Source: Dendrobates tinctorius (Eukaryota). Taken from it: a stretch of 64,000 bases of DNA. The DNA lies in contig NW_027362008.1 in the NCBI RefSeq assembly GCF_039654945.1, positions 4,154,001 through 4,218,000 on the forward strand. The letters are read 5' to 3'. A program made the position numbers and the translations under genes. The notes under the pieces were generated by a model. The model had not been told where the DNA came from, did no database searches, and saw only the letters and a program-made list of their open reading frames with translations. Below are positions 1-64,000 of the stretch, one piece after another (the first letter of the stretch is position 1; each line of letters begins with the position of its first letter).

Positions 1-699
1 ACCGGGGTCTGTGGCAGCTGAGCATGTGGACGAGGAGGCAGAATGACATGACACCGCACACTTCAGGTATAGACATAAAGTTTACTTGAACAAGACATGG
101 TACATAAACGAAACAGTTATGCAAGGCTCCCGGTTCCGCACATCAGGGAAGGGTACATGTCTCAGGATAACAGAAGAAAGGCAGGAGGTCATTACGGGTT
201 GAGCAGTCCAGGGTTGTCTGGCATGGGTATACTAGGGCGGCCTCTTCCTCAGTCCTCAGGGGTAGCAAAGGGTCACCAGGAGAATATCAGACACCGACCA
301 CAAACAGACTTCAGAAAATGGCAGGCATTGTCTGACATTTCAATCACATCCATACACGCAGTACTTCTGTATTCTCCCGCTACCCGTATTTTATCAAAAA
401 AGCTCTAATGCCAATGGACAAAAACATAAATCTTATCTATTTATAGAAACTCTTGGTTGGTTCACTATATCCTCTAATTAGTGTCCTATCTGAGTACCCG
501 GTTGCATACAAAAAAATTGAGCAATTATATTCACATATTGTCTTCACGTGATTTTCCCACTTCATTACAAACTCCCACCCGGTTCCTTCCATTAGGTTTT
601 TCCAAGGAGCAACTAACCAGAGAGTTTTATCTTAATCGCTGCTTTGAGCAACAAAAAGGCTGTTTATACACTGAGCACACATCATTTAGTCTCCATACA

Positions 700-1221
700 T
701 CAACAGAGCTGCTTTACAGTAGTACGAAATGAATATGTTGAAGTGTATTTTCCTGGGCCCAACCAGTATGTGGGTACCAAGGTGTAATGGGGTGCATAGG
801 ACTATGCAGCAGGGCAGACATTGCTGTCACTCTGTAAACAAAAGAGTAGGGGAGAACCGTATGAATATGGTGAAGTGTATTTTTTTCCTGGGCCCATCCA
901 GTATGTGGGTTCCAAGTGTTTAATGGGGTGCATATGACTATGGTATGAATCTCGGAAAAAAATATTTAAAGCTGTGAACTAGGAGTCAGGAATGCTTCCA
1001 GGGGCGATCCCCATGAATTCCCCATTTCATTTGAGCAGTGTTTAAATCATTTTCAGATGTTTCTAGACCTTAAAATGACCCCCTTGGGGGATCACAGCAA
1101 AAATGCTCGGGTTTCCCATAGACTTATATTGGGCTCGTTGTTCTGTCCGAGTACCCAAGTATTACAATTTGCTCGACCCGAACAACGAGTGCCCAAGCAT
1201 TTTAGTGCTCGCTCATCACTA
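700..1221. mobile_element. One end of a non-autonomous DNA transposon, hAT-like (also 16856-17377, 33020-33541, 49184-49705, 63206-63727)
   Basis: Ends in gtgctcgctcatcacta (TAGTGATGAGCGAG-type terminus, recalled from anuran repeats); internal ~80-bp repeat at 729 and 861; partner end not found. Confidence 0.5.
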
Positions 1222-1224
1222 ATC

Positions 1225-1651
1225 CCAGTACTTAAAAAGCGATACTCAATTCATGGAGAATAACTTCTTTGAAATTCAAATTAATTGGGAAAATCCAAAC
1301 GGTTAAGCGATTTTGAATTTTGCTGATCTGACCCATGTTATAAAACAATCTTATCATATATTGTGCACGATGAATGCCGCATGAAGGGAAAAGTGAAAAA
1401 CTGCTAAACTTGCTATTCTTGTTCATCTTACCTCACTAAAAAATTGAATTAAAAAAATCATGTATCCCAACGCTGTACCAAAACAACTAGTTTTGTACCC
1501 AAAAACATGTCCTCATGCAGATCTGCATTCAGAAAAATAAAAAGCAATGACTCTCAATATGACAGCTATAAAAAACATATTGTGATTTTCTTGGGTATGA
1601 ACATAATCATGTCAGCACACAGAATAAAGTGAACAAGTCAATTATACTGCT
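1225..1651 (-). repeat. Left arm of ~425-bp diverged inverted repeat (also 17381-17807, 33545-33971, 49709-50135, 63731-end)
   Basis: Reverse complement of 7981-8361 plus 10664-10708, e.g. gctgatctgacccatgttataaaacaatcttatca vs tgataagattgttttataacatgggtcagatcagc. Confidence 0.9.
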
Positions 1652-2815
1652 TACGTTTGAAAATCCACCAGGCTTCCCTATTTTGTAATGTAACCTCCGT
1701 ATCACCCCCTCTGATGGGTGTGTGTATTTTTTCAATTGCATACACCAGAAGTGTTTTCAGGTCATCTTTATGACATTCAATAAAATGTTTTGACACCTGA
1801 GATGTGTTCCTTTCCATGTTAATATTCTCTGTGTCATAGATGTGTTCCCCAATTCTTTTCTTCAGCTTGCGTTTTGTGCTTCCAACATGTTTTAGATGGC
1901 AGAAGGTGCACTCCATAATATATACCAAGGTTTTAGTGCTACAATTGATAAAGGTTTTAGTAGCAAAATTCTTGCTTTCACTAGAATCTCCAAAGCTAGA
2001 GCTCTCTTTAGTGTATTTACAGGACTTAGCGCCACACTTATAAAAACCCTTGGTTTTCTGCCAATTTGTGGATTGAATTTGAGACATATTCAAAAAACTT
2101 GGCAAAAGGCTCTGACCTAAAGATGGTGCTCTCCTAGAGTCTATTCTAAATCCTTTCCCTATAATACTATCTATATCTGGATCCTCTTTTAATACAGATA
2201 AATTATTTTGAATAATTCGTTCAATAGAGGCAAACTGGTTACTACACTGCGAGACCAATGTTACAGGAGTGACTGAATGTTCATGTGTGTTACACTTAGG
2301 TTTGAATCGCGGTTTTTGAGCCACAATGTTTTCAGCTTTGCTTAAACTCCATTGGGTATAACCCCTTTGGGTCAATCGCTGCTTAATGTTAGAAACTTCC
2401 TGTTGATAATCTGTATTTGTGCTACAATTGCATTTAGCTCTTGTCATCTCCCCAACAGGTATACTTTTAATTGTATGTTTAGGATGATGGCTTTTTCCAT
2501 GGAGTATAGCATTGCCTGCTGTGTTCTTTCTAAATTTTTGTGTTACTACAGGTTTACCTGAAATTCCTTGTAAAATCAAATAAAAAAAATCAATGCATGA
2601 AATTTTATGGCGGACCACAAATTTTAAATTCAAGGGATTGCAATTAATATAAAAATTAAAATCCTGTATGGCAGATACATCAGAATTCCAGATGATAATG
2701 ATATCATCTATGTATCTGCCTTACCAATAGACACAATCTTTAAATGGATTATTTACAGTATAAATATACAGCTCTTCCCACCAGCTCATTACCAAGTGAA
2801 ATTAGCAAGTGAAGT
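1652..2815 (-). mobile_element. Penelope-like retroelement fragment (RT C-terminus plus GIY-YIG endonuclease), degenerate
   Basis: SLAN..MSWWEE, GRYIDD (preceded by TAA), K.TAGN.ILH..S.HP.H....IP.GE..R, FINCSTK.LVYIMECTFCHLKHVGSTKRKLKKRIGEH, REAWWIFK; truncated at both ends. Confidence 0.9.
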
Positions 2816-2824
2816 TGTCAAGCG

Positions 2825-3165
2825 ATCCACTATATGACCAAGATGAAAATCTTTCTTTGCAATTGCGGCTTGTTCCCAGTCAACTTACGTGCATCGTTAT
2901 ATTTTACTTTTGGTTATGTGTGTTTTTCCATGCGTTATTCATCCTGTTTTGAATGTGAATGTTTTTTCTTTGTCATCTAGGAATATTTAACACCATCCAC
3001 TATATGATTAAGATATAAAGTATTTTTCGCAATTGCGGCTTGTTCCTCGCTAGTTTATGTGGATTGTTATGCAGGAGCATATTGCTATCTGTGTTTTTTT
3101 ATGCGATGTAGATCTGGTTTTGAATCAAATTGTTTTCATTTTTGCTTTCACCTAGGTACTTTTAC
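2825..3165 (+). repeat. Diverged 170-bp tandem duplication, present in units 1-4
   Basis: atccactatatga...gcaattgcggcttgttcc at 2825 and 2995. Confidence 0.8.
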
Positions 3166-3276
3166 CCTCCTCTGTTGAAATTGTGTTTTTAGATCTGTGT
3201 CTCTTACTATTACTCTATGACACTCAGTGTATGATAGAGAGAAATGTATTTTTCTTCTTTCTATGATTGTTATTGA

Positions 3277-6200
3277 ATCATAGAATCATAGAATCATAGA
3301 ATCGTAGAGTTGGAAGGGACCTCCTGGGCCATCTGGTCCAACCCCCTGCTCAAAGCAGGATTCGCTAAATCATCCCAGTCAGATGTCTGTCCAGCCTCTG
3401 TTTGAAGACTTCCATTGAAGGAGAACTCACCACTTCTCGTGGCAACCTGTTCCACTCATTGATCACTCTAACTGTCAAAAAGTTTTTTCTAATATCTAAT
3501 CTGTGTCTCTTCCCATTCAGTTTCATCCCATTGCTTCTAGTCTTTCCTTGTGCAAATGAGAATAAAGTTGATCCTTCTACAATGTGACAGCCCTTTAGAT
3601 ATTTGTAGACAGCTATTAAGTCTCCTCTCAGTCTTCTCTTTTGCAAACTAAACATTCCCAAATCCTGCAACCTTTCCTCATAAGACAGGGTTTGCAGACC
3701 GGTCACCATTCTGGTCGCTCTTTTCTTAACTTGCTCCAGTTTGTTGATGTCTTTTTTAAAATGTGGTGCCCAAAACTGGACACAATATTCCAGATGAGGT
3801 CTGACCAAAGAGGAGTAGAGGGAAATAATGACTTCACGTGATCTAGACTGTATGCTTCTGTTAATACATCCTAGAATTGCATTTGCCTTTTTTGCTGCTG
3901 CATCACACTGTTGACTCATTTTCAGTCTGTGATCTATTAGTATACCCAAGTCTTTTTCACATGTGCTGTCACTTAGCCCTATTCCTCCCATTCTATATAT
4001 GCTTTTTTCATTTTTATTGCCCAGATGTAGTACTTTGCATTTCTCCCTGTTAAAAACCATTCTGTTAGTTGCTGCCCACTTCTCCAGTTTATTTAAATCT
4101 TTTTGAATCCTCTCTCTCTCTTCTCTAGTATTAGCTATCCCTCCTAGCTTTGTGTCATCAGCAAATTTAATCAGTTTACCCTCAATTCCTTCATCTAAAT
4201 CGTTGATAAAGATGTTGAACAATACAGGGCCCAGGACAGAGCCCTGTGGTACCCCACATGAGACATTCTTCCAACTGGATGTGCAGCCATTTACGACCAC
4301 TCTTTGGGTCCGATCACTAAGCCAGTTATGAATCCACCTATCAGTTGCCTTGTCCATTCCATACTTAGTCATTTTTTCAATAAGGATTGTATGAGAGACT
4401 TTGTCAAATGCTTTGCTGAAGTCAAGATATACTATATCTACAGCATTTCCTTGATCCACCCAATCAGTGATACCGTCATAGAAGGAAATTAAGTTAGTCT
4501 GACATGACTTATTAGTTAGAAACCCATGCTGACTCTGTTTAATCACTTCATTCTTATCCAGGTATTGACATACAAGTTGTTTAATAATTTGTTCAAAGAT
4601 CTTTCCTGGTATAGAAGTCAGACTCACCGGCCTATAGTTGCCTGGGTCCACCTTCTTCCCCTTTTTGAAGATAGGAACAACATTTGCTCTTCTCCAGTCT
4701 TCTGGCACTTCTCCTGTTCTCCAAGAATTTTCAAAGATTATGGAGAGGGGTTCAAAAATTTCTTCTGCTATCTCCTTCAGTACTCTGGGGTGTAATTCAT
4801 CTGGACCTGGAGACTTGAATTCATTTAGGTTAGCTAAGTGTTTCCTCACTATCTTTCTGTTTATAGATATCCTGGATTCTTCTATTCCCTTAATAGGACA
4901 GTGAATAACAGTTGATGTTGCATTTCCTTTCTGAGAGAAAACAGATGCAAAATAGGAATTTAAAAGTTCAGCCTTCTCAACATCCTGTCTTACCATTTCA
5001 TCATTTTCATCCTGTAAAAATCCTATAGCATCTTTGACTTTTCTTTTACTTTTGACATATCCCCAAAATCCTTTATTATTGCTTTTGACATCTCTTGCAA
5101 GCCTCAGTTCATTTTCAGCTTTAGATAATCTGATTTGTGCCCTGCAGGTTCTGCAGACAGCATTATATTCTTCTTTAGATATGCCTCCCTCTTTCCATTT
5201 TATAAACATTTTTTTCTTCCTTTTTAGCATGTGCTTAAGTTCTGTGTTCATCCATCCTGGTTTCCTTAAATGCTTCCTATTCTTCCCTCTTTTCGGAATT
5301 GTTAACAACTGTGCTTTGAGAATTTCATTTTTCAAGATTTCCCATCCTTCCTGGACATTTTTGTCTTTAAGGATATCCAGCCATTGGATCCCTCCAATTC
5401 TCTTTCTGAATCCCTTAAAATCTGCCTTTCTGAAATCTAACCTTGACGTCTGAGTCTCACAGGTCTTCCACCTCTAGTAATCCAAAATTCTAAAATAGCA
5501 TGGTCGCTACCTCCTAGGGTCCCAGCCACTTTTACCTCCTCAACCATTTCCTCCCTGTTTATAAGGATTAGATCCAAGGTAGCAGTTCCCCTTGTTTTCT
5601 CCCTTACCTTTTGGAAGATAAAGTTGTCAGCAAGAGAGGATAAGAATTTCCTTGACCTGTTAGTTTTGCCTGAGAGAGATTCCCAACAAATGTCTGGATA
5701 GTTGAAATCTCCCATGACAACTATGTCATATTTTTTGGAGAACTTGGCCATCTGATGCATAAAGAGTTCATCTATATCTTCGGCTTGCACAGGCGGCCTG
5801 TAGTAAATGCCTACAATGGTGTCCTTTCCATTGTTCTGTCCTTGTATTCTTACCCAAACAGTTTCCACAGAACTCCCAGTCTCTGAAGCTTCAATCTCTG
5901 TGCAGATATACGCGTTTCGAACATACAATGCGACACCCCCTCCTCGTTTATCTAGTCTGTTTCTTGCAAATAAGTTGTATCCTTCTAGTCTTGTATTCCA
6001 ATCATGTGTATTGTCCCACCAAGTTTCAGTGATTCCAATTACATCATATTTCTGTTCCTGTGTTAGTAGTTCCAATTCTCCTTGTTTGTTGCCCATGCTT
6101 TGTGCATTAGTATAGAAACATTTTAGTTTGTGATTGGTTTCTCTTTCTCCAATATTTTTATTAATTAGATTCTTTCATCTTTGTTCTTCCTTTCCACTTC

Positions 6201-6277
6201 TAATAGAAGAGTTCTCAATAGCATTTGTCAGGTGTATGGCTTTTTCTGGTCTTTTGCTTCCCTTCCCATGTTGTTCT
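3277..6277 (-). mobile_element. CR1 LINE insertion A, unit 1 (5'-truncated; ORF2 endonuclease plus RT, disrupted)
   Basis: APE motifs (YTNAQS, ITETW, GDFN, SDH); RT motifs (YLDFSKAFD, GVPQGSVLGP, FADD); 3' hairpin and (ATTCTATG)n tail; TSD ATTGA 3272-3276/6284-6288; CGA>TGA at ~6176 and 1-bp deletion at ~5456. Confidence 0.96.
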
Positions 6278-6319
6278 TGAGAAATTGAGAATAATATAAT
6301 AGAAAAAATGTCTTTGTAA

Positions 6320-6699
6320 GGCTGTGTGCCCACATTGCGCTTTTTCAGAGTTTCCGTGGTGATTTTAAACAAGTGATTCTGCCGCTGAAATGCTTAAGAA
6401 AATCATTCCATGTTATCATAATTGATTCCGCACATGTTGTGCTAATGGTGCGTATTTTACTGCTGCGGAATTGCTTAGCGGTAAAAAACACAGCATGTTC
6501 ATTAATTTTGTGGAATCGCATGCGATTATGCATACATACACTTGTATTGCAAAAGCGCATAGGAAATCGCATGTTAAAACATATGACAAATGCATCAAAA
6601 TTGCTAAAATCTTCAAAACTGCATGCGTTTTTCCAGCTAAGGGTGTGCGTTTCTCCTCAGGAATATTCTACTTCAAAACTGCAATGTGGGCACATAGCC
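6320..6699. mobile_element. PIF/Harbinger-type MITE, 380 bp (also 22484-22863, 38648-39027, 54973-55352)
   Basis: TIRs GGCTGTGTGCCCACATTGC / GCAATGTGGGCACATAGCC; flanks TAA and TGA (TWA-like TSD, one mismatch); internally palindromic, non-coding. Confidence 0.8.
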
Positions 6700-7104
6700 T
6701 GAAAGTGGCTTTTCTATCCTCTAGTCTGAGTAGATGGCTGTAATTTTTCATTCTGACGTTTGATCCATCATATGATTTTCACTCTGTTCCAGAGTGAAAT
6801 TGTATTTTCCTCTTTGGTTGTTTTGTAAAAACTCAACATCAATTTTTACAATTATGGTTCTTTCATTTGCTCCCTTATATAAATGTATATTTCTCTACTT
6901 CTGTACTGTGGCTGCTAAGAAGAATTTACAATATACTGCGTTTGTTCTGCGCAATTGAAATACATTCTCGCCTTTATGCCATGTGGAATTCAAATTCCTG
7001 ATTTTAGCCATGTATGTCTTCACTTGTAATTCATTTACGTTAATTAGATATGTTAATTGTCTTTCACTAGTGTTCAGCATATTAGTGCTTTCTCGAACAA
7101 TGCC

Positions 7105-7152
7105 TGTTATCATGACAAAGGGTGCTGGGACACCTGAAACGCGTTGATAACA
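7105..7152 (+). ncRNA. Degenerate minimal hammerhead-ribozyme-like motif of Penelope pLTR type (also 23269-23316, 39433-39480, 55758-55805)
   Basis: Stem I TGTTATC/GATAACA; stem II GGTG-ctggga-CACC; GAAA plus palindrome ACGCGT; core CUGANGA decayed to AUGACAA; AATAAA ~50 nt downstream. Confidence 0.5.
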
Positions 7153-7289
7153 CAATCTTATGTACCATTCATGCTGATATTTTATCTATTCACATCTGAG
7201 TGAATAAAGAATTTGTGTTTTCACTTCTGGATCATGGCTTTTTTGTTACATTAGCCATACCTTTCTTTTTTGGGCAATATAGATGTAAA

Positions 7290-8300
7290 AGTGTTTTTTA
7301 AGTATCAGTTATATTTGTCAATACACTTTTTAAGTGGAACTTATTAGCATGATTTTATAAGCACTTTTTTGCAAGAGAAATAAAGAAAACAGTAATTGTA
7401 ACATTTATTTGTAGTTTAAAGTTTGTGTTATCTGATGTGCTGAAAAAATAAAGCAGTAACTGCATTCAGTAGGTCAGTACTAATATGGTGCTGGTAAATT
7501 TGTATAATCTTAATTGTTTTTTATGTTTTGTACAATATACACTTTAAAAAAAAACCATTTTTATACTGTTTTACAATTTTTTGTTAGTGGCGTGGTATGA
7601 AGATTTATTTTTGCCTGAAAATCTGTAGCTTTTGTTGTTAACAGTTTGTTGTACATGCAACTTTTTGATCACTTTTACATTATTTAGGAGGCAAAATGAA
7701 AGAAAAACACGTAAATTCTGAATTTGTTTTAATATTTTTTTAAACCCCAGTCACTGTTGGGTATAACTGTCATGGTATCTTTATTTGGTGGACGATATCA
7801 TCACCATATTCTCATAAACTTCACTTATTTATTTTTCGGTTTATTGTAGGTGACGCTGATTGAGGCTTTGTTTTTGGTTATATATGCCTTTCTAGTTATT
7901 ATTTATCTCATTGTTTTGCTGGGAAGCAGAAACAAACAGCTATGAATTGGAAATAGTTGTTATTTTTATGGAGTTCGTCCAGCAGTATAATTGACATGAT
8001 TACTTTATTCTGTGTGCTGATATGATTATGTTCATATCTAAGAAAATCACAATACATTTTTTATAGCTGTCACATTGTGAGTCAATGCTTTGTATTTTTC
8101 TGACTGCAGATCTGTATGAGGACATGTTTTTGGGTAACAAACTAGTTATTTTGGTATAGCATCGGGATACATGATTTTTTAATTCAGTTTTTTAGTGAGG
8201 TAAGATGAACAAGAATAGCAAGTTTAGCAGTTTCTCACTTTTCCCCTCATACGGCATTGATTATGCACAATAAATGATAAGATTGTTTTATAACATGGGT
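7290..8300. mobile_element. AT-rich decayed internal sequence of a non-autonomous DNA transposon, family not determined (units 1-4)
   Basis: T-rich sequence with recurring diverged motifs (ggtcagtac, tttttgatcactttt, tttattctgtg) resembling anuran non-autonomous elements; no termini identified. Confidence 0.35.
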
Positions 8301-8361
8301 CAGATCAGCAAAATTCAAAATCGCTTAACTGTTTGGATTTTCCCAATTAATTTGATTTTCA

Positions 8362-10655
8362 TAGAATCATAGAATCATAGAATCATAGAATCGTAGAGTT
8401 GGAAGGGACCTCCTGGGCCATCTGGTCCAACCCCCTGCTCAAAGCAGGATTCGCTAAATCATCCCTGTTAGATGTCTGTCCAGCCTCTGTTTGAAGACTT
8501 CCATTGAAGGAGAACTCACCACTTCTCGTGGCAGCCTGTTCCACTCATTGATCACTCTAACTGTCAAAAAGTTTTTTCTAATATCTAATCTGTGTCTCCT
8601 CCCATTCAGCTTCATCCCATTGCTTCTAGTCTTTCCTTGTGCAAATGAGAATAAAGTTGATCCTTCTACAATGTGACAGCCCTTTAGATATTTGTAGACA
8701 GCTATTAAGTCTCCTCTCAGTCTTCTCTTTTGCAAACTAAACATTCCCAAATCCTGCAACCTTTCCTCATAAGACAGGGTTTGCAGACCGGTCACCATTC
8801 TGGTCGCTCTTTTCTGAACTTGCTCCAGTTTGTTGATGTCTTTTTTAAAATGTGGTGCCCAAAATTGGACACAATATTCCAGATGAGGTCTGACCAAAGA
8901 GGAGTAGAGGGAAATAATTACTTCACGTGATCTAGACTGTATGCTTCTGTTAATACATCCTAGAATTGCATTTGCCTTTTTTGCTGCTGCATCACACTGT
9001 TGACTCATATTCAGTCTGTGATCTATTAGTATACCCAAGTCTTTTTCACATGTGCTGTCACTTAGCCCTATTCCTCCCATTCTATATATGCTTTTTTCAT
9101 TTTTATTGCCCAGATGTAGTACTTTGCATTTCTCCCTGTTAAAAACCATTCTGTTAGTTGCTGCCCAATTCTCCAGTTTATTTAAATCTTTTTGAATCCT
9201 CTCTCTCTCTTCTCTAGTATTAGCTATCCCTCCTAGCTTTGTGTCATCAGCAAATTTAATCAGTTTACCCTCAATTCCTTCATCTAAATCGTTGATAAAG
9301 ATGTTGAACAATACAGGGCCCAGGACAGAGCCCTGTGGTACCCCACTTGAGACATTCTTCCAACTGGATGTGCAGCCATTTACGACCACTCTTTGGGTCC
9401 GATCACTAAGCCAGTTATGAATCCACCTAACAGTTGCCTTGTCCATTCCATACTTAGTCATTTTTTCAATAAGGATTGTATGAGAGACTTTGTCAAATGC
9501 TTTGCTGAAGTCAAGATATACTATATCTACAGCATTTCCTTGATCCACCCAATCAGTGATACCGTCATAGAAGGAAATTAAATTAGTCTGACATGACTTA
9601 TTATTTACAAACCCATGCTGACTCTGTTTAATCACTTCATTCTTATCCAAGTATTGACATACATGTTGTTTAATAATTTGTTCAAAGATCTTTCCTGGTA
9701 TAGAAGTCAGACTCACCGGCCTATAGTTGCCTGGGTCCACCTTCTTCCCCTTTTTGAAGATAGGAACAACATTTGCTCTTCTCCAGTCTTCTGGCACTTC
9801 TCCTGTTCTCCAAGAATTTTCAAAGATTATGGAGAGGGGTTCAAAAATTTCTTCTGCTATCTCCTTCAGTACTCTGGGGTGTAATTCATCTGGACCTGGA
9901 GACTTGAATTCATTTAGGTTAGCTAAGTGTTTCCTCACTATCTTTCTGTTTATAGATATCCTGGATTCTTCTATTCCCTTAATAGGACAGTGAATAACAG
10001 TTGATGTTACATTTCCTTTCTGAGAGAAAACAGATGCAAAATAGGAATTTAAAAGTTCAGCCTTCTCAACATCCTGTCTTACCATTTCATCATTTTCATC
10101 CTGTAAAAATCCTATAGCATCTTTGACTTTTCTTTTACTTTTGACATATCCCCAAAATCCTTTATTATTGCTTTTGACATCTCTTGCAAGTCTCAATTCA
10201 TTTTCAGCTTTAGATAATCTGATTTGTGCCCTGCAGGTTCTGCAGACAGCATTATATTCTTCTTTAGATATGCCTCCCTCTTTCCATTTTATAAACATTT
10301 TTTTCTTCCTTTTTAGCATGTGCTTAAGTTCTGTGTTCATCCATCCTGGTTTCCTTAAATGCTTCCTATTCTTCCCTCTTTTCGGAATTGTTAACAACTG
10401 TGCTTTGAGAATTTCATTTTTCAAGATTTCCCATCCTTCCTGGACATTTTTGTCTTTAAGGATATCCAGCCATTGGATCCCTCCAATTCTCTTTCTGAAT
10501 CCCTTAAAATCTGCCTTTCTGAAATCTAACGTTGACGTCTGAGTCTTCACAGGTCTTCCGCCTCTAGTTATCCAAAATTCTAAAATAGCATGGTCGCTAC
10601 CTCCTAGGGTCCCAGCCACTTTTACCTCCTCAACCATTTCCTCCCTGTTTTTAAG
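8362..10655 (-). mobile_element. CR1 LINE insertion B, unit 1 (5'-truncated in endonuclease; open 727-aa RT frame 8454-10637)
   Basis: TSD GATTTTCA 8354-8361/10656-10663; octamer tail; empty site in unit 4. Confidence 0.96.
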
Positions 10656-12302
10656 GATTTTCAGAGAAGTTATTCTCCATGAATTGAGTATCGCTGATTA
10701 TGTACTGGAATCTCTCCATGCTGATATTTTATCGTCTTTTCAAATCTGAGTGAACAAAGAATTTGTTTTTTCACTTCATCGTTAAGCTAGGTCATCTCTT
10801 TTTTGGATTTTTTTATTCCAAGACATGGCAGTTTTGTGCTCAGAGCTTCATGATCTATTAACGCTGTGAGATGGATTGTTTTATATGTCTAATGTAACGC
10901 AACAAGTATAAAAATGTTCTATAGTGAAGGTCAAAACTGGCTCCAGTATGTAACAATAAAAATGAAATAATGTGAAAACTTTTTTCACTATCTCATAAAG
11001 CTAAATTTATAAACCTTTCCAAAAATAAAATGAGATTGGCGTACAAAATCAGCTCATCAAATAAGGAAATTCTCCCATTACACTAAAAATAAATTTGCAG
11101 AAACTGGTACATGACCTGTACCCATAGCGGTGCCATTTACTTGGTGGAAAGGGATGAAATTAAAAATAAAATCATTTGAGTCAACTAAACATCCAATAAT
11201 ATTTTAAAACAAACCTGTTTTGTGACTAAAAACAGATCTGCTCATCTCTCATCAGTACATGGGTGGTAGAGGTTAGCAGTGAAACAATAGAAATTTATTT
11301 AGATGCATTTACATTGTTACATGATATGAATACAGTTATGTTAGATGTCTTGTGACTACAGGTAAATGTTCTTTACCCAATTTAATAAAAAAATCTACTT
11401 ACATCCAAATCTTCATTTCACTTGACCAAATAGTGAGATGTTGATGTAATTATCCTTTACAGAAACCTCTTGATTATGTCTTCTGCTGACATACTCACAC
11501 TTTTTAAAGAAATGTTTTTATGCAATATTGGCTCGTTCACCCGTCTTAATCTAAAGTCACTGGATGCTTCTATAATTAAATGTAAATAAAAAAAAAGAAG
11601 GGGTTACCAGATATGAAGATGCTATGCTACTGTGAAGGTAACGTGGCAAATGCATTTCCAGTAGATGTAAAAACAGTAAATTTCTGAAGATCATAAAAAA
11701 ATAGACATCAATCAGCTATAAAAAGCTAACACATGTATTACATTCTTCAATATGTTGTACACTTGGACGGGATGGCCATGGGGGTGGCATTCACGCCAAA
11801 TAAGTATCAACACAATATCTCAGTGCAATTTTGCACATCTTTAATATTGTATAAAATATAGAAAGCCACTTCTACTAGATGTCTAATAGCATGTAAATGA
11901 AGACTGTTATAGCTCCCATTTACATGAATTACACACGTATATACAAGATGTATGAAGCATGGAACACCTTACTATATTAATAAATAATACAATTGAGCAA
12001 TTTGAAGCAAACACTGCACTCAGCAGCTATTAATCAGGTAATCATAGCAGTGGCCCTAACAATTTCAATACCATGGTCATTGCATATTTTAGAAATTTTG
12101 TCTCTTGACTTCATGAAACTATCATGAAATAATACAATGAATAACATTTCTCTCTTTAGTTTACCTAATTATCAGCACAATGGTGAATAGTATCACAGGG
12201 CACCACAGGAAATTTCTATCCCTTTGTGTTGTCCCAAACCAGCATTCTCCCTGGAGAGATTTATAAATGTCAGTTTATATGTAAATGGAGACAGTAAGTC
12301 TT

Positions 12303-12523
12303 GGCCAATGACAATATCCCACTAATTAACAACCCCCTGCTCTTCCCAGATATAAACTGTTTCCTCCTCTCAGTGACATCTACTTCACTCCAGGTATTAT
12401 TTGTGGTCAGAACTGGCCTCTGAGGAGCATCAAGTTGTAGACTTGTTGGTGTACAGGAGGAGTTCAGCACCGACTATCATCTCTTTCAGTAGCAGTAGAC
12501 ATCTTCAATCTCCATCTACAAAG
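12303..12523 (+). promoter_or_regulatory. Putative kinase core promoter and non-coding first exon, copy 1
   Basis: GGCCAAT 12303-12309; TATAAA 12351-12356; Inr-like CTACTTC with A at 12382 (31 nt after TATA); ATG-free leader to donor AAG|GTGAAT at 12523; acceptor ttttattcag at 12743 gives Kozak context agaATGG. Confidence 0.6.
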
Positions 12524-12744
12524 GTGAATATATGATAAGTATAGCACAGCATATAGTAGATGGTATTACTGCAGATCCCTGGGGAATTATGCAATGCTGG
12601 AACATTATTACAGTGACTGCACACTATTATACAATTGTGCATTTCTAGTCGCAGTTTACACGAGGTGATTACAGTATGTTATTATGGGTCTCAAAGATGT
12701 TTCATGCTTTATTCAATGCCATATCTCATTTCATTTTATTCAGA

Positions 12745-14394
12745 ATGGCCACCAACATCAAGGAAGCAAGCAAGAACACGGCAAAACACCTTCTTCATCT
12801 GATATCAGAAACTTCCAAGAACCTGAAGATGATGGAAGTGACTGACCACTTTGAACTTTTGCTAGAACTTGGGACTGGATCTTTTGGAAATGTACACATG
12901 GGAAAACACAAACATTCAGGTGAGATGATGATGATGGATGATGACTATGAAGATGACTGAGCCATCAGGGTGGTTTTAGATGAATGTGAAAGATGAAATT
13001 GAAATCTGCTTGTACCCTGACAAACTGTACTTGTTAACAATCATTAAGTATGACCCTAGTTGTATCCTATCTACAACGTGTCATTAGTATTCTGCACCAC
13101 TACCCTCTAGTCTTATGAATGCTCCTGTGTAAAGTGATTGATCAGGTTGTTTATATGGTTTTAAAAGTGTTATGGAATATGATGAGGATGAACATTAACA
13201 ATTATAATGTTTATTCAACAGGACAGACCGTGGCAATTAAAATGATGGCAAAGAAGAAGACTCCAGAAGACAACTTCTTTCTGGAATATTGCATTTCACA
13301 AACCCTCAGCATTCATCGGAACATCATATTTACTCACGACATCTTCTTCCATACCAGTAGGGATTTTGTGTTTGTTCAGGAAGTGGCACCGGCCGGAAAT
13401 CTCCAGTCCATCCTTGTACCTAAAGTAAGATCTTAAGCTGTTCTCCACTTTTACATATTCAAGCATTATTCATACTGCTGAAGAAAAAAATTAGTGGTCT
13501 TTATTGTAGATCTGACATCTAACATTACCCTATTTCCTCAGATTTAATAAACTCATATTTCTGTAAGTAGCAGTATGGGACCCCCATAATTAGGCAGGTT
13601 TAGGTTGTATGAGTATGTGTGAGCTAGTAAAATCCTCTATGTGAGAGATATTTAATTTTTAGTGGAAATCTCACATTATAGAGGATATCTGATTAATAGC
13701 AGAGTAGAACTGATGTCTGCAGGAATTATATCTACTAGTAGAAGATATCTATAAGTCTTCTGTTCTTTTATATCAGATATGTTTTCCCTTCTGCTGTTCA
13801 GCTGTGTAATCTTCTGTGTTGTCTTTTTCTTAGGTCGGCATGCAGGAGGACATGTTGAAGCGTTGTGTTCCTCAGATCGCCAGTGCTCTGGACTTTATGC
13901 ATAACAGAGGAATGGTTCATCGGGATATCAAGCCGAATAATATTCTTCTGATGGATGCAGAATGTCACTGGATAAAGCTGGCAGACTTTGGACTCACCAG
14001 GCTCCAGGGCACATTTGTTCCTTTTGTGCCCTGGTATAAACCCTACACTGCTCCAGAGCTCTGCTGCCTTAGACCAGGAGAACAGTTGTTGCTACATCCT
14101 AGTCTTGATGTCTGGGCTTTTGGTGTAGTCATTTATTATGCTCTTTCTGGACTCTTTCCTTGGCATGGGGCAAAACGCGGTGATCGAGATTATAAAGAGT
14201 TTGCCTGGTGGCAGGTTGGAAGGGATCTGTCAAAAGCTCCAAAAAAGTGGAAGAAAATTTCAGTGGAGGCCAGAGTAATGTTCTGGGAACTGCTTCAAAT
14301 AAATGCCTCTAAGAGAGGCTCGGCCATTGACATTCTAAAATTTATGCACTTGCCATGGAAAGCCGAGGAATGTTCAGAGACCGAAGCAACCTGA
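12745..14394 (+). CDS. SBK1-like (SH3 domain-binding kinase family) Ser/Thr protein kinase, copy 1; exons 12745-12919, 13222-13424, 13834-14394; 312 aa
   Basis: GT-AG introns (cag|gtgaga...caacag, phase 1; aaa|gtaaga...ttcttag, phase 0) join into a 939-nt frame. Motifs: LGTGSFG, VAIK, alphaC Glu (FLEY), HRDIKPNN, DFG, PYTAPE, DVWAFG. FVQEVAPAGNL..ILVPKVG..ED..KRCV..ALDFMH and LLMDAECHWIKLADFG resemble SBK1 as recalled; a paralog, not necessarily the ortholog. Confidence 0.92.
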
Positions 14395-14485
14395 TATGTT
14401 GAATCTATGACAAACTGCAATATGATATTTGTTTTTTTAATCAATAATGTCTACAAAGCAGACTGTGAACTATTGTAAATAGCTC

Positions 14486-14499
14486 AATAAATGAATAAA
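14486..14499 (+). terminator. Tandem polyadenylation signals of the kinase gene (also 30650-30663, 46814-46827, 60836-60849)
   Basis: AATAAAtgAATAAA ~90 nt after the stop codon. Confidence 0.65.
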
Positions 14500-15515
14500 A
14501 CAGACTTGAATCTTACTAAAGTTTGTCTCGAGAAAAACAGAAAAAAATATAGAAGTTACGGGTATACGAACATGGGACACTCCCAAAACATTTTTTAAGT
14601 CAGTTTTTTTCATAAAAGTAACAAAACATAAAAAGTGATATAGAAAAGGAATTGTCATGGTATTGCTATTCACATTCTACATATTTCACATTGACATGCT
14701 TTAGCACTACAGAGTGCATCTTTTTTGTTTATTGAAAATGAAGGTAACTGCAGCTAGTTGGCTCCTGTTCACATTAGCTTGGAAGTGCCAGTCTTTTTGT
14801 CACTAAAAAAATAATACTGGTACTTTATTCCCAAATTTGATAAATATGCTGAGCCTCCATCTTGCTATTTGCACTGGATATTATGCCCATTGGTTAAGAA
14901 AACTCCCTTGGTTATACAGGACTCAAGATTTTTTACAAATACAGGATGATTTTGATTGACAAGAATTATTGCAGCTGGTGACAATCCTTGTGCTTTTGCT
15001 TTGCACACAATTCCTTTCAATTTGCAGGACCCTGGTATAACCAGGCAGCTGATACAGCAATGGATTCACCAGTTGCCGTGACTTGTATACTGTATATATT
15101 TTTTGGAGAAAGATACTTAATTTGAACAATCCATTTCTATTACATATCAAATTATTCTTACAATTTAAAGACAATATTCTTATAGTAAGAAGAGATGTGT
15201 CTTTTACTTTTTGGAAAGCATGCAGTAAAAAATAAAATCATTATGAGTCAGCACAAATTCTAATAATTTGAAAACAAAACTCTTGAGTGACTGAATATGA
15301 TTGCCCTTTGTGCTCAAAAATATTTTACTGCCTGAGTTCCCAATTCATAACAGATTCTGGTATAAAATGTCTCAATGTAAAGTCTCACTATCATTCTTGT
15401 GGGTGGCCAGGACTTCCAGCATCACCAGACCTCTGACTTCACTGTGCCTTTGTTGGGAAAAAACTTGGCACTCATAGTAAAATCAGAGGATTTTATATTT
15501 GAATTTATTTAACGC

Positions 15516-16855
15516 TGTCGGAGAAGAGATTTCTATTTCTACTTGGGTAGTTTCTGTCTTATGGGTACCTATGCAATGAAGCATAATGAGAGAGACAGAC
15601 TGCTCGCTGTGTTTCCAAATCGTCTCTAAGGTTTATTGACAGTGTGAACTTTTATAGAACAAGATCAAAAAGAAATGAAGAATACATAAGACTTGGCAAA
15701 ATAGAAAGGGAGGTTACACAATCGTTGACATAAAAAGATAGGTTATACAATGAGTTGTCAACCACATCCTCGGACACAAGATAAAATTAAATGAAAAATG
15801 ACAGGAATACAGGGGTGCTTTCCAAAAGTCAATGTGCTCTAAGTTAATAGTCATGAGTTCATATTCAAAAGATATTTTTCTAAAAAGATGTTAGAACATT
15901 TCACCTCAAAAGGGAAGAGAATGCATGTCCTTCAGATTTTCTGGGAATTGTAGGAACTGACCATTAGCCATAGGACTGTGACCACATAGACAGATGATAA
16001 CTGGATGTCACGACTAGTGACGAGTTCGCTGCCGAGCCAACACCTCCACGTCGACGACCACGACGATGTGGGGTGAGCGTCCCAAGTGGGGATGGAATGT
16101 GGACCCACTGGACCACAGGGGGGACCCAGGCCTACCCAGACTAGGGAAGAGTAGCGACCGGGGTCTGTGGCAGCTGAGCATGTGGACGAGGAGGCAGAAT
16201 GACATGACACCGCACACTTCAGGTATAGACATAAAGTTTACTTGAACAAGACATGGTACATAAACGAAACAGTTATGCAAGGCTCCCGGTTCCGCACATC
16301 AGGGAAGGGTACATGTCTCAGGATAACAGAAGAAAGGCAGGAGGTCATTACGGGTTGAGCAGTCCAGGGTTGTCTGGCATGGGTATACTAGGGCGGCCTC
16401 TTCCTCAGTCCTCAGGGGTAGCAAAGGGTCACCAGGAGAATATCAGACACCGACCACAAACAGACTTCAGAAAATGGCAGGCATTGTCTGACATTTCAAT
16501 CACATCCATACACGCAGTACTTCTGTATTCTCCCGCTACCCGTATTTTATCAAAAAAGCTCTAATGCCAATGGACAAAAACATAAATCTTATCTATTTAT
16601 AGAAACTCTTGGTTGGTTCACTATATCCTCTAATTAGTGTCCTATCTGAGTACCCGGTTGCATACAAAAAAATTGAGCAATTATATTCACATATTGTCTT
16701 CACGTGATTTTCCCACTTCATTACAAACTCCCACCCGGTTCCTTCCATTAGGTTTTTCCAAGGAGCAACTAACCAGAGAGTTTTATCTTAATCGCTGCTT
16801 TGAGCAACAAAAAGGCTGTTTATACACTGAGCACACATCATTTAGTCTCCATACA
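15516..16855 (-). mobile_element. Probable solo LTR-like element, ~1.34 kb (also 1-699 partial, 31680-33019, 47844-49183, 61866-63205)
   Basis: Ends TGTCGGAGA...TCTCCATACA; on the - strand TATAAAA (15650-15656) is closely followed by AATAAA (15632-15637); no clean TSD. Confidence 0.45.
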
Positions 16856-17807
16856 TCAACAGAGCTGCTTTACAGTAGTACGAAATGAATATGTTGAAGT
16901 GTATTTTCCTGGGCCCAACCAGTATGTGGGTACCAAGGTGTAATGGGGTGCATAGGACTATGCAGCAGGGCAGACATTGCTGTCACTCTGTAAACAAAAG
17001 AGTAGGGGAGAACCGTATGAATATGGTGAAGTGTATTTTTTTCCTGGGCCCATCCAGTATGTGGGTTCCAAGTGTTTAATGGGGTGCATATGACTATGGT
17101 ATGAATCTCGGAAAAAAATATTTAAAGCTGTGAACTAGGAGTCAGGAATGCTTCCAGGGGCGATCCCCATGAATTCCCCATTTCATTTGAGCAGTGTTTA
17201 AATCATTTTCAGATGTTTCTAGACCTTAAAATGACCCCCTTGGGGGATCACAGCAAAAATGCTCGGGTTTCCCATAGACTTATATTGGGCTCGTTGTTCT
17301 GTCCGAGTACCCAAGTATTACAATTTGCTCGACCCGAACAACGAGTGCCCAAGCATTTTAGTGCTCGCTCATCACTAATCCCAGTACTTAAAAAGCGATA
17401 CTCAATTCATGGAGAATAACTTCTCTGAAATTCAAATTAATTGGGAAAATCCAAACGGTTAAGCGATTTTGAATTTTGCTGATCTGACCCATGTTATAAA
17501 ACAATCTTATCATATATTGTGCACGATGAATGCCGCATGAAGGGAAAAGTGAAAAACTGCTAAACTTGCTATTCTTGTTCATCTTACCTCACTAAAAAAT
17601 TGAATTAAAAAAATCATGTATCCCAACGCTGTACCAAAACAACTAGTTTTGTACCCAAAAACATGTCCTCATGCAGATCTGCATTCAGAAAAATAAAAAG
17701 CAATGACTCTCAATATGACAGCTATAAAAAACATATTGTGATTTTCTTGGGTATGAACATAATCATGTCAGCACACAGAATAAAGTGAACAAGTCAATTA
17801 TACTGCT

Positions 17808-18971
17808 TACGTTTGAAAATCCACCAGGCTTCCCTATTTTGTAATGTAACCTCCGTATCACCCCCTCTGATGGGTGTGTGTATTTTTTCAATTGCATACA
17901 CCAGAAGTGTTTTCAGGTCATCTTTATGACATTCAATAAAATGTTTTGACACCTGAGATGTGTTCCTTTCCATGTTAATATTCTCTGTGTCATAGATGTG
18001 TTCCCCAATTCTTTTCTTCAGCTTGCGTTTTGTGCTTCCAACATGTTTTAGATGGCAGAAGGTGCACTCCATAATATATACCAAGGTTTTAGTGCTACAA
18101 TTGATAAAGGTTTTAGTAGCAAAATTCTTGCTTTCACTAGAATCTCCAAAGCTAGAGCTCTCTTTAGTGTATTTACAGGACTTAGCGCCACACTTATAAA
18201 AACCCTTGGTTTTCTGCCAATTTGTGGATTGAATTTGAGACATATTCAAAAAACTTGGCAAAAGGCTCTGACCTAAAGATGGTGCTCTCCTAGAGTCTAT
18301 TCTAAATCCTTTCCCTATAATACTATCTATATCTGGATCCTCTTTTAATACAGATAAATTATTTTGAATAATTCGTTCAATAGAGGCAAACTGGTTACTA
18401 CACTGCGAGACCAATGTTACAGGAGTGACTGAATGTTCATGTGTGTTACACTTAGGTTTGAATCGCGGTTTTTGAGCCACAATGTTTTCAGCTTTGCTTA
18501 AACTCCATTGGGTATAACCCCTTTGGGTCAATCGCTGCTTAATGTTAGAAACTTCCTGTTGATAATCTGTATTTGTGCTACAATTGCATTTAGCTCTTGT
18601 CATCTCCCCAACAGGTATACTTTTAATTGTATGTTTAGGATGATGGCTTTTTCCATGGAGTATAGCATTGCCTGCTGTGTTCTTTCTAAATTTTTGTGTT
18701 ACTACAGGTTTACCTGAAATTCCTTGTAAAATCAAATAAAAAAAATCAATGCATGAAATTTTATGGCGGACCACAAATTTTAAATTCAAGGGATTGCAAT
18801 TAATATAAAAATTAAAATCCTGTATGGCAGATACATCAGAATTCCAGATGATAATGATATCATCTATGTATCTGCCTTACCAATAGACACAATCTTTAAA
18901 TGGATTATTTACAGTATAAATATACAGCTCTTCCCACCAGCTCATTACCAAGTGAAATTAGCAAGTGAAGT
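17808..18971 (-). mobile_element. Penelope-like fragment, unit 2
   Basis: Identical 331-aa ORF 17794-18789. Confidence 0.9.
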
Positions 18972-19432
18972 TGTCAAGCGATCCACTATATGACCAAGAT
19001 GAAAATCTTTCTTTGCAATTGCGGCTTGTTCCCAGTCAACTTACGTGCATCGTTATATTTTACTTTTGGTTATGTGTGTTTTTCCATGCGTTATTCATCC
19101 TGTTTTGAATGTGAATGTTTTTTCTTTGTCATCTAGGAATATTTAACACCATCCACTATATGATTAAGATATAAAGTATTTTTCGCAATTGCGGCTTGTT
19201 CCTCGCTAGTTTATGTGGATTGTTATGCAAGAGCATATTGCTATCTGTGTTTTTTTATGCGATGTAGATCTGGTTTTGAATTAAATTGTTTTCATTTTTG
19301 CTTTCACCTAGGTACTTTTACCCTCCTCCGCTGAAATTGTGTTTTTAGATCTGTGTCTCTTACTATTACTCTATGACACTCAGTGTATGATAGAGAGAAA
19401 TGTATTTTTCTTCTTTCTATGATTGTTATTGA

Positions 19433-22400
19433 ATCATAGAATCATAGAATCATAGAATCATAGAATCGTAGAGTTGGAAGGGACCTCCTGGGCCATCTGG
19501 TCCAACCCCCTGCTCAAAGCAGGATTCGCTAAATCATCCCAGTCAGATGTCTGTCCAGCCTCTGTTTGAAGACTTCCATTGAAGGAGAACTCACCACTTC
19601 TCGTGGCAGCCTGTTCCACTCATTGATCACTCTAACTGTCAAAAAGTTTTTTCTAATATCTAATCTGTGTCTCTTCCCATTCAGTTTCATCCCATTGCTT
19701 CTAGTCTTTCCTTGTGCAAATGAGAATAAAGTTGATCCTTCTACAATGTGACAGCCCTTTAGATATTTGTAGACAGCTATTAAGTCTCCTCTCAGTCTTC
19801 TCTTTTGCAAACTAAACATTCCCAAATCCTGCAACCTTTCCTCATAAGACAGGGATTGCAGACCGGTCACCATTCTGGTCGCTCTTTTCTGAACTTGCTC
19901 CAGTTTGTTGATGTCTTTTTTAAAATGTGGTGCCCAAAACTGGACACAATATTCCAGATGAGGTCTGACCAAAGAGGAGTAGAGGGAAATAATGACTTCA
20001 CGTGATCTAGACTGTATGCTTCTGTTAATACATCCTAGAATTGCATTTGCCTTTTTTGCTGCTGCATCACACTGTTGACTCATGTTCAGTCTGTGATCTA
20101 TTAGTATACCCAAGTCTTTTTCACATGTGCTGTCACTTAGCCCTATTCCTCCCATTCTATATATGCTTTTTTCATTTTTATTGCCCAGATGTAGTACTTT
20201 GCATTTCTCCCTGTTAAAAACCATTCTGTTAGTTGCTGCCCACTTCTCCAGTTTATTTAAATCTTTTTGAATCCTCTCTCTCTCTTCTCTAGTATTAGCT
20301 ATCCCTCCTAGCTTTGTGTCATCAGCAAATTTAATCAGTTTACCCTCAATTCCTTCATCTAAATCGTTGATAAAGATGTTGAACAATACAGGGCCCAGGA
20401 CAGAGCCCTGTGGTACCCCACATGAGACATTCTTCCAACTGGATGTGCAGCCATTTACGACCACTCTTTGGGTCCGATCACTAAGCCAGTTATGAATCCA
20501 CCTAACAGTTGCCTTGTCCATTCCATACTTAGTCATTTTTTCAATAAGGATTGTATGAGAGACTTTGTCAAATGCTTTGCTGAAGTCAAGATATACTATA
20601 TCTACAGCATTTCCTTGATCCACCCAATCAGTGATACCGTCATAGAAGGAAATTAAGTTAGTCTGACATGACTTATTAGTTAGAAACCCATGCTGACTCT
20701 GTTTAATCACTTCATTCTTATCCAGGTATTGACATACAAGTTGTTTAATAATTTGTTCAAAGATCTTTCCTGGTATAGAAGTCAGACTCACCGGCCTATA
20801 GTTGCCTGGGTCCACCTTCTTCCCCTTTTTGAAGATAGGAACAACATTTGCTCTTCTCCAGTCTTCTGGCACTTCTCCTGTTCTCCAAGAATTTTCAAAG
20901 ATTATGGAGAGGGGTTCAAAAATTTCTTCTGCTATCTCCTTCAGTACTCTGGGGTGTAATTCATCTGGACCTGGAGACTTGAATTCATTTAGGTTAGCTA
21001 ACTGTTTCCTCACTATCTTTCTGTTTATAGATATCCTGGATTCTTCTATTCCCTTAATAGGACAGTGAATAACAGTTGATGTTGCATTTCCTTTCTGAGA
21101 GAAAGCAGATGCAAAATAGGAATTTAAAAGTTCAGCCTTCTCAACATCCTGTCTTACCATTTCATCATTTTCATCCTGTAAAAATCCTATAGCATCTTTG
21201 ACTTTTCTTTTACTTTTGACATATCCCCAAAATCCTTTATTATTGCTTTTGACATCTCTTGCAAGCCTCAGTTCATTTTCAGCTTTAGCTAATATGATTT
21301 GTGCCCTGCAGGTTCTGCAGACAGCATTATATTCTTCTTTAGATATGCCTCCCTCTTTCCATTTTATAAACATTTTTTTCTTCCTTTTAGCATGTGCTTA
21401 AGTTCTGTGTTCATCCATCCTGGTTTCCTTAAATGCTTCCTATTCTTCCCTCTTTTCGGAATTGTTAACAACTGTGCTTTGAGAATTTCATTTTTCAAGA
21501 TTTCCCATCCTTCCTGGACATTTTTGTCTTTAAGGATATCCAGCCATTGGATCCCTCCAATTCTCTTTCTGAATCCCTTAAAATCTGCCTTTCTGAAATC
21601 TAACCTTGACGTCTGAGTCTTCACAGGTCTTCCACCTCTAGTAATCCAAAATTCTAAAATAGCATGGTCGCTACCTCCTAGGGTCCCAGCCACTTTTACC
21701 TCCTCAACCATTTCCTCCCTGTTTATAAGGATTAGATCCAAGGTAGCAGTTCCCCTTGTTTTCTCCCTTACCTTTTGGAAGATAAAGTTGTCAGCAAGAG
21801 AGGATAAGAATTTCCTTGACCTGTTAGTTTTGCCTGAGAGAGATTCCCAACAAATGTCTGGATAGTTGAAATCTCCCATGACAACTATGTCATATTTTTT
21901 GGAGAACTTGGCCATCTGATGCATAAAGAGTTCATCTATATCTTTGGCTTGCACAGGCGGCCTGTAGTAAATGCCTACAATGGTGTCCTTTCCATTGTTC
22001 TGTCCTTGTATTCTTACGCAAACAGTTTCCACAGAACTCCCAGTCTCTGAAGCTTCAATCTCTGTGCAGATATACGCGTTTTGAACATACAATGCGACAC
22101 CCCCTCCTCGTTTATCAAGTCTGTTTCTTGCAAATAAGTTGTATCCTTCTAGTCTTGTATTCCAATCATGTGTATTGTCCCACCAAGTTTCAGTGATTCC
22201 AATTACATCATATTTCTGTTCCTGTGTTAGTAGTTCCAATTCTCCTTGTTTGTTGCCCATGCTTTGTGCATTAGTATAGAAACATTTTAGTTTGTGATTG
22301 GTTTCTCTTTCTCCAATATTTTTATTAATTAGATTCTTTCGTCTTTGTTCTTCCTTTCCACTTCTAATAGAAGAGTTCTCAATAGCATTTGTCAGGTGTA

Positions 22401-22441
22401 TGGCTTTTTCTGGTCTTTTGCTTCCCTTCCCATGTTGTTCT
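19433..22441 (-). mobile_element. CR1 insertion A, unit 2
   Basis: Same junctions; 1-bp frameshift at ~21385 splits ORF2 (21364-22536 / 19529-21373). Confidence 0.96.
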
Positions 22442-24525
22442 TGAGAAATTGAGAATAATATAATAGAAAAAATGTCTTTGTAAGGCTGTGTGCCCACATT
22501 GCGCTTTTTCAGAGTTTCCGTGGTGATTTTAAACAAGTGATTCTGCCGCTGAAATGCTTAAGAAAATCATTCCATGTTATCATAATTGATTCCGCACATG
22601 TTGTGCTAATGGTGCGTATTTTACCGCTGCGGAATTGCTTAGCGGTAAAAAACACAGCATGTTCATTAATTTTGTGGAATCGCATGCGATTATGCATACA
22701 TACACTTGTATTGCAAAAGCGCATAGGAAATCGCATGTTAAAACATATGACAAATGCATCAAAATTGCTAAAATCTTCAAAACTGCATGCGTTTTTCCAG
22801 CTAAGGGTGTGCGTTTCTCCTCAGGAATATTCTACTTCAAAACTGCAATGTGGGCACATAGCCTGAAAGTGGCTTTTCTATCCTCTAGTCTGAGTAGATG
22901 GCTGTAATTTTTCATTCTGACGTTTGATCCATCATATGATTTTCACTCTGTTCCAGAGTGAAATTGTATTTTCCTCTTTGGTTGTTTTGTAAAAACTCAA
23001 CATCAATTTTTACAATTATGGTTCTTTCATTTGCTCCCTTATATAAATGTATATTTCTCTACTTCTGTACTGTGGCTGCTAAGAAGAATTTACAATATAC
23101 TGCGTTTGTTCTGCGCAATTGAAATACATTCTCGCCTTTATGCCATGTGGAAATCACATTCCTGATTTTAGCCATGTATGTCTTCACTTGTAATTCATTT
23201 ACGTTAATTAGATATGTTAATTGTCTTTCACTAGTGTTCAGCATATTAGTGCTTTCTCGAACAATGCCTGTTATCATGACTAAGGGTGCTGGGACACCTG
23301 AAACGCGTTGATAACACAATCTTATGTACCATTCATGCTGATATTTTATCTATTCACATCTGAGTGAATAAAGAATTTGTGTTTTCACTTCTGGATCATG
23401 GCTTTTTTGTTACATTAGCCATACCTTTCTTTTCTGGGCAATATAGATGTAAAAGTGTTTTTTAAGTATCAGTTATATTTGTCAATACACTTTTTAAGTG
23501 GAACTTATTAGCATGATTTTATAAGCACTTTTTTGCAAGAGAAATAAAGAAAACAGTAATTTTAACATTTATTTGTAGTTTAAAGTTTGTGTTATCTGAT
23601 TTGCTGAAAAAATAAAGCAGTAACTGCATTCAGTAGGTCAGTACTAATATGGTGCTGGTAAATTTGTATAATCTTAATTGTTTTTTATGTTTTGTACAAT
23701 ATACACTTTAAAAAAAACCCATTTTTATACTGTTTTACAATTTTTTGTTAGTGGCGTGGTATGAAGATTTATTTTTGCCTGAAAATCTGTAGCTTTTGTT
23801 GTTAACAGTTTGTTGTACATGCAACTTTTTGATCACTTTTACATTATTTAGGAGGCAAAATGAAAGAAAAACACGTAAATTCTGAATTTGTTTTAATATT
23901 TTTTTAAACCCCAGTCACTGTTGGGTATAACTGTCATGGTATCTTTATTTGGTGGACGATATCATCACCATATTCTCATAAACTTCACTTATTTATTTTT
24001 CGGTTTATTGTAGGTGACGCTGATTGAGGCTTTGTTTTTGGTTATATATGCCTTTCTAGTTATTATTTATCTCATTGTTTTGCTGGGAAGCAGAAACAAA
24101 CAGCTATGAATTGGAAATAGTTGTTATTTTTATGGAGTTCGTCCAGCAGTATAATTGACATGATTACTTTATTCTGTGTGCTGATATGATTATGTTCATA
24201 TCTAAGAAAATCACAATACATTTTTTATAGCTGTCACATTGTGAGTCAATGCTTTGTATTTTTCTGACTGCAGATCTGTATGAGGACATGTTTTTGGGTA
24301 ACAAACTAGTTATTTTGGTATAGCATCGGGATACATGATTTTTTAATTCAGTTTTTTAGTGAGGTAAGATGAACAAAAATAGCAAGTTTAGCAGTTTCTC
24401 ACTTTTCCCCTCATACGGCATTGATCATGCACAATAAATGATAAGATTGTTTTATAACATGGGTCAGATCAGCAAAATTCAAAATCGCTTAACTGTTTGG
24501 ATTTTCCCAATTAATTTGATTTTCA

Positions 24526-26819
24526 TAGAATCATAGAATCATAGAATCATAGAATCGTAGAGTTGGAAGGGACCTCCTGGGCCATCTGGTCCAACCCCCT
24601 GCTCAAAGCAGGATTCGCTAAATCATCCCTGTTAGATGTCTGTCCAGCCTCTGTTTGAAGACTTCCATTGAAGGAGAACTCACCACTTCTCGTGGCAGCC
24701 TGTTCCACTCATTGATCACTCTAACTGTCAAAAAGTTTTTTCTAATATCTAATCTGTGTCTCCTCCCATTCAGCTTCATCCCATTGCTTCTAGTCTTTCC
24801 TTGTGCAAATGAGAATAAAGTTGATCCTTCTACAATGTGACAGCCCTTTAGATATTTGTAGACAGCTATTAAGTCTCCTCTCAGTCTTCTCTTTTGCAAA
24901 CTAAACATTCCCAAATCCTGCAACCTTTCCTCATAAGACAGGGTTTGCAGACCGGTCACCATTCTGGTCGCTCTTTTCTGAACTTGCTCCAGTTTGTTGA
25001 TGTCTTTTTTAAAATGTGGTGCCCAAAATTGGACACAATATTCCAGATGAGGTCTGACCAAAGAGGAGTAGAGGGAAATAATTACTTCACGTGATCTAGA
25101 CTGTATGCTTCTGTTAATACATCCTAGAATTGCATTTGCCTTTTTTGCTGCTGCATCACACTGTTGACTCATATTCAGTCTGTGATCTATTAGTATACCC
25201 AAGTCTTTTTCACATATGCTGTCACTTAGCCCTATTCCTCCCATTCTATATATGCTTTTTTCATTTTTATTGCCCAGATGTAGTACTTTGCATTTCTCCC
25301 TGTTAAAAACCATTCTGTTAGTTGCTGCCCACTTCTCCAGTTTATTTAAATCTTTTTGAATCCTCTCTCTCTCTTCTCTAGTATTAGCTATCCCTCCTAG
25401 CTTTGTGTCATCAGCAAATTTAATCAGTTTACCCTCAATTCCTTCATCTAAATCGTTGATAAAGATGTTGAACAATACAGGGCCCAGGACAGAGCCCTGT
25501 GGTACCCCACTTGAGACATTCTTCCAACTGGATGTGCTGCCATTTACGACCACTCTTTGGGTCCGATCACTAAGCCAGTTATGAATCCACCTAACAGTTG
25601 CCTTGTCCATTCCATACTTAGTCATTTTTTCAATAAGGATTGTATGAGAGACTTTGTCAAATGCTTTGCTGAAGTCAAGATATACTATATCTACAGCATT
25701 TTCTTGATCCACCCAATCAGTGATACCGTCATAGAAGGAAATTAAATTAGTCTGACATGACTTATTATTTACAAACCCATGCTGACTCTGTTTAATCACT
25801 TCATTCTTATCCAAGTATTGACATACATGTTGTTTAATAATTTGTTCAAAGATCTTTCCTGGTATAGAAGTCAGACTCACCGGCCTATAGTTGCCTGGGT
25901 CCACCTTCTTCCCCTTTTTGAAGATAGGAACAACATTTGCTCTTCTCCAGTCTTCTGGCACTTCTCCTGTTCTCCAAGAATTTTCAAAGATTATGGAGAG
26001 GGGTTCAAAAATTTCTTCTGCTATCTCCTTCAGTACTCTGGGGTGTAATTCATCTGGACCTGGAGACTTGAATTCATTTAGGTTAGCTAAGTGTTTCCTC
26101 ACTATCTTTCTGTTTATAGATATCCTGGATTCTTCTATTCCCTTAATAGGACAGTGAATAACAGTTGATGTTACATTTCCTTTCTGAGAGAAAACAGATG
26201 CAAAATAGGAATTTAAAAGTTCAGCCTTCTCAACATCCTGTCTTACCATTTCATCATTTTCATCCTGTAAAAATCCTATAGCATCTTTGACTTTTCTTTT
26301 ACTTTTGACATATCCCCAAAATCCTTTATTATTGCTTTTGACATCTCTTGCAAGTCTCAATTCATTTTCAGCTTTAGATAATCTGATTTGTGCCCTGCAG
26401 GTTCTGCAGACAGCATTATATTCTTCTTTAGATATGCCTCCCTCTTTCCATTTTATAAACATTTTTTTCTTCCTTTTTAGCATGTGCTTAAGTTCTGTGT
26501 TCATCCATCCTGGTTTCCTTAAATGCTTCCTATTCTTCCCTCTTTTCGGAATTGTTAACAACTGTGCTTTGAGAATTTCATTTTTCAAGATTTCCCATCC
26601 TTCCTGGACATTTTTGTCTTTAAGGATATCCAGCCATTGGATCCCTCCAATTCTCTTTCTGAATCCCTTAAAATCTGCCTTTCTGAAATCTAACGTTGAC
26701 GTCTGAGTCTTCACAGGTCTTCCGCCTCTAGTTATCCAAAATTCTAAAATAGCATGGTCGCTACCTCCTAGGGTCCCAGCCACTTTTACCTCCTCAACCA
26801 TTTCCTCCCTGTTTATAAG
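24526..26819 (-). mobile_element. CR1 insertion B, unit 2 (ORF 24618-26801)
   Basis: Same site; right TSD copy reads AATTTTCA. Confidence 0.96.
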
Positions 26820-28466
26820 AATTTTCAGAGAAGTTATTCTCCATGAATTGAGTATCGCTGATTATGTACTGGAATCTCTCCATGCTGATATTTTATCGTC
26901 TTTTCAAATCTGAGTGAACAAAGAATTTGTTTTTTCACTTCATCGTTAAGCTAGGTCATCTCTTTTTTGGATTTTTTTATTCCAAGACATGGCAGTTCTG
27001 TGCTCAGAGCTTCATGATCTATTAACGCTGTGAGATGGATTGTTTTATATGTCTAATGTAACGCAACAAGTATAAAAATGTTCTATAGTGAAGGTCAAAA
27101 CTGGCTCCAGTATGTAACAATAAAAATGAAATAATGTGAAAACTTTTTTCACTATCTCATAAAGCTAAATTTATAAACCTTTCCAAAAATAAAATGAGAT
27201 TGGCGTACAAAATCAGCTCATCAAATAAGGAAATTCTCCCATTACACTAAAAATAAATTTGCAGAAACTGGTACATGACCTGTACCCATAGCGGTGCCAT
27301 TTACTTGGTGGAAAGGGATGAAATTAAAAATAAAATCATTTGAGTCAACTAAACATCCAATAATATTTTAAAACAAACCTGTTTTGTGACTAAAAACAGA
27401 TCTGCTCATCTCTCATCAGTACATGGGTGGTAGAGGTTAGCAGTGAAACAATAGAAATTTATTTAGATGCATTTACATTGTTACATGATATGAATACAGT
27501 TATGTTAGATGTCTTGTGACTACAGGTAAATGTTCTTTACCCAATTTAATAAAAAAATCTACTTACATCCAAATCTTCATTTCACTTGACCAAATAGTGA
27601 GATGTTGATGTAATTATCCTTTACAGAAACCTCTTGATTATGTCTTCTGCTGACATACTCACACTTTTTAAAGAAATGTTTTTATTCAATATTGGCTCGT
27701 TCACCCGTCTTAATCTAAAGTCACTGGATGCTTCTATAATTAAATGTAAATAAAAAAAAAGAAGGAGTTACCAGATATGAAGATGCTATGCTACTGTGAA
27801 GGTAACGTGGCAAATGCATTTCCAGTAGATGTAAAAACAGTAAATTTCTGAAGATCATAAAAAAATAGACATCAATCAGCTATAAAAAGCTAACACATGT
27901 ATTACATTCTTCAATATGTTGTACACTTGGACGGGATGGCCATGGGGGTGGCATTCACGCCAAATAAGTATCAACACAATATCTCAGTGCAATTTTGCAC
28001 ATCTTTAATATTGTATAAAATATAGAAAGCCACTTCTACTAGATGTCTAATAGCATGTAAATGAAGACTGTTATAGCTCCCATTTACATGAATTACACAC
28101 GTATATACAAGATGTATGAAGCATGGAACACCTTACTATATTAATAAATAATACAATTGAGCAATTTGAAGCAAACACTGCACTCAGCAGCTATTAATCA
28201 GGTAATCATAGCAGTGGCCCTAACAATTTCAATACCATGGTCATTGCATATTTTAGAAATTTTGTCTCTTGACTTCATGAAACTATCATGAAATAATACA
28301 ATGAATAACATTTCTCTCTTTAGTTTACCTAATTATCAGCACAATGGTGAATAGTATCACAGGGCACCACAGGAAATTTCTATCCCTTTGTGTTGTCCCA
28401 AACCAGCATTCTCCCTGGAGAGATTTATAAATGTCAGTTTATATGTAAATGGAGACAGTAAGTCTT

Positions 28467-28687
28467 GGCCAATGACAATATCCCACTAATTAACAACCCC
28501 CTGCTCTTCCCAGATATAAACTGTTTCCTCCTCTCAGTGACATCTACTTCACTCCAGGTATTATTTGTGGTCAGAACTGGCCTCTGAGGAGCATCAAGCT
28601 GTAGACTTGTTGGTGTACAGGAGGAGTTCAGCACCGACTATCATCTCTTTCAGTAGCAGTAGACATCTTCAATCTCCATCTACAAAG
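28467..28687 (+). promoter_or_regulatory. Putative kinase promoter and first exon, copy 2
   Basis: Same motifs at +16164. Confidence 0.58.
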
Positions 28688-28908
28688 GTGAATATATGAT
28701 AAGTATAGCACAGCATATAGTAGATGGTATTACTGCAGATCCCTGGGGAATTATGCAATGCTGGAACATTATTACAGTGACTGCACACTATTATACAATT
28801 GTGCATTTCTAGTCGCAGTTTACACGAGGTGATTACAGTATGTTATTATGGGTCTCAAAGATGTTTCATGCTTTATTCAATGCCATATCTCATTTCATTT
28901 TATTCAGA

Positions 28909-30558
28909 ATGGCCACCAACATCAAGGAAGCAAGCAAGAACACGGCAAAACACCTTCTTCATCTGATATCAGAAACTTCCAAGAACCTGAAGATGATGGA
29001 AGTGACTGACCACTTTGAACTTTTGCTAGAACTTGGGACTGGATCTTTTGGAAATGTACACATGGGAAAACACAAACATTCAGGTGAGATGATGATGATG
29101 GATGATGACTATGAAGATGACTGAGCCATCAGGGTGGTTTTAGATGAATGTGAAAGATGAAATTGAAATCTGCTTGTACCCTGACAAACTGTACTTGTTA
29201 ACAATCATTAAGTATGACCCTAGTTGTATCCTATCTACAACGTGTCATTAGTATTCTGCACCACTACCCTCTAGTCTTATGAATGCTCCTGTGTAAAGTG
29301 ATTGATCAGGTTGTTTATATGGTTTTAAAAGTGTTATGGAATATGATGAGGATGAACATTAACAATTATAATGTTTATTCAACAGGACAGACCGTGGCAA
29401 TTAAAATGATGGCAAAGAAGAAGACTCCAGAAGACAACTTCTTTCTGGAATATTGCATTTCACAAACCCTCAGCATTCATCGGAACATCATATTTACTCA
29501 CGACATCTTCTTCCATACCAGTAGGGATTTTGTGTTTGTTCAGGAAGTGGCACCGGCCGGAAATCTCCAGTCCATCCTTGTACCTAAAGTAAGATCTTAA
29601 GCTGTTCTCCACTTTTACATATTCAAGCATTATTCATACTGCTGAAGAAAAAAATTAGTGGTCTTTATTGTAGATCTGACATCTAACATTACCCTATTTC
29701 CTCAGATTTAATAAACTCATATTTCTGTAAGTAGCAGTATGGGACCCCCATAATTAGGCAGGTTTAGGTTGTATGAGTATGTGTGAGCTAGTAAAATCCT
29801 CTATGTGAGAGATATTTAATTTTTAGTGGAAATCTCACATTATAGAGGATATCTGATTAATAGCAGAGTAGAACTGATGTCTGCAGGAATTATATCTACT
29901 AGTAGAAGATATCTATAAGTCTTCTGTTCTTTTATATCAGATATGTTTTCCCTTCTGCTGTTCAGCTGTGTAATCTTCTGTGTTGTCTTTTTCTTAGGTC
30001 GGCATGCAGGAGGACATGTTGAAGCGTTGTGTTCCTCAGATCGCCAGTGCTCTGGACTTCATGCATAACAGAGGAATGGTTCATCGGGATATCAAGCCGA
30101 ATAATATTCTTCTGATGGATGCAGAATGTCACTGGATAAAGCTGGCAGACTTTGGACTCACCAGGCTCCAGGGCACATTTGTTCCTTTTGTGCCCTGGTA
30201 TAAACCCTACACTGCTCCAGAGCTCTGCTGCCTTAGACCAGGAGAACAGTTGTTGCTACATCCTAGTCTTGATGTCTGGGCTTTTGGTGTAGTCATTTAT
30301 TATGCTCTTTCTGGACTCTTTCCTTGGCATGGGGCAAAACGCGGTGATCGAGATTATAAAGAGTTTGCCTGGTGGCAGGTTGGAAGGGATCTGTCAAAAG
30401 CTCCAAAAAAGTGGAAGAAAATTTCAGTGGAGGCCAGAGTAATGTTCTGGGAACTGCTTCAAATAAATGCCTCTAAGAGAGGCTCGGCCATTGACATTCT
30501 AAAATTTATGCACTTGCCATGGAAAGCCGAGGAATGTTCAGAGACCGAAGCAACCTGA
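28909..30558 (+). CDS. SBK1-like kinase, copy 2; exons 28909-29083, 29386-29588, 29998-30558
   Basis: Same protein as copy 1; synonymous TTT>TTC at 30060. Confidence 0.92.
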
Positions 30559-33500
30559 TATGTTGAATCTATGACAAACTGCAATATGATATTTGTTTTT
30601 TTAATCAATAATGTCTACAAAGCAGACTGTGAACTATTGTAAATAGCTCAATAAATGAATAAAACAGACTTGAATCTTACTAAAGTTTGTCTCGAGAAAA
30701 ACAGAAAAAAATATAGAAGTTACGGGTATACGAACATGGGACACTCCCAAAACATTTTTTAAGTCAGTTTTTTTCATAAAAGTAACAAAACATAAAAAGT
30801 GATATAGAAAAGGAATTGTCATGGTATTGCTATTCACATTCTACATATTTCACATTGACATGCTTTAGCACTACAGAGTGCATCTTTTTTGTTTATTGAA
30901 AATGAAGGTAACTGCAGCTAGTTGGCTCCTGTTCACATTAGCTTGGAAGTGCCAGTCTTTTTGTCACTAAAAAAATAATACTGGTACTTTATTCCCAAAT
31001 TTGATAAATATGCTGAGCCTCCATCTTGCTATTTGCACTGGATATTATGCCCATTGGTTAAGAAAACTCCCTTGGTTATACAGGACTCAAGATTTTTTAC
31101 AAATACAGGATGATTTTGATTGACAAGAATTATTGCAGCTGGTGACAATCCTTGTGCTTTTGCTTTGCACACAATTCCTTTCAATTTGCAGGACCCTGGT
31201 ATAACCAGGCAGCTGATACAGCAATGGATTCACCAGTTGCCGTGACTTGTATACTGTATATATTTTTTGGAGAAAGATACTTAATTTGAACAATCCATTT
31301 CTATTACATATCAAATTATTCTTACAATTTAAAGACAATATTCTTATAGTAAGAAGAGATGTGTCTTTTACTTTTTGGAAAGCATGCAGTAAAAAATAAA
31401 ATCATTATGAGTCAGCACAAATTCTAATAATTTGAAAACAAAACTCTTGAGTGACTGAATATGATTGCCCTTTGTGCTCAAAAATATTTTACTGCCTGAG
31501 TTCCCAATTCATAACAGATTCTGGTATAAAATGTCTCAATGTAAAGTCTCACTATCATTCTTGTGGGTGGCCAGGACTTCCAGCATCACCAGACCTCTGA
31601 CTTCACTGTGCCTTTGTTGGGAAAAAACTTGGCACTCATAGTAAAATCAGAGGATTTTATATTTGAATTTATTTAACGCTGTCGGAGAAGAGATTTCTAT
31701 TTCTACTTGGGTAGTTTCTGTCTTATGGGTACCTATGCAATGAAGCATAATGAGAGAGACAGACTGCTCGCTGTGTTTCCAAATCGTCTCTAAGGTTTAT
31801 TGACAGTGTGAACTTTTATAGAACAAGATCAAAAAGAAATGAAGAATACATAAGAATTGGCAAAATAGAAAGGGAGGTTACACAATCGTTGACATAAAAA
31901 GATAGGTTATACAATGAGTTGTCAACCACATCCTCGGACACAAGATAAAATTAAATGAAAAATGACAGGAATACAGGGGTGCTTTCCAAAAGTCAATGTG
32001 CTCTAAGTTAATAGTCATGAGTTCATATTCAAAAGATATTTTTCTAAAAAGATGTTAGAACATTTCACCTCAAAAGGGAAGAGAATGCATGTCCTTCAGA
32101 TTTTCTGGGAATTGTAGGAACTGACCATTAGCCATAGGACTGTGACCACATAGACAGATGATAACTGGATGTCACGACTAGTGACGAGTTCGCTGCCGAG
32201 CCAACACCTCCACGTCGACGACCACGACGATGTGGGGTGAGCGTCCCAAGTGGGGATGGAATGTGGACCCACTGGACCACAGGGGGGACCCAGGCCTACC
32301 CAGACTAGGGAAGAGTAGTGACCGGGGTCTGTGGCAGCTGAGCATGTGGACGAGGAGGCAGAATGACATGACACCGCACACTTCAGGTATAGACATAAAG
32401 TTTACTTGAACAAGACATGGTACATAAACGAAACAGTTATGCAAGGCTCCCGGTTCCGCACATCAGGGAAGGGTACATGTCTCAGGATAACAGAAGAAAG
32501 GCAGGAGGTCATTACGGGTTGAGCAGTCCAGGGTTGTCTGGCATGGGTATACTAGGGCGGCCTCATCCTCAGTCCTCAGGGGTAGCAAAGGGTCACCAGG
32601 AGAATATCAGACACCGACCACAAACAGACTTCAGAAAATGGCAGGCATTGTCTGACATTTCAATCACATCCATACACGCAGTACTTCTGTATTCTCCCGC
32701 TACCCGTATTTTATCAAAAAAGCTCTAATGCCAATGGACAAAAACATAAATCTTATCTATTTATAGAAACTCTTGGTTGGTTCACTATATCCTCTAATTA
32801 GTGTCCTATCTGAGTACCCGGTTGCATACAAAAAAATTGAGCAATTATATTCACATATTGTCTTCACGTGATTTTCCCACTTCATTACAAACTCCCACCC
32901 GGTTCCTTCCATTAGGTTTTTCCAAGGAGCAACTAACCAGAGAGTTTTATCTTAATCGCTGCTTTGAGCAACAAAAAGGCTGTTTATACACTGAGCACAC
33001 ATCATTTAGTCTCCATACATCAACAGAGCTGCTGTACAGGAGTACGAAATGAATATGTTGAAGTGTATTTTCCTGGGCCCAACCAGTATGTGGGTACCAA
33101 GGTGTAATGGGGTGCATAGGACTATGCAGCAGGGCAGACATTGCTGTCACTCTGTAAACAAAAGAGTAGGGGAGAACCGTATGAATATGGTGAAGTGTAT
33201 TTTTTTCCTGGGCCCATCCAGTATGTGGGTTCCAAGTGTTTAATGGGGTGCATATGACTATGGTATGAATCTCGGAAAAAAATATTTAAAGCTGTGAACT
33301 AGGAGTCAGGAATGCTTCCAGGGGCGATCCCCATGAATTCCCCATTTCATTTGAGCAGTGTTTAAATCATTTTCAGATGTTTCTAGACCTTAAAATGACC
33401 CCCTTGGGGGATCACAGCAAAAATGCTCGGGTTTCCCATAGACTTATATTGGGCTCGTTGTTCTGTCCGAGTACCCAAGTATTACAATTTGCTCGACCCG

Positions 33501-33971
33501 AACAACGAGTGCCCAAGCATTTTAGTGCTCGCTCATCACTAATCCCAGTACTTAAAAAGCGATACTCAATTCATGGAGAATAACTTCTCTGAAATTCAAA
33601 TTAATTGGGAAAATCCAAACGGTTAAGCGATTTTGAATTTTGCTGATCTGACCCATGTTATAAAACAATCTTATCATATATTGTGCACGATGAATGCCGC
33701 ATGAAGGGAAAAGTGAAAAACTGCTAAACTTGCTATTCTTGTTCATCTTACCTCACTAAAAAATTGAATTAAAAAAATCATGTATCCCAACGCTGTACCA
33801 AAACAACTAGTTTTGTACCCAAAAACATGTCCTCATGCAGATCTGCATTCAGAAAAATAAAAAGCAATGACTCTCAATATGACAGCTATAAAAAACATAT
33901 TGTGATTTTCTTGGGTATGAACATAATCATGTCAGCACACAGAATAAAGTGAACAAGTCAATTATACTGCT

Positions 33972-35135
33972 TACGTTTGAAAATCCACCAGGCTTCCCTA
34001 TTTTGTAATGTAACCTCCGTATCACCCCCTCTGATGGGTGTGTGTATTTTTTCAATTGCATACACCAGAAGTGTTTTCAGGTCATCTTTATGACATTCAA
34101 TAAAATGTTTTGACACCTGAGATGTGTTCCTTTCCATGTTAATATTCTCTGTGTCATAGATGTGTTCCCCAATTCTTTTCTTCAGCTTGCGTTTTGTGCT
34201 TCCAACATGTTTTAGATGGCAGAAGGTGCACTCCATAATATATACCAAGGTTTTAGTGCTACAATTGATAAAGGTTTTAGTAGCAAAATTCTTGCTTTCA
34301 CTAGAATCTCCAAAGCTAGAGCTCTCTTTAGTGTATTTACAGGACTTAGCGCCACACTTATAAAAACCCTTGGTTTTCTGCCAATTTGTGGATTGAATTT
34401 GAGACATATTCAAAAAACTTGGCAAAAGGCTCTGACCTAAAGATGGTGCTCTCCTAGAGTCTATTCTAAATCCTTTCCCTATAATACTATCTATATCTGG
34501 ATCCTCTTTTAATACAGATAAATTATTTTGAATAATTCGTTCAATAGAGGCAAACTGGTTACTACACTGCGAGACTAATGTTACAGGAGTGACTGAATGT
34601 TCATGTGTGTTACACTTAGGTTTGAATCGCGGTTTTTGAGCCACAATGTTTTCAGCTTTGCTTAAACTCCATTGGGTATAACCCCTTTGGGTCAATCGCT
34701 GCTTAATGTTAGAAACTTCCTGTTGATAATCTGTATTTGTGCTACAATTGCATTTAGCTCTTGTCATCTCCCCAACAGGTATACTTTTAATTGTATGTTT
34801 AGGATGATGGCTTTTTCCATGGAGTATAGCATTGCCTGCTGTGTTCTTTCTAAATTTTTGTGTTACTACAGGTTTACCTGAAATTCCTTGTAAAATCAAA
34901 TAAAAAAAATCAATGCATGAAATTTTATGGCGGACCACAAATTTTAAATTCAAGGGATTGCAATTAATATAAAAATTAAAATCCTGTATGGCAGATACAT
35001 CAGAATTCCAGATGATAATGATATCATCTATGTATCTGCCTTACCAATAGACACAATCTTTAAATGGATTATTTACAGTATAAATATACAGCTCTTCCCA
35101 CCAGCTCATTACCAAGTGAAATTAGCAAGTGAAGT
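33972..35135 (-). mobile_element. Penelope-like fragment, unit 3
   Basis: Identical 331-aa ORF 33958-34953. Confidence 0.9.
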
Positions 35136-35596
35136 TGTCAAGCGATCCACTATATGACCAAGATGAAAATCTTTCTTTGCAATTGCGGCTTGTTCCCAGT
35201 CAACTTACGTGCATCGTTATATTTTACTTTTGGTTATGTGTGTTTTTCCATGCGTTATTCATCCTGTTTTGAATGTGAATGTTTTTTCTTTGTCATCTAG
35301 GAATATTTAACACCATCCACTATATGATTAAGATATAAAGTATTTTTCGCAATTGCGGCTTGTTCCTCGCTAGTTTATGTGGATTGTTATGCAGGAGCAT
35401 ATTGCTATCTGTGTTTTTTTATGCGATGTAGATCTGGTTTTGAATTAAATTGTTTTCATTTTTGCTTTCACCTAGGTACTTTTACCCTCCTCCGCTGAAA
35501 TTGTGTTTTTAGATCTGTGTCTCTTACTATTACTCTATGACACTCAGTGTATGATAGAGAGAAATGTATTTTTCTTCTTTCTATGATTGTTATTGA

Positions 35597-38500
35597 ATCA
35601 TAGAATCATAGAATCATAGAATCATAGAATCGTAGAGTTGGAAGGGACCTCCTGGGCCATCTGGTCCAACCCCCTGCTCAAAGCAGGATTCGCTAAATCA
35701 TCCCAGTCAGATGTCTGTCCAGCCTCTGTTTGAAGACTTCCATTGAAGGAGAACTCACCACTTCTCGTGGCAGCCTGTTCCACTCATTGATCACTCTAAC
35801 TGTCAAAAAGTTTTTTCTAATATCTAATCTGTGTCTCTTCCCATTCAGTTTCATCCCATTGCTTCTAGTCTTTCCTTGTGCAAATGAGAATAAAGTTGAT
35901 CCTTCTACAATGTGACAGCCCTTTAGATATTTGTAGACAGCTATTAAGTCTCCTCTCAGTCTTCTCTTTTGCAAACTAAACATTCCCAAATCCTGCAACC
36001 TTTCCTCATAAGACAGGGATTGCAGACCGGTCACCATTCTGGTCGCTCTTTTCTGAACTTGCTCCAGTTTGTTGATGTCTTTTTTAAAATGTGGTGCCCA
36101 AAACTGGACACAATATTCCAGATGAGGTCTGACCAAAGAGGAGTAGAGGGAAATAATGACTTCACGTGATCTAGACTGTATGCTTCTGTTAATACATCCT
36201 AGAATTGCATTTGCCTTTTTTGCTGCTGCATCACACTGTTGACTCATTTTCAGTCTGTGATCTATTAGTATACCCAAGTCTTTTTCACATGTGCTGTCAC
36301 TTAGCCCTATTCCTCCCATTCTATATATGCTTTTTTCATTTTTATTGCCCAGATGTAGTACTTTGCATTTCTCCCTGTTAAAAACCATTCTGTTAGTTGC
36401 TGCCCACTTCTCCAGTTTATTTAAATCTTTTTGAATCCTCTCTCTCTCTTCTCTAGTATTAGCTATCCCTCCTAGCTTTGTGTCATCAGCAAATTTAATC
36501 AGTTTACCCTCAATTCCTTCATCTAAATCGTTGATAAAGATGTTGAACAATACAGGGCCCAGGACAGAGCCCTGTGGTACCCCACATGAGACATTCTTCC
36601 AACTGGATGTGCAGCCATTTACGACCACTCTTTGGGTCCGATCACTAAGCCAGTTATGAATCCACCTAACAGTTGCCTTGTCCATTCCATACTTAGTCAT
36701 TTTTTCAATAAGGATTGTATGAGAGACTTTGTCAAATGCTTTGCTGAAGTCAAGATATACTATATCTACAGCATTTCCTTGATCCACCCAATCAGTGATA
36801 CCGTCATAGAAGGAAATTAAGTTAGTCTGACATGACTTATTAGTTAGAAACCCATGCTGACTCTGTTTAATCACTTCATTCTTATCCAGGTATTGACATA
36901 CAAGTTGTTTAATAATTTGTTCAAAGATCTTTCCTGGTATAGAAGTCAGACTCACCGGCCTATAGTTGCCTGGGTCCACCTTCTTCCCCTTTTTGAAGAT
37001 AGGAACAACATTTGCTCTTCTCCAGTCTTCTGGCACTTCTCCTGTTCTCCAAGAATTTTCAAAGATTATGGAGAGGTGTTCAAAAATTTCTTCTGCTATC
37101 TCCTTCAGTACTCTGGGGTGTAATTCATCTGGACCTGGAGACTTGAATTCATTTAGGTTAGCTAACTGTTTCCTCACTATCTTTCTGTTTATAGATATCC
37201 TGGATTCTTCTATTCCCTTAATAGGACAGTGAATAACAGTTGATGTTGCATTTCCTTTCTGAGAGAAAGCAGATGCAAAATAGGAATTTAAAAGTTCAGC
37301 CTTCTCAACATCCTGTCTTACCATTTCATCATTTTCATCCTGTAAAAATCCTATAGCATCTTTGACTTTTCTTTTACTTTTGACATATCCCCAAAATCCT
37401 TTATTATTGCTTTTGACATCTCTTGCAAGCCTCAGTTCATTTTCAGCTTTAGCTAATCTGATTTGTGCCCTGCAGGTTCTGCAGACAGCATTATATTCTT
37501 CTTTAGATATGCCTCCCTCTTTCCATTTTATAAACATTTTTTTCTTCCTTTTAGCATGTGCTTAAGTTCTGTGTTCATCCATCCTGGTTTCCTTAAATGC
37601 TTCCTATTCTTCCCTCTTTTCGGAATTGTTAACAACTGTGCTTTGAGAATTTCATTTTTCAAGATTTCCCATCCTTCCTGGACATTTTTGTCTTTAAGGA
37701 TATCCAGCCATTGGATCCCTCCAATTCTCTTTCTGAATCCCTTAAAATCTGCCTTTCTGAAATCTAACCTTGACGTCTGAGTCTTCACAGGTCTTCCACC
37801 TCTAGTAATCCAAAATTCTAAAATAGCATGGTCGCTACCTCCTAGGGTCCCAGCCACTATTACCTCCTCAACCATTTCCTCCCTGTTTATAAGGATTAGA
37901 TCCAAGGTAGCAGTTCCCCTTGTTTTCTCCCTTACCTTTTGGAAGATAAAGTTGTCAGCAAGAGAGGATAAGAATTTCCTTGACCTGTTAGTTTTGCCTG
38001 AGAGAGATTCCCAACAAATGTCTGGATAGTTGAAATCTCCCATGACAACTATGTCATATTTTTTGGAGAACTTGGCCATCTGATGCATAAAGAGTTCATC
38101 TATATCTTTGGCTTGCACAGGCGGCCTGTAGTAAATGCCTACAATGGTGTCCTTTCCATTGTTCTGTCCTTGTATTCTTACGCAAACAGTTTCCACAGAA
38201 CTCCCAGTCTCTGAAGCTTCAATCTCTGTGCAGATATACGCGTTTCGAACATACAATGCGACACCCCCTCCTCGTTTATCTAGTCTGTTTCTTGCAAATA
38301 AGTTGTATCCTTCTAGTCTTGTATTCCAATCATGTGTATTGTCCCACCAAGTTTCAGTGATTCCAATTACATCATATTTCTGTTCCTGTGTTAGTAGTTC
38401 CAATTCTCCTTGTTTGTTGCCCATGCTTTGTGCATTAGTATAGAAACATTTTAGTTTGTGATTGGTTTCTCTTTCTCCAATATTTTTATTAATTAGATTC

Positions 38501-38605
38501 TTTCGTCTTTGTTCTTCCTTTCCACTTCTAATAGAAGAGTTCTCAATAGCATTTGTCAGGTGTATGGCTTTTTCTGGTCTTTTGCTTCCCTTCCCATGTT
38601 GTTCT
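35597..38605 (-). mobile_element. CR1 insertion A, unit 3
   Basis: Same junctions and same frameshift as unit 2 (~37549). Confidence 0.96.
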
Positions 38606-40689
38606 TGAGAAATTGAGAATAATATAATAGAAAAAATGTCTTTGTAAGGCTGTGTGCCCACATTGCGCTTTTTCAGAGTTTCCGTGGTGATTTTAAACAA
38701 GTGATTCTGCCGCTGAAATGCTTAAGAAAATCATTCCATGTTATCATAATTGATTCCGCACATGTTGTGCTAATGGTGCGTATTTTACCGCTGCGGAATT
38801 GCTTAGCGGTAAAAAACACAGCATGTTCATTAATTTTGTGGAATCGCATGCGATTATGCATACATACACTTGTATTGCAAAAGCGCATAGGAAATCGCAT
38901 GTTAAAACATATGACAAATGCATCAAAATTGCTAAAATCTTCAAAACTGCATGCGTTTTTCCAGCTAAGGGTGTGCGTTTCTCCTCAGGAATATTCTACT
39001 TCAAAACTGCAATGTGGGCACATAGCCTGAAAGTGGCTTTTCTATCCTCTAGTCTGAGTAGATGGCTGTAATTTTTCATTCTGACGTTTGATCCATCATA
39101 TGATTTTCACTCTGTTCCAGAGTGAAATTGTATTTTCCTCTTTGGTTGTTTTGTAAAAACTCAACATCAATTTTTACAATTATGGTTCTTTCATTTGCTC
39201 CCTTATATAAATGTATATTTCTCTACTTCTGTACTGTGGCTGCTAAGAAGAATTTACAATATACTGCGTTTGTTCTGCGCAATTGAAATACATTCTCGCC
39301 TTTATGCCATGTGGAATTCAAATTCCTGATTTTAGCCATGTATGTCTTCACTTGTAATTCATTTACGTTAATTAGATATGTTAATTGTCTTTCACTAGTG
39401 TTCAGCATATTAGTGCTTTCTCGAACAATGCCTGTTATCATGACAAAGGGTGCTGGGACACCTGAAACGCGTTGATAACACAATCTTATGTACCATTCAT
39501 GCTGATATTTTATCTATTCACATCTGAGTGAATAAAGAATTTGTGTTTTCACTTCTGGATCATGGCTTTTTTGTTACATTAGCCATACCTTTCTTTTTTG
39601 GGCAATATAGATGTAAAAGTGTTTTTTAAGTATCAGTTATATTTGTCAATACACTTTTTAAGTGGAACTTATTAGCATGATTTTATAAGCACTTTTTTGC
39701 AAGAGAAATAAAGAAAACAGTAATTGTAACATTTATTTGTAGTTTAAAGTTTGTGTTATCTGATGTGCTGAAAAAATAAAGCAGTAACTGCATTCAGTAG
39801 GTCAGTACTAATATGGTGCTGGTAAATTTGAAAAATCTTAATTGTTTTTTATGTTTTGTACAATATACACTTTAAAAAAAAACCATTTTTATACTGTTTT
39901 ACAATTTTTTGTTAGTGGCGTGGTATGAAGATTTATTTTTGCCTGAAAATCTGTAGCTTTTGTTGTTAACAGTTTGTTGTACATGCAACTTTTTGATCAC
40001 TTTTACATTATTTAGGAGGCAAAATGAAAGAAAAACACGTAAATTCTGAATTTGTTTTAATATTTTTTTAAACCCCAGTCACTGTTGGGTATAACTGTCA
40101 TGGTATCTTTATTTGGTGGACGATATCATCACCATATTCTCATAAACTTCACTTATTTATTTTTCGGTTTATTGTAGGTGACGCTGATTGAGGCTTTGTT
40201 TTTGGTTATATATGCCTTTCTAGTTATTATTTATCTCATTGTTTTGCTGGGAAGCAGAAACAAACAGCTATGAATTGGAAATAGTTGTTATTTTTATGGA
40301 GTTCGTCCAGCAGTATAATTGACATGATTACTTTATTCTGTGTGCTGATATGATTATGTTCATATCTAAGAAAATCACAATACATTTTTTATAGCTGTCA
40401 CATTGTGAGTCAATGCTTTGTATTTTTCTGACTGCAGATCTGTATGAGGACATGTTTTTGGGTAACAAACTAGTTATTTTGGTATAGCATCGGGATACAT
40501 GATTTTTTAATTCAGTTTTTTAGTGAGGTAAGATGAACAAGAATAGCAAGTTTAGCAGTTTCTCACTTTTCCCCTCATACGGCATTGATTATGCACAATA
40601 AATGATAAGATTGTTTTATAACATGGGTCAGATCAGCAAAATTCAAAATCGCTTAACTGTTTGGATTTTCCCAATTAATTTGATTTTCA

Positions 40690-42983
40690 TAGAATCATAG
40701 AATCATAGAATCATAGAATCGTAGAGTTGGAAGGGACCTCCTGGGCCATCTGGTCCAACCCCCTGCTCAAAGCAGGATTCGCTAAATCATCCCTGTTAGA
40801 TGTCTGTCCAGCCTCTGTTTGAAGACTTCCATTGAAGGAGAACTCACCACTTCTCGTGGCAGCCTGTTCCACTCATTGATCACTCTAACTGTCAAAAAGT
40901 TTTTTCTAATATCTAATCTGTGTCTCCTCCCATTCAGCTTCATCCCATTGCTTCTAGTCTTTCCTTGTGCAAATGAGAATAAAGTTGATCCTTCTACAAT
41001 GTGACAGCCCTTTAGATATTTGTAGACAGCTATTAAGTCTCCTCTCAGTCTTCTCTTTTGCAAACTAAACATTCCCAAATCCTGCAACCTTTCCTCATAA
41101 GACAGGGTTTGCAGACCGGTCACCATTCTGGTCGCTCTTTTCTGAACTTGCTCCAGTTTGTTGATGTCTTTTTTAAAATGTGGTGCCCAAAATTGGACAC
41201 AATATTCCAGATGAGGTCTGACCAAAGAGGAGTAGAGGGAAATAATTACTTCACGTGATCTAGACTGTATGCTTCTGTTAATACATCCTAGAATTGCATT
41301 TGCCTTTTTTGCTGCTGCATCACACTGTTGACTCATATTCAGTCTGTGATCTATTAGTATACCCAAGTCTTTTTCACATGTGCTGTCACTTAGCCCTATT
41401 CCTCCCATTCTATATATGCTTTTTTCATTTTTATTGCCCAGATGTAGTACTTTGCATTTCTCCCTGTTAAAAACCATTCTGTTAGTTGCTGCCCAATTCT
41501 CCAGTTTATTTAAATCTTTTTGAATCCTCTCTCTCTCTTCTCTAGTATTAGCTATCCCTCCTAGCTTTGTGTCATCAGCAAATTTAATCAGTTTACCCTC
41601 AATTCCTTCATCTAAATCGTTGATAAAGATGTTGAACAATACAGGGCCCAGGACAGAGCCCTGTGGTACCCCACTTGAGACATTCTTCCAACTGGATGTG
41701 CAGCCATTTACGACCACTCTTTGGGTCCGATCACTAAGCCAGTTATGAATCCACCTAACAGTTGCCTTGTCCATTCCATACTTAGTCATTTTTTCAATAA
41801 GGATTGTATGAGAGACTTTGTCAAATGCTTTGCTGAAGTCAAGATATACTATATCTACAGCATTTCCTTGATCCACCCAATCAGTGATACCGTCATAGAA
41901 GGAAATTAAATTAGTCTGACATGACTTATTATTTACAAACCCATGCTGACTCTGTTTAATCACTTCATTCTTATCCAAGTATTGACATACATGTTGTTTA
42001 ATAATTTGTTCAAAGATCTTTCCTGGTATAGAAGTCAGACTCACCGGCCTATAGTTGCCTGGGTCCACCTTCTTCCCCTTTTTGAAGATAGGAACAACAT
42101 TTGCTCTTCTCCAGTCTTCTGGCACTTCTCCTGTTCTCCAAGAATTTTCAAAGATTATGGAGAGGGGTTCAAAAATTTCTTCTGCTATCTCCTTCAGTAC
42201 TCTGGGGTGTAATTCATCTGGACCTGGAGACTTGAATTCATTTAGGTTAGCTAAGTGTTTCCTCACTATCTTTCTGTTTATAGATATCCTGGATTCTTCT
42301 ATTCCCTTAATAGGACAGTGAATAACAGTTGATGTTACATTTCCTTTCTGAGAGAAAACAGATGCAAAATAGGAATTTAAAAGTTCAGCCTTCTCAACAT
42401 CCTGTCTTACCATTTCATCATTTTCATCCTGTAAAAATCCTATAGCATCTTTGACTTTTCTTTTACTTTTGACATATCCCCAAAATCCTTTATTATTGCT
42501 TTTGACATCTCTTGCAAGTCTCAATTCATTTTCAGCTTTAGATAATCTGATTTGTGCCCTGCAGGTTCTGCAGACAGCATTATATTCTTCTTTAGATATG
42601 CCTCCCTCTTTCCATTTTATAAACATTTTTTTCTTCCTTTTTAGCATGTGCTTAAGTTCTGTGTTCATCCATCCTGGTTTCCTTAAATGCTTCCTATTCT
42701 TCCCTCTTTTCGGAATTGTTAACAACTGTGCTTTGAGAATTTCATTTTTCAAGATTTCCCATCCTTCCTGGACATTTTTGTCTTTAAGGATATCCAGCCA
42801 TTGGATCCCTCCAATTCTCTTTCTGAATCCCTTAAAATCTGCCTTTCTGAAATCTAACGTTGACGTCTGAGTCTTCACAGGTCTTCCGCCTCTAGTTATC
42901 CAAAATTCTAAAATAGCATGGTCGCTACCTCCTAGGGTCCCAGCCACTTTTACCTCCTCAACCATTTCCTCCCTGTTTTTAAG
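40690..42983 (-). mobile_element. CR1 insertion B, unit 3 (ORF 40782-42965)
   Basis: Protein matches the unit 1 copy. Confidence 0.96.
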
Positions 42984-44630
42984 GATTTTCAGAGAAGTTA
43001 TTCTCCATGAATTGAGTATCGCTGATTATGTACTGGAATCTCTCCATGCTGATATTTTATCGTCTTTTCAAATCTGAGTGAACAAAGAATTTGTTTTTTC
43101 ACTTCATCGTTAAGCTAGGTCATCTCTTTTTTGGATTTTTTTATTCCAAGACATGGCAGTTTTGTGCTCAGAGCTTCATGATCTATTAACGCTGTGAGAT
43201 GGATTGTTTTATATGTCTAATGTAACGCAACAAGTATAAAAATGTTCTATAGTGAAGGTCAAAACTGGCTCCAGTATGTAACAATAAAAATGAAATAATG
43301 TGAAAACTTTTTTCACTATCTCATAAAGCTAAATTTATAAACCTTTCCAAAAATAAAATGAGATTGGCGTACAAAATCAGCTCATCAAATAAGGAAATTC
43401 TCCCATTACACTAAAAATAAATTTGCAGAAACTGGTACATGACCTGTACCCATAGCGGTGCCATTTACTTGGTGGAAAGGGATGAAATTAAAAATAAAAT
43501 CATTTGAGTCAACTAAACATCCAATAATATTTTAAAACAAACCTGTTTTGTGACTAAAAACAGATCTGCTCATCTCTCATCAGTACATGGGTGGTAGAGG
43601 TTAGCAGTGAAACAATAGAAATTTATTTAGATGCATTTACATTGTTACATGATATGAATACAGTTATGTTAGATGTCTTGTGACTACAGGTAAATGTTCT
43701 TTACCCAATTTAATAAAAAAATCTACTTACATCCAAATCTTCATTTCACTTGACCAAATAGTGAGATGTTGATGTAATTATCCTTTACAGAAACCTCTTG
43801 ATTATGTCTTCTGCTGACATACTCACACTTTTTAAAGAAATGTTTTTATTCAATATTGGCTCGTTCACCCGTCTTAATCTAAAGTCACTGGATGCTTCTA
43901 TAATTAAATGTAAATAAAAAAAAAGAAGGGGTTACCAGATATGAAGATGCTATGCTACTGTGAAGGTAACGTGGCAAATGCATTTCCAGTAGATGTAAAA
44001 ACAGTAAATTTCTGAAGATCATAAAAAAATAGACATCAATCAGCTATAAAAAGCTAACACATGTATTACATTCTTCAATATGTTGTACACTTGGACGGGA
44101 TGGCCATGGGGGTGGCATTCACGCCAAATAAGTATCAACACAATATCTCAGTGCAATTTTGCACATCTTTAATATTGTATAAAATATAGAAAGCCACTTC
44201 TACTAGATGTCTAATAGCATGTAAATGAAGACTGTTATAGCTCCCATTTACATGAATTACACACGTATATACAAGATGTATGAAGCATGGAACACCTTAC
44301 TATATTAATAAATAATACAATTGAGCAATTTGAAGCAAACACTGCACTCAGCAGCTATTAATCAGGTAATCATAGCAGTGGCCCTAACAATTTCAATACC
44401 ATGGTCATTGCATATTTTAGAAATTTTGTCTCTTGACTTCATGAAACTATCATGAAATAATACAATGAATAACATTTCTCTCTTTAGTTTACCTAATTAT
44501 CAGCACAATGGTGAATAGTATCACAGGGCACCACAGGAAATTTCTATCCCTTTGTGTTGTCCCAAACCAGCATTCTCCCTGGAGAGATTTATAAATGTCA
44601 GTTTATATGTAAATGGAGACAGTAAGTCTT

Positions 44631-44851
44631 GGCCAATGACAATATCCCACTAATTAACAACCCCCTGCTCTTCCCAGATATAAATTGTTTCCTCCTCTCA
44701 GTGACATCTACTTCACTCCAGGTATTATTTGTGGTCAGAACTGGCCTCTGAGGAGCATCAAGCTGTAGACTTGTTGGTGTACAGGAGGAGTTCAGCACCG
44801 ACTATCATCTCTTTCAGTAGCAGTAGACATCTTCAATCTCCATCTACAAAG
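44631..44851 (+). promoter_or_regulatory. Putative kinase promoter and first exon, copy 3
   Basis: Same motifs; TATAAAT instead of TATAAAC. Confidence 0.58.
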
Positions 44852-45072
44852 GTGAATATATGATAAGTATAGCACAGCATATAGTAGATGGTATTACTGC
44901 AGATCCCTGGGGAATTATGCAATGCTGGAACATTATTACAGTGACTGCACACTATTATACAATTGTGCATTTCTAGTCGCAGTTTACACGAGGTGATTAC
45001 AGTATGTTATTATGGGTCTCAAAGATGTTTCATGCTTTATTCAATGCCATATCTCATTTCATTTTATTCAGA

Positions 45073-46722
45073 ATGGCCACCAACATCAAGGAAGCAAGCA
45101 AGAACACGGCAAAACACCTTCTTCATCTGATATCAGAAACTTCCAAGAACCTGAAGATGATGGAAGTGACTGACCACTTTGAACTTTTGCTAGAACTTGG
45201 GACTGGATCTTTTGGAAATGTACACATGGGAAAACACAAACATTCAGGTGAGATGATGATGATGGATGATGACTATGAAGATGACTGAGCCATCAGGGTG
45301 GTTTTAGATGAATGTGAAAGATGAAATTGAAATCTGCTTGTACCCTGACAAACTGTACTTGTTAACAATCATTAAGTATGACCCTAGTTGTATCCTATCT
45401 ACAACGTGTCATTAGTATTCTGCACCACTACCCTCTAGTCTTATGAATGCTCCTGTGTAAAGTGATTGATCAGGTTGTTTATATGGTTTTAAAAGTGTTA
45501 TGGAATATGATGAGGATGAACATTAACAATTATAATGTTTATTCAACAGGACAGACCGTGGCAATTAAAATGATGGCAAAGAAGAAGACTCCAGAAGACA
45601 ACTTCTTTCTGGAATATTGCATTTCACAAACCCTCAGCATTCATCGGAACATCATATTTACTCACGACATCTTCTTCCATACCAGTAGGGATTTTGTGTT
45701 TGTTCAGGAAGTGGCACCGGCCGGAAATCTCCAGTCCATCCTTGTACCTAAAGTAAGATCTTAAGCTGTTCTCCACTTTTACATATTCAAGCATTATTCA
45801 TACTGCTGAAGAAAAAAATTAGTGGTCTTTATTGTAGATCTGACATCTAACATTACCCTATTTCCTCAGATTTAATAAACTCATATTTCTGTAAGTAGCA
45901 GTATGGGACCCCCATAATTAGGCAGGTTTAGGTTGTATGAGTATGTGTGAGCTAGTAAAATCCTCTATGTGAGAGATATTTAATTTTTAGTGGAAATCTC
46001 ACATTATAGAGGATATCTGATTAATAGCAGAGTAGAACTGATGTCTGCAGGAATTATATCTACTAGTAGAAGATATCTATAAGTCTTCTGTTCTTTTATA
46101 TCAGATATGTTTTCCCTTCTGCTGTTCAGCTGTGTAATCTTCTGTGTTGTCTTTTTCTTAGGTCGGCATGCAGGAGGACATGTTGAAGCGTTGTGTTCCT
46201 CAGATCGCCAGTGCTCTGGACTTTATGCATAACAGAGGAATGGTTCATCGGGATATCAAGCCGAATAATATTCTTCTGATGGATGCAGAATGTCACTGGA
46301 TAAAGCTGGCAGACTTTGGACTCACCAGGCTCCAGGGCACATTTGTTCCTTTTGTGCCCTGGTATAAACCCTACACTGCTCCAGAGCTCTGCTGCCTTAG
46401 ACCAGGAGAACAGTTGTTGCTACATCCTAGTCTTGATGTCTGGGCTTTTGGTGTAGTCATTTATTATGCTCTTTCTGGACTCTTTCCTTGGCATGGGGCA
46501 AAACGCGGTGATCGAGATTATAAAGAGTTTGCCTGGTGGCAGGTTGGAAGGGATCTGTCAAAAGCTCCAAAAAAGTGGAAGAAAATTTCAGTGGAGGCCA
46601 GAGTAATGTTCTGGGAACTGCTTCAAATAAATGCCTCTAAGAGAGGCTCGGCCATTGACATTCTAAAATTTATGCACTTGCCATGGAAAGCCGAGGAATG
46701 TTCAGAGACCGAAGCAACCTGA
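45073..46722 (+). CDS. SBK1-like kinase, copy 3; exons 45073-45247, 45550-45752, 46162-46722
   Basis: Same protein and splice sites as copy 1. Confidence 0.92.
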
Positions 46723-49700
46723 TATGTTGAATCTATGACAAACTGCAATATGATATTTGTTTTTTTAATCAATAATGTCTACAAAGCAGACTGTGAACTA
46801 TTGTAAATAGCTCAATAAATGAATAAAACAGACTTGAATCTTACTAAAGTTTGTCTCGAGAAAAACAGAAAAAAATATAGAAGTTACGGGTATACGAACA
46901 TGGGACACTCCCAAAACATTTTTTAAGTCAGTTTTTTTCATAAAAGTAACAAAACATAAAAAGTGATATAGAAAAGGAATTGTCATGGTATTGCTATTCA
47001 CATTCTACATATTTCACATTGACATGCTTTAGCACTACAGAGTGCATCTTTTTTGTTTATTGAAAATGAAGGTAACTGCAGCTAGTTGGCTCCTGTTCAC
47101 ATTAGCTTGGAAGTGCCAGTCTTTTTGTCACTAAAAAAATAATACTGGTACTTTATTCCCAAATTTGATAAATATGCTGAGCCTCCATCTTGCTATTTGC
47201 ACTGGATATTATGCCCATTGGTTAAGAAAACTCCCTTGGTTATACAGGACTCAAGATTTTTTACAAATACAGGATGATTTTGATTGACAAGAATTATTGC
47301 AGCTGGTGACAATCCTTGTGCTTTTGCTTTGCACACAATTCCTTTCAATTTGCAGGACCCTGGTATAACCAGGCAGCTGATACAGCAATGGATTCACCAG
47401 TTGCCGTGACTTGTATACTGTATATATTTTTTGGAGAAAGATACTTAATTTGAACAATCCATTTCTATTACATATCAAATTATTCTTACAATTTAAAGAC
47501 AATATTCTTATAGTAAGAAGAGATGTGTCTTTTACTTTTTGGAAAGCATGCAGTAAAAAATAAAATCATTATGAGTCAGCACAAATTCTAATAATTTGAA
47601 AACAAAACTCTTGAGTGACTGAATATGATTGCCCTTTGTGCTCAAAAATATTTTACTGCCTGAGTTCCCAATTCATAACAGATTCTGGTATAAAATGTCT
47701 CAATGTAAAGTCTCACTATCATTCTTGTGGGTGGCCAGGACTTCCAGCATCACCAGACCTCTGACTTCACTGTGCCTTTGTTGGGAAAAAACTTGGCACT
47801 CATAGTAAAATCAGAGGATTTTATATTTGAATTTATTTAACGCTGTCGGAGAAGAGATTTCTATTTCTACTTGGGTAGTTTCTGTCTTATGGGTACCTAT
47901 GCAATGAAGCATAATGAGAGAGACAGACTGCTCGCTGTGTTTCCAAATCGTCTCTAAGGTTTATTGACAGTGTGAACTTTTATAGAACAAGATCAAAAAG
48001 AAATGAAGAATACATAAGACTTGGCAAAATAGAAAGGGAGGTTACACAATCGTTGACATAAAAAGATAGGTTATACAATGAGTTGTCAACCACATCCTCG
48101 GACACAAGATAAAATTAAATGAAAAATGACAGGAATACGGTGGTGCTTTCCAAAAGTCAATGTGCTCTAAGTTAATAGTCATGAGTTCATATTCAAAAGA
48201 TATTTTTCTAAAAAGATGTTAGAACATTTCACCTCAAAAGGGAAGAGAATGCATGTCCTTCAGATTTTCTGGGAATTGTAGGAACTGACCATTAGCCATA
48301 GGACTGTGACCACATAGACAGATGATAACTGGATGTCACGACTAGTGACGAGTTCGCTGCCGAGCCAACACCTCCACGTCGACGACCACGACGATGTGGG
48401 GTGAGCGTCCCAAGTGGGGATGGAATGTGGACCCACTGGACCACAGGGGGGACCCAGGCCTACCCAGACTAGGGAAGAGTAGCGACCGGGGTCTGTGGCA
48501 GCTGAGCATGTGGACGAGGAGGCAGAATGACATGACACCGCACACTTCAGGTATAGACATAAAGTTTACTTGAACAAGACATGGTACATAAACGAAACAG
48601 TTATGCAAGGCTCCCGGTTCCGCACATCAGGGAAGGGTACATGTCTCAGGATAACAGAAGAAAGGCAGGAGGTCATTACGGGTTGAGCAGTCCAGGGTTG
48701 TCTGGCATGGGTATACTAGGGCGGCCTCTTCCTCAGTCCTCAGGGGTAGCAAAGGGTCACCAGGAGAATATCAGACACCGACCACAAACAGACTTCAGAA
48801 AATGGCAGGCATTGTCTGACATTTCAATCACATCCATACACGCAGTACTTCTGTATTCTCCCGCTACCCGTATTTTATCAAAAAAGCTCTAATGCCAATG
48901 GACAAAAACATAAATCTTATCTATTTATAGAAACTCTTGGTTGGTTCACTATATCCTCTAATTAGTGTCCTATCTGAGTACCCGGTTGCATACAAAAAAA
49001 TTGAGCAATTATATTCACATATTGTCTTCACGTGATTTTCCCACTTCATTACAAACTCCCACCCGGTTCCTTCCATTAGGTTTTTCCAAGGAGCAACTAA
49101 CCAGAGAGTTTTATCTTAATCGCTGCTTTGAGCAACAAAAAGGCTGTTTATACACTGAGCACACATCATTTAGTCTCCATACATCAACAGAGCTGCTTTA
49201 CAGTAGTACGAAATGAATATGTTGAAGTGTATTTTCCTGGGCCCAACCAGTATGTGGGTACCAAGGTGTAATGGGGTGCATAGGACTATGCAGCAGGGCA
49301 GACATTGCTGTCACTCTGTAAACAAAAGAGTAGGGGAGAACCGTATGAATATGGTGAAGTGTATTTTTTTCCTGGGCCCATCCAGTATGTGGGTTCCAAG
49401 TGTTTAATGGGGTGCATATGACTATGGTATGAATCTCGGAAAAAAATATTTAAAGCTGTGAACTAGGAGTCAGGAATGCTTCCAGGGGCGATCCCCATGA
49501 ATTCCCCATTTCATTTGAGCAGTGTTTAAATCATTTTCAGATGTTTCTAGACCTTAAAATGACCCCCTTGGGGGATCACAGCAAAAATGCTCGGGTTTCC
49601 CATAGACTTATATTGGGCTCGTTGTTCTGTCCGAGTACCCAAGTATTACAATTTGCTCGACCCGAACAACGAGTGCCCAAGCATTTTAGTGCTCGCTCAT

Positions 49701-51048
49701 CACTAATCCCAGTACTTAAAAAGCGATACTCAATTCATGGAGAATAACTTCTCTGAAATTCAAATTAATTGGGAAAATCCAAACGGTTAAGCGATTTTGA
49801 ATTTTGCTGATCTGACCCATGTTATAAAACAATCTTATCATATATTGTGCACGATGAATGCCGCATGAAGGGAAAAGTGAAAAACTGCTAAACTTGCTAT
49901 TCTTGTTCATCTTACCTCACTAAAAAATTGAATTAAAAAAATCATGTATCCCAACGCTGTACCAAAACAACTAGTTTTGTACCCAAAAACATGTCCTCAT
50001 GCAGATCTGCATTCAGAAAAATAAAAAGCAATGACTCTCAATATGACAGCTATAAAAAACATATTGTGATTTTCTTGGGTATGAACATAATCATGTCAGC
50101 ACACAGAATAAAGTGAACAAGTCAATTATACTGCTTACGTTTGAAAATCCACCAGGCTTCCCTATTTTGTAATGTAACCTCCGTATCACCCCCTCTGATG
50201 GGTGTGTGTATTTTTTCAATTGCATACACCAGAAGTGTTTTCAGGTCATCTTTATGACATTCAATAAAATGTTTTGACACCTGAGATGTGTTCCTTTCCA
50301 TGTTAATATTCTCTGTGTCATAGATGTGTTCCCCAATTCTTTTCTTCAGCTTGCGTTTTGTGCTTCCAACATGTTTTAGATGGCAGAAGGTGCACTCCAT
50401 AATATATACCAAGGTTTTAGTGCTACAATTGATAAAGGTTTTAGTAGCAAAATTCTTGCTTTCACTAGAATCTCCAAAGCTAGAGCTCTCTTTAGTGTAT
50501 TTACAGGACTTAGCGCCACACTTATAAAACCCTTGGTTTTCTGCCAATTTGTGGATTGAATTTGAGACATATTCAAAAAACTTGGCAAAAGGCTCTGACC
50601 TAAAGATGGTGCTCTCCTAGAGACTATTCTAAATCCTTTCCCTATAATACTATCTATATCTGGATCCTCTTTTAATACAGATAAATTATTTTGAATAATT
50701 CGTTCAATAGAGGCAAACTGGTTACTATACTGCGAGACCAATGTTACAGGAGTGACTGAATGTTCATGTGTGTTACACTTAGCTTTGAATCGCGGTTTTT
50801 GAGCCACAATGTTTTCAGCTTTGCTTAAACTCCATTGGGTATAACCCCTTTGGGTCAATCACTGCTTAATGTTAGAAACTTCCTGTTGATAATCTGTATT
50901 TGTGCTACAATTGCATTTAGCTCTTGTCATCTCCCCAACAGGTATACTTAGAATCATAGAATCATAGAATCATAGAATCATAGAATCGTAGAGTTGGAAG
51001 GGACCTCCTGGGCCATCTGGTCCAACCCCCTGCTCAAAGCAGGATTCG

Positions 51049-53781
51049 CTAAATCATCCCAGTCAGATGTCTGTCCAGCCTCTGTTTGAAGACTTCCATT
51101 GAAGGAGAACTCACCACTTCTCGTGGCAGCCTGTTCCACTCATTGATCACTCTAACTGTCAAAAAGTTTTTTCTAATATCTAATCTGTGTCTCTTCCCAT
51201 TCAGTTTCATCCCATTGCTTCTAGTCTTTCCTTGTGCAATTGAGAATAAAGTTGATCCTTCTACAATGTGACAGCCCTTTAGATATTTGTAGACAGCTAT
51301 TAAGTCTCCTCTCAGTCTTCTCTTTTGCAAACTAAACATTCCCAAATCCTGCAACCTTTCCTCATAAGACAGGGTTTGCAGACTGGTCACCATTCTGGTC
51401 GCTCTTTTCTGAACTTGCTCCAGTTTGTTGATGTCTTTTTTAAAATGTGGTGCCCAAAACTGGACACAATATTCCAGATGAGGTCTGACCAGAGAGGAGT
51501 AGAGGGAAATAATGACTTCACGTGATCTAGACTGTATGCTTCTGTTAATACATCCTAGAATTGCATTTGCCTTTTTTGCTGCAGCATCACACTGTTGACT
51601 CATATTCAGTCTGTGATCTATTAGTATACCCAAGTCTTTTTCACATGTGCTGTCACTTAGCCCTATTCCTCCCATTCTATATATGCTTTTTTCATTTTTA
51701 TTGCCCAGATGTAGTACTTTGCATTTCTCCCCGTTAAAAACCATTCTGTTAGTTGCTGCCCACTTCTCCAGTTTATTTAAATCTTTTTGAATCCTCTCAC
51801 TCTCTTCTCTAGTATTAGCTATCCCTCCTAGCTTTGTGTCATCAGCAAATTTAATCAGTTTACCCTCAATTCCTTCATCTAAATCGTTGATAAAGATGTT
51901 GAACAATACAGGGCCCAGGACAGAGCCCTGTGGTACCCCACTTGAGACATTCTTCCAACTGGATGTGCAGCCATTTACGACCACTCTTTGGGTCCGATCA
52001 CTAAGCCAGTTATGAATCCACCTAACAGTTGCCTTGTCCATTCCATACTTAGTCATTTTTTCAATAAGGATTGTATGAGAGACTTTGTCAAATGCTTTGC
52101 TGAAGTCAAGATATACTATATCTACAGCATTTCCTTGATCCACCCAATCAGTGATACCGTCATAGAAGGAAATTAAGTTAGTCTGACATGACTTATTAGT
52201 TACAAACCCATGCTGACTCTGTTTAATCACTTCATTCTTATCCAGGTATTGACATACATGTTGTTTAATAATTTGTTCAAAGATCTTTCCTGGTATAGAA
52301 GTCAGACTCACCGGCCTATAGTTCCCTGGGTCCACCTTCTTCCCCTTTTTGAAGATAGGAACAACATTTGCTCTTCTCCAGTCTTCTGGCACTTCTCCTG
52401 TTCTCCAAGAATTTTCAAAGATTATGGAGAGGGGTTCAAAAATTTCTTCTGCTATCTCCTTCAGTACTCTGGGGTGTAATTCATCTGGACCTGGAGACTT
52501 GAATTCATTTAGGTTAGCTAAGTGTTTCCTCACTATCTTTCTGTTTATAGATATCCTGGATTCTTCTATTCCCTTAATAGGACAGTGAATAACAGTTGAT
52601 GTTACATTTCCTTTCTGAGAGAAAACAGATGCAAAATAGGAATTTAAAAGTTCAGCCTTCTCAACATCCTGTCTTACCATTTCATCATTTTCATCCTGTA
52701 AAAATCCTATAGCATCTTTGACTTTTCTTTTACTTTTGACATATCCCCAAAATCCTTTATTATTGTTTTTGACATCTCTTGCAAGCCTCAATTCATTTTC
52801 AGCTTTAGCTAATCTGATTTGTGCCCTGCAGGTTCTGCAGACAGCATTATATTCTTCTTTAGATATGCCTCCCTCTTTCCATTTTATAAACATTTTTTTC
52901 TTCCTTTTTAGCATGTGCTTAAGTTCTGTGTTCATCCATCCTGGTTTCCTTAAATGCTTCCTATTCTTCCCTCTTTTCGGAATTGTTAACAACTGTGCTT
53001 TGAGAATTTCATTTTTCAAGATTTCCCATCCCTCCTGGACATTTTTGTCTTTTAGGATATCCAGCCATTGGACCCCTCCAATTCTCTTTCTGAATCCCTT
53101 AAAATCTGCCTTTCTGAAATCTAACCTTGACGTCTGAGTCTTCACAGGTCTTCCACCTCTAGTAATCCAAAATTCTAAAATAGCATGGTCACTACCTCCT
53201 AGGGTCCCAGCCACTTTTACCTCCTCAACCATTTCCTCCCTGTTTATAAGGATTAGATCCAAGGTAGCAGTTCCCCTTGTTTTCTCCCTTACCTTTTGGA
53301 AGATAAAGTTGTCAGCAAGAGAGGATAAGAATTTCCTTGACCTGTTAGTTTTGCCTGAGAGAGATTCCCAACAAATGTCTGGATAGTTGAAATCTCCCAT
53401 GACAACTATGTCATATTTTTTGGAGAACTTGGCCATTTGATGCATAAAGAGTTCATCCATATCTTCAGCTTGCACAGGCGGCCTGTAGTAAATGCCTACA
53501 ATGGTGTCCTTTCCATTGTTCTGTCCTTGTATTCTTACCCAAACAGTTTCCACAGAACTCCCAGTCTCTGAAGCTTCAATCTCTGTGCAGATATATGTGT
53601 TTCTAACATACAATGCGACACCCCCTCCTCGTTTATCAAGTCTGTTTCTTGCAAATAAGTTGTATCCTTCTAGTCTTGTATTCCAATCATGTGTATTGTC
53701 CCACCAAGTTTCAGTGATTCCAATGACATCATATTTCTTTTCCTGTGTTAGTAGTTCCAATTCTCCTTGTTTGTTGCCCAT
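51049..53781 (-). CDS. CR1 ORF2, APE endonuclease plus reverse transcriptase, uninterrupted (910 aa from first ATG; frame open at least 61 codons further upstream)
   Basis: No stops or frameshifts; endonuclease and RT motifs present. Confidence 0.93.
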   Translation of the reverse strand: MGNKQGELELLTQEKKYDVIGITETWWDNTHDWNTRLEGYNLFARNRLDKRGGGVALYVRNTYICTEIEASETGSSVETVWVRIQGQNNGKDTIVGIYYRPPVQAEDMDELFMHQMAKFSKKYDIVVMGDFNYPDICWESLSGKTNRSRKFLSSLADNFIFQKVREKTRGTATLDLILINREEMVEEVKVAGTLGGSDHAILEFWITRGGRPVKTQTSRLDFRKADFKGFRKRIGGVQWLDILKDKNVQEGWEILKNEILKAQLLTIPKRGKNRKHLRKPGWMNTELKHMLKRKKKMFIKWKEGGISKEEYNAVCRTCRAQIRLAKAENELRLARDVKNNNKGFWGYVKSKRKVKDAIGFLQDENDEMVRQDVEKAELLNSYFASVFSQKGNVTSTVIHCPIKGIEESRISINRKIVRKHLANLNEFKSPGPDELHPRVLKEIAEEIFEPLSIIFENSWRTGEVPEDWRRANVVPIFKKGKKVDPGNYRPVSLTSIPGKIFEQIIKQHVCQYLDKNEVIKQSQHGFVTNKSCQTNLISFYDGITDWVDQGNAVDIVYLDFSKAFDKVSHTILIEKMTKYGMDKATVRWIHNWLSDRTQRVVVNGCTSSWKNVSSGVPQGSVLGPVLFNIFINDLDEGIEGKLIKFADDTKLGGIANTREESERIQKDLNKLEKWAATNRMVFNGEKCKVLHLGNKNEKSIYRMGGIGLSDSTCEKDLGILIDHRLNMSQQCDAAAKKANAILGCINRSIQSRSREVIISLYSSLVRPHLEYCVQFWAPHFKKDINKLEQVQKRATRMVTSLQTLSYEERLQDLGMFSLQKRRLRGDLIAVYKYLKGCHIVEGSTLFSIAQGKTRSNGMKLNGKRHRLDIRKNFLTVRVINEWNRLPREVVSSPSMEVFKQRLDRHLTGMI

Positions 53782-53960
53782 GCTTTGTGCATTAGTATAG
53801 AAGCATTTTAGTTTGTGATTGGTTTCTCTTTCTCCAATATTTTTATTAATTAGATTCTTTCGTCTTTGTTCTTCCTTTCCACTTCTAATAGCAGAGTTCT
53901 CAATAGCATTTGTCAGGTGTATGGCTTTTTCTGGTCTTTTGCTTCCCTTCCCATGTTGTT

Positions 53961-54125
53961 CTAGTTTAAAGCTCTCCTTACAAGTGTAGCAAGGCGACTT
54001 CCAAATACATGCTTTCCAGTCTTCGTAAGGTGCACCCCATCTCTAGCAAGTAGTCCATCGTATAAGTAGTTCACTCCGTGATCCAGAAATTCAAATCGTT
54101 GCTGACGGCACCATCGACGTAGCCA
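53961..54125 (-). pseudogene. C-terminal fragment of CR1 ORF1 (SGNH/esterase-type)
   Basis: Manual translation WLRRWCRQQRFEFLDHGVNYLYDGLLARDGVHLTKTGKHVFGSRLATLVRRALN*, with DGxH motif. Confidence 0.85.
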
Positions 54126-56633
54126 GTACTTTTAATTGTATGTTTAGGATGATGGCTTTTTACATGGAGTATAGCATTGCCTGCTGTGTTCTTTCTAAAT
54201 TTTTGTGTTACTACAGGTTTACCTGAAATTCCTTGTAAAATCAAATAAAAAAAATCAATGCATGAAATTTTATGGCGGACCACAAATTTTAAATTCAAGG
54301 GATTGCAATTAATATAAAAATTAAAATCCCGTATGGCAGATACATCAGAATTCCAGATGATAATGATATCATCTATGTATCTGCCGTCCCAATAGACACA
54401 ATCTTTAAATGGATTATTTACAGTATAAATATACAGCTCTTCCCACCAGCTCATTACCAAGTGAAATTAGCAAGTGAAGTTGTCAAGCGATCCACTATAT
54501 GACCAAGATGAAAATCTTTCTTTGCAATTGCGGCTTGTTCCCAGTCAACTTACGTGCATCGTTATATTTTACTTTTGGTTATGTGTGTTTTTCCATGCGT
54601 TATTCATCCTGTTTTGAATGTGAATGTTTTTTCTTTGTCATCTAGGAATATTTAACACCATCCACTATATGATTAAGATATAAAGTATTTTTCGCAATTG
54701 CGGCTTATTCCTCGCTAGTTTATGTGGATTGTTATGCAGGAGCATATTGCTATCTGTGTTTTTTTATGCGATGTAGATCCGGTTTTGAATCAAATTGTTT
54801 TCATTTTTGCTTTCACCTAGGTACTTTTACCCTCCTCCGCTGAAATTGTGTTTTTAGATCTGTGTCTCTTACTATTACTCTATGACACTCAGTGTATGAT
54901 AGAGAGAAATGTATTTTTCTTCTTTCTATGATTGTTATTGAGAATAATATAATAGAAAAAATGTCTTTGTAAGGCTGTGTGCCCACATTGCGCTTTTTCA
55001 GAGTTTCCGTGGTGATTTTAAACAAGTGATTCTGCCGCTGAAATGCTTAAGAAAATCATTCCATGTTATCATAATTGATTCCGCACATGTTGTGCTAATG
55101 GTGCGTATTTTACCGCTGCGGAATTGCTTAGCGGTAAAAAACACAGCATGTTCATTAATTTTGTGGAATCGCATGCGATTATGCATACATACACTTGTAT
55201 TGCAAAAGCGCATAGGAAATCGCATGTTAAAACATATGACAAATGCATCAAAATTGCTAAAATCTTCAAAACTGCATGCGTTTTTCCAGCTAAGGGTGTG
55301 CGTTTCTCCTCAGGAATATTCTACTTCAAAACTGCAATGTGGGCACATAGCCTGAAAGCGGCTTTTCTATCCTCTAGTCTGAGTGGATGGCTGTAATTTT
55401 TCATTCTGACGTTTGATCCATCATATGATATTCACTCTGTTCCAGAGTGAAATTGTATTTTCCTCTTTGGTTGTTTTGTAAAAACTCAACATCAATTTTT
55501 ACAATTATGGTTCTTTCATTTGCTCCCTTATATAAATGTATATTTCTCTACTTCTGTACTGTGGCTGCTAAGAAGAATTTACAATATACTGCGTTTGTTC
55601 TGCGCAATTGAAATACATTCTCGCCTTTATGCCATGTGGAATTCACATTCTTGATTTTAGCCATGTATGTCTTCACTTGTAATTCATTTACGTTAATTAG
55701 ATATGTTCATTGGCTTTCACTAGTGTTCAGCATATTAGTGCTTTCTCGAACAATGCCTGTTATCATGACTAAGGGTGCTGGGACACCTGAAACGCGTTGA
55801 TAACACAATCTTATGTACCATTCATGCTGATATTTTATCTATTCACATCTGAGTGAATAAAGAATTTGTGTTTTCACTTCTGGATCATGGCTTTTTTGTT
55901 ACATTAGCCATACCTTTCTTTTTTGGGCAATATAGATGTAAAAGTGTTTTTTAAGTATCAGTTATATTTGTCAATACACTTTTTAAGTGTAACTTATTAG
56001 CATGATTTTATAAGCACTTTGTTGCAAGAGAAATAAAGAAAACAGTAATTTTAACATTTATTTGTATTTTAAAGTTTGTGTTATCTGATGTGCTGAAATA
56101 ATAACACAGTAACTGCATTCAGTAGGTCAGTACTAATATGGTGCTGGTAAATTTGTATAATCTTAATTGTTTTTTATGTTTTGTACAATATACACTTTAA
56201 AAAAAAACCATTTTTATACTATTTTACAATTTTTTGTTAGTGGCGTGGTATGAAGATTTATTTTTGCCTGAAAATCTGTAGCTTTTGTTGTTAACAGTTT
56301 GTTGTACATGCAACTTTTTGATCACTTTTACATTATTTAGGAGGCAAAATGAAAGAAAAACACGTAAATTCTGAATTTGTTTTAATATTTTTTTAAACCC
56401 CAGTCACTGTTGGGTATAACTGTCATGGTATCTTTATTTGGTGGACGATATCATCACCATATTTTCATAAACTTCACTTATTTATTTTTCGGTTTATTGT
56501 AGGTGACGCTGATTGAAGCTTTGTTTTTGGTTATATATGCCTTTCTAGTTATTATTTATCTCATTGTTTTGCTGGGAAGCAGAAACAAACAGCTATGAAT
56601 TGGAAATAGTTGTTATTTTTATGGAGTTCGTCC

Positions 56634-57059
56634 AGCAGTATAATTGACATGATCACTTTATTCTGTGTGCTGATATGATTATGTTCATATCTAAGAAAAT
56701 CACAATACATTTTTTATAGCTGTCACATTGTGAGTCAATGCTTTGTATTTTTCTGACTGCAGATCTGTATGAGGACATGTTTTTGGGTAACAAACTAGTT
56801 ATTTTGGTATAGCATCGGGATACATGATTTTTTAATTCAGTTTTTTAGTGAGGTAAGATGAACAAGAATAGCAAGTTTAGCAGTTTCTCACTTTTCCCCT
56901 CATACGGCATTGATCATGCACAATAAATGATAAGATTGTTTTATAACATGGGTCAGATGAGCAAAATTCAAAATCGCTTAACTGTTTGGATTTTCCCAAT
57001 TAATTTGATTTTCAGAGAAGTTATTCTCCATGAATTGAGTATCGCTGATTATGTACTGG
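56634..57059 (+). repeat. Right arm of the inverted repeat, uninterrupted in unit 4 (split by CR1-B in units 1-3, e.g. 7981-10708)
   Basis: Direct comparison with 49709-50135. Confidence 0.9.
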
Positions 57060-58652
57060 AATCTCTCCATGCTGATATTTTATCGTCTTTTCAAATCTGA
57101 GTGAACAAAGAATTTGTTTTTTCACTTCATCGTTAAGCTAGGTCATCTCTTTTTTGGATTTTTTTATGCCAATACATGGCAGTTCTGTGCTCAGAGCTTC
57201 ATGATCTATTAAGGCTGTGAGATGGATTGTTTTATATGTCTAATGTAACGCAACAAGTATAAAAATGTTCTATAGTGAAGGTCAAAACTGGCTCCAGTAT
57301 GTAACAATAAAAATGAAATAATGTGAAAACTTTTTTCACTATCTCATAAAGCTAAATTTATAAACCTTTCCAAAAATAAAATGAGATTGGCGTACAAAAT
57401 CAGCTCATCAAATAAGGAAATTCTCCCATTACACTAAAAATAAATTTGCAGAAACTGGTACATGACCTGTACCCATAGCGGTGCCATTTACTTGGTGGAA
57501 GGGATGAAATTAAAAATAAAATCATTTGAGTCAACTAAACATCCAATAATATTTTAAAACAAACCTGTTTTGTGACTAAAAACAGATCTGCTCATCTCTC
57601 ATCAGTACATGGGTGGTAGAGGTTAGCAGTGAAACAATAGAAATTTATTTAGATGCATTTACATTGTTACATGATATGAATACAGTTATGTTAGATGTCT
57701 TGTGACTACAGGTAAATGTTCTTTACCCAATTTAATAAAAAAATCTACTTACATCCAAATCTTCATTTCACTTGACCAAATAGTGAGATGTTGATGTAAT
57801 TATCCTTTACAGAAACCTCTTGATTATGTCTTCTGCTGACATACTCACACTTTTTAAAGAAATGTTTTTATTCAATATTGGCTCGTTCACCCGTCTTAAT
57901 CTAAAGTCACTGGATGCTTCTATAATTAAATGTAAATAAAAAAAAAGAAGGGGTTACCAGATATGAAGATGCTATGCTACTGTGAAGGTAACGTGGCAAA
58001 TGCATTTCCAGTAGATGTAAAAACAGTAAATTTCTGAAGATCATAAAAAAATAGACATCAATCAGCTATAAAAAGCTAACACAAGTATTACATTCTTCAA
58101 TATGTTGTACACTTGGACGGGATGGCCATGGGGGTGGCATTCACGCCAAATAAGTATCAACACAATATCTCAGTGCAATTTTGCACATCTTTAATATTGT
58201 ATAAAATATAGAAAGCCACTTCTACTAGATGTCTAATAGCATGGAAATGAAGACTGTTATAGCTCCCATTTACATGAATTACACACGTATATACAAGATG
58301 TATGAAGCATGGAACACCTTACTATATTAATAAATAATACAATTGAGCAATTTGAAGCAAACACTGCACTCAGCAGCTATTAATCAGGTAATCATAGCAG
58401 TGGCCCTAACAATTTCAATACCATGGTCATTGCATATTTTAGAAATTTTGTCTCTTGACTTCATGAAACTATCATGAAATAATACAATGAATAACATTTC
58501 TCTCTTTAGTTTACCTAATTATCAGCACAATGGTGAATAGTATCACAGGGCACCACAGGAAATTTCTATCCCTTTGTGTTGTCCCAAACCAGCATTCTCC
58601 CTGGAGAGATTTATAAATGTCAGTTTATATGTAAATGGAGACAGTAAGTCTT

Positions 58653-58873
58653 GGCCAATGACAATATCCCACTAATTAACAACCCCCTGCTCTTCCCAGA
58701 TATAAACTGTTTCCTTCTCTCAGTGACATCTACTTCACTCCAGGTATTATTTGTGGTCAGAACTGGCCTCTGAGGAGCATCAAGCTGTAGACTTGTTGGT
58801 GTACAGGAGGAGTTCAGCACCGACTATCATCTCTTTCAGTAGCAGTAGACATCTTCAATCTCCATCTACAAAG
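58653..58873 (+). promoter_or_regulatory. Putative kinase promoter and first exon, copy 4
   Basis: Same motifs at +46350. Confidence 0.58.
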
Positions 58874-59094
58874 GTGAATATGTGATGAGTATAGCACAGC
58901 ATATAGTAGATGGTATTACTGCAGATCCCTGGGGAATTATGCAATGCTGGAACATTATTACAGTGACTGCACACTATTATACAATTGTGCATTTCTAGTC
59001 GCAGTTTACACGAGGTGATTACAGTATGTTATTATGGGTCTCAAAGATGTTTCATGCTTTATTCAATGCCATATCTCATTTCATTTTATTCAGA

Positions 59095-60744
59095 ATGGCC
59101 ACCAACATCAAGGAAGCAAGCAAGAACACGGCAAAACACCTTCTTCATCTGATATCAGAAACTTCCAAGAACCTGAAGATGATGGAAGTGACTGACCACT
59201 TTGAACTTTTGCTAGAACTTGGGACTGGATCTTTTGGAAATGTACACATGGGAAAACACAAACATTCAGGTGAGATGATGATGATGGATGATGACTATGA
59301 AGATGACTGAGCCATCAGGGTGGTTTTAGATGAATGTGAAAGATGAAATTGAAATCTGCTTGTACCCTGACAAACTGTACTTGTTAACAATCATTAAGTA
59401 TCACCCTAGTTGTATCCTATCTACAACGTGTCATTAGTATTCTGCACCACTACCCTCTAGTCTTATGAATGCTCCTGTGTAAAGTGATTGATCAGGTTGT
59501 TTATATGGTTTTAAAAGTGTTATGGAATATGATGAGGATGAACATTAACAATTATAATGTTTATTCAACAGGACAGACCGTGGCAATTAAAATGATGGCA
59601 AAGAAGAAGACTCCAGAAGACAACTTCTTTCTGGAATATTGCATTTCACAAACCCTCAGCATTCATCGGAACATCATATTTACTCACGACATCTTCTTCC
59701 ATACCAGTAGGGATTTTGTGTTTGTTCAGGAAGTGGCACCGGCCGGAAATCTCCAGTCCATCCTTGTACCTAAAGTAAGATCTTAAGCTGTTCTCCACTT
59801 TTACATATTCAAGCATTATTCATACTGCTGAAGAAAAAAATTAGTGGTCTTTATTGTAGATCTGACATCTAACATTACCCTATTTCCTCAGATTTAATAA
59901 ACTCATATTTCTGTAAGTAGCAGTATGGGACCCCCATAATTAGGCAGGTTTAGGTTGTATGAGTATGTGTGAGCTAGTAACATCCTCTATGTGAGAGATA
60001 TTTAATTTTTAGTGGAAATCTCACATTATAGAGGATATCTGATTAAGAGCAGAGTAGAACTGATGTCTGCAGGAATTATATCTACTAGTAGAAGATATCT
60101 ATAAGTCTTCTGTTCTTTTATATCAGATATGTTTTCCCTTCTGCTGTTCAGCTGTGTAATCTTCTGTGTTGTCTTTTTCTTAGGTCGGCATTCAGGAGGA
60201 CATGTTGAAGCGTTGTGTTCCTCAGATCGCCAGTGCTCTGGACTTTATGCATAACAGAGGAATGGTTCATCGGGATATCAAGCCGAATAATATTCTTCTG
60301 ATGGATGCAGAATGTCACTGGATAAAGCTGGCAGACTTTGGACTCACCAGGCTCCAGGGCACATTTGTTCCTTTTGTGCCCTGGTATAAACCCTACACTG
60401 CTCCAGAGCTCTGCTGCCTTAGACCAGGAGAACAGTTGTTGCTACATCCTAGTCTTGATGTCTGGGCTTTTGGTGTAGTCATTTATTATGCTCTTTCTGG
60501 ACTCTTTCCTTGGCATGGGGCAAAACGCGGTGATCGAGATTATAAAGAGTTTGCCTGGTGGCAGGTTGGAAGGGATCTGTCAAAAGCTCCAAAAAAGTGG
60601 AAGAAAATTTCAGTGGAGGCCAGAGTAATGTTCTGGGAACTGCTTCAAATAAATGCCTCTAAGAGAGGCTCGGCCATTGACATTCTAAAATTTATGCACT
60701 TGCCATGGAAAGCCGAGGAATGTTCAGAGACCGAAGCAACCTGA
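59095..60744 (+). CDS. SBK1-like kinase, copy 4; exons 59095-59269, 59572-59774, 60184-60744 (M129I)
   Basis: Intact; ATG>ATT at 60190-60192 is an internal missense change, not a start loss. Confidence 0.92.
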
Positions 60745-62506
60745 TATGTTGAATCTATGACAAACTGCAATATGATATTTGTTTTTTTAATCAATAATGT
60801 CTACAAAGCAGACTGTGAACTATTGTAAATAGCTCAATAAATGAATAAAACAGACTTGAATCTTACTAAAGTTTATCTCGAGAAAAACAGAAAAAAATAT
60901 AGAAGTTACGGGTATACGAACATGGGACACTCCCAAAACATTTTTTAAGTCAGTTTTTTTCATAAAAGTAACAAAACATAAAAAGTGATATAGAAAAGGA
61001 ATTGCCATGGTATTGCTATTCATATTCTACATATTTCACATTGACATGCTTTAGCACTACAGAGTGCATCTTTTTTGTTTATTGAAAATGAAGGTAACTG
61101 CACCTAGTTGGCTCCTGTTCACATTAGCTTGGAAGTGCCAGTCTTTTTGTCACTAAAAAAATAATACTGGTACTTTATTCCCAAATTTGATAAATATGCT
61201 GAGCCTCCATCTTGCTATTTGCACTGGATATTATGCCCATTGGTTAAGAAAACTCCCTTGGTTATACAGGACTCAAGATTTTTTACAAATACAGGATGAT
61301 TTTGATTGACAAGAATTATTGCAGCTGGTGACAATCCTTGTGCTTTTGCTTTGCACACAATTCCTTTCAATTTGCAGGACCCTGGTATAACCAGGCAGCT
61401 GATACAGCAATGGATTCACCAGTTGCCGTGACTTGTATACTGTATATATTTTTTGGAGAAAGATACTTAATTTGAACAATCCATTTCTATTACATATCAA
61501 ATTATTCTTACAATTTAAAGACAATATTCTTATAGTAAGAAGAGATGTGTCTTTTACTTTTTGGAAAGCATGCAGTAAAAAATAAAATCATTATGAGTCA
61601 GCACAAATTCTAATAATTTGAAAACAAAACTCTTGTGTGACTGAATATGATTGCCCTTTGTGCTCAAAAATATTTTACTGCCTGAGTTCCCAATTCATAA
61701 CAGATTCTGGTATAAAATGTCTCAATGTAAAGTCTCACTATTATTCTTGTGGGTGGCCAGGACTTCCAGCATCACCAGACCTCTGACTTCACTGTGCCTT
61801 TGTTGGGAAAAAACTTGGCACTCATAGTAAAATCAGAGGATTTTATATTTGAATTTATTTAACATTGTCGGAGAAGAGATTTCTATTTCTACTTGGGTAG
61901 TTTCTGTCTTATGGGTACCCATGCAATGAAGCATAATGAGAGAGACAGACTGCTCGCTGTCTTTCCAAATAGTCTCTAAGGTTTATTGACAGTGTGAACT
62001 TTTATAGAACAAGATCAAAAAGAAATGAAGAATACATAAGAATTGGCAAAATAGAAAGGGAGGTTACACAATCGTTGACATAAAAAGATAGGTTATACAA
62101 TGAGTTGTCAACCACATCCTCGGACACAAGATAAAATTAAATGAAAAATGACAGGAATACAGGGGTGCTTTCCAAAAGTCAATGTGCTCTAAGTTAATAG
62201 TCATGAGTTCATATTCAAAAGATATTTTTCTAAAAAGATGTTAGAACATTTCACCTCAAAAGGGAAGAGAATGCATGTCCTTCAGATTTTCTGGGAATTG
62301 TAGGAACTGACCATTAGCCATAGGACTGTGACCACATAGACAGATGATAACTGGATGTCACGACTAGTGACGAGTTCGCTGCCGAGCCAACACCTCCACG
62401 TCGACGACCACGACGATGTGGGGTGAGCGTCCCAAGTGGGGATGGAATGTGGACCCACTGGACCACAGGGGGGACCCAGGCCTACCCAGACTAGGGAAGA
62501 GTAGCG

Positions 62507-64000
62507 ACCGGGGTCTGTGGCAGCTGAGCATGTGGACGAGGAGGCAGAATGACATGACACCGCACACTTCAGGTATAGACATAAAGTTTACTTGAACAAG
62601 ACATGGTACATAAACGAAACAGTTATGCAAGGCTCCCGGTTCCGCACATCAGGGAAGGGTACATGTCTCAGGATAACAGAAGAAAGGCAGGAAGTCATTA
62701 CGGGTTGAGCAGTCCAGGGTTGTCTGGCATGGGTATACTAGGGCGGCCTCTTCCTCAGTCCTCAGGGGTAGCAAAGGGTCACCAGGAGAATATCAGACAC
62801 CGACCACAAACAGACTTCAGAAAATGGCAGGCATTGTCTGACATTTCAATCACATCCATACACGCAGTACTTCTGTATTCTCCCGCTACCCGTATTTTAT
62901 CAAAAAAGCTCTAATGCCAATGGACAAAAACATAAATCTTATCTATTTATAGAAACTCTTGGTTGGTTCACTATATCCTCTAATTAGTGTCCTATCTGAG
63001 TACCCGGTTGCATGCAAAAAAATTGAGCAATTATATTCACATATTGTCTTCACGTGATTTTCCCACTTCATTACAAACTCCCACCCGGTTCCTTCCATTA
63101 GGTTTTTCCAAGGAGCAACTAACCAGAGAGTTTTATCTTAATCGCTGCTTTGAGCAACAAAAAGGCTGTTTATACACTGAGCACACATCATTTAGTCTCC
63201 ATACATCAACAGAGCTGCTTTACAGTAGTACGAAATGAATATGTTGAAGTGTATTTTCCTGGGCCCAACCAGTATGTGGGTACCAAGGTGTAATGGGGTG
63301 CATAGGACTATGCAGCAGGGCAGACATTGCTGTCACTCTGTAAACAAAAGAGTAGGGGAGAACCGTATGAATATGGTGAAGTGTATTTTTTTCCTGGGCC
63401 CATCCAGTATGTGGGTTCCAAGTGTTTAATGGGGTGCATATGACTATGGTATGAATCTCGGAAAAAAATATTTAAAGCTGTGAACTAGGAGTCAGGAATG
63501 CTTCCAGGGGCGATCCCCATGAATTCCCCATTTCATTTGAGCAGTGTTTAAATCATTTTCAGATGTTTCTAGACCTTAAAATGACCCCCTTGGGGGATCA
63601 CAGCAAAAATGCTCGGGTTTCCCATAGACTTATATTGGGCTCGTTGTTCTGTCTGAGTACCCAAGTATTACAATTTGCTCGACCCGAACAACGAGTGCCC
63701 AAGCATTTTAGTGCTCGCTCATCACTAATCCCAGTACTTAAAAAGCGATACTCAATTCATGGAGAATAACTTCTCTGAAATTCAAATTAATTGGGAAAAT
63801 CCAAACGGTTAAGCGATTTTGAATTTTGCTGATCTGACCCATGTTATAAAACAATCTTATCATATATTGTGCACGATGAATGCCGCATGAAGGGAAAAGT
63901 GAAAAACTGCTAAACTTGCTATTCTTGTTCATCTTACCTCACTAAAAAATTGAATTAAAAAAATCATGTATCCCAACGCTGTACCAAAACAACTAGTTTT
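62507..64000 (+). repeat. Tandem array unit 5 (partial)
   Basis: Matches 1-1494; the array continues beyond the window. Confidence 0.97.

What the first reader, a model, noticed from the sequence alone, without database searches (positions are those of the whole stretch)
1..64000. Ampliconic tandem array of an intact, divergent SBK1-like kinase gene
Seen: at least four complete, nearly identical kinase genes, one per 14-16 kb unit. All keep their splice sites, promoter motifs and polyA signals, and the array runs off both window ends. Only one amino-acid difference (M129I) appears among the copies, while the flanking transposon ORFs carry stops and frameshifts. Known: SBK1/2/3 are normally single-copy vertebrate genes, and amplified divergent kinase families are often germline- or conflict-related (e.g. 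mouse Smok kinases). Inference: a lineage-specific, dosage-amplified kinase family under concerted evolution; its function cannot be read from the sequence.
Basis: partly seen in the sequence, partly recalled or inferred. Interest (0 to 1): 0.8.

Follow-up and report, generated by a model that had tools for sequence, protein, structure and literature searches.

The report
Young tandem array of frog kinase genes
The window is a real stretch of a 300-kb head-to-tail array of 18 nearly identical copies of a small, intact protein kinase gene in the dyeing poison frog; the gene belongs to an amphibian-only branch of the SBK kinase family that many frogs have amplified, so this is a clear but familiar kind of gene amplification whose purpose is still unknown.

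Summary
Observation confirmed. The window (Dendrobates tinctorius scaffold JAYMGB010000340.1:4154001-4218000) holds four complete three-exon kinase genes in head-to-tail units of 16,164, 16,164 and 14,022 bp. Units are about 99.7% identical, and M129I in copy 4 is the only amino-acid difference. The whole array has 18 RefSeq "SBK1-like" genes over about 300 kb: 13 near-identical central copies and 96-97% identical edge copies. One edge copy is frameshifted and one has HRD changed to HQD.

Interpretation partly supported.
- The gene belongs to an anuran SBK-like clade sister to an axolotl clade, separate from the SBK1, SBK2-like and SBK3-like clades. No pipid member was found.
- The clade is multi-copy in many amphibians, for example bullfrog and Pelobates.
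- All catalytic residues are kept and the fold is confident (pLDDT 93).
- dN/dS is 0.24-0.38 between species, and pN/pS is 0.15 among the central copies.
- Identity spans whole units, transposons included. Units of 11.07 and 21.25 kb show unequal exchange between CR1 elements.

Expression of these copies is not shown. The only RNA-like run contains spliced transcripts of a diverged, frameshifted relative. Dosage and germline or conflict roles remain untested.

First readers noted the same array on neighbouring windows (s1-362249, s1-376939). I found no paper describing it.

The parts
12745..14394 (+). Kinase gene copy 1 (coding part): exons 12745-12919, 13222-13424, 13834-14394. Encodes the 312-aa protein P0001.
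28909..30558 (+). Kinase gene copy 2: exons 28909-29083, 29386-29588, 29998-30558 (stop included). Introns of 302 and 409 nt, both GT-AG. Encodes P0001 exactly.
45073..46722 (+). Kinase gene copy 3: exons 45073-45247, 45550-45752, 46162-46722. Encodes P0001.
59095..60744 (+). Kinase gene copy 4: exons 59095-59269, 59572-59774, 60184-60744. Carries M129I (G>T at 60192, the equivalent of 30006). Otherwise intact.
30650..30663 (+). Two overlapping-spaced AATAAA polyadenylation signals 92 and 100 nt after the stop. The same pair occurs at 14486/14494, 46814/46822 and 60836/60844.
28358..28557 (+). Candidate 5' untranslated exon. It ends at a CAG|GT donor, and the ATG exon starts after an AG acceptor at 28906-28907. 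Support is one low-depth contig of an RNA-like run. The splice between this exon and the ATG exon was not seen.
   Evidence: inference
16157..32320 (.). One full 16,164-bp repeat unit. Units also span 1-16156 (first, cut by the window start), 32321-48484, 48485-62506 (14,022 bp) and 62507-64000 (cut by the window end).
19431..22441 (-). CR1-like LINE copy with endonuclease and reverse transcriptase ORFs, split into 390 + 614 aa. Equivalents at 3264-6277, 35595-38605 and 50951-53962 (910-aa ORF in unit 4).
24517..26823 (-). Second, 5'-truncated CR1-like LINE copy (727-aa RT ORF). It is 98.8% identical to the first copy and lies 5,086 bp from it. Equivalents at 8353-10659 and 40681-42987. It is missing from unit 4.
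17794..18789 (-). 331-aa ORF of a Penelope-like or GIY-YIG-type element (language-model features resemble HTH_animal/GIY-YIG clusters). Equivalents at 1638-2633 and 33958-34953. In unit 4 it is broken into two ORFs (50122-50858).
30824..30957 (.). Short, very high-copy interspersed repeat just downstream of the gene. Contig word depth is 12,000-51,000 in DNA runs of related species.

Best explanation
The window is part of a real, young tandem amplification. Eighteen head-to-tail copies over about 300 kb carry a compact three-exon gene for a Ser/Thr kinase. The kinase belongs to an amphibian-specific SBK-like clade.

How the array arose (shown and inferred): all D. tinctorius copies descend from one ancestral unit that had already acquired two CR1-like LINE insertions after the split from Ranitomeya and Phyllobates. 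The unit then multiplied by unequal crossing-over between units. Exchanges between the two CR1 copies inside units keep remodelling it. The 13 central copies coalesce very recently, at about 0.2% pairwise divergence. On my rough calibration this is a few hundred thousand years. The edge copies are older (3-4% divergence) and are starting to decay.

What each central unit contains: a complete transcription unit with intact splice sites and polyA signals. The encoded 312-aa protein is a kinase domain only, with every catalytic residue present.

Selection: the coding sequence has been under purifying selection between species and, on a small count, among the young copies.

Inferred, not shown: the copies are expressed, and copy number raises the dose of the kinase.
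For: Array structure and extent. All 15 copies with DNA in hand are on the + strand, and no stray fragments were found in 252 kb.

Real rather than artefact:
- Copies differ by private and neighbour-shared substitutions.
- Units differ in structure: 11.07, 14.02, 16.16 and 21.25 kb.
- Edge copies are 96-97% identical.
- Independent assemblies of Ranitomeya and Phyllobates also hold arrays.

Single-unit origin: the CR1 insertions are shared by all D. tinctorius units, including the edge units. They are absent from the P. terribilis and R. variabilis units.

Unequal exchange: an 11.07-kb unit (chimeric CR1, 5.09 kb lost) sits next to a 21.25-kb unit (5.09 kb duplicated).

Whole-unit homogeneity: 63 variable columns in 16.16 kb among three units.

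Kinase competence:
- Pfam Pkinase E = 2e-46.
- Invariant G-loop, K65, E80, HRD, N162, DFG and APE.
- AlphaFold pLDDT 93, pTM 0.90.
- Nearest solved folds are CHK1 kinase domains.

Selection:
- dN/dS is 0.24-0.38 against R. variabilis and P. terribilis, and 0.12-0.29 for edge against central copies.
- Among the 13 central copies there are 7 synonymous and 4 non-synonymous changes, pN/pS 0.15, binomial P = 0.003.
Against: No transcript of the window's own copies was seen.
- In the one RNA-like run of the same organism label (X6), the exon contigs differ from the window by 1.5-12%.
- Those contigs carry a 1-nt deletion at the start of exon 3 that gives an early stop, and one has a 139-nt internal gap.
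- They do not cover exon 1.
- They continue 5' into sequence that is absent from the array loci.
- No transcript-derived protein falls in the 90% cluster of P0001.

The within-array selection test is small. Synonymous density is 2.6 times the non-coding density, and with a strong transition bias P rises to about 0.03 (and my estimate).

Copy number rests on one assembly of an unplaced 7.2-Mb scaffold. Contig depths cannot give copy number.

One edge copy is frameshifted with G45V, and one has HRD changed to HQD.
Confidence: 0.65

Rival explanations
1. The expansion is neutral, caused by recombination rather than selection. The 16-kb unit with its two same-orientation CR1 copies is prone to unequal crossing-over. 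On this view copy number drifted upward without any dosage benefit, most copies are silent, and they look intact only because they are too young to have decayed.
For: - Identity is equally high in transposons and in the gene.
- Only about 11 coding changes exist among the 13 central copies, so zero disabling changes is expected fairly often by chance (my estimate).
- Edge copies do decay: a frameshift plus G45V, and HRD changed to HQD.
- No transcript of the central copies was seen.
Against: - pN/pS is 0.15 among the central copies (P = 0.003-0.03).
- Long-term dN/dS is 0.24-0.38.
- The clade is kept intact and multi-copy across about 200 million years of frogs.
- Splice and polyA signals are identical in every copy.
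Confidence: 0.25
2. The array is a conflict- or reproduction-related ampliconic family, analogous to mouse Smok or the human TSPY array. On this view it is expressed in the germline, may be sex-linked or involved in transmission distortion, and is amplified in an arms race.
For: - The clade has been amplified repeatedly and in a species-specific way in Dendrobatidae, Ranidae, Pelobates and Ambystoma.
- Its protein evolves faster than is usual for kinases, with 86-88% identity within one family of frogs.
- The substrate-facing activation segment varies across the clade.
- The array sits on an unplaced scaffold.
Against: There are no data on tissue, sex linkage or copy-number variation. Overall dN/dS is below 1 with no sign of positive selection tested. 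In Ranitomeya and Phyllobates the locus lies on a very large ordinary chromosome.
Confidence: 0.1
3. The array is an assembly artefact: one or a few copies were over-expanded by the assembler.
For: Units are 99.7% identical, close to the resolving limit of long reads. The scaffold is unplaced. I had no independent read-depth check, because the single read-laying run returned only contigs.
Against: - Units differ by about 35 substitutions per pair, plus indels and structural variants. Variants shared by neighbours give a tree-like history.
- Divergence rises from 0.2% in the centre to 3-4% at the edges.
- Three other dendrobatid assemblies also have arrays.
Confidence: 0.05

Closest known systems
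SBK (SH3-domain binding kinase; NKF1) family: SBK1, SBK2, SBK3
   Same: It is the best-matching named family. It has a Pkinase domain with SBK-type motifs (LGxGxYG, HRDIKxxN, KLADFGLTR, PYxAPE, DVWAFGV). In the tree it lies inside the SBK radiation relative to a mollusc outgroup.
   Different: - It forms its own anuran clade, sister to an axolotl clade, at about 40-47% identity to SBK1, SBK2-like and SBK3-like proteins.
- It is a 312-aa kinase domain without the long C-terminal tail of SBK1.
- The S-G-T of the P+1 loop is replaced by S/P-W-x-x (P-W-Y-K in D. tinctorius).
- It is multi-copy rather than single-copy.
Human TSPY array and other protein-coding macrosatellites or ampliconic genes (from general knowledge)
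   Same: Head-to-tail units of 10-20 kb, each with a complete gene, more than 99% identical, homogenised by unequal exchange.
   Different: Sex linkage, germline expression and copy-number polymorphism are not known here. The gene family is unrelated.
   Same: An amplified, fast-evolving Ser/Thr kinase family.
   Different: Smok kinases are MARK-related, not SBK-related (general knowledge). There is no evidence here for testis expression or for transmission distortion.
RefSeq gene models XP_073418306 to XP_073418323, 'serine/threonine-protein kinase SBK1-like' of Dendrobates tinctorius
   Same: These models are the same genes. P0001 is encoded at nine places, three of them in the window.
   Different: The automatic annotation names the genes. 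It does not describe the array, its age, its clade or its selection regime.

Membership tests
Eukaryotic protein kinase (catalytically competent) | Pkinase domain with Gly-rich loop, VAIK Lys, alphaC Glu, HRD Asp, catalytic-loop Asn, DFG and APE | tested here: met
   Pfam PF00069 E = 2e-46. G43/G45/G48, K65, E80, H155-R156-D157, N162, D177-F178-G179 and P200-E201 are invariant in a 37-sequence alignment. Model pLDDT is 93.
SBK / NKF1 kinase family | Closest named relatives are SBK proteins, and the tree places the gene within the SBK radiation | tested here: met
   All named hits are SBK1, SBK1-like, SBK2 or SBK3. Rooted on the mollusc sequence, the remaining SBK clades group together at 98* and the gene lies inside that group.
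SBK1 orthologue | Groups with vertebrate SBK1 and has the long proline-rich, SH3-binding C-terminal tail | tested here: not met
   True SBK1 sequences (Rhinoderma SBK1, Rhinatrema, Hymenochirus) form a different clade. P0001 ends about 17 residues after the kinase domain.
Ser/Thr kinases with the canonical G-T P+1 loop | G-T-x-x-Y-x-A-P-E in the activation segment | tested here: not met
   D. tinctorius has V-P-W-Y-K-P-Y-T-A-P-E. The anuran clade has S-W-x-x-P-Y. The SBK2-like clade also lacks G-T.
Ampliconic / macrosatellite gene array | Head-to-tail units of several kb, more than 99% identical, each with an intact gene | tested here: met
Ampliconic / macrosatellite gene array | Copy-number polymorphism among individuals; germline-restricted expression; sex linkage | not testable with these tools
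Concerted evolution of a tandem family | Paralogues within a species are closer to each other than to orthologues in other species | tested here: met
   Copies of D. tinctorius, P. terribilis, Pelobates and Bufo cluster by species, and those of R. variabilis and R. imitator largely do so (SH-aLRT 89-100).
Concerted evolution of a tandem family | An ancestral array homogenised later, as opposed to independent recent duplications | tested here: inconclusive
   Units of the three dendrobatid genera share only the roughly 3.8-kb gene core and have different intergenic content. Both histories fit.
Concerted evolution of a tandem family | Direct traces of unequal exchange | tested here: met
   Units of 11.07 kb and 21.25 kb (16.16 kb minus and plus 5.09 kb) with chimeric or triplicated CR1, plus the 14.02-kb unit in the window.

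The most novel reading that the evidence does not exclude
The SBK-like clade of frogs and axolotl may be a recurrently and independently amplified, fast-evolving kinase family that is tied to reproduction or genetic conflict. It could, for example, be an egg, sperm or early-embryo factor whose dose is fought over, or a sex-linked ampliconic gene. On this reading the D. tinctorius array is its youngest expansion.
Probability: 0.1. Interest if true: 0.75.

Novelty: new member of a known kind. Interest (0 to 1): 0.4.

Why it matters
The array is a clean natural example of how a vertebrate gene array grows and is remodelled. All copies trace to one unit, central copies are younger than edge copies, and both the deletion and the duplication product of exchange between two LINE copies are preserved side by side.

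It also points to an SBK-like kinase clade of frogs and axolotl that has not been studied. No member of the clade turned up in Xenopus or other pipids, which may explain why it has gone unnoticed. Many frogs and the axolotl have amplified it.

If the copies are expressed, copy number would set the dose of an active kinase and might vary among individuals. If they are not expressed, the array is simply a by-product of repeat-driven recombination.

Tried and rejected
- Solved structures by sequence: only generic kinases (RAD53, CaMKII, DCLK1) and no SBK structure.
- Rfam on one full unit at E up to 0.1: no RNA family. The hammerhead ribozyme proposed by another note is therefore not supported by Rfam models.
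- Literature: six searches on SBK1-like, SBK1/2/3, amphibian, poison frog and D. tinctorius genome. Nothing on this clade or array turned up. Papers on SBK2 and SBK3 concern mammalian heart.
- Copy number from public runs: not possible. All four runs laid were contigs, whose depth is not a copy number. One relative's DNA run has the gene region at about 440-750 against about 21 in a flank. I treat this only as a hint.
- Expression of the window's copies: not shown.
- The 30-nt sequence that precedes exon 2 in the RNA-like contig was searched with up to 5 errors in the window and all fetched loci. It was not found.
- Deciding between an ancestral array and independent duplications by comparing unit boundaries across species: inconclusive.
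- The large representative protein search was not used, because the word search settled the family.
Exon 3 was searched by reference. Full-length searches used the stored database protein P0001, which equals the conceptual splice. Exons were joined only inside scripts for the codon counts.
- Complex prediction was not used. No binding claim is made.
Full report
**What is in the window.** K-mer offsets and self-BLAST show a tandem repeat. Window 1-34786 matches 16157-50949 at 99.72% and 1-18622 matches 32321-50949 at 99.77%. A fourth, shorter unit spans 48485-62506 and a fifth starts at 62507. There are no N runs.

ORF listing and Pfam show a protein-kinase C-lobe ORF on the + strand once per unit. 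They also show LINE endonuclease and reverse-transcriptase ORFs on the - strand.

The kinase gene has three coding exons. In copy 2 they are 28909-29083, 29386-29588 and 29998-30558. The donors are CAG|GTGAGA and AAA|GTAAGA, and the acceptors are CAACAG| and TCTTAG|. A brute-force GT-AG model translates exactly to the database protein P0001.

Four complete copies start at 12745, 28909, 45073 and 59095. All four share the same splice sites, the same AG acceptor one base before the ATG, and two AATAAA signals 92 and 100 nt after the stop. The only amino-acid difference in the window is M129I in copy 4. This position is M, L, I or V in other members of the family.

**Where it comes from and how big the array is.** Exon 3, searched by reference, is 100% identical to 'serine/threonine-protein kinase SBK1-like' of Dendrobates tinctorius (P0001, 312 aa). 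The 90% cluster of P0001 has nine distinct proteins. Their accessions run from XP_073418306 to XP_073418323, all on the 7.24-Mb scaffold JAYMGB010000340.1.

Exact look-ups place P0001 at nine sites and the variants at others. The window is 4,154,001-4,218,000 of that scaffold. The first gene starts at 3,980,114 and the last ends at 4,281,151, so 18 genes span about 300 kb.

In the 252 kb I hold, all 15 copies are on the + strand and there are no unannotated fragments. ATG-to-ATG spacing ranges from 10.5 to 30 kb.

**Age structure.** The 13 central copies are 99.7-100% identical over the gene. The first and last copies are 96.3% and 96.8% identical.
- The second copy has a 1-nt deletion in exon 2, a 3-nt deletion and G45V in the glycine loop. 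RefSeq rescued it as a 275-aa model that starts in intron 1.
- One late copy has R156Q, which changes HRD to HQD.

Three full units in the window differ at only 63 of 16,165 columns, and nearly half of these lie in the CR1 copies. The gene region is not special in this respect. Homogeneity is therefore a property of whole units.

**Mechanism of growth.** Every D. tinctorius unit, including the edge units, carries the same two CR1-like insertions. The 8.17-kb units of Phyllobates terribilis (three copies) and the units of Ranitomeya variabilis (two fetched copies, 21 kb apart) share only about 3.8 kb around the gene and lack these insertions. The whole D. tinctorius array thus descends from one unit that existed after the split from those genera.

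The two CR1 copies lie 5,086 bp apart in the same orientation and are 98.8% identical. Units of 11.07 kb have one chimeric CR1 and have lost 5.09 kb. A unit of 21.25 kb has three CR1s and has duplicated 5.09 kb. One unit of each kind lie next to each other at record 4,014,784-4,047,106. The 14.02-kb unit in the window is a further CR1-mediated rearrangement. These are direct traces of unequal exchange.

Rough dating is inference. It uses non-coding divergence to Ranitomeya of about 0.13 and a split of 20-30 million years recalled from memory. On that basis the central copies date to a few hundred thousand years and the edge copies to several million years.

**What the gene is.** A word search with P0001 returned SBK-named proteins only. 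A maximum-likelihood tree of 80 sequences gave the following.
- A strongly supported anuran clade (SH-aLRT 99) follows the frog phylogeny from Ascaphus and Bombina to Dendrobatidae.
- It is sister to an Ambystoma clade (98).
- It is separate from a true SBK1 clade, from an SBK2-like clade that holds the Xenopus and Hymenochirus sequences, and from an SBK3-like clade.
- No pipid sequence falls in the anuran clade. This is absence among search hits, not proof of loss.

The clade is multi-copy in many species.
- Bullfrog has dozens of models on one chromosome.
- Pelobates fuscus has eleven consecutive accessions with identical proteins at several loci.
- Rana, Lithobates, Hyperolius, Ranitomeya (at least five each) and axolotl also have several copies.

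Copies cluster by species, so turnover or homogenisation is general in this clade.

**Is the protein competent?** Pfam Pkinase matches at E = 2e-46 over residues 38-295. All catalytic residues are present and invariant across 37 family members. The AlphaFold model has pLDDT 93 and pTM 0.90, with an ordered activation segment and an N-terminal helix. The nearest solved folds are CHK1 kinase domains at 25-27% identity.

The protein lacks the long tail of SBK1. The S-G-T of the P+1 loop is replaced by P-W-Y-K here and by S-W-x-x in other frogs. The SBK2-like clade also lacks G-T.

**Selection.** NG86 dN/dS is 0.24 against R. variabilis, 0.34-0.36 against P. terribilis, and 0.12-0.29 between edge and central copies.

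Among all 13 central copies there are 7 synonymous and 4 non-synonymous changes (H35N, M129I, R244Q, F296C). There are also 9 intron changes and 13 flanking changes. pN/pS is 0.15, and non-synonymous changes are too few at P = 0.003. With strong transition bias P would be about 0.03.

One caveat is that synonymous density is 2.6 times the non-coding density (P = 0.03), and I cannot explain this.

**Expression.** One run with the same organism code as the presumed source (X6) covers exons 2 and 3 at high depth. It does not cover the bulk of either intron (one diverged contig, 29862-30026, reaches the last ~135 nt of intron 2), so it behaves as RNA. Two loose ends join CCTAAA to GTCGGCATGCA, exactly the predicted exon 2-exon 3 junction.

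The transcripts are nevertheless not those of the window's copies.
- They differ at 29462, 29502 (D98N), 30112, 30294, 30362, 30473 (S285C) and 30475.
- They lack one G at 30009-30010, which gives an early stop.
- One abundant contig lacks 139 nt of exon 3.
- Exon 1 is not covered.
- The sequence before exon 2 is not found in any array locus.

A second RNA-like run from a related species also covers only exons 2 and 3. Two DNA runs of relatives cover exons and introns alike.

The family is therefore transcribed and spliced, but the expression of the intact central copies is neither shown nor excluded.

**Comparison and verdict.** It is wrong to treat the gene as a derivative of single-copy SBK1-3, and its claims on dosage and germline conflict are unsupported.

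RefSeq already annotates the genes. I found no paper on the clade or the array. First readers of this scan noted the same array on neighbouring windows.

I rate it a new member of a known kind, a young tandem gene amplification. It is of moderate interest, mainly for the preserved recombination products and for the unstudied, repeatedly amplified amphibian kinase clade.

Full-length searches used the stored protein P0001.

Noticed in passing
L001-L003, record 4,014,784-4,047,106 of JAYMGB010000340.1 (upstream of the window): An 11.07-kb unit (one chimeric CR1, 5.09 kb lost) lies directly next to a 21.25-kb unit (three CR1 copies, the same 5.09 kb gained). The pair keeps the length of two normal units, as if the segment had been shifted from one unit to its neighbour.
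   Followed up: partly
L010:20518-21667 (second gene of the array, record about 3,990,631): This edge copy has a 1-nt deletion early in exon 2, a 3-nt deletion, G45V in the glycine loop, and unrelated sequence from the middle of intron 2 onward. RefSeq models it as a 275-aa protein starting in intron 1. It is probably a pseudogene.
   Followed up: partly
P0110 (XP_073418321), beyond the window's end: This late copy has R156Q, turning the HRD motif into HQD, plus six other substitutions. P0107 has P160T in the catalytic loop. It does not apply to the window's copies.
   Followed up: partly
window 17794-18789 (-), also 1638-2633 and 33958-34953: The 331-aa ORF has no Pfam hit at threshold. By language-model features it resembles HTH_animal/GIY-YIG clusters, as in Penelope-like elements. 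In unit 4 the ORF is broken in two.
   Followed up: partly
window 16157-32320: A Rfam scan of one full unit at E up to 0.1 finds no RNA family. The hammerhead ribozyme that another note reports in every unit is therefore not recognised by the Rfam hammerhead models.
   Followed up: partly
window 30824-30957: A very high-copy short repeat sits immediately downstream of each gene. Contig depth is 12,000-51,000 in DNA runs of related frogs. It is probably a SINE or MITE.
   Followed up: no
run X6 laid on window 29383-30560: Abundant spliced transcripts of a diverged relative of this gene carry a 1-nt deletion at the start of exon 3 and a different 5' part. Their locus is not among the 15 array copies I hold.
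   Followed up: partly
P0242, P0237, P0248 (bullfrog and leopard frog): RefSeq models named 'ribosomal protein S6 kinase alpha-6-like' sit in the same 90% clusters. The two I scanned (P0242, P0237) contain two Pkinase domains. They look like read-through fusions of two adjacent SBK-like copies, and so are misnamed.
   Followed up: partly
one search hit list and the tree: No Xenopus or Hymenochirus protein falls in the anuran SBK-like clade. Their best matches (41-42%) belong to the SBK2-like clade. This suggests the clade was lost in pipids.
   Followed up: partly
window 28909-30558 and the 12 other central copies: Synonymous variation among the central copies (7 in about 198 sites) is 2.6 times denser than variation in introns and flanks. 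This is unexplained.
   Followed up: no
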